A stretch of DNA of 64,000 bases, taken from Thermoplasmata archaeon. Lineage in GTDB: Archaea; Thermoplasmatota; Thermoplasmata; GCA-020350865. Both the position numbers and the translations under genes were made by a program. The first letter of the stretch is position 1; every line of letters begins with the position of its first letter. The notes under the pieces are model-generated. The model made no database searches and was not told the origin of the DNA. It was given only the letters and a program-made list of their open reading frames with translations. The stretch is taken from the NCBI GenBank assembly GCA_020348445.1, contig CP070751.1, positions 4,321,723-4,385,722 on the forward strand, written 5' to 3'. This document shows, in pieces, positions 1 through 64,000 of the stretch.

Positions 1-267
1 AGGATACTTACTGATGATTGGTCTAAATACAACTGGAATACATGTGTCTATAAACCCAAGAACATGACTTCAAAGGAGCTTCTTGAGGGTTGTTTTTATG
101 CCTTTGAGGAGAGTTACAGCTATAGAAACATATTCCAGCGTCTCTTTTCAAGGCCCAGGGGATTGAAAGAGATCATAATGCTCATGATAATTTCTGGATC
201 AGGTAGATTTGTGATGTCGTTTAGTAAACAATGGTGGGCTGAGGGAAAAGGAGCTGCGTGTTTTTAA
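1..267 (+). CDS. 3' part of a B12-binding radical SAM protein (runs off the window edge); paralog of the next gene
   Basis: Frame is open from base 1 (RILTDDWSKYNWNTCVYKPKNMTSKELLEGCFYAFEESYS) and aligns with the C-terminus of 409..1719 (RILTYDWSQYNWHSVVYKPKNMTSEELLNGCYYAFEESYS). Confidence 0.85.
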   Translation, partial: RILTDDWSKYNWNTCVYKPKNMTSKELLEGCFYAFEESYSYRNIFQRLFSRPRGLKEIIMLMIISGSGRFVMSFSKQWWAEGKGAACF

Positions 268-408
268 TTTTTTAGAGCAACTTAACTCAAATTGGGTTTT
301 ACTGCATCATCGAGTTAGAATGAAATAAATAAGCAAGTTTTAATGGTTTACATGTAAACCAAAAATTATTCGATTATCACGGTCAATATTCTTTAATCGG
401 GTATAAAA

Positions 409-1719
409 ATGCCGTTGAAAATTCTTCTTGTGCAACCCTCAAACAATATCATAAGTGGTGATACCCTAGCACCGCCCCTTTGGCCCAGCATACTTTCATC
501 TATTACTCCCTCCAAACATCAAGTGGATTTCTTACACTGTGGTTTTGAAAAGGCAACAGAGAAAAAGATTTCAGATTATGATTTAGTTGGTATTTCTGTT
601 CTCACAAGCATAGCAAATGAAGCCTATAAGATAGGTGATTTGTGTAGAAGACTTGATGTTGCATGTGTCATGGGTGGTGTTCACACATACATTCTTCCCA
701 AGGAAGCAAAAAGACACTGTGATGCAGTTATTTTAGGTGAAGCAGAGTACGTATGGAAAGATACCTTAAGTGATTGTGAAAACAATATTCTAAAACCTTA
801 TTATTATGGTACTTTAGCAAAGCCCGGGGACTTTCCAATCCCCGATCTTTCCATCTATAAAAAATATAAATTCTTTACCACCAAACTCGCTGAGATAGTG
901 AGAGGGTGTCCCCATAATTGCAGATTTTGTGGAGCAACCATGTACAGTGGAAGAAAATACAGATATAAGGAACTGGATAATCTAATCAAAGAGATAGAGA
1001 ATTGGGACAACAATAGAAAAATAGCTCATTTCACAAACACGAACCTCATCGCCAGTCCCAAAAAAACCATGGAAATCATGGAGAAGATTAAGGATTACAA
1101 CCTCCGGTGGTGGAGTCCATGCAGTGTCGATATATTAGACAATGAAGAACTAATTGCTGCCGTGGCCGAAGCAGGCTGTATGGTATTGCAATTTGGATTC
1201 GACAGTATCTCAAAAGAAACATTAGAGAGTATGAACAAACATTTTAACATAAAAAGAGACTACAAAACCTTGGTTAAGAAATGCCACGATTACGGCATCG
1301 AGGTGGGGGGCTCTTTTATATTTGGGTGGGATACAGATACAAAGGATGTATTCAAGAATACTGTGGAATTTGCCCAGGATGCAGATATCGACATCCCTGC
1401 ATATCTCCCGTTAACCCCTTTTCCAGGGACTGACATATTCAATACTTTTGACGCTCAGGGTAGAATACTCACATATGACTGGTCCCAATACAATTGGCAT
1501 AGTGTCGTGTACAAACCAAAGAATATGACTTCCGAAGAACTTCTTAACGGCTGCTATTATGCATTCGAAGAGAGCTATAGCTTAAATAGTATTTTTCATA
1601 GGTTATTTTCAAGGCCAAGGGGATTTCACGAATTGATATTTTTGCTTTTACTGGCCGGTTTAGGAAGGGTTGTACTTACGGCTAGTAAACCCTATTGGGG
1701 AAGGAAGAAAGAAACCTAA
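409..1719 (+). CDS. Cobalamin-binding radical SAM protein (COG1032/BchE-like, putative methyltransferase)
   Basis: N-terminal B12-binding-like region (DLVGISVLTS, VMGGVH, DAVILGEAE) and CxxxCxxC (RGCPHNCRFC), followed by FIFGWD and LTPFPGT motifs. Confidence 0.85.
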   Translation: MPLKILLVQPSNNIISGDTLAPPLWPSILSSITPSKHQVDFLHCGFEKATEKKISDYDLVGISVLTSIANEAYKIGDLCRRLDVACVMGGVHTYILPKEAKRHCDAVILGEAEYVWKDTLSDCENNILKPYYYGTLAKPGDFPIPDLSIYKKYKFFTTKLAEIVRGCPHNCRFCGATMYSGRKYRYKELDNLIKEIENWDNNRKIAHFTNTNLIASPKKTMEIMEKIKDYNLRWWSPCSVDILDNEELIAAVAEAGCMVLQFGFDSISKETLESMNKHFNIKRDYKTLVKKCHDYGIEVGGSFIFGWDTDTKDVFKNTVEFAQDADIDIPAYLPLTPFPGTDIFNTFDAQGRILTYDWSQYNWHSVVYKPKNMTSEELLNGCYYAFEESYSLNSIFHRLFSRPRGFHELIFLLLLAGLGRVVLTASKPYWGRKKET

Positions 1720-1743
1720 ACATGCAATCGATCCTTTGTAAGC

Positions 1744-2751
1744 TTAAACATTGGGCATGAACTTGCCATAGATGATATATAAGAAGGCCGCCAGCCAGAT
1801 TATAGGGAAGAACAAAAGAAACAGACCATGCCAAATTCCGATTTCACCTATAATCAGAATGGATGTCATTGGCCAGGTTGCCAATTCCTGTGCTCCCAGT
1901 ACCTTCATCAGTTCCACTCTGCGGAACTCTTTAAAACTCAGTGTCTTGATAACTGTGGCCCACATAAGTATGACAAAAAGAAGTATTATTAGGAATTGCA
2001 GGATCCATGGATCATAGAACTCCATAAAACCCAGATAAAACGGAAGGAGAATAACCAGGGTGTGCACCAACTTAATCCCGGATGCATATATCTTGAAATT
2101 CCTGGTGATGATCAAATTCTTACCCATAACCCTGCAGCCCAGGTATACAGGTGACGTTTTTGCACCCGCAAGACGGTCATGTGAAATGTCCTTCACACCT
2201 CCTGTAACACCTGTTTGATAGGTAAGCTGCAAAAAGAAGAGAAAGGCTACAATAAAAACTACTGAGGTAAGATTTGTGGAGACAGTAAGTGCCCCAAATA
2301 TGGTGAAAAAGAATATGCTCATTCCCAAAACGATGTCCGCGCCAAAAAATTTTTTTCCATATAAATCGTATATGCCTCCAAAGGCGATAGCGAGAAGAAG
2401 GGCAAAGGTGGCATATAAATTTCTAAATATAATTACCGCCGCCACAACTGCAACAATAACTGAAATAATTGCGGCAAGTTTTGCATGTTTTCTTTGAATG
2501 GTACCTTTTATAAGGGGCTTTTCTGAGAGTTCCTTAGCAAATCTGTCGACTTCTATATCTGAATATTCGTTCAATATAAAGCCGTATAAATGGAAAAACA
2601 GGCCAATTATAAAGAGAAAAACAAGATGAATAATATCGATTTCGTCTCCCGGCATCATGAGAATTGCACCGAAAACACATGTTATTGCTGTTGCGGCACC
2701 TGCCTGCAATCTTGCCAGTTTGAGCCACTGTCTTAGGGTGCTAATGGACAT
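1744..2751 (-). CDS. UbiA-family prenyltransferase
   Basis: Multi-TM protein with NEYSDIEVD..KP (first Asp-rich motif) and GGVKDISHDRLAGAKTSP (second motif). Confidence 0.8.
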   Translation of the reverse strand: MSISTLRQWLKLARLQAGAATAITCVFGAILMMPGDEIDIIHLVFLFIIGLFFHLYGFILNEYSDIEVDRFAKELSEKPLIKGTIQRKHAKLAAIISVIVAVVAAVIIFRNLYATFALLLAIAFGGIYDLYGKKFFGADIVLGMSIFFFTIFGALTVSTNLTSVVFIVAFLFFLQLTYQTGVTGGVKDISHDRLAGAKTSPVYLGCRVMGKNLIITRNFKIYASGIKLVHTLVILLPFYLGFMEFYDPWILQFLIILLFVILMWATVIKTLSFKEFRRVELMKVLGAQELATWPMTSILIIGEIGIWHGLFLLFFPIIWLAAFLYIIYGKFMPNV

Positions 2752-2806
2752 AATTTTACCAGAGATATAAAAGAATCTCGGTTATTAAAAGTTGGGGTTA
2801 CCAGGT

Positions 2807-3565
2807 TTACCTCCTGTGATTCCAGTTGTGGGTTTCGTATCTCTCCCTTTTTATATCCTCAGCAAGTGCCAGTTCAGATTCTGTCAACTCCCCTTTCTCC
2901 AGTTCTATATCAAGTGATTTTTCAAAACCTTTTGCCAGTGCATCACACACTTCTTGGAAACTGACCTCTCTTGATAATGTGTTCTTAAGGCTGGTCACCC
3001 TTTCTTTCACATCCTTTATTAGCTTATCTTTGATCTTCTCAGAGGACACTTTCAATATCGAAAACATCTTTTCTACATCTGTATCGATAAGCACTGTGCC
3101 ATGCTGGAGAATGGTACGGTTTCGCCTTGTCTGGGCACTACCTGATATCTTTTTCCCTTCGACGATGATGTCATTTAAGGGTACGAATTTGGATATTACT
3201 CCCAGTTCTCCCAATCCCTCAACAATTCCCTGACATATGACTTTATAGGATTCAAGTATGTTGTGCGGGATTAATAGCTGGGCCTCTGGAATTGAAAGAC
3301 TGTATGTCACCTCGCTCTCGTGAAAAACAGCCCCTCCCCCTGTTATCCTCCTGATGTAATCTATGTTTAGGTCTTTACATACTTGCAGGTTCACTTCCTC
3401 TTCCAAGCCCTGAAAGTAACCGATGGAAACAGCAGGTGGGGACCATCCATATAATCTTATAGTTGGTGGTGAGGCACCCTGACCCACGAAAACCATTATC
3501 GCTTCGTCAATGGACATATTTGTTGTGGCATCATTATGCCCCGTTAAAAGCAGCCTCCATTTCAT
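2807..3565 (-). CDS. lplA: Lipoate/octanoate-protein ligase, catalytic subunit (LplA-N)
   Basis: NMSIDEA, RRITGGGAVFH, GKKISGSAQ, LQHGT motifs. Likely start is ATG 3565 (MKWRLL), overlapping the upstream stop; the ORF track starts at 3583. Confidence 0.9.
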   Translation of the reverse strand: MKWRLLLTGHNDATTNMSIDEAIMVFVGQGASPPTIRLYGWSPPAVSIGYFQGLEEEVNLQVCKDLNIDYIRRITGGGAVFHESEVTYSLSIPEAQLLIPHNILESYKVICQGIVEGLGELGVISKFVPLNDIIVEGKKISGSAQTRRNRTILQHGTVLIDTDVEKMFSILKVSSEKIKDKLIKDVKERVTSLKNTLSREVSFQEVCDALAKGFEKSLDIELEKGELTESELALAEDIKRERYETHNWNHRR

Positions 3566-3855
3566 ACTACGTCCTCCTTGCATTTCAATATGGCATCTAC
3601 AACGGCTTTTGGCGTGATTCCAAAAGCGATTAATCCAGATCTTGCAAAGAAATCCCCTACTATATCACCGATGGTTTTTCTTGTGTAGTCCTTTCCCTTG
3701 AGAGCCACTTCAAGATCATCCAGGCTCTCTTCGGGATGAATAAAAAAATCCCCTTTGATCTGCACCCTGGAAATTGTATCCTCCTCAAACTCCACCGTGA
3801 CCTTCAGCAACTTTCCATTTGGAACCTTGTATATGCATTTTCCAACATTAACCAA
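3562..3855 (-). CDS. lplB: Lipoate-protein ligase accessory subunit (LplA C-terminal domain / LplB)
   Basis: YKVPNGKLLKVTVE...VQIKGDFFIHPEESLDDLE signature. Likely TTG start at 3855 after a GGAGG RBS; the longer 4014 start overlaps lipS2. Confidence 0.8.
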   Translation of the reverse strand: MVNVGKCIYKVPNGKLLKVTVEFEEDTISRVQIKGDFFIHPEESLDDLEVALKGKDYTRKTIGDIVGDFFARSGLIAFGITPKAVVDAILKCKEDVV

Positions 3856-4801
3856 TGTATCCCTCCAATCCGCTGATTGCTTTTTGAAGTGCCCTTTGGA
3901 ATTCATCTTTTGAGGGCCCGTAAGGATAATTATACAATGTTTCACCAGGCCTCTCATTGTAGAAAGGACGATTGCATCCTGGACAGCCTGTTGTTTGAAA
4001 TGCCGATGGCTCAACTACATTCATGAGCTCTTTATAATCCATGTCCAAGCCCGTGATATTTCCATGATCATCGTATATGATGTCAGGATCGAAATTATGG
4101 TAGATCAAAAACCTTAACAACTGAATCCTCCTGTATTGCTTTAATCGAGGTGGATTCATATCTTCTAATAAAGTACCTTTTATCGGAGTGAAGGCGAACA
4201 ACCCCAAGGTCACATCATATCTATGGAGCTCTGAAATGAGGTCCACAGTATCTTTTTCACTCTCGCCAAGACCTATGATGAGATGGGTGCTGATTTTACC
4301 ATCAAATTCATCTGCAGCCTGTTTTATCAATTCCATCTGGGATGAGAATGATCCCTCTTTAATCCTTTTAAAAATCTGTGAGTTGGCTGCATCAATGGGC
4401 AGGCCCACAACATCGGCTCCAGCCTCAATTGTATTTCTCACTATTTTGATATCATCAGCTTTAATATCAACGCTGATTGGAAGGTCACACACCGTTCTAA
4501 TTTTTCTTACATACTCCAAAAAATCATCGTGTACATCCGAATGTACAACCTGAAGGCATACCCTCTGGAATCTATCCTGCTTGTCTCTTAATGCGCTAAA
4601 AACAACCTCTTCCTCATATTCGGGCCAGGATATTCTTGAAAGCAACTTCTGATCTGCATGAGAGGATTTTGCCTGTGTGCAAAACTTGCAATCATGAACG
4701 CATCTTCCCGGGGTCATCAGGTGGGCTGTGGTTGGGAGTATATCCATTTTAATTCTTGAGAGTCCCAGGACTTTTGCAGAACCCACAGCAACCCTAATCA
4801 T
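3848..4801 (-). CDS. lipS2: Radical SAM lipoyl synthase subunit LipS2
   Basis: CVHDCKFC cluster motif plus C-terminal TTGCPGCNRP, matching the TxGCPxC(N/D)RP motif of Thermococcus LipS2; lies within the gcv/lpl operon. ATGA overlap gives start 4801. Confidence 0.85.
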   Translation of the reverse strand: MIRVAVGSAKVLGLSRIKMDILPTTAHLMTPGRCVHDCKFCTQAKSSHADQKLLSRISWPEYEEEVVFSALRDKQDRFQRVCLQVVHSDVHDDFLEYVRKIRTVCDLPISVDIKADDIKIVRNTIEAGADVVGLPIDAANSQIFKRIKEGSFSSQMELIKQAADEFDGKISTHLIIGLGESEKDTVDLISELHRYDVTLGLFAFTPIKGTLLEDMNPPRLKQYRRIQLLRFLIYHNFDPDIIYDDHGNITGLDMDYKELMNVVEPSAFQTTGCPGCNRPFYNERPGETLYNYPYGPSKDEFQRALQKAISGLEGYIG

Positions 4802-5604
4802 ATGATACAGCACTCCATGCTTTCGGTTATCTTATAACCCATACCCCGTGCAATCTTTTTTGCATTCTTGGATGGTTGGACTATCCTGTCAATACCGGTT
4901 ATAACACAGAAAGCATCCAGTTCCTCCCTATATGTCCCACCTGGTCTCATGCATCCAAGAAATATTTTGGTATCTTTCATTTTTCTTCTTGCATAGGATA
5001 TAACTCTAAAAACATCCATTAAATCAGGTGGTTTGGCATCTTCAAATTCTGTATCCTTCGTGGGTATGAATACATTGAAAACAACGGCTTCTACTCCAAT
5101 TTCTGATAGAAGATCAATGACCTTATACTCGCCTTTAATTTTACCTTTGTGTAGTCCAATGGTAATATGGGGATATGTCTTGATTTTCTTCATCAAGTAG
5201 CTGTAACTCTCGGAAAAGTCAGAAACTGTTTTATCGAGATTGTAAACCTCATTAATTGTCGAATCATCTCCTATCATGTTGAACGAAGCTGCATGAATGT
5301 AAGGTGAAATAGCATCGACATCCTCTTTGTTTATCAATCCCGTATGTGTAATCACCTTATTATCCTTTGAAAGTTCCCTGATCAGTTCAATATTATCCTT
5401 AATTGGTACAGCTCCTTCTTCATCGCATCCTCCACTAATAAGATAACTCTTTATTTCTTCTTGCTCATCTTTTACACTATAATCTGCGATCTTCATTTGG
5501 CGTAGATAATGTCCATTGCAATGTGCACAGGAAAGAGCACATGAATTTCCAGTAACACTTAAGGGGCGGGTCTTTATCGGATATATAAATGCGATTTCAG
5601 ACAT
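4798..5604 (-). CDS. lipS1: Radical SAM lipoyl synthase subunit LipS1
   Basis: CALSCAHC cluster motif, GCMR and terminal CC (MECCII), matching the GC(M/A)R and CC motifs of LipS1. Confidence 0.85.
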
Positions 5605-7042
5605 CTGAATCACTGGGTTTATATTTTACAATGGGTTTTCTTGCGGCCAAAACACCATCCAATCTCCTTGTAGGAGTAATATGTGGTGCGCTTTTAACGA
5701 TATCTGGATTTGTTTTTGCTTCCTCTGCAATCTTATGCATAGCATCTGCAAATTCATCAAGGGTCTGCTTACTTTCTGTCTCTGTTGGCTCTATCATCAT
5801 TGCCTCTTTGACGATCAATGGGAAATAAATAGTGGGTGGGTGAAAGCCGTAATCTAAAAGGCGCTTGGCTATATCCATCGTACTTACACCGTCCTTTTTC
5901 TGGTTCTCACCAGAAATCACGAATTCGTGCTTGCAAACTACATCATAAGGCAGGAGATAATCTTCTTTTAACTTCCTCATCAGATAGTTGGCGTTGAGAA
6001 CCGCATTTTCAGCCACATCTTTTAGTCCTTGGGATCCAAGCATTCTGATATAGGTAAAAGCCTTAACCATAACACCGAAATTCCCATAAAAAGGTTTTAC
6101 TCTACCTATGGAGTTTGTAACATCGTAATTGAGGATATATTTGTCTTTCTTTTTTTCTATTATCGGGGCAGGCAAGAAATCCTTAAGAAATTCCCTTACA
6201 CCCACTGGCCCGCCTCCAGGGCCACCTCCACCATGGGGTGTAGAAAAGGTCTTGTGAAGATTCAGATGCATCATATCCACACCCATATCCCTTGGTTTAA
6301 CTATGCCAAGCATGGCGTTCATATTCGCCCCATCCAGATATACGAGCCCACCATGGGAATGTACTATTTTGGAGATATTGACAATATCTTTTTCAAATAT
6401 ACCAAGAGTGTTGGGATTGGTGATCATCAGAACAGCTGTGTTTTCATCGGCTGCTGCTGCCAACGCCTCCAAATCCACGGTTCCTTTCCTGTTGGTTTCT
6501 ATCTTTATGGTATCGAATCCGCATCCAACTGAGCTTGCAGGATTGGTCCCATGTGCTGAATCTGGTATTAATATATTCTTTCTCTCTTCCCCTTTTTTCT
6601 TTAAATAGGCCTTTGCCATCATCAGCCCAGTCAATTCACCATGCGCTCCTGCTGCTGGCTGAAGTGTAAAGGCGTCCATACCAGTGATTTCGCAAAGATA
6701 ATTTGAGAGCTTGTACATTAGCTGAAGAGCACCTTGGCTTCCACCTTCAGGTTGATATGGATGCGAATTCCTAAATCCAGGAAATGAAGCAATACTCTCG
6801 TTGATCTTGGGATTGTATTTCATTGTACATGATCCCAATGGGTAAAAACCTGAATCCACCCCGAAATTTTTCAATGATAGACTCGTATAATGCCTTACGA
6901 CATCTATTTCTGAAAGTTCAGGTAGGTTCAAATCCTCCCTTAAATACTCCTCTGGAATGTTTAAATCTGATTTTGGAACTCCTGGTTTGGGGAGGGTAAC
7001 ACCCATTCTTCCTGAGACACTTTTTTCAAATATCAATTTCAA
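5597..7042 (-). CDS. gcvPB: Glycine dehydrogenase (decarboxylating) subunit 2
   Basis: [38 protein letters not shown] (PLP lysine), [10 protein letters not shown]. Confidence 0.97.
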
Positions 7043-8385
7043 GGCAATCCCTCCGCAATTGCGTTTACTAGCTCGTCAATCTGGCTTTTGGTGTTCATCT
7101 CAGTTACACATAGCAACATACAGTTTTCCATTTCCTCATAATATTTCCCCACCTCAAATCCACCTAAGATATTCTTTGAAAGCAAGGTCCTGTTGATCTC
7201 TTTTGGAGATTTTGGACATTCTATTAAAAATTCGTTGAAAAATGGCACAGAAAAACGCATCTCAAATCCTTTCACATCTGATATCTTCTTGCTGGCATAA
7301 TGCGCTCTTTGGTAACATATTTCTGCAGCCTCTTTTAATCCATGTTTGCCCATTACAGCCAGATATATTGTGGCTGCTAGGGCATTTAGAGCCTGGTTTG
7401 TGCAAATATTTGATGTAGCCCTTTCCCTCCTAATATGCTGCTCTCTTGTCTGGAGAGTTAGTATGAATCCTCTTTCACCACTTGTGTCAAGGGTGAGGCC
7501 GGAAATTCTGCCTGGTATCTTTTTAAGGAATTCTTCTTTGGTTGCCATAAAACCCAGATGGGGACCACCGTAGTTTAGGGGATTACCTAGGGCCTGGGCC
7601 TCACCAACCACTACATCAGCTCCAAAAGCGCCTGGAGGTTTCAGAAGACCAAGTGATATGGGCTCCACAACATTTGTAACAAAAATAGAATCGTTTTTAT
7701 GGGCCAAATCTCCAATCTCTTTTAATTCTTCTATATTACCAAAAAAATTTGGAAATTGAACGATCACACAGGCACACGAATCATTTAACTTGGTCTTTAT
7801 ATCTTTGATATCGGAAAGGCCATTTTCCATTTCAGTCTCAAGAATTTTTAATCCAAAGGCGTTTGCATATGTTTTAAGAACATGACGGTATTCAGGATGG
7901 ACAGCCTTTGAAATCATAATGCTTTTTTTCTCAGTATACTTTGCAGCCAAAATCGCGGCCTCAGACAAGGCACTTGCCCCATCGTACATTGAGGCATTGG
8001 CTGCGTCCATTCCTGTAAGCTCACATATCATGCTTTGAAATTCAAAAATGGATTGCAGCATACCTTGACTCATCTCGGCCTGATAAGGTGTATAGGAGGT
8101 ATAGAATTCACCTCTTAGAAGTAAATGGTCAACAACACTCGGTATGAAATGGTAATATGCACCTGCTCCTAGAAAACACGCAAAATCCTGCATATTATGA
8201 TTAGAACTTGAGAGTTCGCCAAGGTAATCTATAATCTCAATTTCGGACATGGGCTCAGGGAGTTTTAGATCATCTTTATTTCTAATTCCGGCATCCACAT
8301 CCTCAAACAGTTCCGTAATAGAGGAAATACCCAGAAAATCCATCATTTCCTCCCTTTCTTTCTTTGTGTTCGGGACGAAATTCAT
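7039..8385 (-). CDS. gcvPA: Glycine dehydrogenase (decarboxylating) subunit 1
   Basis: [54 protein letters not shown]. Confidence 0.97.
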
Positions 8386-8774
8386 GCTCCTTCCGCCTCT
8401 TTTTCCACATGAGCCTCGTATTCCTCAGCATTCATAAGATCTTCCAGCTCATTTGGATTTTTGATATTCAGTTTAAGAATCCAGCCTTCACCGTATGGAT
8501 CCTCGTTTAAAAGCTCGGGTCTGGATTCGAGTTCACTGTTGATCTCCAAGATCTCACCCGAAATCGGGGCATACACGTCTGATGTGGTTTTCATGGAATC
8601 TATCAAGGCCAGGCTCTCGCCTATACTGAACTCCTTGCCGACTTTTGGGAACTCAACTGAAACGATGTCCCCCAGTTGCTCCTGGGCAAAATTCGTAATT
8701 CCTATGGTGGCAACACTTCCTTCAACCTTTATCCATTCATGCTCCTTAGTATATTTGCAATCCTTTGGATTCAT
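8382..8774 (-). CDS. gcvH: Glycine cleavage system H protein
   Basis: YTKEHEW, GITNFAQEQLGDIV, lipoyl-lysine motif DSMKTTSDVYAPISG, NEDPYGEGW; GGAGG RBS before ATG 8774. Confidence 0.95.
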   Translation of the reverse strand: MNPKDCKYTKEHEWIKVEGSVATIGITNFAQEQLGDIVSVEFPKVGKEFSIGESLALIDSMKTTSDVYAPISGEILEINSELESRPELLNEDPYGEGWILKLNIKNPNELEDLMNAEEYEAHVEKEAEGA

Positions 8775-8933
8775 ATTCTGCCTCCAAATCCTATGGGTCA
8801 ATAATCACTCTTTCGCCAAAAACATTGTAATAGGATAAAAATTTTTGCGAAAGAAGGAAAATATGTTGATAAATATCGCTTTCTAAAAATGAAAATAGGA
8901 TTTCATATGTAATTAACGTCTTAAACAACAACC

Positions 8934-9437
8934 CTAGTTCAGCTTAGCCCATCCAGATGTCTCGCCTGTAGATTTGTATACGATCTTTATTAAGTCGCCA
9001 ACTCCTCCATCCTCAATAACTATGACATCTGGTCCATCCAATTTGTCATTATCATTTATATTCTCAAATGTAATGTTCAGACCACCTGTGATTTCTTTTT
9101 GCGTTTCTACATCAGGGTCTAAAATAATGGACTCACCCAAACTTGCATCGGTTACAACGATTTCGATTTTATCAAGCTTCACTGAACCCTCAAATTTACC
9201 ATTGTACTTATTTTGAATATCAGGGTCACTATTGAAATATAAAACACCTCTGGGTGTGAACTCTGATTCGGATATCATATTGCTTACCATTATGTAAAGC
9301 AGGGACACAAGAACCACTGTTATGCCCACTAGAAGAATCACAGCTATTACTGGAGAAACTCCTTTCCTATCCAAGTGCTTTAGTTTAATAGACTGTTTTT
9401 TTAGAAAAAATGGCCCATCATTATCCATTCTTATCAT
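8934..9437 (-). CDS. Archaeal type IV pilin-like protein (class III signal peptide)
   Basis: DRKG/VSPVIAVILLVGITVVLVSLLYIMV prepilin motif (DUF1628/Pilin_N type). Start uncertain (9437 has a GGAGG RBS; the track starts at 9461). Confidence 0.85.
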   Translation of the reverse strand: MIRMDNDGPFFLKKQSIKLKHLDRKGVSPVIAVILLVGITVVLVSLLYIMVSNMISESEFTPRGVLYFNSDPDIQNKYNGKFEGSVKLDKIEIVVTDASLGESIILDPDVETQKEITGGLNITFENINDNDKLDGPDVIVIEDGGVGDLIKIVYKSTGETSGWAKLN

Positions 9438-9720
9438 ATCACTTTCCTCCATCTTCAACAACTATAGTTATGCTTATCCACAATATAAATATTGTGATTG
9501 CCAAGCAAAATGCCCGCTGTATTATAAAAAAATCTATTTTCTCGTAAAAAAATACAAACTGAGATTAAAACTTCCTTTACTTCCAGAAATCCAAGAAATT
9601 TATGATTTCCTGATTTGAATCCTAATAATTAGGTCCAAATCTTAGATTTAACCGCTTAAAAGAGGAAATTAATAGATTTTATGGAAAAAAACCATCTATT
9701 ATTGGTATAATTAGTCCAAT

Positions 9721-9756
9721 AAATAAAAAATAAAAAAAAAGGGAAAATATCCCTTA
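9721..9756 (-). terminator. Putative terminator after the upstream pilin gene
   Basis: On the minus strand: AGGGA-TATTT-TCCCT hairpin followed by a long T run, just after the stop at 9760. Confidence 0.55.
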
Positions 9757-9759
9757 GTC

Positions 9760-10215
9760 TTATAGAGTCACTGTTCCGACGGTCCCACCAGTCTTTTTGT
9801 ACGTTACTGTAACTATATCGCCTGCCGCACCTCCACCTACTGTCAAGGTGTCAGTGCCGTCCAGTTTTCCAGTGGTGCCGACGTCATCATATATAAGCCA
9901 AGCCCCGCCTGATACTGAAGCATTAGCTCCGTCTGATGGGGGATCCATTATCGCTGACTTCCCCACGCTTGTATCGCGGAGGGTAATGGTGATCTTGTCG
10001 AGAGCTACGTTTCCCTCGAACTGCAGATTATATTGGTTTGCTATTGTTTCGTCAGGGACGGCTCTTAGGCTACCCCTAGGTGTGGTTTCTGTCTCTTGCA
10101 TCATGCCTGAGACCATCACATACAAAACAGCCGCCAATACCACGGTTATAGCCACCATCAAGATGACGGCGATAACCGGAGACACGCCTTCTTCATCTCT
10201 CTTAAATATTTTCAT
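9760..10215 (-). CDS. Archaeal type IV pilin-like protein (class III signal peptide)
   Basis: MKIFKRDEEG/VSPVIAVILMVAITVVLAAVLYVMV; GGAGG RBS before ATG 10215; mature domain similar to the adjacent pilin. Confidence 0.9.
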   Translation of the reverse strand: MKIFKRDEEGVSPVIAVILMVAITVVLAAVLYVMVSGMMQETETTPRGSLRAVPDETIANQYNLQFEGNVALDKITITLRDTSVGKSAIMDPPSDGANASVSGGAWLIYDDVGTTGKLDGTDTLTVGGGAAGDIVTVTYKKTGGTVGTVTL

Positions 10216-10350
10216 GTTTTTGTCCTCCGTAGGTTTCCCTACAATTTTGTACATATATTGGGGGGGTTATAAATCTTTTCATTGAGAGGTCATAGATGAG
10301 AATCATCTGGATGCAAAATATCTTCAAGTTTAGGATTGACCAAAATAATG

Positions 10351-10593
10351 TTATATCGACCCATACCGCACGCCAGGGAGGGTTTTTGTTTCTCTGACAC
10401 CAGGAATACGTCTGATTTTATCGATAACGATCTTGGTCAGCTCCTCCAGGTTCTCGCATTCCACCTTGACAGATATATCGTACACCCCAAAAAGAAGGTG
10501 AGCTTCTCTTACCCCCTTTACCTTTCTGACCGCGGCCTCAACATCTCGTTCTGTCCCTGTTTCTGTTTTAATTAAAACCAAACTAACCAACAT
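10351..10593 (-). CDS. Lrp/AsnC ligand-binding (RAM) domain protein
   Basis: 80 aa with LLFGVYDISVKV and KIRRIPGVRETKT; no HTH. Confidence 0.85.
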   Translation of the reverse strand: MLVSLVLIKTETGTERDVEAAVRKVKGVREAHLLFGVYDISVKVECENLEELTKIVIDKIRRIPGVRETKTLPGVRYGSI

Positions 10594-10673
10594 GATATCA
10601 AGGGGTAATCGTATGTCGGATATTAATATCTATCCCAATTTTAGATTTATTATATTGAAACTGTAATGACTGC

Positions 10674-11681
10674 CTAATCGATTCCCATGGCTATGTCCGT
10701 CTTCTTTATGCTTTTCATCTTGTCACTTTCAATATTGCACATGGCCCTGATAGCATCCACATTCTCAGGTACAACATCGGCCTCTTGGTGAATTGCCTGA
10801 TAATAGTAGAGGGTGTTATCCACAACATGAACGCCATCCCTCCACACCGCGATATCAAATAGATCAGCACGTTTCTTTCCCAAATCTTTGGCCAACTCCA
10901 TGATTTGGGCCGTGGATTTTATGCCGTGTTTGGAGCAAACGAACTTCACCCTTGGAGTTTTATCCCATATATCTATGACATCTTCTGTTGTGGTTTCGCC
11001 TTTAAGTCTCACAACAACTGAGTGAAGATGCATTATCGTGGTTGGAACTTTTACTGCCGTGGTCTGAATATTCAGATTCGGCATAACACTTTGCACGTCA
11101 GGACCGTGATGCGAAGGAACCTTCAATACAGGTTCGATGGCATTTATTGGCCCGCTTTTTGAATCCCATGGATCAGCGCCCCTTCTTATCATAACTGCTG
11201 TTACATTTTCTATGCCAAAAGACTCGTCTAATGGAAAAAGCGTTCTGCAAAGGCCTGTTGTGTTGCATGATACCACTCTTACATAATCCCTCCCTATGGC
11301 ATTCTCGTAATTGGCCATGGCATTGAAGGACAATCCTGTTAAATCGTGCTTCTCTCCCCCTTGGAATATGGCTTTTTTCCCATATTCCTCGTACATCGAT
11401 TTATAACCGCATTTTTTTGGTGTACAGTCCATGACTATATCGGCCATCTGAAGGAGATCTTTTAATGTTCCCTTTACCGTTATGTTCTCCTCTTCAAAAC
11501 CCTTTATAAATTCTTCATCAGCGGCGTAGAATGGAAAACCATTTTTTACAGCCATTTTTGCCTCATATGTGGGTCTCCTTTTAGTAACGCCGATGATCTC
11601 CATGTCGTCCTGTAATGTAACAGCATCCGCAACTCTCTTTCCTATCGTACCATATCCGTTTATTGCTACTTTCACTACCAT
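10674..11681 (-). CDS. gap: Glyceraldehyde-3-phosphate dehydrogenase, archaeal type II
   Basis: VAINGYGTIGKRVADAV, catalytic VVSCNTTGL, PSHHGPDV, QAIHQEADVVPENVDAIRA. Confidence 0.97.
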   Translation of the reverse strand: MVVKVAINGYGTIGKRVADAVTLQDDMEIIGVTKRRPTYEAKMAVKNGFPFYAADEEFIKGFEEENITVKGTLKDLLQMADIVMDCTPKKCGYKSMYEEYGKKAIFQGGEKHDLTGLSFNAMANYENAIGRDYVRVVSCNTTGLCRTLFPLDESFGIENVTAVMIRRGADPWDSKSGPINAIEPVLKVPSHHGPDVQSVMPNLNIQTTAVKVPTTIMHLHSVVVRLKGETTTEDVIDIWDKTPRVKFVCSKHGIKSTAQIMELAKDLGKKRADLFDIAVWRDGVHVVDNTLYYYQAIHQEADVVPENVDAIRAMCNIESDKMKSIKKTDIAMGID

Positions 11682-11761
11682 TTAAACCCCCTCAAGCCCC
11701 GTAATAGATTTAAACGCTTAAATGTTTTTATGAGATTTATTGGTATATTATTGGCACGCCC

Positions 11762-12316
11762 TTAACCAACCACGACCCTCCCATTTACCACATCCACATC
11801 CAGGAGTGTTTTAATTTCCATTTTTAGCTCATCCTCCAACTCCTTCTTGTTCTTGTGCTTGTTGAAGACTATAACCGTGTCCACTATCTGGGCACCTATA
11901 CTTCTTAATGCCCCAACCGATGCCCGTAAAGTCCCCCCTGTACTCAGAACATCATCAACGATGAGGACCTTATCTCCCTTATAAATACCATTTACATACA
12001 TGTTTGATTTGGAATAACCTGTCACCTGTTCAACAGAAACTTCACCTGGTAGTCCATATTGTCTTTTACGAATGACGACATAGGGTTTCCCGATTTTTAA
12101 GGAAAGGGCAACCCCAAGGGGAATTGCCATGGCTTCAGCTGCCACTATCTTATCGCAGTCCATGTTACCAATCTCGATTATCTCGGAGGTTACATCCTCA
12201 AGGAGCTCTGGCTCCATCTTTGGAATACCATCTGTTATAGGGTGTACGAAGTAATCGTAATCACCTTTTTTCACAATAGGGCAATTCTCAAGGCTTTTTC
12301 TCAACCTATCGAGCAT
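11762..12316 (-). CDS. hpt: Purine phosphoribosyltransferase (archaeal Hpt/Apt-like)
   Basis: YFVHPITDG, EAMAIP, PRPP-binding VLIVDDVLSTGGT; GGAGG RBS before ATG 12316. Confidence 0.8.
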   Translation of the reverse strand: MLDRLRKSLENCPIVKKGDYDYFVHPITDGIPKMEPELLEDVTSEIIEIGNMDCDKIVAAEAMAIPLGVALSLKIGKPYVVIRKRQYGLPGEVSVEQVTGYSKSNMYVNGIYKGDKVLIVDDVLSTGGTLRASVGALRSIGAQIVDTVIVFNKHKNKKELEDELKMEIKTLLDVDVVNGRVVVG

Positions 12317-12639
12317 CAAATTACCTCCCTTGATTCTTGAAACTTTTACAGACTTGCCATGGGCAAGGACAGTATTATATTTTGCCCTCAAAATTACGAG
12401 GTTTTATTTCTATTAATTTTGATATTCAACGTACAAAAATATCAATTCCTCCTCGCTAACTTTGTTTTAAAAAACAGTGGTATAGAAATCATTATATACC
12501 CCTATAGGCATTGTGGAATTTGCCTGTTTTAGCAGTTTTAGAGTGGAAATGGGGAGATAAACCAAAGAAGCTCTGGTATCAAAATGAATTGATATTTAAA
12601 TAGGTCATGAGGCAATTGAAAAAAAGGATGTGAACATAT

Positions 12640-13272
12640 ATGAACGAAGAACTGAAAACGGGAACGACAACCCTGGGGCTAGTTTGTAAGGACGGCGTGG
12701 TCCTGGCCACGGAACGAAGGGCGACCATGGGCACCCTGATTGCACACAAGACAACCCAAAAGCTCTTCAAAATCGACAGCAACCTTGGATTGACTGTTGC
12801 AGGTCTTGTGGGGGACGCACAGGTGCTTGCAAGGTATCTCTCAGCAGAGGTGGAACTGTACAAGCTGAAAAGAAATACCAGCATGACCGTAAAAGCCGCC
12901 TCCACCTTGATGGCAAACATACTGAGCGGCAGACGATACTTCCCGTACTGGGTCGCATTGATTATAGGGGGGATTGACAGTGATGGAGGACATGTCTATT
13001 CCCTGGATGCAGCTGGAGGTGCGATAGAGGATAAATATGTCACCACCGGATCCGGCTCCCCCTACGTATATGGCGTTTTAGAGGATCATTATAAGGATGG
13101 TCTATCAACTTCTGAAGGAATCGATTTATCCATCCGCGCTCTGACAGCAGCTATGAAGCGCGATGCTGCCTCCGGAGACGGTATCGATCTGGCTGTCATT
13201 AAGAAAAAGGAGTTTAAACAGCTCTCTGAAAATGATATCACGGAGAGAAAAAAGAAAATGGGATTGGATTAG
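12640..13272 (+). CDS. psmB: Proteasome beta subunit
   Basis: Short propeptide MNEELKTG followed by TTTLGLV (catalytic Thr), [24 protein letters not shown]. Confidence 0.97.
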
Positions 13273-13320
13273 AACAGGATCGTAAGAGAATTTAACAAAC
13301 CCATAATCGGCGTGAATTTT

Positions 13321-15231
13321 ATGAGCGCAGAAACTGTACTAAATGAAGTATCATCGATTGTAAAAGAAACCGTACCATCAGGAGTCGAGATAACAGAAAT
13401 CGAGTTTGAGGGCTCTGTTGTGGTAATTTACACCAAAAATCTCGATGAATTCGCTGATAACAGCGATATTGTGAGAAAGCTGGCGCAATCTCTAAGAAGA
13501 AGGGTGGATGTACGACCTGACCCGACCCTACTGGCTGAGATGGAAAGTGCAGAGGAGTTCATTAGAGAGATAGTCCCAGATGATGCAGAAATTACAAATA
13601 TCTATTTTGAGCACGATACAGGAGAGGTCACAATAGAGGCAATAGCCCCTGGAATTGCCATTGGTAAACACGGTGCAATACTCAATGAAATCAAGAAAAA
13701 AATTGGTTGGGCCCCCAAAGTGGTAAGGAGTCCCCCCATACCCTCGAAGACTGTGGGAGAGATCAGGGATTTTCTACGCTCAGTGCATGAGGAGCGAAGA
13801 GAGTTTTTGATAAATGTTGGACATAGGTTGAACAGGGCAGAGAATGTGGGAGAAAATTGGATTCGCAGCACGGCATTGGGGGGCTACCGACAGGTGGGTA
13901 GGAGTGCAACACTGATATCCACAAGAGACAGTAAAATTCTTGTGGACTGTGGCGTGGACTTCTCCAGCGAGGAGGCCACGAATCCATTTTTAAATGCGCC
14001 TGAGGTTCAACCATTGGAAAATCTCGATGGAATAGTCATAACTCACGCCCACTTGGATCATTGTGGATTGGTGCCCGCTTTATTTAGATACGGCTATGAT
14101 GGGCCAATATACTGTACACCTCCGACGAGGGATCTGATGACCCTTCTCCAGCTCGATTATATTAAGGTTGCATTTGGTGAGGGAAAGAAAAGCCCCTACG
14201 AATCTGCAAATATCAAGGAGGTTGTGAAGCACTGTATACCTCTTCGATACGGGGAAACGACCGATATAGCACCTGATATCAGGCTTACCTTTCATAATGC
14301 AGGTCATATACTTGGCTCAGCAATAGCACATTTTCACATTGGCGATGGTATGTACAATATCGCTGTAACTGGTGATATCAAGTTTGAGAAGACGTGGCTA
14401 TTCAACCAAGCAATCAACAAGTTCCCGAGATTGGAAACCCTTATTATTGAATCAACATACGGAGGTCATAAGGACAACCAGCCTTCCCGCAAGGAAGCAG
14501 CAGAGCAGCTTAAGAGTGTTATACAACGAACCATTTCAAGAAAGGGGAAGATACTGGTTCCTGTATTCGCTGTAGGAAGGTCGCAGGAGGTAATGATAGT
14601 TCTTGAGACACTGATGCGCTACGGTGAGATACCAACCCTACCAATCTATCTCGATGGTATGATATGGGAAGCAACAGCCATCCACACAGCCCATCCAGAG
14701 TATCTCAACAGCCAATTGCGCACTCAGATATTCCAGAAAGGCGAGAATCCGTTCTTAAGCGAAGTCTTCAAGAGGGTGGACAGTCAGGAGATGAGAGAAA
14801 CCATAGCTAACGATACCGATCCATTTATTGTATTGGCTACCTCAGGTATGATGAACGGCGGGCCTGTGATGGAGTACTTTAAAACATGGGCCTCTGATTC
14901 TAACAACACAATCATATTTGTGGGATATCAGGCTGAAGGTACGCTGGGTAGAAGGATACAAAGGGGTCTTTCACAGCTTGTTATGAATGATAAGGGAAAT
15001 CAGATAACTGTAGATATCAAGTTGAATTTAGAGACCTGTGATGGTTTCTCTGGGCATTCTGACAGGAAACAACTTCTCAATTATATTGGCTCCATGGATC
15101 CAAAACCCGAGCGCATCATAATAGGCCATGGTGAAGAATCGAAATGCATTGAATTGGCATCAACTCTCTATAAGAGGTACGGGGTGGAGACAAGGGTGCC
15201 ATATAACTTAGAGACCATTAGAGCAAGGTAA
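13321..15231 (+). CDS. aCPSF1 beta-CASP ribonuclease with N-terminal KH domains
   Basis: KH motif PGIAIGKHG, metallo-beta-lactamase THAHLDH, NAGHILGS, ESTYGG, GFSGHSD; conserved position after psmB. Confidence 0.95.
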   Translation: MSAETVLNEVSSIVKETVPSGVEITEIEFEGSVVVIYTKNLDEFADNSDIVRKLAQSLRRRVDVRPDPTLLAEMESAEEFIREIVPDDAEITNIYFEHDTGEVTIEAIAPGIAIGKHGAILNEIKKKIGWAPKVVRSPPIPSKTVGEIRDFLRSVHEERREFLINVGHRLNRAENVGENWIRSTALGGYRQVGRSATLISTRDSKILVDCGVDFSSEEATNPFLNAPEVQPLENLDGIVITHAHLDHCGLVPALFRYGYDGPIYCTPPTRDLMTLLQLDYIKVAFGEGKKSPYESANIKEVVKHCIPLRYGETTDIAPDIRLTFHNAGHILGSAIAHFHIGDGMYNIAVTGDIKFEKTWLFNQAINKFPRLETLIIESTYGGHKDNQPSRKEAAEQLKSVIQRTISRKGKILVPVFAVGRSQEVMIVLETLMRYGEIPTLPIYLDGMIWEATAIHTAHPEYLNSQLRTQIFQKGENPFLSEVFKRVDSQEMRETIANDTDPFIVLATSGMMNGGPVMEYFKTWASDSNNTIIFVGYQAEGTLGRRIQRGLSQLVMNDKGNQITVDIKLNLETCDGFSGHSDRKQLLNYIGSMDPKPERIIIGHGEESKCIELASTLYKRYGVETRVPYNLETIRAR

Positions 15232-15309
15232 AACATCAGTTCTTAGTTATTTTCCCATTTTATTCAAGGCAGCATATTAAGCTACATACATTTACATAAT
15301 TTGCACCTT

Positions 15310-16239
15310 TCATAAGATTTTACATCTTTTAATGTCCTCCCCAAGCAAAACGACTCTGCTGTCCTCCCTTTCCATGAGTATCTTCACACCTAGAAGTGTG
15401 CCAAGCTGTTTTCCAAATACTTTCACTTTTTCATGTGAGGGCATATTCTCCATAGCCATCCTCTGCCGGGAACCTCCCACGAAAACGAAGCCTTTTGGCT
15501 CAATGAACATGGGCTCTGCCTTTTCATCCAGTTTTGTATAATCCTCCTCCCAGCCAATATTCCAGCCGTCAACAAGGGTGTGCCTGATGACCCTTCTCGT
15601 ATCCAGTGAAGGGAGAATTTCAAGGGTTTTTATTAGTAATGACCACGCATCAGGAACCATGGGTGCACATAACTTCTTCAAGATCTTCTCATTGGGTGCG
15701 GCAACTGTCACGTACAATTGGGTTGGCAAAGGATCCAGCTTCTCCAATATATCTGGGGTTGTGCCGTTTGTAACAAGAAATGTTGTCATCCCCCTTTTAT
15801 GACACAATTCTATGAATTCTCCCAGCAAAGGATAGAGGGTTGGCTCACCGGTAAGTGAAATTGCCACCTGGTTCGGTTCCAGTGCTTCATGCCATAATTC
15901 CTCATTGCAACGTGGGTCCCCTTTGAATCCGGAAATAAGAGGTTTTTGAGCCTTGATAGATTCTTTGAGGATCATCTCTGCAGAATCGAAATCCTTATGT
16001 AGTGCTTCCCAAGAAAATCCTTTAACCCGCCAGCAGAACAGGCAATTTTGGGTGCAGGCATCTATAGTAGGTGTCATTTGCAGGCACCGGTGAGATTCGA
16101 TACCATAGAAAGTCTCTTTGTAGCAGACCCTACCATGAAGTAATTTTTGCCTCATCCAGTGACAGACTTTTACTCCACTGTGATCTCCAATGACGCGATA
16201 ATGCTGTCTTTCCAAAAGCCGTTTTAATTCCTTATCCAT
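15310..16239 (-). CDS. taw1: tRNA 4-demethylwyosine synthase (TYW1/Taw1), radical SAM
   Basis: HSGVKVCHW, CYKETFYGIESHRCLQMTP, CTQNCLFCWR, SLTGEPTLY, LVTNGT. Confidence 0.93.
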   Translation of the reverse strand: MDKELKRLLERQHYRVIGDHSGVKVCHWMRQKLLHGRVCYKETFYGIESHRCLQMTPTIDACTQNCLFCWRVKGFSWEALHKDFDSAEMILKESIKAQKPLISGFKGDPRCNEELWHEALEPNQVAISLTGEPTLYPLLGEFIELCHKRGMTTFLVTNGTTPDILEKLDPLPTQLYVTVAAPNEKILKKLCAPMVPDAWSLLIKTLEILPSLDTRRVIRHTLVDGWNIGWEEDYTKLDEKAEPMFIEPKGFVFVGGSRQRMAMENMPSHEKVKVFGKQLGTLLGVKILMEREDSRVVLLGEDIKRCKIL

Positions 16240-16259
16240 CCTCCGCCCTCATTAACATT

Positions 16260-16652
16260 TTATTTCGCAGTAAAAACATACCTTATTGGTACCCTTCTTT
16301 TCAATCCTGTCCAATAGGGACAGTGGGTGCACTCCTGGCCGATGATCACCACCCCATCGAATATTGTTTTGTTCTTGACAAGCTTCAATTTATGGTTGCA
16401 TACAGGACATTTATTCACACTTTTTTTTGTTTCTGTTTCACGACAATGGATTTCCACACGGATATCATCAGAGGAGAGGGCCAAAACTCGCAGACGGTGC
16501 GGACTCACATGATATTTCTTATCTGTTTCATGGAGGTCCCGCTCCACAAGCTCCTTTAGTTTTGTTTGGGAGTTCACTACACCCAGGTTGTTCATCACAT
16601 TCTTTATTGAACGCAGAACTTCTTCATCGGTGGGAATCTTATAGGGCATCAT
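16260..16652 (-). CDS. Hypothetical protein with C-terminal zinc ribbon
   Basis: CPVC...CTHC pair in a basic 130-aa ORF; tightly packed between MATE and taw1. Confidence 0.7.
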   Translation of the reverse strand: MMPYKIPTDEEVLRSIKNVMNNLGVVNSQTKLKELVERDLHETDKKYHVSPHRLRVLALSSDDIRVEIHCRETETKKSVNKCPVCNHKLKLVKNKTIFDGVVIIGQECTHCPYWTGLKRRVPIRYVFTAK

Positions 16653-16670
16653 CTTGTAAATAGCATTTGG

Positions 16671-18119
16671 TTATTTAGATTTTGTCGCGGATTTGGGGGA
16701 AAACCCCGCATCCTGCCACTTAGACCTCAATTGACGGATATAAATATTGGCCCAGGAAAATGCGAGAAATGAGCCCAGGAGGTTGCCCACCACCATTCCC
16801 CACCAAACTCCAGGAAGGCCCCAATCAAAGGATATGGCAAATATGGCCGAAAGAGGAGTACCCAAAATAAGTGTACGGACGATGGTGACGATAAGTGCGT
16901 TGTTACCTTTTCCTGTCCCCTGGAACATGGATGATGAGAACATGCCAAAGGCCACACCTGGATAGAAAATTGCCATTATCCTTAAAAGGTCTGTTATGTC
17001 ATCAGCTATTCTGAGGGTTTCTTCAGAGCGTGTGAATACTGATGTGATCTGGGGGGCAAATATGAATGTTAAAAGTGCTGCAATTCCCTCTATTACAACT
17101 CCAATTTTCACGGCATATAGAAATGATGTTTTTAGCTTTTTTATATCACTTGCTCCATATGCAGCACCAGTAACTGACACAACCGCAGTTGCTATACCAA
17201 GTAAGGGAAGTATGGCGATCATGGCGACCCGCCATCCAGTTGTATATGCAGCAACACCATCGGTTCCGCCCACATATCCGGCAATGAATGTGATTACAAT
17301 CATGGAAATTGACATAGAAAGTTGCATGACCATAGCCGGCAAGCCCACTCCAAATATATCTTTGGTAATAGCGCGGTTATAGGAAAAATTACGAAAGTTG
17401 AAGGTTATATAGGTGTCTTTTTTAAAGAACATCCAATATAACAACAAAAGACAGGTAATGCTAAGAGAAAGAAGTGTGGCCCACGCTGCACCCACCACTC
17501 CCATATCCAAAGTGTAGATGAAAAAGGGATCCAGTACTATGTTCAATGCCGCACCAAGTATCAAGGCATACATTGCCCTATTTACATCTCCCTCGGCCCT
17601 GAGAATAGCAGTGGCAACCTGCGTATAGAAGATCACTATGCTACCCCCGAATAGCACTCTACCGTAGGCTGTTGCATCACCTGTCACATCCCCGGCACCC
17701 AAGAGTCTGAATATTTCTTCTGCAAATATAAAGAATAAAATGGAGAATATTGCAGAAATTATCACCATGAAAATAATGGTGTGCACAGCCACATTGTCGG
17801 CTCCTTTTTTATCCTTTGCACCTATTCTTCGTGATATGGCTGCGGCACCACCCACACCTAATCCAACTGCAAGGGACAAAGCCACCATTAAAAATGGGAA
17901 GAAGAATCCCACTGCAGCCAATGCATCAGGACCCAAACCAGCTACCCAGATAGCGTCCACGAGATTGTAGATCGTGTTTGCAGACATGGCGATGATCATG
18001 GGGACTGCCAGTTTGATTATTGCTTTCTTTGGATCTCCCAGAAGTATCTTTACACCCTTTGTTTCCTTCTTGGATGTGGGTAAATCCTCCTTTGGTGGTA
18101 TTGTACCATCAGGAGTCAT
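16671..18119 (-). CDS. MATE-family efflux transporter
   Basis: About 12 hydrophobic segments; IIKLAVPMII, VDAIWVAGLG, NIVLDPFFI...GVVGAAWAT motifs. Confidence 0.93.
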   Translation of the reverse strand: MTPDGTIPPKEDLPTSKKETKGVKILLGDPKKAIIKLAVPMIIAMSANTIYNLVDAIWVAGLGPDALAAVGFFFPFLMVALSLAVGLGVGGAAAISRRIGAKDKKGADNVAVHTIIFMVIISAIFSILFFIFAEEIFRLLGAGDVTGDATAYGRVLFGGSIVIFYTQVATAILRAEGDVNRAMYALILGAALNIVLDPFFIYTLDMGVVGAAWATLLSLSITCLLLLYWMFFKKDTYITFNFRNFSYNRAITKDIFGVGLPAMVMQLSMSISMIVITFIAGYVGGTDGVAAYTTGWRVAMIAILPLLGIATAVVSVTGAAYGASDIKKLKTSFLYAVKIGVVIEGIAALLTFIFAPQITSVFTRSEETLRIADDITDLLRIMAIFYPGVAFGMFSSSMFQGTGKGNNALIVTIVRTLILGTPLSAIFAISFDWGLPGVWWGMVVGNLLGSFLAFSWANIYIRQLRSKWQDAGFSPKSATKSK

Positions 18120-18350
18120 GACCTTCGGGTATACATTAAATCTATTTTAAAATAAGGGAACGTTGAAATACGAAAATTTTCTCACTAATCATCGATATTC
18201 GAAGTTTTGTGTCATTATTAATCATTCAAAAATTGTTCTAAAATCTTTATAACCCCATCAAAAAATCGAACCAAATTCAATTAATATACTCAAAAACATA
18301 ATAGTGATTTGTACGGGCGTGACACCCGAAGTGTATAGGAGGTAGAAAAA

Positions 18351-20063
18351 ATGAATAGTAAAATAAAAAAAATTGTGGGCATAACGCTCACCTTTTTAGT
18401 GTTTGCAACAGCCATGATAGTGATGGTGCCTCAAAATACCATCGCTACGAATCAGCCACCAGTGGCACATGTATACCCAAAATACCAGGAAGTATCCGTG
18501 GGGGAGGAAGCGTGGTTTTACGGCAATGATTCATATGATCCAGATGGATATATAACATACTATATCTGGGATTTTGGTGATGGTAATTACGGAAGTGGAG
18601 ATATTACTTCACATGTATACAGCTCACCTGGACATTATGTAGTATGGTTGACGGTATACGATAACGAGAATGCCACAGACAGGGACTATGCAAATGTTAC
18701 GGTACTACCAGGCAACGATACCAACGAACCCCCAGTTGCAGCAGCATATCCAAAATATCAAACTGTGGATGTTGGAGACGATGCATGGTTTTATGGTGGT
18801 TATTCTTATGATCCGGATGGATATATTATATCTTGGGAATGGAAATTTGGTGATGGGAGTTTTGGAAGTGGTATTAATACTTCACATAGTTATACCATGC
18901 CTGGGATATATACTGTATTATTAACTGTTATCGATAATTTGAAGGCGACAGATACCGATAATTGCACTGTAGAGGTATTGAACGACACGTACAATGAACC
19001 ACCAGTTGCGGTTGCCGAACCAGATCATCAAACTGTCAATGTTGGAGAGGATGCATGGTTTTCCGCGAATCTCTCGTACGATCCAGATGGTTTCATAGTG
19101 TCCTATGGTTGGGATTTTGGTGATGGCAATATTGGCAGTGGCGTATATGTAACACATCCATATACAGCACCTGGAATTTACAACGTCATACTTGTTGTCA
19201 GAGATGATGACGGTGCTATGGATTCTGATAACTGCACAGTAGTTGTGGAAGATCAATTTCCCGAACCTCCAACAGATCTTGATGCCATTCTTGTACCTGG
19301 ATCCCTTGAGGATGTGAGACTCACATGGGCCGCTTCTGCGGATGATGGTGCCGGTGACGACGATGTAACCAGTTATGAAATCTACAGGGCGGATTCAGTG
19401 GATGGTCCTTTTGTATTTGTTGATTCTATCTCAGCCGATGACTCGTCCACATACTCCTGGACCGATTTCGGCAAAGGTGATCTTGACTGGAATAACTACT
19501 TCTACATTGTTAGGGCCAAGGACATTTTTGACAATGAGGAACAAAACAACAACAAAGTGGGCAAGTTCGCTTGGTACCTAAAAGAGGGTTGGAATATGTT
19601 TTCAGTGCCTCTTGTTCAGAGCGACACTTCAAGAGAAACAGTTTTACAGACCATCGAAAATAACTATGTGACTGTTCAGGGTTATCATGCAGGCAAATCA
19701 AGACCCTGGTTGCATTGGCACAGGTGGAAACCCAACTATTTCAACGACGAAATCGAGATCAACCACAAAAAGGGTTACTACATAGATATGATCGTGCCCG
19801 ACTATCTGGTTACAGCAGGAAAAGTTGCCTCCCAGACTGACATACACCTGAAAAATGGTTGGAATCTGATTGGATATCCGTGCCTTTCAGAACAAACTGT
19901 GAGTGATGCCCTTTCCTCGATTGATGCAAAGTACAACCTGGTGGAGTACTTCGATCCCATAAAGGACAAGGAGGTTCGGCTAGAATCCAATGATCTTATG
20001 ATACCTGGTTTTGGATTTTGGGTTCATACCACTGCAGAATGTGTATTGACAATAACAAATTGA
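18351..20063 (+). CDS. Secreted protein with three PKD domains, an FnIII-like domain and a C-terminal GWN-repeat domain
   Basis: Signal peptide; three repeats F..SYDPDG.I..Y.W.FGDG...H.Y..PG.Y.V.L.V.D; VRLTWAAS...YEIYR; GWNMFSVP and GWNLIGYP. No C-terminal anchor. Confidence 0.85.
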   Translation: MNSKIKKIVGITLTFLVFATAMIVMVPQNTIATNQPPVAHVYPKYQEVSVGEEAWFYGNDSYDPDGYITYYIWDFGDGNYGSGDITSHVYSSPGHYVVWLTVYDNENATDRDYANVTVLPGNDTNEPPVAAAYPKYQTVDVGDDAWFYGGYSYDPDGYIISWEWKFGDGSFGSGINTSHSYTMPGIYTVLLTVIDNLKATDTDNCTVEVLNDTYNEPPVAVAEPDHQTVNVGEDAWFSANLSYDPDGFIVSYGWDFGDGNIGSGVYVTHPYTAPGIYNVILVVRDDDGAMDSDNCTVVVEDQFPEPPTDLDAILVPGSLEDVRLTWAASADDGAGDDDVTSYEIYRADSVDGPFVFVDSISADDSSTYSWTDFGKGDLDWNNYFYIVRAKDIFDNEEQNNNKVGKFAWYLKEGWNMFSVPLVQSDTSRETVLQTIENNYVTVQGYHAGKSRPWLHWHRWKPNYFNDEIEINHKKGYYIDMIVPDYLVTAGKVASQTDIHLKNGWNLIGYPCLSEQTVSDALSSIDAKYNLVEYFDPIKDKEVRLESNDLMIPGFGFWVHTTAECVLTITN

Positions 20064-20143
20064 AATCAGGAGGCACAAGAAGAAGATTAAAGAAAGACAC
20101 TCAGTGATGTCACATTTGTTGAGAACAACCTGGATTTAAAAAA

Positions 20144-20185
20144 GTCCATACCCTAATGTTCCTCCTAGGGTATGGGCAATTTTTT
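20144..20185 (+). terminator. Hairpin terminator after the PKD gene
   Basis: GTCCATACCCTA (20144-20155) pairs with TAGGGTATGGGC (20166-20177), 10-nt loop; preceded by an A run and followed by a T run. Confidence 0.65.
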
Positions 20186-20377
20186 AATAATTACGAAAAA
20201 CAACAGGTTTCGAACCTGTAATCGTAACCATCAATATCCGGATAAAAAAATTGGACAACAATATATATATAGATATGACAACCTGGTATTTACGAACTAT
20301 TAAAATTACGACATAATACTATCATTTCACACATAAAGCAGTCTTTGCGAAGTACTTTGCCATTGAAGGGTGTACAA

Positions 20378-23300
20378 ATGACTTGCCATAAAATGAACAA
20401 AAAAATATGCCTTTTTAAAAGAAATGAAGTTTTTTATGTGTATCTTGCCCTCCTTTTCATTATTTTCTTCATAATATTCTTATCCTCCTCTAATGTAAAA
20501 GCAGCGCCTCCAGAGATTATTATTATCGACAGCGCACCTGAATACATCAATGAAAGCAGTGATCCTGTATGTGTGTTCGAAATCACGTTGACAGACGATG
20601 ATGGTGCGATGCTCGAAAATATAACCATTACAATAGAAAATGTAAGTGCACAGTTTGATCCCAACACCGATTTGGCACCATTGATATGGAACGAAAGTAG
20701 TGGTATGATGATCTATGAAGAGAGCAATGCTATCCCTGGATTTCAAAATGATGACAGCCCTGTAATGATACCGCCCACAAGCTGGATAGGATCTGGTCCA
20801 TGGACAACAACATTTTATGGTCTCAATTATATCTTACCTACCTCAACACTTGGTTCAAATTACTATGTGGTCATACGTACCAATACTTCGATATCAAATA
20901 ATGAAAAATTTAGGATTGGTATTGAACCAAATAATATATGGACATACCAGGGTGGCATTCCCAACTCTTCATTCTGGTCAAAGAACATAACTGCCGACAC
21001 CATAGCTCCTGTTCCTCACATTTCCGCCTTCAGTGAGAGTTCCATAGCAAAGGTTGGGGATTGGCTGAATATCACAGCTACCATTGCAGGGGATGATGCC
21101 ACCATAGTAACTGTTAATCTATCTGATTTTAATGGTTTGACTGACTCAGAGCCCATGATCTATGATAATGGAAGTCGTGCCTGGTATTATAACATCACAT
21201 CGTTAGTAGAAGGAGATGTTGATACAGACGTTTCTGGCTATACTTTCAATGTAAGTGCTACAGACAAAGTAGGTAAGATAGCTTGGGCAAGCAATGCCAC
21301 AATACCTATAGATACAAAATCACCAGCTGTTGCTGTAATGGTAAACCAGGAGAATTACCCTGCAGGGATTGGAGAGTGGATTAATATAACGGTAACCACC
21401 ACCTTGGATTCGACAAATGTGGTTGGAGAATTGTCTGTTTTTTCTGGCCAGGGGGCTTCACAAACTTTTTTTGGTTCTGGTACAAACTGGTATTATAATT
21501 TCACTGTTCAAGTTGGTACATTGGATGGCCCAGGAAGTATAAATGTATTGGTGGTTGATGATTCCGGTAATTTAAATACCAATGACACCCAGACTGCAGA
21601 TGTGGATGAGGTTAGGCCAACAGTAATCGATCTTGAATACAGCCATATCATGATAGCAGGGGCCAATGAAACTCAGAATTTCTATTTAAATATCACTTAC
21701 AGTGAAGATATGGATACTAAAACAGCTCCAATGATTGCATTTGTAAATCCTACATTGGTGGGAACACTCACATTTTCAGGTGGTTCTTGGGATGGTGCAA
21801 CAATATATCGAGCCATCCACATCATCTCTGATAATGATGTTGAGCAATTGGATGTAGATATAGAAGTAAATGGAGCCTGGGATCTTTCAGGTAACTCGCA
21901 GACAATATATACCCTATCAGATGCGTTTGATGTAGACACATCAGCACCAATAGTAACTAATATCGAATCCAGCCACATATTGTTAACAGAGAAGAATGTC
22001 GGTAATACGTTCTATTTGAATATCACGTTCAGTGAGGATATGGAACCCACAAAAGTTCCAATGATAAAATTTGTGAATCCCTCATTGACGGGAACACTCA
22101 CATTTTCAGGGGGTACTTGGGATGGTACGACGATCTATAGAGCTCAATTTTTAATTTCTGATGATGAAGTCGAACAGTTCAAAATCGATATAGAAGTTAG
22201 CGGAGCAAAGGACGTATTTGGAAATATGCAGATAACAAACATTACATATGATACATTTGATGTACATACCATCGGGCCAACAGTTTCAGTTATTGTCAAA
22301 CAAGAATCTGTGCAACCAGGAATAGGTGAATGGATCAACATCACTGTGATCACTGATTTAGAAGTAATAGCAGTAGATGTTGATTTGGCCTCTGCGGGAG
22401 CAACAGGTCAAATTGATGATCAATCACTGGTTAGGATCAACAATACAACTTGGTATTACAATTTCACAGTTTATATTGGTATTACAGACGCATCACTTGG
22501 AGTTTCAATAAACGTTGATGCAATCGACAATATGGGCAATTCTAATTCAAATACTGCGAATATATATTTTGATGAGGTTTATCCCGAGCCATTGGATGTA
22601 ACTGTAACCACAGGTGCTTTGGGATCAAATCCCGCTAAAATAGGTGATTGGATCAACATATCTGTGGATGTAGGCGGCCATACTGATATCCAGATGATGT
22701 ATGTTACTGCTTTGGGAATATACACCTCAGAACCGATTTCAGATAGAGTTGGCAACATATGGTATCTTAACACCTCTGTACCTGCCGGAAATGCAGACGG
22801 GGTGGTTACATTTGCTATTACAGTAATCGATGATTCAAACAATCAAAACGACGCTAAATTCGACACAGCATATATCGATAATATTAAACCTGAGCCCCTT
22901 AGGCTCGAAATTAAGGTCGAAACCCAACCTGCCAAGGTAAGTGATTGGATAAACATTACGTTGGATGTAGGCAGCCATCTGGATATAGAATCGATTAATG
23001 TTGATGTACCTGGTGTTTTTTCAGGGGAGCCCATAACTGAGCATTTCGGCAATTTCTGGTATTTGAACACCTCAATATCTCAAGGAACTGCTGATGGACT
23101 TGTTAATTTTACTGTAACGTTATTGGATGATGCAGGGAATCTGATCTTAGCATCAGACTATTTAATAATTGACAATGTACCGCCAGCCCTTGCAACAATT
23201 GAATCCATATCTGATGGGAGGGCTACGACCCCAGAAACCGAGTTCAGAGGGGTACTAACCATCAATGCCCAAACCGATGCCAACGATATCCTGAAGGTCA

Positions 23301-24133
23301 GTTTCTTTGATGGAGACCCAAATGAAGGGGGAATTTGGCTTGGGGATGATTTTGATAGTCCCTATTCATTTGAGTGGTATACTCAAGTAAATGATTCTGG
23401 TGATCATCAGATATATATAAGGGTCTTTGATGATGCTGGTAATTTCAGGGATTCCTCGGGTGTTGAGATAACGATATCTCATGAAGTGAAGGGTCCAGAG
23501 CAAGGAATTCCACTTGGACTTATACTTCTTATTGGATGCTTTGCAGCAATAGGAGTTGGTGGTGTGGTGGTTGCAGCAACAGAATTCGGGAAAATACCTA
23601 TATTCTTCTTTTTCTACCTTCTCTACACCCGACTTAAAAAGGAATACATACTAGATAACTTTACAAGAGGGCGAATTTACGGTTATGTTGAAGCCAATCC
23701 AGGGGAGCATTTTAACGCCATAAAGCGCGCTTTGGGTCTTAAAAACGGATCCTTAGCCTATCATATTAGAACCCTTGAGAAAGAGGGATTCATCATCTCA
23801 AAACGTGATAGGGGTTACAAACGTTTTTATCCAAAAAGCATGAAGCTTCCTAAGAGGAATGTTAAGGAATTAATACCCATTCAAAGGAATATCATGAACA
23901 TAGTGAAAACCAATCCTGGGATCTCCCAAAGAGGTATAGCTGACAAACTGAGTATTAGCTATCAATTAGTTCACTATCATATTAAAGTGCTTATGGAAGC
24001 AGATTATGTGTATTTGGAGAAGGATGAGAAACAGACATATTGTTATGAATCCGAAGGCCATAAGTTAGAACCTGACGCAGATGAGCTATATATATCAGAA
24101 TCCAAACTTGAGGATGGGACAACCGAATCATAA
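20378..24133 (+). CDS. Large surface glycoprotein fused to a TM helix and a cytoplasmic double winged-helix (COG3398-like): membrane-anchored one-component regulator
   Basis: Signal peptide (..SSSNVKA/APP), about 1000 aa of Ig-like repeats rich in N-x-S/T, hydrophobic segment LGLILLIGCFAAIGVGGVVVA..IFFFFYLLY, then two wHTH units (RGRIYGYVEANPGEHFNAIKRAL..LAYHIRTLE; IQRNIMNIVKTNPGISQ..VHYHIKVL). Start may be 20345 (TTG), 20378 or 20393. Confidence 0.85.
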   Translation: MTCHKMNKKICLFKRNEVFYVYLALLFIIFFIIFLSSSNVKAAPPEIIIIDSAPEYINESSDPVCVFEITLTDDDGAMLENITITIENVSAQFDPNTDLAPLIWNESSGMMIYEESNAIPGFQNDDSPVMIPPTSWIGSGPWTTTFYGLNYILPTSTLGSNYYVVIRTNTSISNNEKFRIGIEPNNIWTYQGGIPNSSFWSKNITADTIAPVPHISAFSESSIAKVGDWLNITATIAGDDATIVTVNLSDFNGLTDSEPMIYDNGSRAWYYNITSLVEGDVDTDVSGYTFNVSATDKVGKIAWASNATIPIDTKSPAVAVMVNQENYPAGIGEWINITVTTTLDSTNVVGELSVFSGQGASQTFFGSGTNWYYNFTVQVGTLDGPGSINVLVVDDSGNLNTNDTQTADVDEVRPTVIDLEYSHIMIAGANETQNFYLNITYSEDMDTKTAPMIAFVNPTLVGTLTFSGGSWDGATIYRAIHIISDNDVEQLDVDIEVNGAWDLSGNSQTIYTLSDAFDVDTSAPIVTNIESSHILLTEKNVGNTFYLNITFSEDMEPTKVPMIKFVNPSLTGTLTFSGGTWDGTTIYRAQFLISDDEVEQFKIDIEVSGAKDVFGNMQITNITYDTFDVHTIGPTVSVIVKQESVQPGIGEWINITVITDLEVIAVDVDLASAGATGQIDDQSLVRINNTTWYYNFTVYIGITDASLGVSINVDAIDNMGNSNSNTANIYFDEVYPEPLDVTVTTGALGSNPAKIGDWINISVDVGGHTDIQMMYVTALGIYTSEPISDRVGNIWYLNTSVPAGNADGVVTFAITVIDDSNNQNDAKFDTAYIDNIKPEPLRLEIKVETQPAKVSDWINITLDVGSHLDIESINVDVPGVFSGEPITEHFGNFWYLNTSISQGTADGLVNFTVTLLDDAGNLILASDYLIIDNVPPALATIESISDGRATTPETEFRGVLTINAQTDANDILKVSFFDGDPNEGGIWLGDDFDSPYSFEWYTQVNDSGDHQIYIRVFDDAGNFRDSSGVEITISHEVKGPEQGIPLGLILLIGCFAAIGVGGVVVAATEFGKIPIFFFFYLLYTRLKKEYILDNFTRGRIYGYVEANPGEHFNAIKRALGLKNGSLAYHIRTLEKEGFIISKRDRGYKRFYPKSMKLPKRNVKELIPIQRNIMNIVKTNPGISQRGIADKLSISYQLVHYHIKVLMEADYVYLEKDEKQTYCYESEGHKLEPDADELYISESKLEDGTTES
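21600..22270 (+). repeat. Tandem 330-bp (110-aa) domain duplication inside the surface regulator
   Basis: GGGAACACTCACATTTTCAGG occurs at 21760 and 22090; protein repeats FYLNITxSEDM..PMIxFVNPxLxGTLTFSGGxWDG. Confidence 0.85.
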
Positions 24134-24292
24134 ATTTTAATTGTTAGAAAATCCAAAATATATATGACTTTTAGAAGAGAGGTATCTTTTTCTTAGTGAT
24201 AGCTCAATACATCATATTTTGGTATGATAAATTGTTTTTTTAAAATGAGGGTAGAATTTAAATCTATCCTCCCCTATTCAGAATCGATTTGA

Positions 24293-26554
24293 ATGGCCAA
24301 AGTATTTATTGGTGTTGCCTGGCCCTATGCAAATGGTCCCATTCACCTGGGACATGTGGCAGGCTCACTTCTGCCTCCCGATATTTTCGCCAGATACCAC
24401 AGGATGCAGGGAAACGAGGTTCTCATGGTCTCAGGATCTGATCAACATGGCACGCCTATTACTGTCACCGCCGAAAAGAAAGGTGTTGCCCCAAAACAGA
24501 TAGCCGAGAAATTTCACAAGATAAACTCTAAGGCCATTTCTGATTTAGGGATTTCCTTTGACCTGTACTTTGAGACCTCGCATGAGAATCACAAGAAAGT
24601 TGTCCAAGATTTCTTCACTCGATTACTTGAAAGGGAATTTATTTACAAGAAGGTAATGCTCTCACCATATTGCTCAAACTGTGACAAGTTCCTACCTGAT
24701 CGATATGTAGAGGGTGAATGCCCCCACTGCGATTATTCCAATGCAAGAGGTGATCAGTGCGACGACTGCGGAAGGACACTGGATCCTGAGGAGCTTATCG
24801 CACCTGTGTGCAAGTTCTGTTCATCCCAACCCGAGATGAAGGAAACAGAGCACTTTTTCTTTAAATTGAGCGCCTTTCAAAAGGACCTGGAAAATTACGT
24901 GGCAGACAAGGATTACTGGCGTCATAACACCAAGAATTTCACAAAGAACTGGCTTGAAAGCGGTCTTCGGGATCGGGCCATTACCCGTGATATAACCTGG
25001 GGAGTTGAGATACCTTTGGAAGGCTATGATGACAAGCGCATCTATGTTTGGTTCGAGGCTGTAATGGGATATTTCTCCACGTCAAAGGAATGGGCAAGAA
25101 GAAGAGGTGAAGAAGATAAGTGGAAGGATTTCTGGCAGGATGAGGCATGTAAACATTACTATTTCCTTGGAAAGGACAACATTCCCTTTCATACAATTAT
25201 CTGGCCCGCCATACTCATGGGTTATGGAGATCTGAACTTACCTTATGACGTTCCCGCCAATGAATACTTAAAATGGGGTGGTGAGCAGTTCTCTAAGAGC
25301 AGAGGGATATCCATTGCCGTCCCAGATGTTCTAAAAAAATATGATCCTGATCAGGTAAGATACTATCTTTCCATCAATATGCCTGAATTGCGGGATGCTG
25401 ATTTCACATTGGAGGACTTCATTAGAAGAAACAATGATGAGTTGGTATCCACGTTGGGTAACTTCGTCCACAGAGCACTTTCTTTCACGCACAAGAATTA
25501 CGGCGAAGTGCCAAAAGTCAAGGAGCTTTCGCAGCAGGACAAAGAGGCCTTGGAAAAAATCGAGACACAGGTTACCGAGATATCGGAATATATAGAAAGA
25601 TGCGAGTTCAAAAAGGCGATGAAAAGTCTAATGGAATTGGCGCACTTCGGAAATAGGTATTTTGATGCAAGGGCGCCTTGGGCGTTGTTGAAGGAGAACA
25701 GAGAGGAATGCGGCACTGCTTTGCATGTGTGTTTAAGGATAGTAAAGGCTCTTTGCATAGGCATGTATCCATTTTTACCCTTCTCTACCGAGAAATTATG
25801 GGTCATGCTGGGATATGAGGACGATGTGAGCTCGAGGACTTGGGAGGAAGCTAAAACTGATATACCTTCAGGACAAAGTCTTGCGAGACCACAACCTTTG
25901 TTCAAGAAGCTTGATATAATCGAGGCTCCAGAAAAAATAGAACCAGAAAAGGCAAAGGAGGAAGAGGCCATGGGTGTTGACGCTTTGGATCTAAAAATAG
26001 GTCTTATAGAGGAAATCGAGGATCATCCCGATGCCGAGAAGCTGTATGTCATGAAGGTGGACTTTGGGAATGAAAAACGACAGCTCGTGGCAGGGCTTAA
26101 GACCTACTACTCCAAGGAGGAGATGCAGGATAGGAAGATCGTGGTTGTTATGAACCTAAAACCTGCCAAGTTAAGGGGTATCGAATCCAGGGGGATGCTG
26201 CTTGCCGCAGAGGATAAGTCCGGAACAGTGAGCCTGCTTACCCCCCTCTCTGATGAAGATATTGGAGTAAAAGTCACTGGCAGGGGATTGGAAACCATGG
26301 TTCCAAGGAAGCAGATTTCTTTTTCAGAGTTCCAGAAAATCAAGTTGAGGGTTGGCACCATAATCGAGGAAGATAAGACAGATATGGGTGACAAAAAATC
26401 CGGTGTGGAAGGTGGTGTATCCAGTGCTCTTTCGGGAACTCAAATTGCCATTTATCTTGCAGAAGGTAAAGAAGAGGTCATACCCCTTGTAACCGAAAGT
26501 GGCGGTTTTATATCGTTGCACAAGCCTGTTGCCAATGGAGCCGAGATAAAATAG
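24293..26554 (+). CDS. metG: Methionyl-tRNA synthetase with C-terminal tRNA-binding domain and a second, truncated copy
   Basis: WPYANGPIHLGH (HIGH), zinc knuckle CSNC..CPHC..CDDC..CKFC, GKDNIPFH, QFSKSRG (KMSKS), OB-fold DHPDAEKLYVMKVDFG...RGIESRGMLLAA. Confidence 0.97.
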   Translation: MAKVFIGVAWPYANGPIHLGHVAGSLLPPDIFARYHRMQGNEVLMVSGSDQHGTPITVTAEKKGVAPKQIAEKFHKINSKAISDLGISFDLYFETSHENHKKVVQDFFTRLLEREFIYKKVMLSPYCSNCDKFLPDRYVEGECPHCDYSNARGDQCDDCGRTLDPEELIAPVCKFCSSQPEMKETEHFFFKLSAFQKDLENYVADKDYWRHNTKNFTKNWLESGLRDRAITRDITWGVEIPLEGYDDKRIYVWFEAVMGYFSTSKEWARRRGEEDKWKDFWQDEACKHYYFLGKDNIPFHTIIWPAILMGYGDLNLPYDVPANEYLKWGGEQFSKSRGISIAVPDVLKKYDPDQVRYYLSINMPELRDADFTLEDFIRRNNDELVSTLGNFVHRALSFTHKNYGEVPKVKELSQQDKEALEKIETQVTEISEYIERCEFKKAMKSLMELAHFGNRYFDARAPWALLKENREECGTALHVCLRIVKALCIGMYPFLPFSTEKLWVMLGYEDDVSSRTWEEAKTDIPSGQSLARPQPLFKKLDIIEAPEKIEPEKAKEEEAMGVDALDLKIGLIEEIEDHPDAEKLYVMKVDFGNEKRQLVAGLKTYYSKEEMQDRKIVVVMNLKPAKLRGIESRGMLLAAEDKSGTVSLLTPLSDEDIGVKVTGRGLETMVPRKQISFSEFQKIKLRVGTIIEEDKTDMGDKKSGVEGGVSSALSGTQIAIYLAEGKEEVIPLVTESGGFISLHKPVANGAEIK

Positions 26555-26562
26555 TGGTCGAA

Positions 26563-27231
26563 ATGAAAATCGACATTCATATCCATTCCTCGTATTCTAA
26601 CGATGGAACTGTGGCACCCAAGGAAATTTTAAAATATGCAAAGAAGATCAAACTCAACGGCATAGCGATAACAGATCACAATGAGCTTACCGGCTCTTTA
26701 AAACTATGGAAAGAGAACAGGCATATTACGGATTTTGCTGTGATCCCAGGTATGGAGGTCTCTTCAAGTGAAGGACATGTACTTGCCCTGGGCATCAAAG
26801 AAGCGATCCCTAAAAATCTAACTGCAAAAGATACCATAAGAAAGGTCAACGATCTGGGGGGGCTGGCCGTAGCCTCACATCCATATCGGTTCTGGTCAGG
26901 ATTAGGCGAGGAAAGTGTAAGAAAGGCCAGATTCGAGGCAATCGAGGTCATAAACAGCAGATCCCTTCAAAAGGAAAATAACAAGGCAAGGAAACTTGCT
27001 GAAGAACTTGGAACCGGTCATACCGGTGGCAGCGATAGCCATTCCTTGGCCCATCTGGGGGATGCCTATACCGAGCTTGGAAATCAAAGTCTTGACATCG
27101 ATGACATCGTTGAGGAGATCAGAAAAAGAAAGTCCAAAGGAGAGGGAAAATCTCGAAGGTTGAGTGGAACACCTAAATATGCCGCAAGCTGTGTATATTT
27201 ATGGCTTAAAAGAGGCATGAAGAGGATATAA
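26563..27231 (+). CDS. PHP-domain metal-dependent phosphoesterase
   Basis: DIHIHSSYSNDG, AITDHN, GHVLALG, ASHPYR, GGSDSH. Start ATG 26563 or GTG 26554. Confidence 0.9.
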   Translation: MKIDIHIHSSYSNDGTVAPKEILKYAKKIKLNGIAITDHNELTGSLKLWKENRHITDFAVIPGMEVSSSEGHVLALGIKEAIPKNLTAKDTIRKVNDLGGLAVASHPYRFWSGLGEESVRKARFEAIEVINSRSLQKENNKARKLAEELGTGHTGGSDSHSLAHLGDAYTELGNQSLDIDDIVEEIRKRKSKGEGKSRRLSGTPKYAASCVYLWLKRGMKRI

Positions 27232-27240
27232 ATTTCCAAT

Positions 27241-27975
27241 TTAAGCCTTGGATGCGACCTTCTTAGCCTTCCTTCGTTTTAGCTTTTTAACAATGGTCAT
27301 TAATATGAATATGATAATTCTTGGAATTAGGAGCAATACCCAACCCACAACTGATATTATGAGTATTATAAATTTAACTATTTTACCCCTTTCCTTCCCA
27401 TACTTGCTGAAGAGCCAAAGTTGCTTTGGATGATAAAATGGTTTCATCTCTCCCTCAGTGGCCTCATCTTCCTCTGCTTCTGCCGCTTCAACCTCTGCGG
27501 CAGCCTCAGCACCTTCTGCTTCACCTTCTGCAACGACCTCGACAGGTTGACTTTCCACTTCAATTGCCTTGATCCTCTCAAGTCGTCTTTTCTCAGCCTC
27601 GCTAAGCTCGTACTCCTTGTAGGTCTCGGGAACCGAGAGGCTCTCACCGAATTTTTCCTCGAACATTGTATGCAAACTCGAAGTCTCCTTTCTCTCGGCT
27701 AATCTATCGATTTTCTTTTCAAGGTATGGAATATCCTCAGTGCTCTTTCTCACCCAAGGGCCTGCTTTAAACTCCTCAGGCTTTTCCTCCTCTTCCTCCT
27801 CCAAAGTTGTGACATCCTCTAAAAAAACGCCTTTCTTTCTAAGTTTCGCCTCTTTTTTGGCGAGTTTTTTCTCGATTTTGGCCTTCTTTTTGCCCTTCTT
27901 CTTGGACTTTTTCTGCTCCTTGGCCATTTTCTTTAGTTCCTTATAGGAGCGTTCCATATCTTCGGTACTTTCCAT
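27241..27975 (-). CDS. Hypothetical charged protein with C-terminal TM anchor
   Basis: Lys-rich N-terminus, Glu/Ala-rich middle, one long hydrophobic C-terminal segment followed by a basic tail. Confidence 0.7.
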   Translation of the reverse strand: MESTEDMERSYKELKKMAKEQKKSKKKGKKKAKIEKKLAKKEAKLRKKGVFLEDVTTLEEEEEEKPEEFKAGPWVRKSTEDIPYLEKKIDRLAERKETSSLHTMFEEKFGESLSVPETYKEYELSEAEKRRLERIKAIEVESQPVEVVAEGEAEGAEAAAEVEAAEAEEDEATEGEMKPFYHPKQLWLFSKYGKERGKIVKFIILIISVVGWVLLLIPRIIIFILMTIVKKLKRRKAKKVASKA

Positions 27976-28402
27976 TTATATCCCCACGTTTAAATTATTC
28001 CGAGTTTTATATTGAATTATCATAGTGATGATTCCATAATCAGCATGACCTACTTAATGCCTAATTTGACTCCATATGTTAAATACTTTTGCCTGATCTT
28101 GTATTCAGTTTTTATTAAATCAATACCCCAAAAAGCCTTTTATGATAAAAAAGCTTTCGTAGCCCTTTTGGTCATGAAGTATTACTGGATTTAATTACTC
28201 ATATTATATATAAATGGGCATGGCCGCACCGAGGATTAAGATACAATTATATTGTATTTATAACCGAGGTGCCTAGTGGATTCATATATTATATCTGGAT
28301 GGATTTTAATTAAGCCACGAAGGTTTCAGCTTAAGACACAGGCAATAATTAAACATAACTGAAACACGCAAGGCTCATGATTGTTACTTTATAAAAGTAA
28401 AA

Positions 28403-28513
28403 TGGGCCTGGCCGGATTTGAACCGGCGACCAATTGGTTTCTCACCAAATACGGTGAACATATTGACTTTTTGGATATGAGCCAATCGCTCCACCGGGCT
28501 AAGCTACAGGCCC
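28403..28513 (-). tRNA. tRNA with CAT anticodon (probably Ile2, agmatidine type; elongator Met not excluded), 37-nt intron at 37/38
   Basis: Minus strand: GGGCCTG/CAGGCCC acceptor stem, ATTGG-CTCATA[intron 28439-28475]A-CCAAT, GCCGG-TTCAAAT-CCGGC T arm. Canonical BHB: CTCA/TGAG helix, two 3-nt bulges, CCAAA/TTTGG intron helix. CCA not encoded. The Ile2 call is inferred from the GGGCC acceptor stem. Confidence 0.92.
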
Positions 28514-28540
28514 TTTTAATATGCTTCTTTTGATCCTTAG

Positions 28541-28634
28541 CGCCGTCGACCGGATTTGAACCGGTGACCGCCCGGTTTCTGTTTTATTGGGTACCAATTA
28601 ACAGCCGGGTGCTCCACCACTGAGCTACGACGGC
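28541..28634 (-). tRNA. tRNA-Asn(GTT) with 22-nt intron at 37/38
   Basis: GCCGTCG/CGACGGC acceptor stem, G73 discriminator, CCCGG-CTGTTA[intron 28577-28598]A-CCGGG, ACCGG-TTCAAAT-CCGGT. BHB-like CTGT/ACAG helix. 27 bp upstream of the CAT tRNA, so probably co-transcribed. Confidence 0.95.
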
Positions 28635-28704
28635 CTTTTATCTAAATATAGGATTATTTGGGTAATGCAATGGTAATGTAAAATCTTTGCTAAATAATTT
28701 TTGT

Positions 28705-29046
28705 CTATTTCACAGCCTTTTCTATATCTTTGACAGATTTGGATATTTCATCTAGAGTCTTTGAAAGACGTGTCAGAAAACCGTGAATACGGTCGGTGGT
28801 AATTGCCCCTTCAAGTGATGGTTTTATTAGCCCTTCCTGTTCTAAGATTCTAAGAGAATATCTCACCTTATGCTGGGGACAGTCCAGCATCTCCGACAGC
28901 CTGATTATGCCAACAGGTTCGTTTTCTATTATGGCCTTGAGCATAGACATGTGCCTTTTTAAAAGGTCCAACTCGAACTCTATATTGCTACTTCCGGCAT
29001 GCCCTTTTAAATGAGATTTCTTGGGTTTTGTAGATTTATATTTCAA
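28705..29046 (-). CDS. Winged-helix transcriptional regulator (conserved archaeal type)
   Basis: LKRHMSMLKAIIENEPVGIIRLSEMLDCPQHKVRYSLRILEQEGLIKPS. Likely TTG start at 29046 after GGAGG; the track's 29172 start looks like an over-extension. Confidence 0.8.
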   Translation of the reverse strand: MKYKSTKPKKSHLKGHAGSSNIEFELDLLKRHMSMLKAIIENEPVGIIRLSEMLDCPQHKVRYSLRILEQEGLIKPSLEGAITTDRIHGFLTRLSKTLDEISKSVKDIEKAVK

Positions 29047-29318
29047 AGTTCCTCCCCCTAACGAGGTTATACATTTATTTCTGTCAGAATTTTTGCACAT
29101 TGTTAGACGACAGAATTGGTACGATACATAATAGCACACACCTATAAAAAAGTTAGGTAAAATTAGGCGCACTTGAAATGATAATTTTCATAATTTATCT
29201 ATTGTTATTTTCATTGAGAGGATTCCACATCCGATTATAATCCTTTAAAAACCGGACATTATCAGCTACATACGAAAGTTTTATACTAACATATGACTTT
29301 TACCGTTTCGGTGAGGCG

Positions 29319-29552
29319 ATGGCGATAGGTTTTATACTTATAAGTACAGCCCCAGCAAAGGAACATGATGTTTACAACGAACTCAAGAAGATCAAGGAGA
29401 TAGTGGAGCTACACCCATTATTCGGTGAATACGATCTCATTGCAAAACTGGAGGCTAAGAACTTCAATTTATTGGGCCAGATAGTAGTAGACAAGATCCG
29501 CACAATACCAGGTGTTGTGGATACAAAAACATTGACAGGTATAAAATTCTGA
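29319..29552 (+). CDS. Lrp/AsnC ligand-binding (RAM) domain protein
   Basis: ELHPLFGEYDLIAKL...KIRTIPGVVDTKTL; GGTGAGG RBS. Confidence 0.88.
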   Translation: MAIGFILISTAPAKEHDVYNELKKIKEIVELHPLFGEYDLIAKLEAKNFNLLGQIVVDKIRTIPGVVDTKTLTGIKF

Positions 29553-29564
29553 GAGGGTGAATAG

Positions 29565-29885
29565 ATGAAAATGGATTTGGACATTTGGAACTTTTTAACG
29601 ATAATACTCTTGGTATTTGCCCTTTGCACCTTGATCGCAGGGATATTTACCGCGTATTTTGGAGCAGGGAAGAGCAGAAAGATCGGTGCCGGCTTGATAG
29701 TGTTGGGCTTACTAATTGGGGTGATGTGGGTCTATTTGGCTGGTATGAGCAATGTGATACCTGGTGGAGATGAGAATATCATCGTGGCGGATGTGATTAT
29801 CCTATCAATTTATGTGATAATTGCCACAATAATTGGGATTGTTATGGCCCTTGGTCTGTTTCTGGGGGCAATAATGAAATCATAG
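29565..29885 (+). CDS. Small three-TM membrane protein, unknown function
   Basis: Three hydrophobic segments, FTAYFGAGKSRKIG loop, GAIMKS end; RBS present. Confidence 0.75.
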   Translation: MKMDLDIWNFLTIILLVFALCTLIAGIFTAYFGAGKSRKIGAGLIVLGLLIGVMWVYLAGMSNVIPGGDENIIVADVIILSIYVIIATIIGIVMALGLFLGAIMKS

Positions 29886-29943
29886 ACAGATCCGCCAATA
29901 ACAAATCCCAAATAACCATCATCGATATCCATGGTTGATGCTC

Positions 29944-30411
29944 ATGCAAGTAATGATAATTTTGGGCAGTAAGAGCGATACTCCAGTATCAGAGAAAGCT
30001 GAAAGTATTTTGGATGAATTGGGAGTGGAATACGAAATCTTTATAGCCTCGGCACACAGAACTCCTGATAGAGTAAAGGAACTGGTAGAAGCCTCGGATG
30101 CCAAGGTCTTCCTCGCCATAGCGGGAATGTCTGCTGCATTGCCTGGAGTTGTGGCCTCACATACCCTAAAACCTGTAATTGGAGTGCCTGTATCTGGAAA
30201 ATTGAATATGGATGCCATGCTATCTATCCTTCAAATGCCTCCAGGCATACCTGTTGGTACTGTGGGCTTGGACAATGGTAAAAATGCTGCATTGCTTGCA
30301 TGCGAAATTTTGGCTTTAACAGACAAAGAACTCGAGGGGAAATTGAGGGAATACAGGAAGAGGATGCAAGAGAAGGTTTTGAGTGATTCTGAAAGTCTCG
30401 CTTCTAAATGA
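29944..30411 (+). CDS. purE: N5-carboxyaminoimidazole ribonucleotide mutase
   Basis: [46 protein letters not shown]. Confidence 0.97.
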
Positions 30412-30452
30412 GATTGAATTATCCTCAAATCATATTGGTTAGGAGTGTCTTT

Positions 30453-31400
30453 ATGTTCGATCCTGAGAAATTCGTTGATGAGAAGGTAAATGAACTTAAA
30501 GAGCAGATTCAAGACAAGGCAGTAATTGGTGTTTCGGGAGGAGTGGACAGCACCGTGGCTGCTGTCCTGGCAAGTAGAGCCATAGGTGATCAACTGGTAG
30601 CGGTTTATGTGGACACAGGTTTTATGAGGAAGGGTGAGACCGAATTTGTTGGAGATATGCTCGATAAGCTAGGAGTTAATTTTCGCATCTATAAGGCCGG
30701 TGATGAATACTTTGAGGCACTTTCGGGGATAATCGAACCTGAAGAAAAGAGGCGGATTATTGGGGAGAAGTTCATTCGTAATTTCGAAGCCGTGGCCAAA
30801 GAAGAGAAGGCTAGGTACCTTGTCCAGGGGACCATTGCTCCAGATTGGATAGAGTCAGGCGGGGGTCTTAGGGACACCATAAAATCCCATCATAATGTGG
30901 GGGCACTACCCAAGGATATGGATCTTACGCTTATCGAGCCCCTTAGGGATATTTATAAGGATGAGGTAAGGAAGGTGGCAAGATTTCTGGGTGTCCCTGT
31001 TGCCGAAAGGCAACCCTTCCCAGGACCTGGACTGGCTGTAAGAATCCTGGGGGAATGCACACATGAGGCCACAGATATCGTAAGAGAGGCCTGTGCCATA
31101 GTTGAAGAGGAGATAGATTCTGCATCAGATAAAGGGGATATGGAAAGACCCTGGCAGTACTTTGCAGCCCTTTTGCCTGTCAAGAGCGTTGGAGTGCAGG
31201 GGGATGTGAGGGCATATGGATACACAATCGTGGTGAGGGCGGTGCAGTCCATAGATGGAATGACGGCCGCATATTCCAAAATACCGCATCATGTACTGCA
31301 ACGAATCTCAGAGAGGATCACGAACACAATGGGGGATAGGGTCAATAGGGTTGTTTACGATATCACGAACAAGCCTCCGGGGACTATCGAGTGGGAATGA
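30453..31400 (+). CDS. guaAB: GMP synthase, ATP pyrophosphatase subunit B
   Basis: GVSGGVDSTV, QGTIAPDWIES, IKSHHNVG, RQPFPGPGLAVR, YDITNKPPGTIEWE. Likely start MFDPEKF at 30453. Confidence 0.95.
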   Translation: MFDPEKFVDEKVNELKEQIQDKAVIGVSGGVDSTVAAVLASRAIGDQLVAVYVDTGFMRKGETEFVGDMLDKLGVNFRIYKAGDEYFEALSGIIEPEEKRRIIGEKFIRNFEAVAKEEKARYLVQGTIAPDWIESGGGLRDTIKSHHNVGALPKDMDLTLIEPLRDIYKDEVRKVARFLGVPVAERQPFPGPGLAVRILGECTHEATDIVREACAIVEEEIDSASDKGDMERPWQYFAALLPVKSVGVQGDVRAYGYTIVVRAVQSIDGMTAAYSKIPHHVLQRISERITNTMGDRVNRVVYDITNKPPGTIEWE

Positions 31401-31617
31401 TACTAACTTTTCCTGGAGTCTTTGATATTTTTTACTAGACCTTTAGATCCGGGATGCCGGCTTCATCAACGATTTCCTAAGGCCATGAGACTGCTGAGGA
31501 TTATCCTTATTTATTACTATTGAGTCTCGTTACTTAATGTTATGGACGAATCTGGAGAGTTTTGTAGCTTTAATGCATAATAGAAAGCTTTATTAAATAG
31601 CTTTCTAATATACTATC

Positions 31618-32892
31618 ATGGATTTCAAAGTTATTGTCAAGGAACAACTTAAAGAATTGGAGGAAATCGATAGACAAGAAACGTTTATTTTACGAGAATT
31701 TGAAAAGGATGCAAGTAAGTTTCTTAGATATCCAAATATTTTAGCTGTTCTGGGTGTTAGACGATGTGGGAAATCAATATTCTCTTATATGCTGACAAAA
31801 GGACATGATTTTGGTTATATCAATTTTGACGATGAGAGGCTTATCGGGGTTTCGGCCGGGGATCTTAATAGGGTTCTTGAAGCATTTTACGAACTGTACG
31901 GTGATGTCGAATATATCGTTCTAGATGAGATTCAGAACATTAAAAATTGGGAACTGTTCGCAAATAGGCTGAGAAGGACAAAAAAAGTCATTATTACAGG
32001 AAGCAATTCAAAACTTTTAACAGGAGAACTTGCAACGCATCTTACCGGTAGATACATCGATATCCAACTCTTTCCATTCTCTTTTCGTGAGTTTTTAAGC
32101 TTAAAACGTTTTACATCATCGAAGGTATATACTACAAAAGAAAAAGCCAAGTTGTTTGGGCTTCTGAACGAATATTTGAAACTCGGAGGTCTCCCAGAGG
32201 TTTATAAATTTGGAAAGGGAATACTTCCCCGTATATATGATGATATCATAACAAAGGATATCGTTTTAAGGTACAGAATAAGAAAGAGAGAGGAGTTAAG
32301 GAAGCTAGCAAGGTATCTTGTCACCAACTTTGCCGGAGAAATCAGTTATAGTAAGTTATCAAGGATTTTGGGTATCAAGCATGTCTCAACAGTATCCAAT
32401 TGGATATCATATCTCGAACAAGCATTTTTGATAATAAAATTAGAGAGGTTTGATTTCAAGCTGAAACAGCAGTTTGTAGCCCCGAAAAAGGTATACGCAA
32501 TCGATAGTGGGATAGCAAATTCAATAGGTTTCAGTTCATCAGAAAACACAGGGCGAATCATGGAGAACACTGTTGCTGTAGAATTACAAAGACAATGTGG
32601 TTCTGGGCGGATATTCGAAGTTTACTACTGGAAAGATCATCAACAAAATGAAGTCGATTTTGTATTAAAGGATGGTCCGAAGGTTAAACAGCTTGTCCAG
32701 GTTACATATGCCACCGAAAGACATGAGGTGAATGAAAGGGAGACCAAGTCCTTATTAAAAGCGTCCAAAGAATTGAGGTGCAATAATCTATTGGTGATTA
32801 CATGGGATCTCTCAGGTAAAGAGAAAATAGGTGAGAAGGAGGTAACCTTCATACCCCTATGGACATGGTTATTACAAATTGATCGATTATGA
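31618..32892 (+). CDS. AAA+ ATPase with DUF4143 C-terminal domain (AAA_14/DUF4143 accessory family)
   Basis: GVRRCGKS Walker A, LDEIQN Walker B, TGSNSKLL, LTGR, PKKVYAIDSG, YYWKD..NEVDFV, QVT. Confidence 0.9.
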   Translation: MDFKVIVKEQLKELEEIDRQETFILREFEKDASKFLRYPNILAVLGVRRCGKSIFSYMLTKGHDFGYINFDDERLIGVSAGDLNRVLEAFYELYGDVEYIVLDEIQNIKNWELFANRLRRTKKVIITGSNSKLLTGELATHLTGRYIDIQLFPFSFREFLSLKRFTSSKVYTTKEKAKLFGLLNEYLKLGGLPEVYKFGKGILPRIYDDIITKDIVLRYRIRKREELRKLARYLVTNFAGEISYSKLSRILGIKHVSTVSNWISYLEQAFLIIKLERFDFKLKQQFVAPKKVYAIDSGIANSIGFSSSENTGRIMENTVAVELQRQCGSGRIFEVYYWKDHQQNEVDFVLKDGPKVKQLVQVTYATERHEVNERETKSLLKASKELRCNNLLVITWDLSGKEKIGEKEVTFIPLWTWLLQIDRL

Positions 32893-32902
32893 TTTTAAAT
32901 CT

Positions 32903-33058
32903 TCACTCCGCCTCTTTAATCACCCTTATTCGGTCTTTCCCGCCAAACCATGTGCCGTCTAATAATTGCCTTGTGATCACTATGCTTTCTTGCTTCCCGA
33001 CGTTTAGCAAAACCTGAACCTCGGACCTATGGCGCCTCACATGGTCATATTCCGGCGA
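32903..33058 (-). pseudogene. Probable remnant of the C-terminal domain of a surface protein
   Basis: Minus frame reads SPEYDHVRRHRSEVQVLLNVGKQESIVITRQLLDGTWFGGKDRIRVIKEAE*. From memory this resembles the DxDGIPDLMVKFDRSxV...TGxLxDGTxFxGxDxIRV C-terminal module of archaeal surface proteins. No start codon or RBS in frame. Confidence 0.4.
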
Positions 33059-33132
33059 TATAAAACATGAATTCCCCCGAAATCATAATATAACTTCTTT
33101 TTAATCACCGAACCGGGTTGTGGTGATCTATC

Positions 33133-34245
33133 ATGAAATTGCATGAATACAAGGCCAAGGAGATATTCTCTAACTATGGCATTCCTGTTCCTTCTGGCAT
33201 CCTGGTAAAGGATCCAAATGAACTTAAGGAGTTCAAATTTCCGGCGGTGCTCAAATCCCAGGTTCTCGTTGGAGGAAGAGGAAAGGCAGGAGGAATAAAG
33301 TTCGCAGATAATCTTGATGAGGCCAAAGAAAAGATAGACGAACTACTGAAAATGGAAATCAAAGGCCTCCCTGTGAAGTTGGTATTGGTGGAGGCAAAGG
33401 CTGAAATCTTAAAGGAACTGTATGTGGGTTTTGTAGTGGACAGAACAGCCAAAAGAAATGTCCTTATCATGTCCTCAGAAGGTGGAGTGAACATCGAGGA
33501 GGTTGCCCAAAGAAGTCCTGATAAAGTTGTCAAGTTCCAAATCGATCCTTCGGAAGGTCTTCCAACCCATAAGATAACAAACCTGGCAAAGAAGATTGGC
33601 TTGAAAGGCAAGGAAATGGTCTCTGTGGTGGGGGTAGTTAATAGACTGAATAAAGTGTTTTCAGACTACGATGCAGAGCTTGCAGAGATCAACCCCCTCG
33701 CAGTAACACCGGAAGGGCTTTTGGGTGTTGATGCAAAACTCCTCGTTGATGATAATTCACTGTATCGCCACAAAGACCTGGCAAAGGAGTTCGCCAAAAG
33801 TGAGGAATTTACGGACATCGAAAAGAGGGCCAAGGACGCCGGATTATCATACGTAGAGCTGGAGGGCGACATAGGTGTCATCGGATGCGGGGCAGGGCTT
33901 GTTATGGCCTCCCTGGACACCCTCAAACTCTATGGAGGAGCAGCAGCGAACTTCCTTGATGTGGGCGGTGGGGCAACGAAAGAGAACATGAGATCTGCGC
34001 TGGAGCTTGTGGTACAAAAAGAGGGAGTGAAATCAATATTCATCAACATATTCGGTGGTATCACACGTTGTGACGAGATTGCCAAGGGAATAGTTGATTT
34101 CGCACCCAAGACTCCAATCTCTGTTCGAATGATGGGTACAAATGAAGAGGAAGGAAAGCAGATACTGAGGGACAACGGATACAGTGTTTCAGAGACAATA
34201 GAGGAAAGTGCAAAAGAGGCAATAGAGCTTGCCAGGGGTGGGTAA
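33133..34245 (+). CDS. sucC: Succinyl-CoA synthetase (ADP-forming) beta subunit
   Basis: MKLHEYKAKE, KSQVLVGGRGKAGGI, AEINPL, DAKL, GCGAGLVMASLD, ANFLDVGGGA, NIFGGITRCD. Confidence 0.96.
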   Translation: MKLHEYKAKEIFSNYGIPVPSGILVKDPNELKEFKFPAVLKSQVLVGGRGKAGGIKFADNLDEAKEKIDELLKMEIKGLPVKLVLVEAKAEILKELYVGFVVDRTAKRNVLIMSSEGGVNIEEVAQRSPDKVVKFQIDPSEGLPTHKITNLAKKIGLKGKEMVSVVGVVNRLNKVFSDYDAELAEINPLAVTPEGLLGVDAKLLVDDNSLYRHKDLAKEFAKSEEFTDIEKRAKDAGLSYVELEGDIGVIGCGAGLVMASLDTLKLYGGAAANFLDVGGGATKENMRSALELVVQKEGVKSIFINIFGGITRCDEIAKGIVDFAPKTPISVRMMGTNEEEGKQILRDNGYSVSETIEESAKEAIELARGG

Positions 34246-35106
34246 ATGGCCATAATAATTGATGAGAATACCAAGGCAATTGTGCAGGGAATAACAGGTG
34301 GTCAAGGGAGATTTCATACAAAAGCCATGAAGGACTATGGTACCAACATAGTGGCTGGTGTGACCCCTGGGAAAGGCGGAAACTCAGTTGAGGATATACC
34401 TGTGTATGACAGCATCAGCGAGGTACCAAACGATATAAACGCATCCATAATATTCGTGCCAGCACCCTTTGCCAAGGATGCTGCATTGGAAGCAATTGAC
34501 TTTGGATTGAATCCTGTGGTGATAATTACAGAGCGCATACCTATTCACGATTCCATACAAATCATGAAAAAGGCGGAGAGCAAGGGAATTGACGTTATTG
34601 GTCCCAACACACCGGGCATCATCTCCCCAGAAAAATCTAAAATGGGTGTCATGCCCTCCCATGTTTTTTCCCAGGGGAGTGTGGGTCTGATTTCCAGAAG
34701 CGGCACACTAACCTACGAGATAGCGAACAATTTAAGCAGGGCAGGTCTTGGGCAGTCCACAACAGTGGGACTTGGAGGCGATCCTGTTGTTGGTCTCAGC
34801 TTTGTAGATGTATTGAAGAAATTTGACAAGGATGATCAAACCAAGGCCGTAGTTCTTGTGGGGGAGATCGGAGGCAATGCCGAGGAGACAGCGGCAAAGT
34901 TCATAAAAGATAGCTTTTCAAAGCCAGTTGTGGCTTATATCGCAGGAAGAACAGCACCCCCAGGAAAAAGAATGGGACATGCTGGGGCCATAGTCTCAGG
35001 AGGAATGGGCACAGCTGACAGCAAGATTGCGGCTTTAGGCGAGGGGGGTGTTGATGTGGCCGAGCTCCCAAGTGATGTCGTGAGATTGCTTAAAGAGAAA
35101 ATGTAA
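34246..35106 (+). CDS. sucD: Succinyl-CoA synthetase alpha subunit
   Basis: [38 protein letters not shown], phospho-His motif KRMGHAGAI. Confidence 0.97.
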
Positions 35107-35430
35107 AGAAATGAGAATAATGGGAATATTTGGGGGAACCCTTTTTCTTTTGCTAAGTGAATTTCGCTCACTATTCCCAATCAATGAACAAGTTCCTTTC
35201 TTAGGGCTAAGGGCCCCCTTTCTCCTTTCACCTTGGCCTACCAATATTTAAATTATTTTTTTAATACACTTAGACCTAAGATTATAATTAAATATGTCTA
35301 TTTTTTAATCCTGAGGGTCCCCTTCCCTCTTTTACCCATCCTAACTTCTTCGAATCTCATTGGGATGAACATATTACATTATCATTCCTAATTTAAGCAT
35401 ATACCTTTTTATCCCCCCATTCTATACCCG

Positions 35431-37206
35431 ATGGCGATGAGAATAGCTGTATTATTGAGAGACCGATGCCAGCCCAAACGCTGTGCTTTAGAGTGCTTTA
35501 AATACTGCCCTAAGGTGAGAACAGGGGACGAGACAATTGTAATGGGCGAAGATGAAAAGCCCATAATATCTGAGGAGCTTTGCCCAGGATGCGGAATATG
35601 TATCCACAAGTGTCCCTTCGAAGCCATTAGGGTAATAGGCCTTCCCGAGGAATTGGAGGAGGATCTAGTGCACCAGTTCGGTAAAAACGGCTTTAGGTTA
35701 TTTAGGCTGCCCTGGCCCAAGGAGGGCAAGGTCATCGGACTTCTAGGGCCCAACGCCATAGGAAAGACCACAGTCATCAACATACTTTCCGGCAATTTAG
35801 TACCTAATCTAGGAAATTACGAGTCAGATGCCCGATGGGAACCTGTTTTAGAGTATTATGCAGGAACAGAACTTCATGATCACCTCAAAAAAATAGCAGA
35901 TGAGAACGTAAAAACCTCACTCAAACCCCAATATGTAGATAAAATACCGAAACTCTACAATGAGAAGGTAAAGGGGCTCCTTAGGAAGATGGATGAAATA
36001 GGGAAACTTGATAGTGTTCTTGAAAGCATGGATCTACAAGGCTGTCTTGATAGGAAAACGACCGAACTTTCTGGTGGTGAGCTTCAGAGAATGACCATAG
36101 CTGCAGCCATGCTAAAAGATGCCGATATCTATTTCTTTGACGAGCCGTCATCTTACTTGGATATACACCAGCGATTATCTGTGGCAAAGACCATCAGGGC
36201 ACTATCTTCTGAGAAGCAGGTGGTTGTAATAGAGCACGATCTGGCTGTTTTAGACTTTTTAGGTGATGAGGTTTACCTCATGTACGGCTCTGAGGGGGCC
36301 TACGGTGTAATTGCGCAACCAAGGGCAGTGAGAAGCGCAATCAATACATATCTTTCAGGATACATGAGGGAGGAGAACATAAGGTTCAGGGAGACTGAGA
36401 TAAGGTTTGAAACCCATGCACCCAGGACAGGTTGGGATACGGTAACGCTAGTCTCCTTTGGACAGCTTGAAATGAAGCTAAACGGCTTCGTCCTCGAGAC
36501 TAAAGCCGGAAAATTGAGTGCAGGGGAGGTGGTGGGAGTAGTGGGCCGCAACTCCACTGGCAAGACAACGTTTGTGAAGATGCTTGCAGGGATTATAAAG
36601 CCCACAAAAGGGGATTTGGAATCAACTGTCAAGGTCAGCTACAAACCTCAATATTTAAAACCTGATTTTGATGGAACTGTAAAAGATCTTCTACTCACAA
36701 AAATTACCGATTCATACAAATCCGGATTTTTCACATCTGAGGTTGCCCATCCCCTCAATTTGAAACCCCTTTTGGATTCTGAGGTGATGAGTCTCTCTGG
36801 TGGAGAGCTTCAAAGGGTAGCAATAGCGTTGTGCCTTGGTTCCGAAGCAGATATCTACCTGATAGATGAGCCCTCAGCATACCTTGATTCCAGCCAGAGG
36901 ATGGTTGCCGCAAGGACAATAAGAAGGGTCATGGAAAAAAGCGGAAAATCGGCCTTTATAGTGGATCATGATGTATATTTCATAGATTTGGTCTCCGATT
37001 CACTGATGGTATTTGGTGGAGAGCCATCAATTCATGGGATAGGAGAGGGACCTTTTAACCTTCGCGAAGGAATGAATAAATTCCTGAAAAACGTGGACAT
37101 CACTTTTAGAAGAGATCCAGACACCAAAAGACCCAGGATTAACAAGCTCGATTCTGTTTTGGATAGGGAACAAAAGGCCAAAGGAGAGTTTTACTACACA
37201 AGTTAG
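35431..37206 (+). CDS. abce1: Ribosome recycling factor ABCE1 (Rli1)
   Basis: Fe-S domain CQPKRC..C..YCP / CPGCGICIHKCP, two ABC cassettes (GPNAIGKT, GRNSTGKT, LSGGELQR twice), FRRDPDTKRPRINK. Confidence 0.97.
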   Translation: MAMRIAVLLRDRCQPKRCALECFKYCPKVRTGDETIVMGEDEKPIISEELCPGCGICIHKCPFEAIRVIGLPEELEEDLVHQFGKNGFRLFRLPWPKEGKVIGLLGPNAIGKTTVINILSGNLVPNLGNYESDARWEPVLEYYAGTELHDHLKKIADENVKTSLKPQYVDKIPKLYNEKVKGLLRKMDEIGKLDSVLESMDLQGCLDRKTTELSGGELQRMTIAAAMLKDADIYFFDEPSSYLDIHQRLSVAKTIRALSSEKQVVVIEHDLAVLDFLGDEVYLMYGSEGAYGVIAQPRAVRSAINTYLSGYMREENIRFRETEIRFETHAPRTGWDTVTLVSFGQLEMKLNGFVLETKAGKLSAGEVVGVVGRNSTGKTTFVKMLAGIIKPTKGDLESTVKVSYKPQYLKPDFDGTVKDLLLTKITDSYKSGFFTSEVAHPLNLKPLLDSEVMSLSGGELQRVAIALCLGSEADIYLIDEPSAYLDSSQRMVAARTIRRVMEKSGKSAFIVDHDVYFIDLVSDSLMVFGGEPSIHGIGEGPFNLREGMNKFLKNVDITFRRDPDTKRPRINKLDSVLDREQKAKGEFYYTS

Positions 37207-37386
37207 CATTTATTTTAAGCTTTAAATGGTAATCTCTTCGAATTTCGGACACTTACAAGAGATCGTAACATATAAACAAACTTTCACTCAATTCACTACA
37301 AAGTTTTGCTATATTTTATTTAAATATGTACAGGAGGGATAACATTACATTGAAAGCACATTACTTGAGAATTTACGAGGACTTAC

Positions 37387-40300
37387 ATGCCAACTGAAGA
37401 TAATAACACCCTTTCATGCCCTTTCTGTGGAAAAGAGATATCTTATGGCGATACCAAGTGCAGCAATTGCGGCCGAAAATTGATAAAAGAAAAAGAGAAC
37501 GGCACAAAAAGGGGCCTTGGCAGAGCCCTTTCTGAAAAATACTGGAAAAAGATCACAGAGTTGGAGAGGAGGAAGAAGAAGGAGGCCGAAAAACCACAAG
37601 ATAAGGAGATTATCCTGGGTGTATTCTCCCTCATACCAGACATAGGGCGGAGCCGGGCAGAGGCTTTTTGGGACGCGGGTTTCAGATCATTGGAGGATCT
37701 GAGGAAGGCGTCATTGGATGAAATTGCGGCTGTAAAAGGGATTGGTAGGGCATTGGCCGAGAAAATTCAAAGTAACTTATCAAGACCTGAAAAAAGAATC
37801 GAGAGAGGAGAGCTCCTCATATGCACCAATTGTGGTGCGCTTTTAAGCTCTTCTGCCATACGCTGTGGCCTATGCGGTGTAAAGGTTCAAGAGGAAGAGC
37901 TTGCAGAAGAGGAGATTATAGAAGAAGAAGGGATGGAAGAAGAGCCGGATTTATATCTTTGTCCCGAATGCGGGTCCTTCTTGGCACCTGGGGCTGTTGA
38001 GTGCGGCGAATGCGGAGCCGTCTTCGAAATGGAAGAAGGTGAGGAAGTCGAAGAAATCGAGCCCCCACCAAAGATGGTAAAAGAAAAGGAGGAAGTGGAG
38101 GAGCTCAGGGCACTGTTTCTCTGTCCCAATTGTGGAGCCTTCTTGGCCCCTGACAAAGAGGTATGCGATAAATGTGGTGTCAAGACAAGGGAAATCGAAG
38201 AAAAAATCGAGGAGGAAGGAGAAAGAGAGCGGGAGCTTCTTGAAGAAATGTTGATTGAGTTGGAACCTGAAATAGAGAAGGTTTCTGCAGAATATGGAGA
38301 GGATCTATCTGAACTGTTCATTTGTCCAGAGTGTGGATCATTCCTCACAACCGGGGCTACTGAATGCAGCTATTGCGGTGTTGCCTTTGAGGAAGAAGAA
38401 GAGGTTGAAGAGCTGGAAAAGGTAGAGGTCGCACTTGAGAGAATAGAAGCCGCTCTGGAAAAGGAGATTGAGGCTGAAGAAGTATCTGCAGAATATGGAG
38501 AGGATCTATCTGAACTGTTCATTTGTCCAGAATGCGGTTCTTTTTTAAATATAGGTGCAACTGAATGTAGCTTTTGTGGTGTGGTATTTGAGGAGGAGGT
38601 AGAAGAAGAGATAGCAGAGCCTGAAAAAGAAGTCAAGGTCGAAGAGGTAGCTGCAGAATATGGAGAGGATCTGTCTGAGCTGTTCATCTGTCCTGAGTGC
38701 GGCTCCTTTTTAACCACCGGCGCTGAGAAGTGTAGTTACTGCGGTGTGGTCTTTGAGGAGGAAGAGGAGGAGGTAAAAATTGAGGAAGAAGCTCCCTCTC
38801 TTTTGCCTAAAAAGTTACCTGATTTCTGGTATAAAAAGGAAGAGGAAGAGGTTTATTTATGTCCAAATTGCGGGTCCTTCCTTACCACAGGTGTTGAGGA
38901 ATGCCGCAGTTGCGGTGTGAAAATCGAACCTGGGATGGAGATTAATGCTTTAGCCGAGATTTCAGGGGAGCCAAAAAAGGTACCTGATTACTGGATTAAG
39001 GAAAAGGAGCCATCATCTCTATTTATTTGCCCTGAATGTGGTGCCTTCAACAAAGATGAATCCACCCATTGTAGTATCTGCGGTGTAGGCTTAAAAGAAG
39101 AGGTGGAGGAAGAATTAGAGGAAGAGGTTCCCCTTAAGGAGGTTCTAGGAGAAGAACCGATAGTAGAAGAAGAGCCATTGATAGAGGAAGAGCCACTGGT
39201 ATTAGAAGAAGAGATCAGAAGGAAGGAAATCGATTTGGAGGAGGAAATCGCGGAGGAAATCGAAGAGGAGATCAGGAGCTTAGAGGTATCTTTAGAGGAA
39301 GTAAAACCCTTGAAGGTTCCGGGTTTGATAAATGGGCTGTCAAACGGATTATCAAACGGTCTCTCAAACGGTCTCTCAAATGGCCTTTCAAATGGTCTTC
39401 GAATGAGAAGAAAGAGCCTCGCCGGAGTCACAAATGGTATTACCAATGGTGTAACAAACGGTCTCACAAATGGACTGCGTAGGCTCAGATTGGGTCTTGT
39501 CAATGGCCTTACAAATGGCAATGGAATAACAGACGGAGTAGGTCCCATAAAGGACGCTCTTAAAAGAGCTAGCGGCACTATCCGTGTGGTGGTCCTGGTG
39601 GGCATTGTTTTACTGCTTTTGGCTTCTCCATACCTCATTAATTTGTTGATTCCTTCACGTCATCCCATGGAGATCGATGGCGACTTCAGCGAGTGGGCAG
39701 ATATACCTGGTTATTCGGATTCATTATCAGACCTAACTCGAAATCAGGATGTCAACATCGTTGAGTACAAACTGACCATCAACAAATGGGGCGATATGGC
39801 GTTCTATCTAAAAGTGAACGGTACCATCCTAAATGGGATCTACGGTATGGACTCAGTCAATATTTTCATAGATGAGGACGGTAATTCTAGCACAGGCTAT
39901 AGGATATCCACCTTGGGAGCAGACAAGATGATCGGTGTGGTGGGATGGGACCACAATATATATGAGGGAGCTTACAGCCAATTCAATATGTCGCGCTCGC
40001 AATTGGACCTAAACGGATTCGATGTATTTTATAAAATACCTGTTGCCATTGGCAAAGATAAACTTGAGACTAAGATATGGCTTTCCACCCTGAGTATGGA
40101 ACTGAATAGGCCCGTGAGGATACTTTTCAGCGCAAGGGATACAGCGGGCAATGAAGACATATCAGATGTCATAATAAGCCAAATTTACGGTGCCCTTAAA
40201 ATAAGAGAGACGAGCACAGCCCCAGAGAAAATCCCAAAAGGTGCAAGCAGGGTGTCTATGTTGAAGCTTGATTTGAATGCAATGGGTGAGGATATTTCAA

Positions 40301-42384
40301 TAGCATCCATGAACCTTACCATAACAGGCAGTGCAACAGATGCAGATCTAAAGGGGATTTGGGTTTTCCATGATAGTAACCAAAATGGCATATTAGATGA
40401 GACAGTTGATAGAAAACTATCAAATTTGGGCATTGATATAAGCGAGGGCAAGGTAAATATTCCCTTTGAATTAACGATATCTAAAAATGAAGAAGAGACA
40501 TTATTTGTAGCACTGGATATATCTGAAGGAGCAACGGATGAGAAAACTGTTGGATTGCGGATTGCAGAGCCTGTTGATGTTGTCTTCGACCCAGGTGTTT
40601 TGACTCTCATGCCCATTGATTTAGCGAACAGTTACATAGGCAAGGTTGGGGAAAACATCACCATAGATGGTGCATTCGGTGATTGGGATAAGTCCCAAGC
40701 AACGAGCGATACTTCAGATGATGTGCGAAACGGCTACAACAGGGTCGAAAATGGAAACATTGACATAATGCACTACGATACAAGACACAATTTGGAGTTG
40801 CTCGCCTTTTATTTAGATGTTGATGGTACGATGCTTGGAGGCGTAACTGTACCCTGGAACGGGACACGACCCTCTGAGCCTATAAAGGGTGTGCTAAGAG
40901 ACAGTGACGGTGATGGTTATCCAGATCAGGAGGAACCCTCACAATTCAGATATGACTTCGACAACGATGCAGGATTACCTGATGATCCAAATAATCCCGT
41001 GGAGCCAGACACTGGACCAGATGGTGTTGACCATGACAGCGACAACGATGGTATCGAGGATTGGCCTTGGGGTGGAAATGATACTCTCCTTGAGCAGCCG
41101 CGAACAAAAAAGATGAAGTATATAGGAGAGCCTCGTCTTCCATCTAGGCTGCCTGTGGTCACAGGTGAAGATGTGGCTTATATTTTTATCGACGCTGATA
41201 ATGATGTATCAACTGGATATAATGTAAACGAATTAATTGGTGCAGATTTCATGCTCAATATTTCGGGGAAGGGCAACTTAATAACTTCAAAATATCTAAA
41301 CAGATTCAACTCTGCAAATACTAAGGTTTGGGTTTGGAGCATTGTGGGGAATTTGAGTGCAGCCATCGACTCAAACGAGTTGGAAGCTCAGATAGAATTT
41401 TCTGCCCTTGACATTTTGTTAAACGAACCCTTTAATGTCTGGTTTTTCACAACAGATTGGATGGACTCCTATGACCTGTCTGACTTTGGTCTTTCAGATA
41501 CAAGAGGGAGTAGGGGAACCAGGGCTGGAGGCGGATCAAAGGTTGTTTTGAACGAGATTTTTCCAGATGCAAATGGATGGATTGAATTGTACAATACCGG
41601 AAAAAAAGCGGAGGATATAAGTGGATTTACTATAATTTGGGATGGCAATTCTTATACAATTCCACAGGGAACCACAATCCCCTCTGGTGGTTTTCTTGCA
41701 TATGATGTTGGATCCATTTCCAGCTCAGGAACAGTCACCATGAATAATAACAAGGGCCAGCAGGTTGACTCCACAACATATGCCAGTGTACCTTCTGGGG
41801 AGGGTTGGGGAAGATATCCTGACGGAGCAGATAACTGGATATATACCACTCCTACCAAAGCTGCGGCAAATCAACCTGCAGTTCCTCCACCAACTGCTGA
41901 TGTTGTTATCAACGAGGTGTTTCCCGACGCAAACGGTTGGGTTGAGCTTTATAATAATGGTGATAAAAACACAAATATTGGTGGCTGGTACATCGTTTGG
42001 AGCGGGGGAACCTACACAATACCCCCAAATACCAAGATTCAAAAGGGCTCATTTAACACATTTGATGTGGGCAATATACCATCCACCGATACAGTTACAT
42101 TATATGATGTCAACGATGTACAGCAGGACTCTGAATCCTTTGCGAATGTGCTCTCAGGCTATGGATGGGGGAGGTGCCCAGATGGCACGTCCAGCTGGTG
42201 GCTAACAATCCCCACAAAAGACGCAGCAAACACGATCCCGGAATTTTCCGATGCAATTGCACCGATTCTGTTCATCTTTTTCATCTTTGGCCTGATAAAA
42301 AATCGAAGTAAGAAAAAAAGCAAAGAAATCGAAAAGGAAGGGTGTTTAAGGGAACTGGACAAGGTCCTTTGTGAAAGGTCCTAA
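37387..42384 (+). CDS. Giant trans-envelope protein A (1665 aa): 9 Cys4 zinc ribbons + HhH, NG repeats, TM, extracellular DOMON/CBM9-like and Asp-rich module, two lamin-tail domains, PEF-CTERM
   Basis: Nine CxxC-x10-CxxC units; HHH_5-like IPDIGRSRAEAFWDAGFRSLEDLRKASLDEIAAVKGIG; (L/I/V)(S/T)NG repeats; TM IRVVVLVGIVLLLLASPYLINLLI; two VxNExFPDANGWxELYN LTD-like domains; IPEFSDAIAPILFIFFIFGLIKNRSKKK. Confidence 0.85.
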   Translation: MPTEDNNTLSCPFCGKEISYGDTKCSNCGRKLIKEKENGTKRGLGRALSEKYWKKITELERRKKKEAEKPQDKEIILGVFSLIPDIGRSRAEAFWDAGFRSLEDLRKASLDEIAAVKGIGRALAEKIQSNLSRPEKRIERGELLICTNCGALLSSSAIRCGLCGVKVQEEELAEEEIIEEEGMEEEPDLYLCPECGSFLAPGAVECGECGAVFEMEEGEEVEEIEPPPKMVKEKEEVEELRALFLCPNCGAFLAPDKEVCDKCGVKTREIEEKIEEEGERERELLEEMLIELEPEIEKVSAEYGEDLSELFICPECGSFLTTGATECSYCGVAFEEEEEVEELEKVEVALERIEAALEKEIEAEEVSAEYGEDLSELFICPECGSFLNIGATECSFCGVVFEEEVEEEIAEPEKEVKVEEVAAEYGEDLSELFICPECGSFLTTGAEKCSYCGVVFEEEEEEVKIEEEAPSLLPKKLPDFWYKKEEEEVYLCPNCGSFLTTGVEECRSCGVKIEPGMEINALAEISGEPKKVPDYWIKEKEPSSLFICPECGAFNKDESTHCSICGVGLKEEVEEELEEEVPLKEVLGEEPIVEEEPLIEEEPLVLEEEIRRKEIDLEEEIAEEIEEEIRSLEVSLEEVKPLKVPGLINGLSNGLSNGLSNGLSNGLSNGLRMRRKSLAGVTNGITNGVTNGLTNGLRRLRLGLVNGLTNGNGITDGVGPIKDALKRASGTIRVVVLVGIVLLLLASPYLINLLIPSRHPMEIDGDFSEWADIPGYSDSLSDLTRNQDVNIVEYKLTINKWGDMAFYLKVNGTILNGIYGMDSVNIFIDEDGNSSTGYRISTLGADKMIGVVGWDHNIYEGAYSQFNMSRSQLDLNGFDVFYKIPVAIGKDKLETKIWLSTLSMELNRPVRILFSARDTAGNEDISDVIISQIYGALKIRETSTAPEKIPKGASRVSMLKLDLNAMGEDISIASMNLTITGSATDADLKGIWVFHDSNQNGILDETVDRKLSNLGIDISEGKVNIPFELTISKNEEETLFVALDISEGATDEKTVGLRIAEPVDVVFDPGVLTLMPIDLANSYIGKVGENITIDGAFGDWDKSQATSDTSDDVRNGYNRVENGNIDIMHYDTRHNLELLAFYLDVDGTMLGGVTVPWNGTRPSEPIKGVLRDSDGDGYPDQEEPSQFRYDFDNDAGLPDDPNNPVEPDTGPDGVDHDSDNDGIEDWPWGGNDTLLEQPRTKKMKYIGEPRLPSRLPVVTGEDVAYIFIDADNDVSTGYNVNELIGADFMLNISGKGNLITSKYLNRFNSANTKVWVWSIVGNLSAAIDSNELEAQIEFSALDILLNEPFNVWFFTTDWMDSYDLSDFGLSDTRGSRGTRAGGGSKVVLNEIFPDANGWIELYNTGKKAEDISGFTIIWDGNSYTIPQGTTIPSGGFLAYDVGSISSSGTVTMNNNKGQQVDSTTYASVPSGEGWGRYPDGADNWIYTTPTKAAANQPAVPPPTADVVINEVFPDANGWVELYNNGDKNTNIGGWYIVWSGGTYTIPPNTKIQKGSFNTFDVGNIPSTDTVTLYDVNDVQQDSESFANVLSGYGWGRCPDGTSSWWLTIPTKDAANTIPEFSDAIAPILFIFFIFGLIKNRSKKKSKEIEKEGCLRELDKVLCERS
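38284..38697 (+). repeat. Three near-identical copies of a zinc-ribbon module head (SAEYGEDLSELFICPECG)
   Basis: 47 nt identical at 38284-38330 and 38485-38531; third copy near 38650 with synonymous changes. Confidence 0.9.
39322..39540 (+). repeat. 12-bp / 4-aa [LIV][ST]NG repeat tract in protein A
   Basis: GLINGLSNGLSNGLSNGLSNGLSNGL...GVTNGITNGVTNGLTNGLRRLRLGLVNGLTNGNGITDG; codons vary synonymously between units. Confidence 0.95.
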
Positions 42385-42463
42385 TAAAGAGAATATGTTG
42401 GTTAAGCTTATGAATCATAAACACTTTTATGTCATGCGATTAAGTGGTTTGTGATGTGATAAA

Positions 42464-43333
42464 ATGAAGAAGATCAAGACCGGAGTTTTTGGATTGAATC
42501 CCCTTTTAGACGGAGGGATAAACGAGAACTCCACCACAGCTGTTATTGGAAGCTCTGGTGCTGGAAAAACAACGTTCGCAATTCAATTCATCAGAAAGGG
42601 CCTGGAATCTGGACAGGAATGTATATTTGTGAGTTTAGATGAGAATAAGGAACAGATTATCAGAGAGGCGGTGGAAATGGGGTGGGAGGAGATCATGGAC
42701 TATTTAAAAGAAGAGACCCTGGTGTTCATCGATGCCTCTGGCAAGGATTTTTCAAATTTCATAAGGAAGGAGCTTCACGAATTTGTCGCCGATTGGAAGG
42801 GCGTTGGGGCGAGAATCGCAATCGATCCTTTGACACCCGTTATATGGGCCGTGGAAAATAACTATGAACAAAGGGAGCTTATTACGATGTTGCTTAAGCA
42901 GACAAGAAAGGTGGGCACGGTGCTCTGCACCCTGGAGGAACATGGAACAGAAAGCGATCTTTCCGGAAAGGAAACAATTATCCCAATGTATCTGGCAGAT
43001 TGTGTAATACACCTGCGCTATAAAGCCATGGAGGGCCCAAAAAACAGAATGCTGAAGATAGTTAAGTGTCGAAACAGCTGGCACAGTGAGGATTTCCATC
43101 AATACAGAATCATAAGCGGGTTGGGTTTGGTTGTGCAGCAGGGTGATTTTGAAAAGAAAACGAAAAAGGAGGCACCAGCAGAGCTAATGAAAATGCTTGA
43201 AAAAAACGCAACTTTACTGCCTGAGGGTGTATATACGAAAATGCACAAAACACTGAAAAGTCTTTCAGATTCTGAACTGGGTGATATCACCCATCCCGAA
43301 CTGATACGTTATATAGTCGATGAGTACAGCTGA
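42464..43333 (+). CDS. KaiC/RAD55-family (COG0467) single-domain ATPase
   Basis: IKTGVFGLNPLLDGG, Walker A GSSGAGKT, SLDE, Walker B IAIDP, IVKCRNSWH; C-terminal helical extension. Confidence 0.9.
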   Translation: MKKIKTGVFGLNPLLDGGINENSTTAVIGSSGAGKTTFAIQFIRKGLESGQECIFVSLDENKEQIIREAVEMGWEEIMDYLKEETLVFIDASGKDFSNFIRKELHEFVADWKGVGARIAIDPLTPVIWAVENNYEQRELITMLLKQTRKVGTVLCTLEEHGTESDLSGKETIIPMYLADCVIHLRYKAMEGPKNRMLKIVKCRNSWHSEDFHQYRIISGLGLVVQQGDFEKKTKKEAPAELMKMLEKNATLLPEGVYTKMHKTLKSLSDSELGDITHPELIRYIVDEYS

Positions 43334-43360
43334 AGCTGTTAGATTTGGATTGTGATGTGA

Positions 43361-44071
43361 ATGCCAAGAGGTGTTGGGAAGGCGTTGGAGAAGGCCATAT
43401 CCCCAAAAGGAGAAAAGGCATCAGATGAGAAAAGAGAAAGAGAAGGTAAGTACGAATTCATGAATAAGAGCCGCCAAGAAATTTTTCAATTTTTATGCTC
43501 CCACCCTTGCAGTTATGTATCAATGATTTCAAAGGCCACAGGACTTTCAATACACGGAATCAATTGGCATCTAAGAAGGCTTATGGAAAGTGGATTTATC
43601 TCTAAAAGGGTCATGGGAAAGAAAACTGTTTTTTATCCCACTGAGATGATTGCAGAAGAAGACATACCAATTCTCGAGGTATTGAATTTAGATAAAGCAA
43701 AGGCCATATATCTTGTTATTCTTGAAAAAATAGGGATTTCGCAGGGGGATATTTGCAAAATATTGGGTTTAAATCATCAAGCTGTTATCTGGTATGCCAA
43801 AAAACTCGAGAATTTAGATCTGATCAGTTCACTGGAAGATGGGAAATACAGAAGATATTATCCGTCCGCACTTTTAATGAAAAAAAAGGATAAATACCAA
43901 AAGAGAATAAAAAACTTCAAAAACAATATAATTGCACGGTTTAAAGGAGAAAGATTATCCCCGACCATCTTAAGGTCCACAGAAGACAAGATAGTGGTGA
44001 GAATAACCCGAGGGACAGAAAAAGCTGTTCTTACCCTGCACACAAATCCGTTCGTTACCGTTCTTACTTGA
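43361..44071 (+). CDS. Double winged-helix transcriptional regulator (COG3398-like)
   Basis: SRQEIFQFLCSHP..ISKATGLSIHGINWHLRRL..VFYP and KAIYLVILEKIGISQGDICKILGLNHQAVIWYAKKL..DGKYRRYYP. Confidence 0.85.
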   Translation: MPRGVGKALEKAISPKGEKASDEKREREGKYEFMNKSRQEIFQFLCSHPCSYVSMISKATGLSIHGINWHLRRLMESGFISKRVMGKKTVFYPTEMIAEEDIPILEVLNLDKAKAIYLVILEKIGISQGDICKILGLNHQAVIWYAKKLENLDLISSLEDGKYRRYYPSALLMKKKDKYQKRIKNFKNNIIARFKGERLSPTILRSTEDKIVVRITRGTEKAVLTLHTNPFVTVLT

Positions 44072-44183
44072 ATTACTAGAATATTATATAATGTGCTATT
44101 ATACATTCTATCGTAATCCAAAATAAAAAATCTTACCGTAGAGTGTTTAATAATTATCAAATTAGTAGATTTACATACCAGGA

Positions 44184-44256
44184 TATATATAAGATACAAC
44201 CACTATATTTTCTAATATTAGTAGAATTTCTATTAAGATTCTACTTGGAGTAGAAT
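44184..44256 (+). promoter_or_regulatory. TATA box plus two 8-3-8 palindromic operator-like sites upstream of the ArsR-like gene
   Basis: TATATATA 44184-44191; TTTCTAAT-ATT-AGTAGAAT 44209-44227; perfect ATTCTACT-TGG-AGTAGAAT 44238-44256. Confidence 0.65.
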
Positions 44257-44269
44257 TTGAGGGATTATT

Positions 44270-44878
44270 ATGAGCGTAGAGCATTTTAAAAGTAGAGTGG
44301 ATGCTCTCTCTGGAGAGCACAGTTTAAAGATACTATTTTATCTCAGGGATAGTGATTGGTCCATTGCCTTGGATATTGCACGGGAACTTCGGCTCCATCC
44401 CACAACAGTTGCGAGATATCTTACAAAGATGCACAATGCCGGGATCATATCAAAAAGACCGAAGTGCGTGAAAACTGGAAAGACTTTTGAATACAGATTA
44501 AAATCGAAAAAAATCGATCTAACTTTGGATTTAAGTGAAGAAACTGATTATAAAAGCCCTTGTTCCATTGTGGATTTGATATCAAGAATCATTGATAGAT
44601 TAGAAAAGGTTGGTTGCCCCTTCAATCAAGACATTTTCAAAGATAAAAGAGAAAGGGAAACTTTTACCCTCATCATATCTAAAAAGGGGGACGAGATCTC
44701 CACTTTGAGCAAGAAGGACAAGGAATCTTTTACAAATGCTCTTGAGAGTCTCATCAAATTCTCTGAAAAATCTTATGGTAAATCTGTCACACAGGATATT
44801 GTTCTTTCAGCATGGCGTTCAATGGAGAAAACCGCGGGCGGATTTATGCCAGAATATATTCAGGAGGTGTTAAATTGA
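44270..44878 (+). CDS. ArsR-like wHTH regulator with a C-terminal helical domain
   Basis: ALSGEHSLKILFYL..IALDIARELRLHPTTVARYLTKMHNAGII..FEYRL; stop overlaps the TTG start of the next KaiC gene. Confidence 0.82.
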   Translation: MSVEHFKSRVDALSGEHSLKILFYLRDSDWSIALDIARELRLHPTTVARYLTKMHNAGIISKRPKCVKTGKTFEYRLKSKKIDLTLDLSEETDYKSPCSIVDLISRIIDRLEKVGCPFNQDIFKDKRERETFTLIISKKGDEISTLSKKDKESFTNALESLIKFSEKSYGKSVTQDIVLSAWRSMEKTAGGFMPEYIQEVLN

Positions 44879-45570
44879 AAGTATCATCTGGAATAGAGGG
44901 AGTGGATACCCTTTCTCATGGTGGATATCCTGAAGGTGGAGTGAATCTGATTTCTGGGGTAGCTGGTTCGGCTAAGACACTATTTGCCCTACATTTTCTG
45001 TGCAAAGGCTTGGAAGATAACGAGATGGGGCTTTTAATTACACTGGAAGAGGAGAAGGAAAGCATAGAGAGGGTTATGTCTCTTATGGATATCAATTCCT
45101 CCTCCAGAAAGATCGATATAATAGACCTCGGATTGATAAGAGCAGAGAAGGCCGAGGTTGGGGAGGGAATGGTAGGTTTTTCTGATCTCAAGGATTTCTT
45201 AAGCAGCTTCTTAGCCTCTCATCCCACTAAAAGGATAGTAATAGATTCCATATCTGCCGTGGGTATATATTACAAGGAAATAGAGAAACTCAGAGAAGAG
45301 CTTTTTTCCTTTGTGAGGTTTCTGAGGGGAAATGATGTAACAACAATTCTAACATCGGAGTCTTTAGAGGGAGGCAGTCTCACCAGATTTGGAGTTGAGC
45401 AGTTCCTTGCCGACTCTTTCATTGTTCTAGGTCTTGAAGAGGTCAAAGGCGAACTTAGGAGAACCATCACAATAAGAAAAATGAGGTTCACAAGCCACGA
45501 CACAGCCAAAAGACCGTTTCTAATCACAGAAAAGGGGATAGAGGTCTTTGTCAAAGAAAAGGTCCTATAA
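44875..45570 (+). CDS. KaiC/RAD55-family (COG0467) single-domain ATPase
   Basis: SSGIEGVDTLSHGG, Walker A variant GVAGSAKT, catalytic TLEE, IVIDS, RFGVEQFLADSFI, IRKMRFTSH. TTG start at 44875 after GGAGGTG. Confidence 0.9.
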   Translation: MKVSSGIEGVDTLSHGGYPEGGVNLISGVAGSAKTLFALHFLCKGLEDNEMGLLITLEEEKESIERVMSLMDINSSSRKIDIIDLGLIRAEKAEVGEGMVGFSDLKDFLSSFLASHPTKRIVIDSISAVGIYYKEIEKLREELFSFVRFLRGNDVTTILTSESLEGGSLTRFGVEQFLADSFIVLGLEEVKGELRRTITIRKMRFTSHDTAKRPFLITEKGIEVFVKEKVL

Positions 45571-48500
45571 TAAAAAAGTAAAAAGTGGGATTTTAGGTTT
45601 CGATCCTCTAATCGAAGGGGGATTCCCAAAAGGCTCATCCATACTCCTTCAGGGCCCCACTGGCTTGGAGAAAGAGCTATTTTATATGCAATTTATAAAG
45701 GAGGGACTTGAAAATGGAGAATCGACTGTAGTTCTTCTTTCTGTAAAATCCCCAGAGAATTTAAAGGATGAGCTGTTGGATTTGGGCTTAGATGTCGAGC
45801 TCCTCCTAGAACAAAAGAGACTCATTATCATCGACTGGTGCTCTTGGAAAACTGAAAATATAGTATACATTCAGGAGGAGGGATCAATTCTCAGGTGCGC
45901 GGCAGACATAATGAACGTGAGCATAGCCCTTGGTAAGGCCCTTTCCATGATTAAGGGTGAACGCATCAGGGCAGCAGGAGATATTCTTTCAGACGCCCTT
46001 AATTCGGAGACTCTAAGGACAGTATACGAGTTTGCTAAAGGGTGCAAGGTCAAGTTCGATGAGAAAGGCGTAACTGCGCTATTTACTCTAGAAAAGGAAA
46101 TACATGATCCAGAAACAATATCAAAACTTCAAACCCCTTTCGATGGCATCATAGATATAGAGCGGGAGAAAATTGAAAATAAAGTGGTAAGAAAGATAGG
46201 AATACTCGCGATGAAAAATTCTTCTATTCCATCTCATTACGAGGATCTTAATATTGGTAAAAACGAGGTATTTATTGGAGAACTTCCCAAAAGGAAGGAT
46301 AAGACCTCGAAAGAAAAAAGTAAATCCAAGAAATCAAAATCTTCCAAAGCTTCCAAAACCCATTCTGCCCCCAAAAAATCCAAATCATCAAAGAAGTCGG
46401 ATAAGTCAAAAAAATCCAAGTCATCTAAAGAGTCGAAACCATCTAAATCACCTGAGACTTCCAAAAGCCGTCCCCCCTCTAAAAAACCAAAATCGCTTAA
46501 AACATCAAAAAAGCCAAGGTCCTCAACAAAATCTAAATCGTCCAAATCCCCTAAAAAGCCCAAATCATCCAAAGCTCGTAAATCCTCCAAATCATCTGTA
46601 TCTTCTAAGAAAACTAAACAAACAAAATCACCCGAGCCTGATCTTCTTCCAGTTACCGAAGAATCACAAGATGCGGAGCTTGAAGAAAAGGAAGTGAAAG
46701 TAGAAGAGAAGGTAGAAGAAAAACCAAAACAATCCATTTATCTTTGTGTCGAGTGTGGAGCTTTTATAGGTAAACAGGGTGAGAAATGTAGCATTTGCGG
46801 TGCCGTATTTTTCGAAGAGGAAGAAACCGAAGATGAAGAAGATGAAGGGGAAAATATCCCTGAGATCGAGAGGGAGGAAATTGACAGTCATGACCTATAC
46901 CTATGTCCAGAATGCGGAGCTCTATTATCACCTGATGCTGAAATCTGTATCAATTGCGGATCAAGTTTGGAAGAGGAGGAATCAGAAGGGGAGGAACCAG
47001 AAGACGAGTCAACATCCGAGCCTGAGAATGTGCCAGACCTATTGGATAGTGAGCCTAAGACAGAGATTTTTCTATGTCCGGAATGTGGTGCTCTATTGGG
47101 TCCAGATGCTGAAATCTGTGTAAATTGCGGATCAAGTATAAAAGATGTGGAATTCCAAGAAGAGGATATTATATCAGAACTCGAGGATGTTCTGGATTTT
47201 GTAACTCATGATAAGGAAACAGAGATTTTTTTATGTCCTGAGTGCGGGGCCTTCATAAGTTCCATGGTAAATGAATGCTCAATTTGCGGTGTCGTATTTG
47301 AAGAAGAGGAAGGCATTGAGTCAGTCGAAGAAGAGACTATCTTGAAATCTGAAGAAGTACCAGATTTCTGGTATAGAAAAGAGCATGCAATGCCCTACAT
47401 ATGCCCTTGGTGTGGGGCTTTTATCAAAGCAGGGGAGACATGGTGTGATATATGCAATGCAGAAATTGTTTCAGGAAAGCAACATGTTACAGAACCATCA
47501 GAAGAAGAGGATTTTTCACCATTATGGATCCCATCAGAGAATCTATGCCCAAAATGCGGTGCATTCAATGCCAATGATGCCCAGGGTTGTTCAGTCTGCG
47601 GTAAACAAATAAAAGAAGAAATACGAACAGTTGAAGAGGAAATCACACAACAAGAAAGCACATATGATGCAAAAATCGAGGACGAAATCGAGAATTTAAT
47701 TGCCTTACTAGAGGAATTTGATACTGAAGAAGAAGAGAGTTTGACCAGTAGCCCAAAAATAGATATTAAATATGATAGAAAAGACGCAATAGGGATCACT
47801 AATGGACTTACAAATGGCTTAAAAGCACGTACAAGTAAAGTGAGAAAGTGTTTCATAAATGGCATTACAAACGGCATAAAAACGCCAAAAAGAGGAATGA
47901 CAAATGGTCTTACCAACGGTATGATAATGGAGCTTAAAGCCCTAAGAGATGGATTCACAAACGGTAAAGGGATATCAAATGGTCTGACCAACGGTCTAAC
48001 AAATGGTCTTACTAATGGATTGAGAAGGCTGAGAAGGGGAATTACAAACGGAATCACCAACGGAAACGGAATAACCAATGGAATTGGCCCCGTCAAAGAG
48101 ACCATGGTCAAAAAGGCAAAGATTAGTAAAATTCTAGTTACCATTGGCCTTGTGATGTTGCTCTTCATCTCGCCCTTTCTAATAAGTTCATTTGTTCCTT
48201 CCCATGAGCCTCTCCAAATCGATGGTAACTTCAGCGATTGGGATAATTTTATGAGGTATTCGGATTCCCTAACAGACCAAACAAAAAACCAAGATATCAA
48301 TATAGAGGAATTCAAGGTAACTCACAATAGATGGGGTGAAATTGCATTCTATCTCAAAGTCAGGGGCACATTGCTTTCGGGTCAATATGGATTGGACTCG
48401 GTTCATATATTCATAGATGAAGACGATAACACCGAAACAGGCTACCGTATAAGGACGATTGGAGCCGATAAACTGATCTTTATTACAGGATGGAATAACA

Positions 48501-50512
48501 GCATTTTTAAAAGCAGTTATAGCGAATTCAATATTTCTCGAAGCTCCATTGATATTAACGGTTTCAATGTTTTGTATAATCTACCTGCAGCCATTGGAAA
48601 AAATCAACTGGAAACGAAGTTGTGGCTTGCCACACTAAATGAGCATCAAAATACGCCCATCAGGGTATTATTCAGTGTGAGGGATACAGCTGGTAATCAG
48701 GATCTTTCCGATATTATAGTGAACCATTGTAAGGGAGCGTTATTGATCAATGAAACGACCATCGCCCCTTTGATCATCCCCAAAGGCTCAAATGATGTAC
48801 CCATTTTAAAAATTGAATTAAGTGCAATTAATAAGGATATAACTTTTGAATCCCTTAACCTCACTAAAACAGGCACCGCTACCAACACAGATATAGGTCC
48901 CCTTTCTGTTTTTTTAGATAAAAATAATAACGATATCTTCGATATCCACGAGGATGAAAGAATTATACGGGTTTTGGGAGGGTTCATACAAAATAAGCTA
49001 AATATACAAATTGCTCAAAATCTCATAAAAGACCGAACAGAATCCATATTCATCACTTTGGACATATCTGAATCTGCGAAAGATGCAAGTACCATTGGAT
49101 TAAGAATTGCAGAGCCAAAGGATGTTGTTTTCTCCCTTGGTGTTTTGACACTTACTTCTTTTTATCGGACCAACAGCTATATAGATAAAATTGGAGACAA
49201 CATAGCCATAGACGGAGCATTTGGGGATTGGACCTCAAAACCACTTTTGAGTGATTCTTACAAAGATGTGAAACTGGGAAATCATAGTGTTGAAAATCCC
49301 AATATAGATATATTGCGCTATAACATCCAACACAACTCTTCTGCCCTGTCCTTCTTTCTAGATGTAAGCGGCACTATGTTGGGGGGAGTTTGTGTTCCTT
49401 GGAATGCCACACGCCCTCCTGAATCAAGGGAAGGTGGATTGAAGGACAGTGATGGAGACGGGATAGCAGATGAAGATGAACCTGGATTCGAACATGATTT
49501 TGACAACGATGAAGGCCTACCCAATGATCCCAATAATCCAGTAAGTCCGAATACAGGGTCTGATGGCCTCGATCACGACAGCGATGACGATGGTGTTGAG
49601 GATTGGCCCTGGGGAAACGATACAGTCCTCAAAAACCCACGAACAGGGAAGACCAAATATATTGGAGAGCCTGCTTTACCTCCTCCACTTCCCATGGTCA
49701 CAGGGGAGGATATGATATATATTTTCATTGATTCAGATGACAATCCACAAACAGGTTACTTTATCAATGAATTCATGGGGGCTGAATTCATGCTTAACAT
49801 CTCAGGAAAGGGCAATCATATAACTGGGAAATATCTAAACATTTTCAACTCCTCTAATTCTAAAAAATGGAAATGGAACCTGATGAAGGATGTTAACGCT
49901 GCCATAGATTCAAGATCTTTTGAGGCAGACGTTGCATTCGATATTCTGGGGATACCAAACAACAGCACCTTCAATATCTGGTTTTTCACAACTGATTGGC
50001 AAAATCGAGGGGAAATGTCAGATTTAAGTGTCAGTGAAACCAGAGAAAATAGAATGACAAGGGCAAAAGGTGGAGGGGGAAGCGCAGTAATAAATGAGGT
50101 ATTCCCTGATACAAATGGATGGGTTGAGCTTTACAACCCCACCAATAAAGCCGTGGATCTTACTGGTTGGTATGTCACTTGGAGTGGAGGGACATACAAC
50201 ATTCCCGCAGGAACAACCATTCAATCCAACGATTATCTTGTATTCAATATAGGAAACATTCCCTCAACCGACACAACGGGATTGTACAACCAAAAGAACC
50301 AGAAAAAGGATGAAACGAGCTTTACTAACATCCCCTTAAACTTTGGATGGGGTAGGAATCCAAGTAAGACACAGGACTGGTATATTACCTATCCTACACC
50401 AAATGGACCAAATATCATACCTGAGTTTTCTAATGTTTTTATTCCTATCATATTCATAGGAATTGTTTTTTGTTTGTTTAGATACCGCAGAAGAAAATAT
50501 CTTCTTGGGTGA
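45548..50512 (+). CDS. Giant trans-envelope protein B (1654 aa): degenerate KaiC domain, Lys/Ser-rich linker, 6 zinc ribbons, NG repeats, TM, shared extracellular module, lamin-tail domain, PEF-CTERM
   Basis: KSGILGFDPLIEGGFPKG..GPTGLEKE (broken Walker A); six CxxC-x10-CxxC units; TM ILVTIGLVMLLFISPFLISSFV; INEVFPDTNGWVELYN; IPEFSNVFIPIIFIGIVFCLFRYRRRK. TTG start overlaps the upstream gene. Confidence 0.85.
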   Translation: MSKKRSYNKKVKSGILGFDPLIEGGFPKGSSILLQGPTGLEKELFYMQFIKEGLENGESTVVLLSVKSPENLKDELLDLGLDVELLLEQKRLIIIDWCSWKTENIVYIQEEGSILRCAADIMNVSIALGKALSMIKGERIRAAGDILSDALNSETLRTVYEFAKGCKVKFDEKGVTALFTLEKEIHDPETISKLQTPFDGIIDIEREKIENKVVRKIGILAMKNSSIPSHYEDLNIGKNEVFIGELPKRKDKTSKEKSKSKKSKSSKASKTHSAPKKSKSSKKSDKSKKSKSSKESKPSKSPETSKSRPPSKKPKSLKTSKKPRSSTKSKSSKSPKKPKSSKARKSSKSSVSSKKTKQTKSPEPDLLPVTEESQDAELEEKEVKVEEKVEEKPKQSIYLCVECGAFIGKQGEKCSICGAVFFEEEETEDEEDEGENIPEIEREEIDSHDLYLCPECGALLSPDAEICINCGSSLEEEESEGEEPEDESTSEPENVPDLLDSEPKTEIFLCPECGALLGPDAEICVNCGSSIKDVEFQEEDIISELEDVLDFVTHDKETEIFLCPECGAFISSMVNECSICGVVFEEEEGIESVEEETILKSEEVPDFWYRKEHAMPYICPWCGAFIKAGETWCDICNAEIVSGKQHVTEPSEEEDFSPLWIPSENLCPKCGAFNANDAQGCSVCGKQIKEEIRTVEEEITQQESTYDAKIEDEIENLIALLEEFDTEEEESLTSSPKIDIKYDRKDAIGITNGLTNGLKARTSKVRKCFINGITNGIKTPKRGMTNGLTNGMIMELKALRDGFTNGKGISNGLTNGLTNGLTNGLRRLRRGITNGITNGNGITNGIGPVKETMVKKAKISKILVTIGLVMLLFISPFLISSFVPSHEPLQIDGNFSDWDNFMRYSDSLTDQTKNQDINIEEFKVTHNRWGEIAFYLKVRGTLLSGQYGLDSVHIFIDEDDNTETGYRIRTIGADKLIFITGWNNSIFKSSYSEFNISRSSIDINGFNVLYNLPAAIGKNQLETKLWLATLNEHQNTPIRVLFSVRDTAGNQDLSDIIVNHCKGALLINETTIAPLIIPKGSNDVPILKIELSAINKDITFESLNLTKTGTATNTDIGPLSVFLDKNNNDIFDIHEDERIIRVLGGFIQNKLNIQIAQNLIKDRTESIFITLDISESAKDASTIGLRIAEPKDVVFSLGVLTLTSFYRTNSYIDKIGDNIAIDGAFGDWTSKPLLSDSYKDVKLGNHSVENPNIDILRYNIQHNSSALSFFLDVSGTMLGGVCVPWNATRPPESREGGLKDSDGDGIADEDEPGFEHDFDNDEGLPNDPNNPVSPNTGSDGLDHDSDDDGVEDWPWGNDTVLKNPRTGKTKYIGEPALPPPLPMVTGEDMIYIFIDSDDNPQTGYFINEFMGAEFMLNISGKGNHITGKYLNIFNSSNSKKWKWNLMKDVNAAIDSRSFEADVAFDILGIPNNSTFNIWFFTTDWQNRGEMSDLSVSETRENRMTRAKGGGGSAVINEVFPDTNGWVELYNPTNKAVDLTGWYVTWSGGTYNIPAGTTIQSNDYLVFNIGNIPSTDTTGLYNQKNQKKDETSFTNIPLNFGWGRNPSKTQDWYITYPTPNGPNIIPEFSNVFIPIIFIGIVFCLFRYRRRKYLLG
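46290..46635 (+). repeat. Lys/Ser/Pro low-complexity tract in protein B
   Basis: KSKSKKSKSSKASK..KKSKSSKKSDKSKKSKSSKESKPSKSP..; about 115 aa dominated by K, S and P. Confidence 0.9.
47792..48088 (+). repeat. [LIMF][ST]NG repeat tract in protein B
   Basis: GITNGLTNGL..INGITNGI..GMTNGLTNGM..GFTNGKGISNGLTNGLTNGLTNGLRRLRRGITNGITNGNGITNGIGP. Confidence 0.95.
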
Positions 50513-50772
50513 ACGTTGGCGGAAGAAGGTGATTAGGTTAAATATCTCATTTTCCACCTTACAAAAAAAATAGTGCCAATGATCTACATTTGGACTGGAT
50601 CTGAGTCACACTTGTCATGATGTTACACGGTGTAGTTTTTTTCTCCACAGCTTTACAAAAGTTTGTGACACATATTTAAATTATTCTTTCATTTTTGTAC
50701 AATATATTGCTACAAATATTATTACCCAGTAGTAAACTAGGTACTATATAATAGAGGAGAAGAGGGAACTCG

Positions 50773-53700
50773 ATGGAGTTAGGCTCCTTAAAAATCTTCT
50801 TGAGTATGCACGGAATCAGCCCACGGGCAGCGGAGATACTCTACAATGCTGGTTTTGATGATATTCAAAAGCTGAAGAGTGCCTCAATCCAAGAATTAAT
50901 AGAAATTTCAGGCATCGACACACAAACTGCCTTAAAAATCAGGAATGTGGTTCTTAAGACGGATTTTGACGAGAAAGAAGTAAAGGGCGAGATATTCATT
51001 TGTTCTAAATGCGGAGCCTTTGTGTCATCATCATCAAAAAAATGTGATGTTTGTGGAGCTTCAATAAAGGACTTTTTTGAAGAGGGAAAGCAAGAAGCGA
51101 AGGTAGAAGGGGAGATAAAAGGTGTAAAAGATCACACAAGGGATTTAGAAGATATCGATAATTACCTGAATATCCTGGCTGGGATATTAGAGTTAAAGCA
51201 CGGGGATAGAGCACTTACAATTAGAAAAATAGAAAAGGAATTGGACACCTTCATAGATGAACTTGAAGGGGATATACCACACGAGCTTTATTTATCTAAA
51301 TTAGATATAGAGCCCCTATTTTATTGTCCAGAATGCGGAGCATCGATTACCAAGGTGTCTGATAAATGCGAAATATGTGGATTACTTTTCGGGGAGCCAA
51401 TATTTGAACCTTTGGAATTTCCAAAGGATGATATTAGTATAAAGCAACTTTTTGAAAGGGATGTTAATAAGGCGAGCTTACTTGTGGGTATAAGCGTAGA
51501 GTTAAAGAAGGCACAGGACATACCGGAACTTTGGTACTCCAAGGGTGTAATTTTTGCAGATATGGAAGAGCATGAGCTGGCGATAAAAAGTTTTGATAGG
51601 GTCCTTGTTCTTGATAAGAATAACAGCAAGGCATGGAACGCTAAAGCCTCTTCCCTTGCTAAGCTTGGAAGGTATAATGAAGCGTCAGAATGTTTTGGAA
51701 GGGTGACAGGTCTTCTACTTCGGGCTTTCGAGACGAGGCAAAAAGATGAGGAGGAGTTGAAGATCCAGGAGGATGCTGTTTTATATGTCTGTGGTGAATG
51801 TGGTGCTTTTATCGGCGATTACGCACAAACGTGTCAAACATGCGGATCCAAGGTGATCGAGGATATCGAGAGCATCGTGTCCCAAATTCCATCGCATGAG
51901 ATAGAAGAGGAATTACCATCTGAAATTGAAGAGGAATTGGATGTCATAAGTGTGGATCAGGATATATCGACATTGGTGGATACCCAGCTAAGGGCTAAGG
52001 AACCAGCCTTGTTGATGAGCTGTCCCGAGTGTGGGGCCTTCATAGAAAAGGAGGAAAAGAAGTGTAATATATGCGGGTTGATTTTGGGGGTCCCCATCGA
52101 GGAATCACCAGAAGCACTTGAAGAATTTATTCTTGCCACGACACCCATTGGAGTGGAGATCGAGAAAACACGGCATCTGGCGAGTATCAATGCAGAATTG
52201 AAAAAGAAACCAAATGATCTGGAGCTTTGGTATTCAAAGGGTGTAATTCTAGCGGATATGGGTGAGCATGAACTCGCAATAAAATGTTTTGACAGAATTT
52301 TAACACTGGATGATAACCACAGCAAGGCATGGAACGCCAAAGCCTTTTCCCTGGCAAAACTCGGGCGGTTCAATGAGGCATCCATATGTCTTGCTAAGGT
52401 TGCTGAGCCCGTATTTGAAACATTTGACGAGATAGGTAGGTACGAGAAAGAATTATTGTTCGAGGTAAAGGAAAGATTTCAGACGTGTCTTACATGCGGG
52501 GTGCCTCTGAATTGGGATGATACAGTCTGTTACAACTGCGGAACCGCAGTTGCGGAGTTCAAAGAGGCTGTGGAGGAGGAAGCAAAGAAGGGAGTCTCAA
52601 GAGACTTCCGTAAGCGTTGGGAAAAAATATCTCAATTTGAGGAGCCCATAGATACTGATGTCCCTGTTGAGGAAACAAAAGAACCTGAGGAAATCGAGGA
52701 ATCATTTGAAGAACCGAAAGAGTTTGAGATGCCCTATGAGGAGCCTGAGGTTCCGGTTGAAGAATTTGAGGAAGAGATCGAGGCTCCATTTAAAGAACCT
52801 GAGGAGCTTGAATTACCCCATGAAGAACCCGAAGAATTAGAGATTCCATTTGAAGAGTTTGAGGCTCCAATAGAGGAACCTGAAGAAATAAAGGCCCCAT
52901 TCAAGGAACCTGAGGAGCTTGAATTACCTTATGAAGAACAAGAAGAAATAGAGGTTCCAGTTGAAGAATTTGAGGAAGAGGTCGAAGCTCCGATAGAGGA
53001 ACCTGAAGAAATAGAGGCCCCATTTGAAGAACTTGAAGAACTTGAATTACCCCATGAAGAACCTGAAGAGTTTGAAGTTCCCATTGAAGAGGCTAAAAAG
53101 GTTGAGGCCTCCTTTGAAGAACCTGAAGAGTTTAAAGTTCCCATTGAAGAGGCTGAAAAGGATGAGACTCCCTTTGAAGAACCTGAAGAGTTTGAGTTAC
53201 CAATGGAAGAACCTGATGAAGTTGAAGTTCATGAAGAAGAGCCTGTGGTATTTGAATTAGTACAAGAAGAACCAGTAGAGGTCGAAGCTCCTGTCGAAGA
53301 ACCAAAGGAGGTTGAATTACCAGTTGAAGAACCTAAAGAGGTTGAGGTTCCAGTTGAAGAATTTAAGGAAGAAATCGAAGCTCCGATAGAGGAACCGGAA
53401 GAAGTTGAGGCCCCTGTTGAAGAACCAAAAGAGATTGAAGTTCCAGTGGAAGAATTTGAGGAAGAATTCCTAATTAAAGAGCTCAACGAATTTGGGGCAT
53501 TACTTGAAGAACCAGAGGAAGTCGAGGCTCCTTTAGAGGAACCTGAGGAAGTTGAAGTTGCTTTCGAAGAACTTGAAGAGTTTGAACTTCCCAAAGAAGA
53601 ACCTGAGGAAATCGAAGTTCCATTTGAAGAACCAGAGGATATTGAGGCTCCTTTAGAGGAACTTGAGGAAGTCACAGTTCCATTAAAAGAACTAGAAGAC

Positions 53701-56700
53701 ATTGCGTTTCCTATTATAGAGCCTGAAGAAGTTGAAATTCCATTAGAAGAAATAGAAGATATTGAGGCTCCCTTAGAAGAGCTTGAGGAAGTTGAAGTTC
53801 CTGTAGAAGAACCAGAAGACATTGAGGCTCCTTTAGAGGAACCTGAGGCAGTTGAAGTTCCATTAGAAGAACTAGAAGATATTGAGGTTCGTATTGAAGA
53901 ACCAAAAGAAGTTGAAGTTCCTATAGAGGAACCAGAGGAAGTCAAGGCTCCTTTCGAAGAACTTGAAGAGTTTGAGCTTCCCAAAGAAGAACCTGAGGAA
54001 ATTGAAATTCCATTAGAAGAACTAGAAGATATTGGGGCTCCTTTAGAGGAACTAGAAGAAGTCGAGGCTCCTTTCGAAGAACTTGAAGAGTTTGAGCTTC
54101 CCAAGGAAGAACCTGAGGAAATTCCATTTGAGGAGCCCAAAGGGGTCGATACCTTATCCGAAGAGCTTGAGAAGAGGGGTGTTCACTCATGTCCAAATTG
54201 CGGATGGCCGTTCGAAGAGGGTGCCTTTGAATGCGATATCTGCGGTGCAGATGTTGAGATATTTAAAGAAGTACCATCTATAGAGGACAAAGGATTAATA
54301 AGCATAGGAGCTGAGCCCGAAACCGGGGCAAAAATATCAGGTCTTACTAATGGCCTGACCAATGGTACGAGAGCCCACAGAGGAGGGCTTGTCAATGGAA
54401 ATGGGATAACCAATGGATTTACCAACGGAATTACAAATGGTTTAACAAATGGTCTGAAAAAGGCCAGGTTGGGATTGACCAATGGAATCACAAACGGTCT
54501 TACAAATGGATTAACAAACGGTTTGACAAATGGATTAAGGGCTCTGAAGATGGGTATCACAAATGGTATCACAAACGGTAACGGAATCACAAACGGTCTT
54601 AGTGCGCAAACGGTAAAAACCACAACGAAAAAGAGCGCAAGTAGAATTGTTGTCGCATGGTTACTCATTGTGGCTTTGATATCATTTCCTTTTATTTTGA
54701 GCAATCTCAGTGAGGAATCTAAAATAGTGGAGATCGATGGTAATTTCAGAGAATGGCGTGATATCCCTGGCTATTCTGATTCATCGATGGACCAGATTTA
54801 CAATCAAGACATAAACATCGATGAGTACAAGCTGAAACTCAACAATTTAGGGGAACTCGCATTCTATCTAAGGGTGAACGGGACCATGTTAAACGGTGCT
54901 TACGGTATGGACTCAGTTAATATTTTCATAGACGAGGACGATAATTTTGATACTGGTTATAAGATATCTACATTGGGGGCCGACAAGATGATAGCTGTCT
55001 GGGGATGGGACAACATCATATATGATGGAGGTTACAGCGAGTTCAACATGTCGCACTCGCAATTGGACCTAAATGGTTTCGATATATTCTATGAGATACC
55101 AACTGCCATTGATAAGGATAAACTTGAGACGAAGTTATGGCTTTCTGTTTTAAATGTGGAATTGAATCGGCCCGTGAAGGTGCTTTTCAATGCCAGAGAT
55201 ACAGCGGGTAACGAGGATATATCGGATGTGATAATCAGTCAAATAGATGGCGCGCTTCTCATCAACGAAATAAGTATCGCGCCACTGGAAATCCCAAAAG
55301 GTGCGAACAGGTTGCCAATGTTAAAATTGGAATTGAGTGCAAATGGTGAAGATATATTGTTGAAATCCATGAACCTTACCATAACAGGCACCGTAACAAG
55401 TAATGATTTAACGGGAATTAGCATTTATCTTGACAGTAACGAAAACGGTATCTTGGATGGGACAGGAGATGAAGAAATTGCGAGGATAGACAATGGAATT
55501 GACGAAAGCAAGGTCAATGTCCCAGTTTCTTTGTCCATAATAGAGGACAAGGAAGAAACACTCTTTGTGACCATAGATGTATCCTACGAAGTACAAGATA
55601 TAAAAACCATAGGAATACGAATTGCAGAGCCTAGTGATGTCATTTTTGAGCCCGGTGTTATAACACTAATACCTGTGTATGTTACGAGCAGCTACATTGG
55701 TGATGTGGGTGATAACATAACCATCGATGGGGCATTTGCCGATTGGAAAAACCATCCCTCAAGAAGCGATGCTCACCACGATGTTAGAAATCAGGGTAAT
55801 CTAATAGAAAATCTGAACGTTGATATAGCAAACTACAATGTACAAAATGACTTTCATGCTTTATCCTTCTATCTTGATGTTGGGGGTACTATGCTTGGCG
55901 GAGTAACTGTACCCTGGAATGCAACACGTCCTTCTGAACCGATAAGAGGTGGACCAGTTGATAGTGATGGTGATGGAATACCTGATGTGGAGGAAGCCTC
56001 GGAGTTCAGACATGATTTCGACAATGACGCAGGATCCCCTGATGAACTAGATAATCCGGTGAGGCCGAATACCGGGCCAGATGGCTACGATCACGACAGT
56101 GATAACGATGGCCAGGAAGATTGGCCATGGGGTAATGATACGATCCTAAAGCAACCTAAAACAGGGAGGAAGCGATATATAGGCGAACCCCGTCCACCTC
56201 CCAAACTGCCAGTGGTCACGGGTGAAGATGTGGCTTATATTTTCATAGATGCAGATAACGATAAATCCACAGGTTATTATGTTAATGAAATATTTGGTGC
56301 AGATTTCATGCTCAATATTTCGGGGAAAGGTAACCTCATAACATCAAAATACATAAACAGATTCAATTCTACAAATATTAGAAGTTGGAAATGGAACATT
56401 ATAGGGAATTTGAGCGCTGCTATAGATTCACATGCTTTAGAGGCAAAGGCCGACTTCGATGTCCTTGATATTTTACCAAACGAAACCTTTAGTATCTGGT
56501 TTTTCACCACTGATTGGCGGGACTCATATGATTTATCTGATTACAGCCTTTCTGATACCAGAGACATTAGGGGAACCAGGGCCGGAAAGGGAAATCCCAT
56601 AATAAATGAAATTTATCCCGATACAAATGGATGGGTGGAACTGTACAATCCTACAAACAAACAATTACGTCTTACAGGATGGAGTATAACATTTAGCGGT

Positions 56701-57069
56701 GGCACCTTTAATATTCCCGCAGGCACAACGATCCAACCTGGAGGGTATCTAGTATTCTACATTGGAAACGTTCCATCAACTGATACAGTGAGGCTATACA
56801 ATGCGAAGGGTCAAAGAAAGGATGAAACATCTTTTGCCAGCATACCTTCCGGCTTTGGATGGGGTAGAAATCCAAATAAACAACAGGATTGGTATATAAC
56901 CTACCCCACACCTGGTGATATAAATGTCATACCTGAGTTCAGTGATATTCTTCTCCCTATTTTTATCATGATAATCTTCATCGTGGTAAGAATGTTGAAA
57001 AATGACGAAAAAATATTTAAAAGGATAAACCATGCAAAACTCCGATATGATAGAAACCGGTCCAGATAG
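50773..57069 (+). CDS. Giant trans-envelope protein C (2098 aa): HhH, 6 zinc ribbons, two TPR pairs, ~500-aa acidic decapeptide repeat, NG repeats, TM, shared extracellular module, lamin-tail domain, PEF-CTERM
   Basis: GISPRAAEILYNAGFDDIQKLKSASIQELIEISGID (HHH_5-like); twice LWYSKGVI.ADM.EHELAIK.FDR.L.LD.N.SKAWNAKA.SLAKLGR.NEAS; TM IVVAWLLIVALISFPFILSNL; IPEFSDILLPIFIMIIFIVVRMLK. Confidence 0.85.
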   Translation: MELGSLKIFLSMHGISPRAAEILYNAGFDDIQKLKSASIQELIEISGIDTQTALKIRNVVLKTDFDEKEVKGEIFICSKCGAFVSSSSKKCDVCGASIKDFFEEGKQEAKVEGEIKGVKDHTRDLEDIDNYLNILAGILELKHGDRALTIRKIEKELDTFIDELEGDIPHELYLSKLDIEPLFYCPECGASITKVSDKCEICGLLFGEPIFEPLEFPKDDISIKQLFERDVNKASLLVGISVELKKAQDIPELWYSKGVIFADMEEHELAIKSFDRVLVLDKNNSKAWNAKASSLAKLGRYNEASECFGRVTGLLLRAFETRQKDEEELKIQEDAVLYVCGECGAFIGDYAQTCQTCGSKVIEDIESIVSQIPSHEIEEELPSEIEEELDVISVDQDISTLVDTQLRAKEPALLMSCPECGAFIEKEEKKCNICGLILGVPIEESPEALEEFILATTPIGVEIEKTRHLASINAELKKKPNDLELWYSKGVILADMGEHELAIKCFDRILTLDDNHSKAWNAKAFSLAKLGRFNEASICLAKVAEPVFETFDEIGRYEKELLFEVKERFQTCLTCGVPLNWDDTVCYNCGTAVAEFKEAVEEEAKKGVSRDFRKRWEKISQFEEPIDTDVPVEETKEPEEIEESFEEPKEFEMPYEEPEVPVEEFEEEIEAPFKEPEELELPHEEPEELEIPFEEFEAPIEEPEEIKAPFKEPEELELPYEEQEEIEVPVEEFEEEVEAPIEEPEEIEAPFEELEELELPHEEPEEFEVPIEEAKKVEASFEEPEEFKVPIEEAEKDETPFEEPEEFELPMEEPDEVEVHEEEPVVFELVQEEPVEVEAPVEEPKEVELPVEEPKEVEVPVEEFKEEIEAPIEEPEEVEAPVEEPKEIEVPVEEFEEEFLIKELNEFGALLEEPEEVEAPLEEPEEVEVAFEELEEFELPKEEPEEIEVPFEEPEDIEAPLEELEEVTVPLKELEDIAFPIIEPEEVEIPLEEIEDIEAPLEELEEVEVPVEEPEDIEAPLEEPEAVEVPLEELEDIEVRIEEPKEVEVPIEEPEEVKAPFEELEEFELPKEEPEEIEIPLEELEDIGAPLEELEEVEAPFEELEEFELPKEEPEEIPFEEPKGVDTLSEELEKRGVHSCPNCGWPFEEGAFECDICGADVEIFKEVPSIEDKGLISIGAEPETGAKISGLTNGLTNGTRAHRGGLVNGNGITNGFTNGITNGLTNGLKKARLGLTNGITNGLTNGLTNGLTNGLRALKMGITNGITNGNGITNGLSAQTVKTTTKKSASRIVVAWLLIVALISFPFILSNLSEESKIVEIDGNFREWRDIPGYSDSSMDQIYNQDINIDEYKLKLNNLGELAFYLRVNGTMLNGAYGMDSVNIFIDEDDNFDTGYKISTLGADKMIAVWGWDNIIYDGGYSEFNMSHSQLDLNGFDIFYEIPTAIDKDKLETKLWLSVLNVELNRPVKVLFNARDTAGNEDISDVIISQIDGALLINEISIAPLEIPKGANRLPMLKLELSANGEDILLKSMNLTITGTVTSNDLTGISIYLDSNENGILDGTGDEEIARIDNGIDESKVNVPVSLSIIEDKEETLFVTIDVSYEVQDIKTIGIRIAEPSDVIFEPGVITLIPVYVTSSYIGDVGDNITIDGAFADWKNHPSRSDAHHDVRNQGNLIENLNVDIANYNVQNDFHALSFYLDVGGTMLGGVTVPWNATRPSEPIRGGPVDSDGDGIPDVEEASEFRHDFDNDAGSPDELDNPVRPNTGPDGYDHDSDNDGQEDWPWGNDTILKQPKTGRKRYIGEPRPPPKLPVVTGEDVAYIFIDADNDKSTGYYVNEIFGADFMLNISGKGNLITSKYINRFNSTNIRSWKWNIIGNLSAAIDSHALEAKADFDVLDILPNETFSIWFFTTDWRDSYDLSDYSLSDTRDIRGTRAGKGNPIINEIYPDTNGWVELYNPTNKQLRLTGWSITFSGGTFNIPAGTTIQPGGYLVFYIGNVPSTDTVRLYNAKGQRKDETSFASIPSGFGWGRNPNKQQDWYITYPTPGDINVIPEFSDILLPIFIMIIFIVVRMLKNDEKIFKRINHAKLRYDRNRSR
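52660..54140 (+). repeat. Degenerate 30-bp / 10-aa acidic tandem repeat EE(P/L)EE(I/V/F)E(A/V/L/I)P(F/L/I/V)
   Basis: Roughly 45-50 units by eye; includes near-exact higher-order duplications (about 63 nt at 53941 and 54061 differ at 2 positions). Confidence 0.92.
54340..54600 (+). repeat. [LIVF]TNG repeat tract in protein C
   Basis: GLTNGLTNGT..GLVNGNGITNGFTNGITNGLTNGL..GLTNGITNGLTNGLTNGLTNGLRALKMGITNGITNGNGITNGL. Confidence 0.95.
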
Positions 57070-58708
57070 AACCGTATCTGCAAGCGATGTGGAGAAGTAC
57101 GGTTACTGCCCATTAAGTTGGTGGCTTTCAGAACAAAATGAGAGTGAGAAGGCTGAGAACCTGAAAAGAGGTATTCATAACCACGTTCAAATTGGTAAAG
57201 ATGTGAAAAACATCAAAGTCAAAGAGAAAAGGAGCGAGGAATCTGAGCGAAGCGTAATCTGGTTCTCCTTAATCGCTATTATTATCGGCATCAATGGTGT
57301 AGCAATTGTCTACACCATCTACTCGCCTTCCCAACAAGGTGAAACGATAATGATTTTACTATCTATAATTGCTGCGATTTGGGTATTTGTGGCTGCATTT
57401 TTCTTTTATTGGGGTACGAAAATGGAAAGAGAAACAAAGCGCACTACAATGGCTATCTCTAGTCAAAGAGCCATCTCAACGAAATATAAACCTGATAGCA
57501 GCACTGATTCGGAAATAGTGATAAAAAAAAGGGTAAAAGAAGCCAAATGGAGTACCCTTTTATTTTTTATGGTTAGTGGTATTTTGGCTTTGAATGCATT
57601 ATTTATTTTATTTAGTATAGGTGAAACCAATGTTGAGTTTATAAGCAGTATATTTCTTTTCTTATCCCTGATATGGCTTTTTGGCAGCTCCTTTTTCTAT
57701 TATAATTCATTGAAAAGAGAAATTGTATCAAAAGAAAAGAAGCAAGATGAAAAAGCGATTGTAAAACCCTCATTTTCAGATTCTGAGATATCAATAGTAT
57801 TATTTGCTATTGTGGCCACTGTTTTAGCATCAAATAGCCTTGCTATATATCAAAGCCCACATACGAATATCGGCATGATAATTCTAATAATGGCTGTGTT
57901 GTGGCTGTACGGGGGATTTATTTTCTTATATAGGGCAATAAGAGCAGATGTGAAGCTAAAGTTGCTGATCAATAGACTTTTTAGGCCCGTGGATAGTATA
58001 AGAGGGAAAATAGCCACCCGAGTCAAACTCAGTCGTGAAATAGAGGTAGAGAAATTAAATTACGAGCAAATAGTAATATGGTTTGCAGCAATATCAATGG
58101 TACTAGCAATAAATGCCATTTTAATGAACTTCACAAGGAGCCTTGAAGAGGAGATATATGGTACTTTAATAGCCCACATTTTTGAGGTCGTTGCTTTACT
58201 TTGGTTAATTGGTGCATTTTTCTTCTTATATAGGGTCATGCTTCATTCTTTAACTGCATCGAAATTGAGAACAGAACACGGTATTTCTGAGGGTAAGATA
58301 GATTATGTGGATGCCCTGGATGGGCAATCAGAAATGCTAAGATCTGAGAAATACGGACTTCGGGGAAGGCCAGATTATATCCTAGATAAAAAAGGAGAAC
58401 TCATACCTGTTGAGGTAAAGACAGGCCGCATACCGCGAGGTCCTCTTTTTTCCCATATAATACAATTGGCTGCCTATTGTTTGCTTTTGGAAGAAAAAAA
58501 TAACCGCACTCCTCCGTACGGCATTATCAAATATGGCGACACTCAGCATAAAATAGAATACACAAAAGAACTGAGGGATATTCTTATTAATAAACTTGAT
58601 GAGATGAAAAAAATCATGGTAACTGGGGAAGCTCATAGAAATCATAGACGGGAAAATAAATGTAGGGGCTGCTCCAGAAGAGAAATATGTCCCGAAAGAT
58701 TGGCCTAA
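57047..58708 (+). CDS. Solo Cas4-family (RecB-like PD-(D/E)XK, 4Fe-4S) nuclease with an 8-TM insertion
   Basis: N-terminal ASDVEKYGYCPLSWW (Cys1) and RGIHNH; eight hydrophobic segments; then RGRPDY, PVEVKTG, IQLAAY and CRGCSRREIC (C-x2-C-x5-C). Start overlaps the end of protein C (57032 also possible). Confidence 0.85.
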   Translation: MIETGPDRTVSASDVEKYGYCPLSWWLSEQNESEKAENLKRGIHNHVQIGKDVKNIKVKEKRSEESERSVIWFSLIAIIIGINGVAIVYTIYSPSQQGETIMILLSIIAAIWVFVAAFFFYWGTKMERETKRTTMAISSQRAISTKYKPDSSTDSEIVIKKRVKEAKWSTLLFFMVSGILALNALFILFSIGETNVEFISSIFLFLSLIWLFGSSFFYYNSLKREIVSKEKKQDEKAIVKPSFSDSEISIVLFAIVATVLASNSLAIYQSPHTNIGMIILIMAVLWLYGGFIFLYRAIRADVKLKLLINRLFRPVDSIRGKIATRVKLSREIEVEKLNYEQIVIWFAAISMVLAINAILMNFTRSLEEEIYGTLIAHIFEVVALLWLIGAFFFLYRVMLHSLTASKLRTEHGISEGKIDYVDALDGQSEMLRSEKYGLRGRPDYILDKKGELIPVEVKTGRIPRGPLFSHIIQLAAYCLLLEEKNNRTPPYGIIKYGDTQHKIEYTKELRDILINKLDEMKKIMVTGEAHRNHRRENKCRGCSRREICPERLA

Positions 58709-59064
58709 TCCTCCTCATCTTCCTTACTTTCATCATCATTATTGATATTAGGATTCTTTTGAGCCATTAAAGAGTCAAGTTTGGTATTAATGGACTTAAT
58801 CTCTTCTCGCATTTTCAACATTTCCTCCTCAAAAGGGGTAAAGCCTCCTATAGAGAGGATTCTATGGCTAAGGAACATACCAATGAAAATCGCACCGATG
58901 AGGGCCATCAGAATTAGGGCTACCCATGTGACAATTGCCATCCTGACGAAAAAGAACACATCTGTGATATCTGGATAAAAGAAAAGGGTAAGGAATAATG
59001 CAATAATACCCAACAATATTATCCATCCTATCAATGATTTTGGAGTTTTAACCTTCAATTTCAT
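58705..59064 (-). CDS. Hypothetical two-TM protein with C-terminal coiled coil
   Basis: Two hydrophobic segments then EEEMLKMREEIKSINTKLDSL; its stop overlaps the Cas4 stop convergently, and an ATGA-type overlap links it to the upstream gene. Confidence 0.7.
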   Translation of the reverse strand: MKLKVKTPKSLIGWIILLGIIALFLTLFFYPDITDVFFFVRMAIVTWVALILMALIGAIFIGMFLSHRILSIGGFTPFEEEMLKMREEIKSINTKLDSLMAQKNPNINNDDESKEDEED

Positions 59065-59483
59065 TCCTTTCTCTCCATAATGATCTTATGGGGAAACGTT
59101 TTTTCAACTTCATGATTATCCCCAGATTTCTTGATATACATTTTCATTTCCCCATCATCATCAAACAGTCTAATAGTACCTTTGTACTCATATTCCTTTT
59201 GTTTATCCCAAACAGAGACATGTAGAAGAAAAGCTTCAAGGGATGTGCTCATGTGAGATTCATAGGTATAATTTTCTTCTAAGCTCTCATCTTTTATTCT
59301 TATTGTGATGTTTGAAAATAGACGGTCATCTATACCGCGTATGAAGATTTTCGTCTCTTCAGTCTCTTCAATATAATCAATTAAAATTGTGGGTATCCCA
59401 GATAATGGGGGTTGATTCTCTGTACATCCCGTTAGGATGAAAAGGAAAAAAACAACACCTAAACTAAGGTATTTATATGGCAT
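59061..59483 (-). CDS. Putative lipoprotein
   Basis: MPYKYLSLGVVFFLFILTG/C lipobox-like signal followed by a beta-rich soluble domain. Confidence 0.65.
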   Translation of the reverse strand: MPYKYLSLGVVFFLFILTGCTENQPPLSGIPTILIDYIEETEETKIFIRGIDDRLFSNITIRIKDESLEENYTYESHMSTSLEAFLLHVSVWDKQKEYEYKGTIRLFDDDGEMKMYIKKSGDNHEVEKTFPHKIIMERKE

Positions 59484-59614
59484 CGTATCCTAATAAACTA
59501 TAAAGTATTTAAAAGTTAGATGAGCTTGGACTACTCCAACTGGGTTAAACCTTTCGTAACCAGAGGGAAGACAAAAAAGTAAAGAAAGTGGAGTGAATTT
59601 ATGAAAAACTGGTA

Positions 59615-59905
59615 TTAATAGCGGTATTCGTCGCGATATCCTGGTTGTTGGTATGACGTTCCACGAGGTTGGGTTGTTCCCCGACCGTCTAGTTGGTTGG
59701 CCTTCATTTCCATCTCGCGCACTTGAGCTTGTATCTTTTTTAATTTTGCTTCTAATTTTGCTGCCTCGCCCCTCTTTTTTGCGACCTTAGCCCTTAATTT
59801 AGCCGCCTTGGCCGTGGCTTTTGCATCCTTTTGTACGGCCTTGGCCTTCTTGACCTGGTCCTTAGCTCTTTGCTTAGCAGCTTTTACTTGAGTTCTATTA
59901 CTCAT
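59615..59905 (-). CDS. Small Lys/Ala-rich coiled-coil protein
   Basis: KAAKQRAKDQVKKAKAVQKDAKATAKAAKLRAK..AAKLEAKLKKIQAQVREME with a polar QPxY tail. Confidence 0.6.
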   Translation of the reverse strand: MSNRTQVKAAKQRAKDQVKKAKAVQKDAKATAKAAKLRAKVAKKRGEAAKLEAKLKKIQAQVREMEMKANQLDGRGTTQPRGTSYQQPGYRDEYRY

Positions 59906-60034
59906 AGATATCACATTAGCATATATTCGTACCCGTTTATAAACCTTGCCATGTTATTCTTTAATCTTGAAATCGTACTGGGAGATGTATATAAATATAC
60001 TTATATATGAAAATAATAAGCGAGGTATACGATA

Positions 60035-60053
60035 CCCCAAAACTTTTATATAC
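60035..60053 (+). promoter_or_regulatory. BRE-TATA promoter of the rpl7ae operon
   Basis: CCAAAACTTTTATATAC about 90 bp upstream of ATG 60141. Confidence 0.55.
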
Positions 60054-60140
60054 CGATTCTCTACCCTACTTCGCTCTTTTAGAGCCAATGATTGATGAAG
60101 TGATCTGCATAAAATGCAGAAAACAGAAGGAGGTACAAAT

Positions 60141-60512
60141 ATGGTGAAAAACATCTATGTCAGATTCGAAATGCCCAAAGAACTCGTGGATAAAACATAT
60201 GAAGCTGTTGAACTGGCAAGAGATTCCGGAAAAGTTCGAAAAGGAGTAAACGAGGTAACAAAACTCGTGGAGAGGGGGAGTGTGGCCTTCGTTGTCATGT
60301 CCGAGGATGTCCAACCCCCGGAGATTTTGGCGCACATGCCCATTCTTTGTGAGGAGAAGAACATCATATACGCTTATGTACCCAGTAAACAGGAATTGGG
60401 AGTGGCATCGGGATTAAAGGTTCCCACAGCAAGTGTTGCTATCATCGATCCAGGGAAGGGTAAGCAGCTTTTGGAGGACCTGATCTCCAAAATAAAATCA
60501 CTGAGAAAATAA
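60141..60512 (+). CDS. rpl7ae: 50S ribosomal protein L7Ae
   Basis: [42 protein letters not shown]; GGAGGT RBS. Confidence 0.97.
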
Positions 60513-60524
60513 GGAGTCGTTAAG

Positions 60525-60731
60525 ATGGTTGAAGGTATACCTGCTGAGGTTATAGAATTGATTGGCAGGACAGGTATGACGGGTGAGGCAACACAGGTTA
60601 AGGTCAGGGTCTTAGACGGTAGGGATAAGGGCAGAATCATCACCCGGAATGTGAAAGGCCCTGTTCAGTTGGGCGATATTCTCTTGCTCCAGGAGACTGC
60701 TAGAGAAGCAAGAAAACTCAGCATTAAATAG
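60525..60731 (+). CDS. rps28e: 30S ribosomal protein S28e
   Basis: [42 protein letters not shown]. Confidence 0.97.
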
Positions 60732-60745
60732 TTGTGCGTGAGAAC

Positions 60746-61102
60746 ATGGTTGAGCGTAGAGTGTGCTCGTTTTGTGGAAACGAAATAGAACCCGGTACAG
60801 GGAAGATGTATATTAAGATAGACGGAACAGTGTACAACTTCTGTAAAAACAAATGCCACAAGAACCTAATCGAGCTCAAAAGGGTCCCAAGAAGGACCAC
60901 ATGGACCCAGCCCTATATGAGGGAAAAGTCGGCCAAGATGTCCACAAAGGAGAAGAAGGTAAAGAAGAAAGGCAAGGGAAAACCAGTAAAGAAAAAGGTG
61001 AAGAAACGAAAAAAGGTCGCCGATACAAAATCTAAAGATGAAAAAGAGAAGGAAAGTAAAAAGGAAACTGGTAAAAAGGTTGAGAAAAAGGAGGAGAAAT
61101 AA
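60746..61102 (+). CDS. rpl24e: 50S ribosomal protein L24e with Lys-rich C-terminal extension
   Basis: CSFCGNEIEPGTGKMY..FCKNKC..PRRTTWT, then about 55 aa of K/E-rich tail. Confidence 0.95.
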   Translation: MVERRVCSFCGNEIEPGTGKMYIKIDGTVYNFCKNKCHKNLIELKRVPRRTTWTQPYMREKSAKMSTKEKKVKKKGKGKPVKKKVKKRKKVADTKSKDEKEKESKKETGKKVEKKEEK

Positions 61103-61124
61103 TTATTAAAAAGGAGGGGGCTTC

Positions 61125-61574
61125 ATGGAGCAGACTTTAGTATTGTTAAAACCAGGTTCGATTCAAAGAGGTTTGATGGGCAGTATAATCTCCAGGTTCG
61201 AGAACCGAGGATTGAAGATAGTGGCCATGAAGATGATGCAGGTATCAACCGAACTTGCAAAGCAACATTATGCAGAGCATACAGAAAAACCATTTTTCGG
61301 GGAGCTTGTAAGTTACATCACCTCCGGTCCCGTGGTCGCCATGGTCTTGGAGGGGCCAAATGCCATCTCCGTTGTAAGGGACATGAACGGTAAGACAGAT
61401 CCTCAGGAGGCTGCACCAGGCACCATTCGCGGGGATTTCGGTCTTTTTACGGGAAAGAACATAGTCCATGGCTCGGATTCTAAGGAGAGTGCAATAAGGG
61501 AGATTGCGCTTTTTTTTAAGGCAGAGGAATTTGTTACCTATAAGAAGTGCGATGAGGATTGGATATACGAGTGA
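61125..61574 (+). CDS. ndk: Nucleoside diphosphate kinase
   Basis: [42 protein letters not shown]. Confidence 0.97.
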
Positions 61575-61611
61575 AGTCGGATACTTCCAATTGAATCCGA
61601 GTTCTTTTAAG

Positions 61612-61646
61612 AAAAGGTGGCAAATGCCCACTTTTTCATTTTGCCT
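61612..61646. terminator. Possible bidirectional terminator between ndk and the convergent AlbA gene
   Basis: AAAAGGTGGC-AAAT-GCCCACTTTTT: bulged hairpin flanked by A and T runs. Confidence 0.4.
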
Positions 61647-62925
61647 CGTACTTTATTTGGGGCCCCTTCCCTATCTTTTTTACAAGACCAAATCGCATCA
61701 TTTTTTTCATGTGGAGTAGGACAGATGGTTTGGATAACCCAATAGCCTTGGAGATTTCCCCGCTTTTTTTCGGTTCCTTTAGGATCTTTAGTATCTTCAG
61801 ATCCACATGGTCCAAAAGGGTATCAAAGTCTTTTGAAAGCGTTATATCGAATCTGTGGGGTCTGCAGTCAAAATCCAATTTAAGCCAAGGGTGTTTCTTC
61901 ACCTCTGCTCTGATCATGTTAATGCCATTACCATATCTTTCAATGAATCCGGCATCAAAAAGAAGATTACATAGTGCAGGATTTCTTGGAATGTGTTCGG
62001 GATCATCCAAATCGACCCCGGGTAAAAGTCCCCCTGGATTTCTTATTACTATCCGGTTTGCGTGCAAAAACACCCTGATATCTGCCTGTATCATATAGTT
62101 GCGGTGTGCAATTGCATTTATTATGGCCTCTCTTATGGCGCGAAAAGGGTACTCCTCCACCTTTTTCCTCCTTGTGGATATGATGACCTCTGTTTTTCCT
62201 GTTTCCCTGAGGACATCTGTATAAATATCTTCTATTATTCTCCAAACTGGTCCTGCATACTCTTTACTTCCCACAGGTTCGTTATCCTCCATATATATCA
62301 ATCGGAGTTTCGACCAGGGAATGATTTCTGTTCCGTTTGTGAAAAAAAGTGCTCCTGCGTTGGTCAGCTTATCTTTTTTGGCCGCACCAATACTTCGAAG
62401 ATATCGTGTCCATTGTTTTTTATCTATCTTCCTGCCCCTGGTCTCTTCCATCCTGTCAAAGAACCATTTTATATATTCTTTTTTCGCTTGCTTAAAAGGG
62501 GCGGTGGGAGCGCTATCCCAATCAACGGTCCCCAATTCAGATGAAAGTACAAGGACTTCCTGAATTGACAATGGCCTTATTCCCGCACCAATGCGAATGT
62601 AGGCCATTCCGCCCATGGAACACAGGACATTTGATTTCTCTACCTCAATTACCAGAACCTCTTTCTTTTCTAATAAAAACTTGTTTGTGGATATCTTCGG
62701 GGAGGGAATTACGGACTGCAGGGAATTTGCGATTATATTCATTGCTTTCTTGATATCTGTTCCCACGATGGTTCCATCATCATCCACCCCAATCAGTATA
62801 TGTCCGCCCTCGGCATTGGCCAGTGCGATGATAACCTTCTGAATATCCTTTCCAGGGCTCTTTTTGAACTCTATATGTTCCGATTCACCGGCCTTAATCA
62901 GATTCAACAAATCACTGAGGTTCAT
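61636..62925 (-). CDS. Schlafen/AlbA_2 + HATPase_c_4 (RecG-C-like) + C-terminal wHTH protein
   Basis: GESEHIEFKKS..ALANAEGGHILIGVDDDG; YPFRAIREAIINAIAHRNY..IRNPGGL..PRNPALC..IERYGNGI; DLKILKIL..SGEISKAIGLSKPSVLLHMKKM. Confidence 0.9.
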   Translation of the reverse strand: MNLSDLLNLIKAGESEHIEFKKSPGKDIQKVIIALANAEGGHILIGVDDDGTIVGTDIKKAMNIIANSLQSVIPSPKISTNKFLLEKKEVLVIEVEKSNVLCSMGGMAYIRIGAGIRPLSIQEVLVLSSELGTVDWDSAPTAPFKQAKKEYIKWFFDRMEETRGRKIDKKQWTRYLRSIGAAKKDKLTNAGALFFTNGTEIIPWSKLRLIYMEDNEPVGSKEYAGPVWRIIEDIYTDVLRETGKTEVIISTRRKKVEEYPFRAIREAIINAIAHRNYMIQADIRVFLHANRIVIRNPGGLLPGVDLDDPEHIPRNPALCNLLFDAGFIERYGNGINMIRAEVKKHPWLKLDFDCRPHRFDITLSKDFDTLLDHVDLKILKILKEPKKSGEISKAIGLSKPSVLLHMKKMMRFGLVKKIGKGPQIKYEAK

Positions 62926-62929
62926 ATTT

Positions 62930-63011
62930 TACTGTAAAGTAATGTAAACCTTAAATACTTTACGGTAAGCATCTACTGTAAAGAAAAACCACTTTACAGT
63001 ATTTAACAGTA
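62930..63011 (-). promoter_or_regulatory. Promoter of the AlbA gene embedded in six copies of a TACTGTAAAG motif
   Basis: Copies at 62930-62939(+), 62940-62949(+, 2 mismatches), 62958-62967(-, 1), 62974-62983(+), 62992-63001(-), 63002-63011(-, 2); TATTTAAG box at 62957-62950. Confidence 0.7.
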
Positions 63012-63033
63012 GATTGGTCGATATCGAGGATCA

Positions 63034-63342
63034 TTACCCTATGTCCAGAGTTATAATTGCCCTCCCACTGTCATCATCTTCCACGACTAAAGTTACAGTA
63101 CCTGGCCCTTCATATGTCAATGCAATCGTGTCTATGATGTCCATGGGATTTACTTCCGGTGAGGGATAGGAATCAGTATTTGGAGGATTATTAAGGTATG
63201 TAACAGTCACAGTCTGAGTGCCATAGGAGTAAGTGAAAGTTAAATCATCGCATCCAGGATCTGTGACATGAGAGGTAATCTCAAATGAGCACCCGATAAA
63301 ATGGCTATTCAAATCCACCTCCCAGGGGTCGATGTGGTTCAA
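63034..63342 (-). pseudogene. Truncated C-terminal fragment of a PKD-like surface protein
   Basis: VTDPGCDDLTFTYSYG..YLNNPPNTDSYPSPEVNPMDI..TVTLVVEDDDSG resembles degenerate PKD repeats; TTG start just after an in-frame stop; no signal peptide. Confidence 0.55.
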
Positions 63343-63439
63343 GTGATCGCTATTTCACTCCCTCTATACCCTTGCATTAGGTGAAATCCATAGGGGGGAC
63401 TCAATTGCATAAGCGATTATTTATAAAATGTTCCTCTTA

Positions 63440-63970
63440 TTAAATCTTACAAATTTTAACTAATTCCTTAGTGATTTCGAAACAATCATCTACGGCCATT
63501 AAAAGCTCATCATGTATCGCACTTCTTGAATAATAAAGTTGAACTAATACACCTGCATCTTTTGCGGCTTCTATTGCTGGAACAAAGTCGCTGTCACCTG
63601 TCACCATTATTGCTTTTCCGATCTGTCTTCCCCAACTCATTCTGACCAGGTCAACAGCCATTAATATATCGACACGTTTTTGTACAAATTCGCCTCCGAT
63701 TCTCCCTAATTTCCCTAATCTGACCTCAAATCTTGGGAGCTTTCGCAATGTATAAATAAATCTATCCATTGCAGAAAATCTTCGTCTTTCGTCGTCTGTT
63801 GGAGGATCATGCTGATAAGGCATACAATTATAATAGTATGTTCTTAATCTTTCAGATCCTTTACATAGCTCTTCAGATAATTTTAAAAGGTCAACCCTTA
63901 CACGATTAAAATCGCTATCTAAAATCTTAGCTAGATAACCACCGTCTATTAAAACAACTGCCCTTTCCAA
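63440..63970 (-). CDS. NYN/LabA (PIN-like) domain protein
   Basis: VLIDGGYL, RTYYY, QKRVDILMAVDL, VTGDSDFVPAI..GV.V. Confidence 0.92.
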   Translation of the reverse strand: MERAVVLIDGGYLAKILDSDFNRVRVDLLKLSEELCKGSERLRTYYYNCMPYQHDPPTDDERRRFSAMDRFIYTLRKLPRFEVRLGKLGRIGGEFVQKRVDILMAVDLVRMSWGRQIGKAIMVTGDSDFVPAIEAAKDAGVLVQLYYSRSAIHDELLMAVDDCFEITKELVKICKI

Positions 63971-64000
63971 AAAATCACCTTATTATATTTGACTGTCATC

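Follow-up and report, generated by a model that had tools for sequence, protein, structure and literature searches.

Giant surface proteins and candidate KaiC-wHTH cassettes in a Thermoplasmata archaeon

A stretch of 64,000 nucleotides from the genome of an uncultured Thermoplasmata archaeon (the window) contains genes for three giant proteins, two KaiC-like ATPases, two wHTH regulators and a membrane-inserted Cas4, which raises the question of whether these genes build one system, as an earlier note on this DNA had proposed. All eight ORFs of the claimed co-oriented set were present at the coordinates given for them, and the features of the locus are as follows.

37387..42384, + strand: giant A, 1665 aa, with HhH and nine CxxC-x(n)-CxxC zinc ribbons, x-T-N-G repeats (39325-39519), TM helix (39586-39642), beta-sandwich ectodomain, two LTD and an IPEF-TM-basic tail
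42464..43333, + strand: K1, single-domain KaiC-like ATPase of clade I, ~290 aa (PF06745, 135 bits)
43361..44071, + strand: H1, two wHTH domains, conserved partner of clade I KaiC
44210..44258, strand not assigned: operator-like cluster of three AGTAGAAT boxes, putative function
44270..44878, + strand: H2, single wHTH regulator, ArsR/MarR-like, opening the type II cassette
44812..45570, + strand: K2, KaiC-like ATPase of clade II, ~240 aa (PF06745, 191 bits)
45548..50512, + strand: giant B, 1654 aa, with pseudo-KaiC head (aa 1-255), K/S-rich linker, six zinc ribbons, x-T-N-G repeats (47795-48064), TM helix, ectodomain, LTD and IPEF tail
50773..57069, + strand: giant C, 2098 aa, with HhH, TPR, six zinc ribbons, acidic repeat (52851-54116), x-T-N-G repeats, TM helix, ectodomain, LTD and IPEF tail
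57032..58708, + strand: TM-Cas4, 558 aa, a solo Cas4 (TIGR00372, 86.6 bits against a cut-off of 65)
58705..59483, - strand: two small genes, for a 119-aa protein with two TM helices and a 140-aa lipoprotein-like protein, recurrent neighbours of TM-Cas4 in other genera

The overlaps H2/K2, K2/B and C/Cas4 are all real, and the length of the first was corrected: K2 probably starts at the TTG at 44875 (231 aa), which shortens the overlap from 67 nt to the 4 nt TTGA, shared with the H2 stop. The single eight-gene system was not retained. The locus falls into giant A, an interrupted K1-H1...C unit, an inserted H2-K2-B unit and an unrelated Cas4, and the region is probably a cluster of three giant paralogues together with the two conserved regulatory cassettes of their family.

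The three giants have the common layout that had been described for them, composed of zinc ribbons, x-[TS]-N-G repeats, an internal TM helix, an ectodomain, LTD and a PEF-like tail. Each contains 13-15 of the x-[TS]-N-G tetrapeptides and one internal TM helix (at aa 734 in A, 862 in B and 1292 in C), and the ectodomains show 54-64% identity across ~750 aa; the acidic repeat of giant C comprises ~42 copies of a 10-aa unit. An N-terminal signal peptide is absent from all three, with an internal signal anchor instead. The ectodomain was modelled at pLDDT 73 as predicted beta-sandwich and Ig-like domains, for which the nearest fold matches were adhesins, DOMON and carbohydrate-binding-type domains; the fold search returned generic beta-sandwich/adhesin matches alone (TM-scores 0.13-0.45) and no functional assignment. 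For the NG repeats, 37 aligned juxtamembrane regions modelled with AF2 showed helices of low confidence only (pLDDT 49-78), beside a confident TM helix. Tandem beta-sandwich/Ig-like extracellular modules and C-terminal sortase-type anchoring are shared with Gram-positive MSCRAMM adhesins (SdrG, ClfB, Bbp), although the fold matches of the giants to these are weak (TM-scores 0.13-0.25, identity ~10%) and MSCRAMMs lack a cytoplasmic signalling head.

Giants A, B and C belong to a large family of giant surface proteins that is specific to Thermoplasmatota and whose members cross the membrane once, with the N-terminus inside. The family core consists of the x-T-N-G repeats, one TM helix and the beta-sandwich ectodomain, usually with a PEF-type tail. 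The cytoplasmic heads vary in composition, drawing on zinc ribbons, TPR, HhH or a KaiC domain that is catalytically dead. Of 69 heads, 41 had zinc ribbons, 32 TPR and 21 HhH, and 49 of 53 assessable members contained at least five NG repeats. In the source genome alone, NG repeats precede a TM helix in 18 ORFs, and 17 of these also carry the ectodomain. We found the family in 33 of 301 sampled Thermoplasmatota genomes, distributed over 24 of 138 genera. Very long members of 3,400-4,400 aa also exist. The orthologue of giant A in the compared genome G001 comes after sucCD-ABCE1. A full-text literature search, which did not reach Makarova 2017 (mBio), revealed no description of the giant family, and PADLOC-DB v2 contained no model matching A, B or K2 and gave only a marginal TPR-level match for C.

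The PEF-CTERM assignment made earlier holds for the motif and fails for the HMM. IPEFS, a TM helix and a K/R-rich tail are present in A, B and C, whereas TIGR03024 (cut-off 23 bits) scored 16.9 bits for B (E 0.0055) and did not match A or C at E<=0.01; the tails are therefore called PEF-like by motif only. The motif [IL]PE[FY] occurs in 13 of the 18 NG-repeat ORFs of the source genome. This genome also contains a candidate archaeosortase ORF (G000, 2831653-2832879), whose best match is ArtC with 53.8 bits, under the cut-off of 100, and which passed the general exo/archaeosortase signature (43.9 against 23). An orthologue of this ORF was detected in 23 of the 32 genomes positive for the family, whereas the 268 family-negative ones had none. 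With the PEF-CTERM/archaeosortase C sorting system (TIGR03024, TIGR03762; Haft et al. 2012), as far as it is outlined in PMC5244752, the giants share the C-terminal P-E-F/Y motif, the hydrophobic helix, the basic tail and the co-occurring, putative ArtC-like enzyme, but both HMM scores are under their cut-offs here. The giants also differ from PEF-CTERM substrates, as that outline presents them, by having no N-terminal signal peptide and placing an internal signal anchor behind a cytoplasmic head of 700-1300 aa. With this anchor and the C-terminal tail, the mature protein would thus be held at both ends.

K1 and K2 are KaiC-like ATPases (PF06745/COG0467), both scoring above the Pfam cut-off with Walker A, catalytic Glu and Walker B. 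K1 has an intact Walker A (GSSGAGKT), a conserved C-terminal extension and a weak PADLOC match to mad8 (8e-9); K2 has the variant GVAGSAKT (GxxGSAK[ST], a Gly-to-Ala change common to clade II) and keeps TLEE. Neither is a circadian KaiC by TIGR02655 (>546 bits, double CI-CII), as K1 scored 73 bits and K2 119.7 bits and both are single-domain. Missed in the first reading, the head of giant B carries an N-terminal KaiC-like domain (85.5 bits). Its Walker A reads GPTGLEKE and lacks the lysine of the motif, and the catalytic glutamates (LEE) are replaced, so that this domain is probably not catalytically competent. The Walker A GK[ST] was lost in all six clearly aligned fused KaiC-like heads; the heads at loci L088 and L096 are the most divergent, with a weak KaiC match and an unreliable alignment of the catalytic region. 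In a quick tree with long branches, the giant-linked KaiCs fell into two dedicated clades, clade I (25 rows, aLRT 99) and clade II (6 rows). All six clade II KaiCs are located directly upstream of a giant, each giant having a KaiC-like head, and PF06745 was found on 59 of the best 120 database clusters of the ectodomain.

Two cassettes can be distinguished. Type I runs from a KaiC (~290 aa) through a double wHTH to a giant and corresponds to K1-H1...C in the window; type II runs from a wHTH through a KaiC (~240 aa) to a giant with pseudo-KaiC head and corresponds to H2-K2-B. Such arrangements were found at two more loci of the source genome, near 603 kb and 1145 kb. The earlier note had set recurrent co-occurrence of these genes in unrelated genomes as its check, and in 77 loci from other Thermoplasmata MAGs this was seen for the giants, KaiC and wHTH and not for Cas4 (1 of 77 loci). 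Directly upstream of the 53 family members whose upstream region could be assessed, we found KaiC-wHTH in 16 cases and KaiC alone in four, in total 20 of 53, co-oriented and from at least 17 MAGs; these counts overstate independence because the compared genomes are related. KaiC linkage went along with zinc-ribbon heads, which were present in 19 of 20 linked against 16 of 33 unlinked members (Fisher p=7e-4). About 60% of the family members have no adjacent KaiC, and the link is therefore facultative. Pairs of K1/H1 type without a giant were also present, at 142.7 kb (beside small zinc-ribbon genes and a C11 peptidase) and at 3.48 Mb. The insertion of H2-K2-B between H1 and C occurs in the source genome only, and in three relatives of the genus a C-like head directly follows H1; giant C is the likely original partner of K1-H1. 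An IS-mediated inversion splitting the C orthologue in G001 was considered and rejected, as the ORFs found at the two sites (602 and 603 aa) are not related to each other; both breaks lie at N runs, so that the rearrangement in this genome is indistinguishable from an assembly or masking artefact.

Full-length H1-type regulators (E<=1e-30) were present in 17 of 32 other family-positive genomes and in none of 268 family-negative ones, and H2 homologues stand upstream of a K2-type KaiC in L088 and L096; against PADLOC-DB v2, H1 and H2 gave generic wHTH matches only. Three of the four copies of AGTAGAAT in the window fall inside 37 nt, two in direct and one in inverted orientation, with an A/T-rich TATA-like stretch on one side and the start codon of H2 on the other, and this cluster may be considered an operator-like element upstream of H2. 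Complex prediction of K1 with H1 reached a score of 0.57 against 0.27 for the best control; the mark applied to such scores is reached by 58 of the 80 solved complexes and by 2 of the 110 mismatched pairs, and at least 64% of the predicted contacts agreed between runs, with a partner pLDDT of at least 81. The prediction weakly supports a K1-H1 contact.

The Cas4 has eight TM helices inserted between its first Cys and the nuclease core. It is a Cas4 by TIGR00372/PF01930, with the RecB motifs D, EVK and QxxxY, C26 and three C-terminal Cys. Of 28 genera of the class, 24 had a TM-Cas4; its surroundings there are unrelated, and its usual neighbours are two small membrane-protein genes. It adjoins a giant in one of 77 loci, and that locus belongs to the same genus, within which the C/Cas4 overlap is kept. 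No match to Cas1 was found in the 5.16-Mb source genome (35.3 kb of it N), including the window, and a CRISPR adaptation module (Cas4 with cas1/cas2) is thus not recognised. The Cas4 is a local neighbour, outside both conserved cassettes. It resembles the solo-Cas4 nucleases (PMC5704561) in passing the Cas4 HMM cut-off, in its RecB motifs and four Cys, and in lying away from CRISPR-cas genes; TM-Cas4 differs by two to eight TM helices after the first Cys. Transmembrane solo-Cas4 forms are not mentioned by Hudaiberdiev et al. 2017 (PMC5704561), and the full-text literature search found no description of a TM-inserted Cas4.

Judged from sequence, the most likely function of the cassettes would be surface-to-transcription signalling through KaiC, and a giant family with two cassettes, signalling from receptor to KaiC to wHTH, is a reasonably likely best explanation. 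The ectodomain, with its adhesin-like sandwiches, acidic Asp-rich motifs and LTD, would bind or sense something at the surface. In type I, the zinc-ribbon array of the head might recruit the KaiC-like ATPase ring; in type II, the ring might be recruited through co-assembly with the giant's own pseudo-KaiC domain. The ATPase could then control the paired wHTH regulator, as GvpD controls GvpE, and the regulator would set transcription, probably of its own cassette. For the PEF tail, the divergent ArtC-like archaeosortase co-occurring with the family would be the probable processing enzyme. More tentatively, we might speculate that giants docking KaiC rings, by zinc-ribbon arrays or by their own dead KaiC domain, and rings gating a dedicated double-wHTH factor represent an undescribed form of transmembrane signalling, a RecA-fold-ATPase counterpart of two-component and anti-sigma systems with a receptor held at both ends by its anchor and its archaeosortase-processed tail.

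The KaiC and wHTH genes could instead be a mere transcriptional switch of the downstream surface-protein gene, for example in surface variation among the ~18 paralogues, with no physical contact to the giant. The position of the pair upstream of and co-oriented with the giant agrees with this, as do the operator-like AGTAGAAT cluster before H2 and the K/H pairs adjoining other genes; we consider it unlikely, since KaiC-like domains are fused to giants in 59 of the best 120 clusters, every clade II KaiC precedes a giant with KaiC-like head and KaiC linkage correlates with zinc-ribbon heads. These three observations favour a link between KaiC and giant at the protein level. The KaiC-like ATPases might also be assembly, quality-control or export helpers of the very long giants, for instance holding or clustering the heads during ectodomain translocation, with the wHTH as feedback only. 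K2 and B are tightly translationally coupled, the giants depend on an internal signal anchor without N-terminal signal peptides, and pseudo-KaiC heads could, by analogy with KaiC hexamers, form rings grouping six giants. However, most family members, those of 3,400-4,400 aa included, have no adjacent KaiC, a dedicated DNA-binding partner is kept with clade I KaiC, and co-translational insertion through a signal anchor in general requires no additional ATPase, which makes the helper role rather improbable.

The trans-envelope nucleic-acid machine proposed earlier, in which giants, KaiCs and membrane Cas4 would serve DNA uptake or processing, antiviral surveillance or nucleoid tethering, is in our view very improbable. 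The claimed cytoplasmic nucleic-acid handling derives from HhH motifs alone, found in A, C and 21 of 69 heads; the intact nuclease motifs and four Cys of Cas4 and the C/Cas4 overlap kept within the genus are also in agreement with such a machine. On the other hand, Cas4 stands beside a family member in a single one of 77 loci, outside the source genome in the same genus only, while TM-Cas4 is class-wide; PADLOC matches are absent for the giants (bar the marginal one of C) and K2, Cas1 was not found in the genome, and the cassettes contain no pilus, translocase or helicase genes. DNA uptake or defence thus finds little support.

The receptor-KaiC-wHTH reading has relatives among known systems. 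KaiC-like ATPases were proposed as archaeal signal-transduction hubs (Makarova, Galperin & Koonin, mBio 2017, as cited in PMC6393860). As summarised there, the hub modules share with the present cassettes the single-domain COG0467 ATPases, encoded beside wHTH regulators and membrane proteins in neighbourhoods that are conserved, and the frequent fusion to varied input and output domains; relative to that summary, the partners here come from a single defined family, the giants with one membrane pass, NG repeats and PEF tail, the KaiCs form two dedicated clades, and the receptor itself can carry a fused, dead KaiC domain. In the gas-vesicle clusters of haloarchaea, the P-loop ATPase GvpD binds GvpE, an activator, and reduces its amount, a control that depends on the Walker motif (PMC4390858), and there too a gene for a P-loop ATPase of the KaiC/GvpD/RAD55 group adjoins a transcription factor gene, but GvpE is a leucine-zipper-like activator instead of a double wHTH and a membrane receptor is absent. 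K1 may be compared with GvpD as a functional analogy only, with no orthology implied.

Archaeal signal transduction is poorly understood, and KaiC-like hubs have been proposed with few defined inputs. The conserved giant-KaiC-regulator cassettes point to an unstudied route from the cell surface to gene control. The giant family offers a concrete, testable input-hub-output chain, composed of a surface receptor with modular head, a dedicated KaiC clade or fused dead KaiC, and a dedicated regulator, which recurs in many sediment and soil Thermoplasmata with up to ~20 such receptors per genome. Telling the conserved cassette from the accidental Cas4 neighbour averts a wrong annotation as a DNA-handling machine, and the giants show an unusual membrane topology for archaeosortase substrates.

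All eight co-oriented genes that the earlier note had joined into one system were found as described, and their Pfam/NCBIfam domains are as follows.

A, 37387-42384 (+): giant surface protein with HhH, zinc ribbons and a lamin-tail domain (LTD)
K1 (+): KaiC-like ATPase, KaiC at 135 bits
H1 (+): wHTH regulator, two wHTH domains
H2 (+): wHTH regulator, one wHTH domain
K2 (+): KaiC-like ATPase, KaiC at 191 bits
B (+): giant surface protein with a KaiC-like domain (85.5 bits), zinc ribbons and LTD
C (+): giant surface protein with HhH, TPR, zinc ribbons and LTD
Cas4, 57032-58708 (+): last of the eight genes, TIGR00372 score 86.6 bits (cut-off 65)

The co-orientation holds, but the single unit does not. 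In CP070739.1, from the same genus, sucC-sucD-ABCE1-A-K1-H1 runs straight on into a C-like head; a second genus member has A-K1-H1-C-like, and a third has C-like-Cas4. From this synteny, in which H1 precedes the C-like head, K1-H1 is the type I module (KaiC, double wHTH, giant) of C, while A, a neighbouring paralogue, has none. H2-K2-B makes up a full type II cassette (wHTH, shorter KaiC, giant with a pseudo-KaiC head), and only this genome has it inserted between H1 and C. Genus synteny and the census of giant loci therefore split the eight genes into A, K1-H1...C, the inserted H2-K2-B and an unrelated Cas4.

The C-like gene of CP070739.1 is in two pieces about 600 kb apart, both broken at N runs, reflecting either a rearrangement or an assembly/masking artefact.

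L039, 14544-17489: C-like head piece, beside A-K1-H1
L023, 16495-19626: C-like NG-TM-ectodomain piece, beside Cas4

Gene spacing is compatible with three units. A is separated from K1 by 79 nt and K1 from H1 by 27 nt; after a gap of 198 nt follow H2, K2 and B, overlapping, and after another 260 nt C and Cas4, also overlapping. The true start of K2 is probably TTG at 44875 rather than ATG at 44812, since GGAGGTG lies upstream, the TTG shares a TTGA with the H2 stop and homologues start at the corresponding place in the alignment. At 44210-44258, immediately before the H2 start codon, three AGTAGAAT boxes (two direct, one inverted; four copies in the whole window) fall within 37 nt and form a candidate operator for a wHTH regulator. 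Downstream of the ribosomal-protein genes are two further ORFs, one of 429 aa with an HTH-like C-terminal end (61636-62925, -) and one of 176 aa (63440-63970, -).

Through motif and hydropathy scans, nine CxxC-x(n)-CxxC ribbons were found in A and six each in B and C. Each giant has 13-15 x-[TS]-N-G tetrapeptides (NG repeats) immediately N-terminal to a single internal TM helix, and the IPEF tail holds a second hydrophobic stretch. The ectodomains share 54-64% identity across about 750 residues; the heads are dissimilar. An N-in topology is inferred, because the giants lack an N-terminal signal peptide, basic residues stand before the TM helix and after the C-terminal helix, and the N-terminal side holds the Cys4 ribbons. 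The cytoplasmic part of C contains about 42 tandem 30-nt units (52851-54116) that encode an acidic Glu/Pro repeat of 10 aa.

The giants are members of one large family and not a local oddity. In the 5.16-Mb single-contig genome, 18 ORFs have NG repeats ahead of a TM helix. Seventeen of these share the ectodomain start I-D-G-x-F-x-D-W, and most end with [IL]-P-E-[FY], a TM helix and a basic tail; two further tandem giant triplets lie at about 870-893 kb and 1075-1104 kb. The same genome has 133 ORFs of at least 1,500 aa, the longest about 6,300 aa, a very high giant-protein load for an archaeon. Searched against GTDB species genomes, a profile (A1) built from the first 400 ectodomain residues recovered at least 379 relatives, and the 77 loci listed for it all come from Thermoplasmata, 'Methanomassiliicoccales' or 'Methanobacteriota' MAGs. 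Sampling the phylum evenly placed the family in 33 of 301 genomes and 24 of 138 genera. Among 69 heads, 41 contain zinc ribbons, 32 TPR and 21 HhH, and one juxtamembrane signature is kept throughout the family (...G-L-T-N-G-N-G-I-T-N-G, then about 12 residues containing K/R, then the TM helix). Public annotation calls these proteins hypothetical, 'ATPase domain-containing', 'lamin tail domain-containing' or 'TPR repeat' proteins, and no paper describing the family was found in the literature searched. One 2,222-aa paralogue (3423522-3430190) joins the family core and a wHTH (PF13412, precomputed domain list) to an outside S8 peptidase and FG-GAP repeats, and could be a membrane-tethered regulator/protease variant.

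The PEF-CTERM HMM scores under its cut-off; the tripartite tail is nevertheless conserved. The genome encodes ArtA and a divergent ArtC-like archaeosortase, whose orthologues (E ≤ 1e-25) occur in 23 of 32 family-positive versus 0 of 268 family-negative sampled genomes, a distribution which supports a putative dedicated sortase.

Recurrent co-occurrence in other genomes, which the earlier note had named as support for its proposal, was found for giants with KaiC and wHTH. Homologues of KaiC were found in 30, of wHTH in 26 and of Cas4 in one of the 77 giant loci. Among the 53 giants whose 5' end is complete and whose upstream sequence extends for 2 kb or more, 16 are directly preceded, co-oriented, by wHTH and then KaiC (order KaiC, wHTH, giant), and four by KaiC without an intervening wHTH; these loci derive from at least 17 different MAGs. 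The window's own genome has one of each order, at 1145-1158 kb (KaiC 299 aa, wHTH 253 aa, giant 3,667 aa) and 603-610 kb (KaiC 249 aa, giant 2,053 aa). Of the sampled genomes, 17 of 32 other family-positive ones have full-length H1-type regulators (E ≤ 1e-30), versus 0 of 268 negative ones; the bare double-wHTH core is widespread. At 135080-146152 of the same genome (L116), a clade I KaiC and H1-type wHTH pair stands between six tandem paralogues, each beginning with one zinc ribbon, and a clostripain-family (C11) peptidase; the pair is thus found with small zinc-ribbon proteins as well.

Three groups emerged from a quick ML tree of 48 KaiC domains. Clade I (about 290 aa, 25 rows, aLRT 99) includes K1 and nearly all KaiCs preceding a wHTH and giant, and retains Walker A G-x-S-G-A-G-K-T in the alignment. 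Clade II (238-252 aa, 6 rows, aLRT 99) includes K2; all six members lie directly upstream of a giant, in each case one with a KaiC-like head, and share G-x-x-G-S-A-K-[ST] and T-L-E-E. The third comprises the KaiC-like heads fused to giants, including that of B. Walker A GK[ST] is gone in all six clearly aligned fused heads; those of L088 and L096 are the most divergent, with a weak match and an alignment unreliable over the catalytic region. PF06745 was found on 59 of the best 120 ectodomain-family clusters in a large protein database.

In the window's Cas4, eight TM helices (four hairpins) separate the first Fe-S cysteine from the nuclease core; this eight-helix form is restricted to the genus and one order-level relative. 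TM-inserted Cas4 matches occur in 36 of 41 related genomes and 24 of 28 genera of the class, typically with about 335 aa and one TM hairpin; the 2017 Cas4 phylogenomics paper (PMC5704561) does not mention transmembrane forms. A giant stands directly upstream of Cas4 within the genus only. In 12 class- or order-level loci inspected, one per genome, neither a family giant nor a KaiC was found beside Cas4, and six had homologues nearby of one or both of the following small genes.

58705-59483: two small genes, for a 2-TM protein and a lipoprotein-like protein

A search of the genome detected no Cas1, and PADLOC defence models showed no match to the giants beyond a marginal TPR-level hit for C. 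From these results, Cas4 is a solo, membrane-inserted protein and not a cassette component.

The ectodomain start was modelled (pLDDT 73) as a jelly-roll/DOMON-like sandwich, an Ig-like domain and the beginning of a second I-D-G-x-F-x-D-W domain. Its matches are generic (adhesins, dopamine beta-hydroxylase, glucodextranase-C-like domains and Thermoplasmatota hypotheticals), and prediction of the NG repeats gave no reliable fold. For K1 with H1, the complex prediction had a median score of 0.57 versus 0.27 for the best control, contact agreement between runs of at least 64% and partner pLDDT of at least 81. Of 80 solved complexes 58 attain the score mark, as do 2 of 110 mismatched pairs, and passes at or below 0.60 are often wrong unless the pairing is likely beforehand; because conserved adjacency gives a high prior, we count the result as no more than modest support for K1 binding H1.

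These comparisons establish the giant family with its two types of cassette, the KaiC clades dedicated to it, the fusion of pseudo-KaiC heads and the exclusion of Cas4; beyond them, a probable mechanism is inferred. The ectodomain would report the surface state. In type I the zinc ribbons of the head would recruit a KaiC ring; in type II the ring would be recruited via the head's own pseudo-KaiC domain, pairing a membrane-anchored dead subunit with a live one, an arrangement reminiscent of the stacked CI/CII rings in true KaiC. The KaiC ATPase may then control the paired wHTH and so set transcription, by analogy with GvpE, which is controlled by GvpD (PMC4390858).

Transcriptional control alone, with neither KaiC nor wHTH contacting the giant, is an unlikely alternative to such a receptor; zinc-ribbon heads were found in 19 of 20 KaiC-linked giants versus 16 of 33 others (Fisher p = 7e-4, which overstates the independence of related genomes). 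That the KaiCs serve as an assembly or export helper we consider less probable again. A nucleic-acid-handling machine including Cas4 is the most improbable of the three: the membership of Cas4 proposed earlier is contradicted by its presence in one of 77 giant loci, besides its genus-only adjacency.

The closest published idea is reportedly the KaiC-hub proposal. No description of the receptor family, the two cassette types or the doubly anchored PEF topology was found in the papers searchable, the KaiC-hub proposal itself lying outside that search. What is new for the window is that its eight genes resolve into separate cassettes, that one of these, of type II, has been inserted, that each clade II KaiC encountered is paired with a KaiC-like head, and that the evidence sets Cas4 apart from the cassette.

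Follow-up and report, generated by a model that had tools for sequence, protein, structure and literature searches.

What does a Cas4-like nuclease do when its domain is broken open by transmembrane (TM) helices and no CRISPR system lies beside it? The question is raised by a gene on the 64,000-nucleotide stretch of DNA that was analysed (the window). The first-pass annotation placed the gene at 57047-58708, in agreement with the open reading frame (ORF) and with an identical 553-aa protein in the database (P0002), which begins at the second Met (57047). If translation began at an alternative ATG in the same frame, at 57032, the product would have 558 aa (57032-58708, + strand); residues are numbered here from that codon. 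With a probability of roughly 70%, we read the product as a CRISPR-independent, membrane-tethered, cytoplasm-facing DNA nuclease of the Cas4 family.

The Cas4-like domain and its membrane insert

The gene and the parts of its product are as follows (hairpins were assigned by hydropathy, repeat statistics and conservation, and TM segments by Kyte-Doolittle hydropathy):

57047..58708, + strand: membrane-embedded Cas4-like nuclease gene, 553 aa (ORF list and translation, Cas4/PDDEXK profile matches)
57032..57226, + strand: N-terminal Cas4 segment, aa 1-65 (invariance in 33 homologues, alignment, superposition)
57227..57451, + strand: TM hairpin 1, aa 66-140; TM1 75-93, TM2 106-124; N88 and W117 invariant
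57530..57745, + strand: TM hairpin 2, aa 167-238; TM3 176-194, TM4 203-221; W215 invariant
57761..57979, + strand: TM hairpin 3, aa 244-316; TM5 253-271, TM6 280-298; W291, F296, F298 and Y300 invariant
58043..58276, + strand: TM hairpin 4, aa 338-415; TM7 347-365, TM8 379-397; N361, W391 and G394 invariant
58289..58705, + strand: C-terminal Cas4 / PD-(D/E)XK core, aa 420-558 (profiles, invariance, pLDDT, fold matches)

The N-terminal segment aligns with the N-terminus of the Cas4 protein 8d3l and carries the first Fe-S cysteine, C26 (57107-57109), in a YGYCPLSWW motif, and H51 (57182-57184) in a G-x3-H motif (GIHNH). The C-terminal core holds D448 (RPDY; 58373-58375), E461 and K463 (EVK; 58412-58414 and 58418-58420), Q478/Y482 (QLAAY; 58463-58477) and C544-x2-C547-x5-C553 (58661-58690). 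Every motif quoted in the first-pass annotation was thus found, and its claim of an intact set of catalytic and Fe-S residues agrees with the invariance of all these residues in 33 homologues (33-67% identity). One N-terminal cysteine followed by a C-terminal C-x2-C-x5-C is the four-cysteine pattern predicted for a 4Fe-4S cluster. TIGR00372 matched at 86.6 bits (cut-off 65; E = 1.8e-24) in two stretches flanking the insert, and PF01930 (47.4 bits, cut-off 22.7; E = 2.9e-12) and PF12705 (52.8 bits, cut-off 22; E = 6.9e-14) both matched aa 432-554; a Pfam scan (E up to 0.01) otherwise returned weak TM families only, besides PDDEXK_1/Cas_Cas4. With TIGR00372 and PF01930 above their curated cut-offs, the proposed family assignment is supported, and the protein is a predicted nuclease of the RecB-like PD-(D/E)XK, 4Fe-4S type.

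The Cas4 domain is broken once, behind the Cys1/His segment, by ∼350 aa with eight strongly hydrophobic helices (between H51 and D448; window means 1.97-2.86). These form four homologous hairpins, in which helix 1 carries the motifs IGING, LALNA, LASNS and LAINA (hairpins 1-4) and helix 2 the motifs IWVFVAAFFFY, IWLFGSSFFYY, LWLYGGFIFLY and LWLIGAFFFLY. Smith-Waterman scores for the hairpin pairs were 71-87 (6/6 pairs) versus ∼27 ± 5 when shuffled (z = 8.6-11.4; 0 of 500 composition-preserving shuffles reached the observed score), and profile-profile comparison of the four units (hhalign) gave probabilities of 93-98% (E = 3.7e-7 to 1.2e-13), which bears out the four-fold repeated TM hairpin (eight helices) of the first-pass annotation. 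Each hairpin has a conserved Asn (or small residue) in helix 1 and Trp-x2-Gly in helix 2; such conservation of Trp, Gly/Ala and Asn suggests that the hairpins do not simply serve as an anchor. Long basic cytoplasmic linkers (∼30-50 aa) separate the hairpins.

Topology and predicted fold

Averaged over the family, the long loops hold 7.0-10.6 K/R residues and the short loops 0.2-0.9. Short loops would thus lie outside and long basic loops inside, so both nuclease pieces would face the cytoplasm, a topology supported by hydropathy and the positive-inside rule. The first-pass annotation had argued the same from an even TM count, and the eight helices with K/R-rich long loops and K/R-poor short loops are in keeping with it; together with the Cas4 profiles they also favor its view of a membrane-tethered enzyme, whose activity is predicted.

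The AlphaFold model places eight long helices over the hydropathy-defined TM stretches, with pLDDT of 82-93 over most of the nuclease core, 50-68 in the TM bundle and 53-65 in the last 20 residues. Its N- and C-terminal halves jointly superpose on whole Cas4 chains (VIA-align, 7mi5_A: Z = 19.2, rmsd 2.9 Å, 178 residues; 8d3l_I: Z = 18.2, 187 of 218 residues, model 7-558 on chain 2-204), so Cys1 is placed where Cas4 has its own. This superposition suggests that the four cysteines converge, and the model is consistent with the earlier proposal that the 4Fe-4S staple can close. Foldseek and VIA matches of the core were Cas4, Dna2, AdnAB, Exo5 and MGME1. In the model the His-bearing helix continues into TM1, and TM8 continues toward the first strand of the core. 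The insert would thus break the Cas4 fold behind the His-bearing helix with four hairpins (8 TM), joined by short loops outside and long basic loops in the cytoplasm, where the two nuclease pieces would rebuild one complete Cas4 domain; judging from helix lengths, its active site may be held ∼30-40 Å below the membrane.

Compared with CRISPR Cas4 (PF01930 / TIGR00372; 8D3L of type I-C, the Cas4-Cas1 fusion 7MI4/7MI5, SSO0001 in 4IC1 and Pcal_0546 in 4R5Q), the protein shares the RecB-like core with D, ExK and QxxxY and also the Cas4 spacing of its cysteines, one of them N-terminal and the other three C-terminal. Its predicted fold superposes on these structures at Z = 10-19, although the protein and the solved Cas4 proteins are only ∼20-25% identical in sequence. 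Whereas Cas4 is a compact, contiguous, soluble domain of ∼160-220 aa, the protein here is an integral membrane protein with a ∼350-aa, 8-TM insert.

A family of membrane-anchored forms

The nuclease belongs to a family of the Thermoplasmatota that occurs in 2-, 4- or 8-TM forms (one, two or four hairpins) with common flanking motifs. Members with four or two TM helices (P0060, P0120, P0157) have, as here, an SAxDxEKYxYCPLSWW-type N-terminal motif, an AHRNHxRxxKCxxCSRRxxCPE-type C-terminal motif, the same insertion point and homologous hairpins, but two or one of these in place of four. The family profile matched 279 of 401 sampled Thermoplasmatota genomes (∼255 at E below 1e-30), and the gene is near-universal within families and apparently single-copy; it is scarce in the large family f2 (2 of 48 genomes). 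In this sample, the 8-TM profile was matched over its full length in 11 genomes (2.8-5.2 Mb), and more divergent 8-TM forms were found at three further loci (L009, L010 and L012). TM number tracks the nuclease tree (7 changes versus 36.5 for shuffled labels). Of the two hairpins in the 4-TM forms, hairpin 1 is nearest to the first, and hairpin 4 has the second as its top match (hhalign score 97), making units 1 and 4 the counterparts of the two 4-TM hairpins; hairpin 2, one of the two extra internal hairpins, is the most divergent unit. The units are positionally orthologous across two 8-TM clades, and these sequence relationships indicate that internal duplication of a 4-TM form gave rise to the 8-TM form.

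In 1.84 billion representative proteins, the hairpin profile matched only 75 clusters, none with more than four hairpin copies. Full-length clusters consist of this nuclease, and short clusters resemble fragments of it, many with the nuclease's Cys1 or ExK motif and some with neither; by this search the hairpin module is specific to the nuclease family. Some relatives carry C-terminal TRAM nucleic-acid-binding domains behind the nuclease. The first-pass annotation, made from one sequence, had no knowledge of the large conserved family behind the protein.

Cas1 (PF01867) had no match in the whole 5.16-Mb single-contig genome, while control genomes were matched, and the window holds no CRISPR-like array, its tandem repeats being coding repeats of giant upstream genes. 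The earlier observation that neither cas1 nor an array lies nearby therefore stands. Cas1 was matched in 91 of the 401 genomes versus 279 for the nuclease family, with opposite distributions in family f30 (nuclease in 10/10 genomes, Cas1 in 0/10) and family f23 (50/53 versus 6/53), and across 24 loci (the window and 23 related) no cas gene recurs as a neighbour. CRISPR independence is thus supported, and by its location outside cas loci the nuclease is solo-Cas4-like. Solo-Cas4 nucleases (Hudaiberdiev et al. 2017, PMC5704561; PMC12501428) likewise have a Cas4-family gene outside CRISPR-cas loci, and that of Methanosarcina mazei is described as a 4Fe-4S-binding, metal-dependent DNA nuclease (PMC12501428). 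However, described solo-Cas4 proteins are soluble, whereas the protein here is membrane-embedded. The 2017 survey uses "membrane" once only, in naming an unrelated neighbour gene, and mentions neither Thermoplasma nor Methanomassiliicoccales (PMC5704561). We found no published description of a membrane-anchored Cas4-like family; this CRISPR-independent family of membrane-anchored nucleases is apparently undescribed so far, and the protein here its largest form.

Genomic setting and possible roles

The flanking genes are as follows:

50773..57069, + strand: upstream neighbour, 2098 aa, with HhH, zinc ribbons, TPR and, near the C-terminus, a lamin-tail domain (LTD) (Pfam)
58705..59483, - strand: two convergent downstream genes, 119 aa (58705-59064) and 140 aa (59061-59483) (neighbour clustering)

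The stop of the upstream gene overlaps the start of the nuclease gene. Its product has an orthologue in the matching position at locus L003 (50% identity), and L004 has an LTD protein there, but an LTD protein lies directly upstream of the nuclease gene in only 4 of the 24 loci, in one of which it also has a PLD-like domain. The LTD-bearing protein is probably at the cell surface; we treat the 2098-aa protein as genomic context, not as a demonstrated partner, and no partner gene is conserved family-wide across the 24 loci.

What the membrane-tethered nuclease does is a more tentative matter. The reading that we favor, at somewhat less than even odds, is that it acts on DNA ends at the membrane's inner face, by cutting or resection, for example on those of incoming viral, plasmid or environmental DNA. 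The hairpin module would serve as anchor and packing scaffold and not as an aqueous DNA pore, and the shorter forms may attain an equal helix number by oligomerizing. Tethering would keep the nuclease off the bulk chromosome, as in the unrelated bacterial SNIPE, a membrane-anchored cytoplasmic nuclease that cuts phage DNA during injection and whose anchor protects the host DNA from being cut (PMC13190303). The analogy to SNIPE (Escherichia coli; DUF4041 + GIY-YIG) would be functional only, a nuclease on the cytoplasmic side of the membrane: its GIY-YIG fold is unrelated to the PD-(D/E)XK fold here, it has one N-terminal TM helix in place of an internal 8-TM insert and a DUF4041 DNA-binding domain that the protein here lacks, and it is bacterial and patchy where the present family is archaeal and lineage-wide. 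No SNIPE-type domain was matched by Pfam (E up to 0.01) or PADLOC. The gene's near-universal presence within families, apparently in single copy, and its stable housekeeping neighbourhoods speak against a defence role and set it apart from typical, patchy defence genes: TPD-nuclease/GlmS/GlmU adjoin it in 5-6 loci, and ribosomal protein L15e and FtsZ lie near L005.

The same surroundings, together with presence across most of the phylum's families, in most of their genomes, lineage clustering and a TM number that follows the nuclease tree, favor a housekeeping role, in which the enzyme would process DNA ends of the cell's own chromosome at the membrane, for example in resecting ends or removing flaps at replication or segregation sites attached to the membrane, or in freeing the division plane of trapped DNA. 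The fold is also near those of the genome-maintenance nucleases Dna2, Exo5, MGME1 and AdnAB. The Dna2, AddB-AdnAB, Exo5 and MGME1 nuclease domains (Fe-S or related RecB-like) are predicted to share its fold class (structural Z = 11.6-14.7 against the model), but they are soluble, mostly helicase-attached or organellar, and have no membrane insert. A repair nuclease has no evident need to be rigidly membrane-embedded, no repair or replication gene was found as a conserved neighbour across the loci examined, and rarity in family f2 means that the nuclease is dispensable there. We regard this role as doubtful, though almost as likely as that on foreign DNA.

A more active hairpin domain is unlikely but would have a structural rationale: because pieces from both flanks of the insert, joined to it by continuous helices, make up the catalytic centre and likewise the Fe-S site, rearranged hairpins could turn nuclease activity on or off, and the protein would be membrane-gated. 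Triggers might include DNA translocation, a virus entering or fusing, altered membrane tension or potential, or oligomerization of the hairpins; in the extreme version the four hairpins would be a DNA conduit to the nuclease.

The first-pass annotation had gone further in suggesting a pseudo-four-fold channel for DNA crossing the membrane. Such a pore, formed by four hairpins or their oligomers and delivering emerging DNA to the nuclease (ComEC-like import with degradation), would fit a constant hairpin total if forms with one, two and four were tetramer, dimer and monomer; the conserved Asn and Trp-x2-Gly of each unit imply specific helix packing, and in four loci a probable surface protein with LTD, once with a PLD-like domain, lies immediately upstream. 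However, across the 152 TM columns 1.8% of residues are charged and 5% are D/E/K/R/N/Q/H, and helix hydropathy is 2.0-2.9, which leaves no hydrophilic lining for a polyanion, and the Pfam scan gave no ComEC competence or other transport domain. No known channel fold was among the structural matches, the low-confidence TM part (pLDDT 50-68) matching designed helical repeats only (Z ≤ 9.7, below the meaningful level for helical bundles). With relatives of one or two hairpins in existence and the LTD neighbour restricted to 4/24 loci, the channel is unsupported and improbable, although a pore built by oligomers is conceivable. Least credible by far is a standard Cas4 of CRISPR adaptation, trimming prespacers for Cas1-Cas2 and only incidentally membrane-anchored: the protein's top profile matches (TIGR00372 and PADLOC Cas4 models) and its public annotation as "CRISPR-associated protein Cas4" point that way, but adaptation Cas4 occurs with cas1-cas2 and an array, against the genome, array, distribution and neighbour results above.

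The convergent downstream pair gave no Pfam or PADLOC match. It keeps its synteny with the nuclease gene at 6 of the 24 loci, and in L006 its two genes have homologues at 35% (E = 6e-20) and 29% identity (E = 2e-7); the hydrophobic 119-aa product is probably a small membrane protein. One further element precedes the gene:

57013..57022, + strand: TATA-box-like element ATATTTAAAA, within the 3' end of the upstream gene (from the sequence)

It lies ∼25-30 nt upstream of the ATG at 57047 and is possibly the nuclease gene's own promoter, which would give a near-leaderless mRNA. A TATA-box-like element of the TTATTTAAAA type stands at an equal distance in L003 and L004, and similar elements are present in L005 and L006.

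Architecture of the split nuclease

The gene under study encodes an intact Cas4-type catalytic domain that is split by an eight-helix membrane domain made of four homologous hairpins (ORF list and translation; residue numbers count from 57032).

57032-58708, forward strand: nuclease ORF, 558 aa
57013-57022, forward strand: TATA-like element ATATTTAAAA, carried by close relatives at the same distance

An identical database protein (553 aa) begins at the second Met (57047), and the choice between the two starts affects five residues only. Conservation of the TATA-like element suggests that the nuclease gene may have its own promoter within the 3′ end of the upstream gene, with its start at 57047.

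In profile searches the window protein matched Cas4/PD-(D/E)XK nucleases over residues 432-554 (PF12705: 6.9e-14; PF01930: 2.9e-12) and TIGR00372 (cas4) in two stretches (86.6 bits; cut-off 65), and it was also matched by many PADLOC Cas4 models. The motifs quoted in the first-pass annotation were all found in the translation where it had placed them, and its claim that the catalytic and Fe-S residues are intact was borne out: C26, H51, D448, E461, K463, Q478, Y482, C544, C547 and C553 were invariant across 33 homologues with eight TM helices, which share 33-67% identity with the window protein. An AlphaFold2 model (mean pLDDT 62.9) was most confident in the nuclease core (82-93) and less so in the TM part (50-68) and the last 20 residues (53-65), and Foldseek ranked Cas4 best, followed by Dna2, MGME1, AdnAB and Exo5. 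Both halves of the model were used in superposing it on entire Cas4 chains with VIA-align (7mi5_A on model residues 10-558: Z 19.2, rmsd 2.9 Å, 178 residues; 8d3l_I, model 7-558 on chain 2-204: Z 18.2, 187 of 218 residues). Because the C-terminal part alone comprises about 139 residues, at least 40 aligned residues are supplied by the N-terminal piece, which argues that in the predicted structure the two pieces rebuild one Cas4 domain with Cys1 in its usual place. In a sequence alignment to 8D3L, the insert interrupts Cas4 between approximately residues 59 and 103. One model helix (41-97) continues from the His motif directly into TM1 and another (374-415) extends from TM8 toward the first core strand; their lengths would put the active site some 30-40 Å under the membrane.

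Hydropathy gave eight TM segments (75-93, 106-124, 176-194, 203-221, 253-271, 280-298, 347-365 and 379-397). Within a hairpin the loop is short (8-13 aa, 0-1 K/R), whereas the loops between hairpins are long and basic (26-51 aa, 7-12 K/R), a pattern shared by the family average of the 33 homologues. The positive-inside rule thus predicts a cytoplasmic location for both terminal parts and for the linkers between hairpins, in agreement with the earlier proposal of an even TM count with both nuclease halves on one side. The four hairpins had also been described as similar, and all pairs of units proved homologous both in shuffle tests (local alignment scores of 71-87, where shuffles gave about 27 ± 5; z 8.6-11.4; 0 of 500 shuffles reached the observed score) and in profile-profile comparisons (probability 93-98%, E 3.7e-7 to 1.2e-13). 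Aligning 31 units taken from 2-, 4- and 8-TM proteins yielded the consensus E-x5-FA-x2-A-x2-LA-x-N ... AL-x-WL-x-GA-x2-FLY with a nearly invariant Trp; among the 33 eight-TM homologues one Trp per hairpin (W117, W215, W291, W391) was invariant, as were N88 and N361. Conservation at the Trp, Gly/Ala and Asn (or small-residue) positions hints at specific contacts between helices. Comparison of the low-confidence TM model with known folds returned designed helical repeats only, under the level meaningful for helical proteins.

A family with one, two or four hairpins

Protein searches recovered hundreds of relatives, auto-annotated as Cas4, and all named sources were Thermoplasmata, Methanomassiliicoccales or Thermoplasmatota metagenome-assembled genomes. 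These relatives form three classes that share their flanking nuclease motifs.

8-TM form (four hairpins): about 500-670 aa
4-TM form (two hairpins): about 325-370 aa
2-TM form (one hairpin): about 270-295 aa

A hairpin-only profile run exhaustively against 1.84 billion representative proteins matched 75 clusters with at most four hairpins per protein; the full-length ones were Cas4-like membrane nucleases and the short ones resembled fragments of them, so occurrence of the module elsewhere was rejected. An ESM Atlas look-alike search with Cas4 clusters set aside likewise gave nothing above 0.79 in other protein families. The sole apparent exception among the hairpin matches, P0284 (635 aa, 8-TM), is itself a family member with two C-terminal TRAM domains. 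A second 8-TM homologue, P0048 (660 aa), has one such nucleic-acid-binding TRAM domain after the nuclease. These domains hint that the cytoplasmic end may handle single-stranded nucleic acid. No complete form with six or more than eight TM helices was found among the profile matches, and three-hairpin proteins proved to be truncated calls that lack the N-terminal or C-terminal nuclease part. Five 4-TM members from several sources (P0171, P0173, P0174, P0144 and P0148; about 297-305 aa) start, as called, just ahead of the first hairpin and lack the entire Cys1/His segment, reflecting either miscalled starts, a separately encoded N-terminal piece or loss of the first Fe-S ligand.

Hairpins 1 and 4 of the 8-TM form match the two hairpins of 4-TM forms (scores 70 and 97), so hairpins 2 and 3 are internal additions and the 8-TM form is the product of internal duplication. 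Two 8-TM clades have positionally orthologous units. In a tree built from the nuclease parts alone, TM number tracked lineage (7 changes, compared with 36.5 when labels were shuffled). The 8-TM label needs five changes on this tree, yet its well-supported branches are compatible with a single origin, and a divergent 8-TM group in family f26 is confounded by long branches; the 8-TM form may have arisen once or several times. In a sample of 401 Thermoplasmatota genomes, full-length 8-TM profile matches occurred in 11 genomes of 2.8-5.2 Mb, and more divergent 8-TM forms exist at three loci of relatives (L009, L010 and L012). The 669-aa 8-TM ORF at L012 (G162:C220) has long inter-hairpin linkers of low complexity, rich in Arg and Ala, and its C-terminal nuclease core contains an additional ~50-aa insertion. 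The existence of one-, two- and four-hairpin forms hints that the shorter ones form oligomers, and the series is a natural experiment on the trade-off between repeat number and oligomeric state in membrane proteins.

Independence from CRISPR and possible roles

Cas4 nucleases are known either as soluble factors of CRISPR adaptation or as soluble "solo" enzymes whose role is unclear. The window protein belongs to the Cas4 family in its sequence, motifs and predicted fold; a contiguous soluble domain and CRISPR association, both features of canonical Cas4, are absent. The initial observation that no cas1 or array lies nearby was confirmed and extended, as Cas1 had no match in the window's genome (a single 5.16-Mb contig) and no CRISPR-like array was found in the window. 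The one other Cas4/PDDEXK-like match in this genome is a soluble 381-aa PD-(D/E)XK protein (G000:C1:2531849-2532994; 1135-2280 of locus L002) with a long charged C-terminal extension, its gene lying directly 3′ of that for a subtilisin-like protein. Across the phylum sample the family profile matched 279 of 401 genomes (119 of 162 genera), about 255 of them at E <1e-30, the weaker matches in families f3 and f5 being possibly ordinary Cas4. Cas1 matched 91 of the same 401 genomes, with the opposite pattern in several families.

Table. Genomes matched in three families of the 401-genome sample.
f30: nuclease family 10/10; Cas1 0/10
f23: nuclease family 50/53; Cas1 6/53
f2: nuclease family 2/48; Cas1 22/48

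The membrane nuclease family is thus widely conserved and uncoupled from CRISPR: a Cas4 catalytic domain built into the membrane through a family-specific repeated hairpin has been retained by most of an archaeal phylum, one abundant in marine, sediment and gut environments. Its automatic annotation as "CRISPR-associated protein Cas4" inflates CRISPR counts in Thermoplasmatota genomes. Among described groups the nearest is that of the solo-Cas4 proteins, which are soluble (PMC5704561, PMC12501428). No description of a transmembrane Cas4 was found in full-text literature searches with limited coverage of subscription journals, or by term search in a Cas4 phylogenomics study (PMC5704561). The new elements are the form with four hairpins, the full 1/2/4 series together with its duplication history, the confinement of the hairpin module to this family, the variants fused to TRAM domains and the comparison with Cas1 in one and the same genome sample.

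The hairpin domain would serve as an anchor and packing scaffold for the nuclease, and we put at roughly 35-40% the probability that the enzyme acts on DNA ends at the inner membrane face, that is, on incoming foreign DNA. Membrane tethering would limit damage to the chromosome, as experiments have demonstrated for SNIPE, an unrelated bacterial membrane-anchored anti-phage nuclease (PMC13190303). Were DNA intercepted at the membrane, the family would be an archaeal lineage-wide counterpart of SNIPE's spatial self/non-self discrimination. A housekeeping role is nearly as likely, because the gene behaves as a core, vertically inherited gene and not as a patchy defence gene; such a role would imply that archaea have an unrecognised kind of membrane-linked DNA processing. 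The first-pass suggestion of a channel for DNA crossing the membrane is improbable, since the 152 TM columns are highly hydrophobic (charged residues 1.8%, strongly polar residues 5%), a Pfam search of the window protein matched no transporter family and many relatives work with a single hairpin.

Gene neighbourhood

Genes in the window around the nuclease are largely housekeeping in nature (MetRS, ABCE1, succinyl-CoA ligase, ribosomal proteins L7Ae and L24e, NDK); in related loci the neighbours include ribosomal protein L15e and FtsZ (L005) or GlmS and GlmU (others). Clustering of the ±5 neighbouring genes of the 24 loci where the nuclease gene was located gave two lineage-restricted synteny blocks and nothing common to all, so a family-wide partner gene was rejected. 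In one block (6 of 24 loci; 58705-59483 in the window) two convergent small genes lie downstream, for a small hydrophobic protein and a ~140-aa protein; in the other (5-6 of 24) a TPD gene lies upstream and GlmS/GlmU downstream. Other features of the window are as follows.

58705-59064, reverse strand: 119-aa hydrophobic, probably membrane protein
37387-42384, forward strand: giant protein, 1665 aa; HhH and many zinc ribbons
45548-50512, forward strand: giant protein, 1654 aa; KaiC-like ATPase and zinc ribbons
50773-57069, forward strand: giant protein, 2098 aa; HhH, zinc ribbons and TPR
52781-54116: long imperfect coding tandem repeat
61636-62925, reverse strand: Schlafen/AlbA_2, HATPase_c_4 and HTH protein
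63440-63970, reverse strand: NYN-domain nuclease
31618-32892, forward strand: AAA_14 and DUF4143 ATPase

The 119-aa protein, convergent with the nuclease gene and syntenic in six loci from several families, had no family match and carries a conserved C-terminal FTPFEEEML-x-MR motif. The three giant proteins are paralogues that differ in their N-terminal parts and share a lamin-tail domain (LTD) near the C-terminus; between them (including 42464-45570) lie stand-alone KaiC-like ATPases and winged-helix regulators. The stop of the third overlaps the start of the nuclease gene, and its orthologue, present in close relatives, precedes the nuclease gene in related genomes. No more than 4 of the 24 loci have an LTD protein directly upstream; three are close relatives, and the upstream protein of the fourth is not orthologous. 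The LTD surface protein was therefore rejected as a partner, and its position is treated as local gene order. The tandem repeat (periods 30, 60 and 120 nt; ~42 copies of the 30-nt unit) codes for an acidic region, rich in Glu and Pro, of the 2098-aa protein. A few kilobases downstream of the nuclease gene, the Schlafen/AlbA_2 gene (PADLOC pAgo-associated models, 2.4e-19) and the NYN gene may be defence-related. The AAA_14 and DUF4143 ATPase, a full-length match to the PADLOC candidate system PDC-S01 (2.8e-107), is encoded among housekeeping genes.
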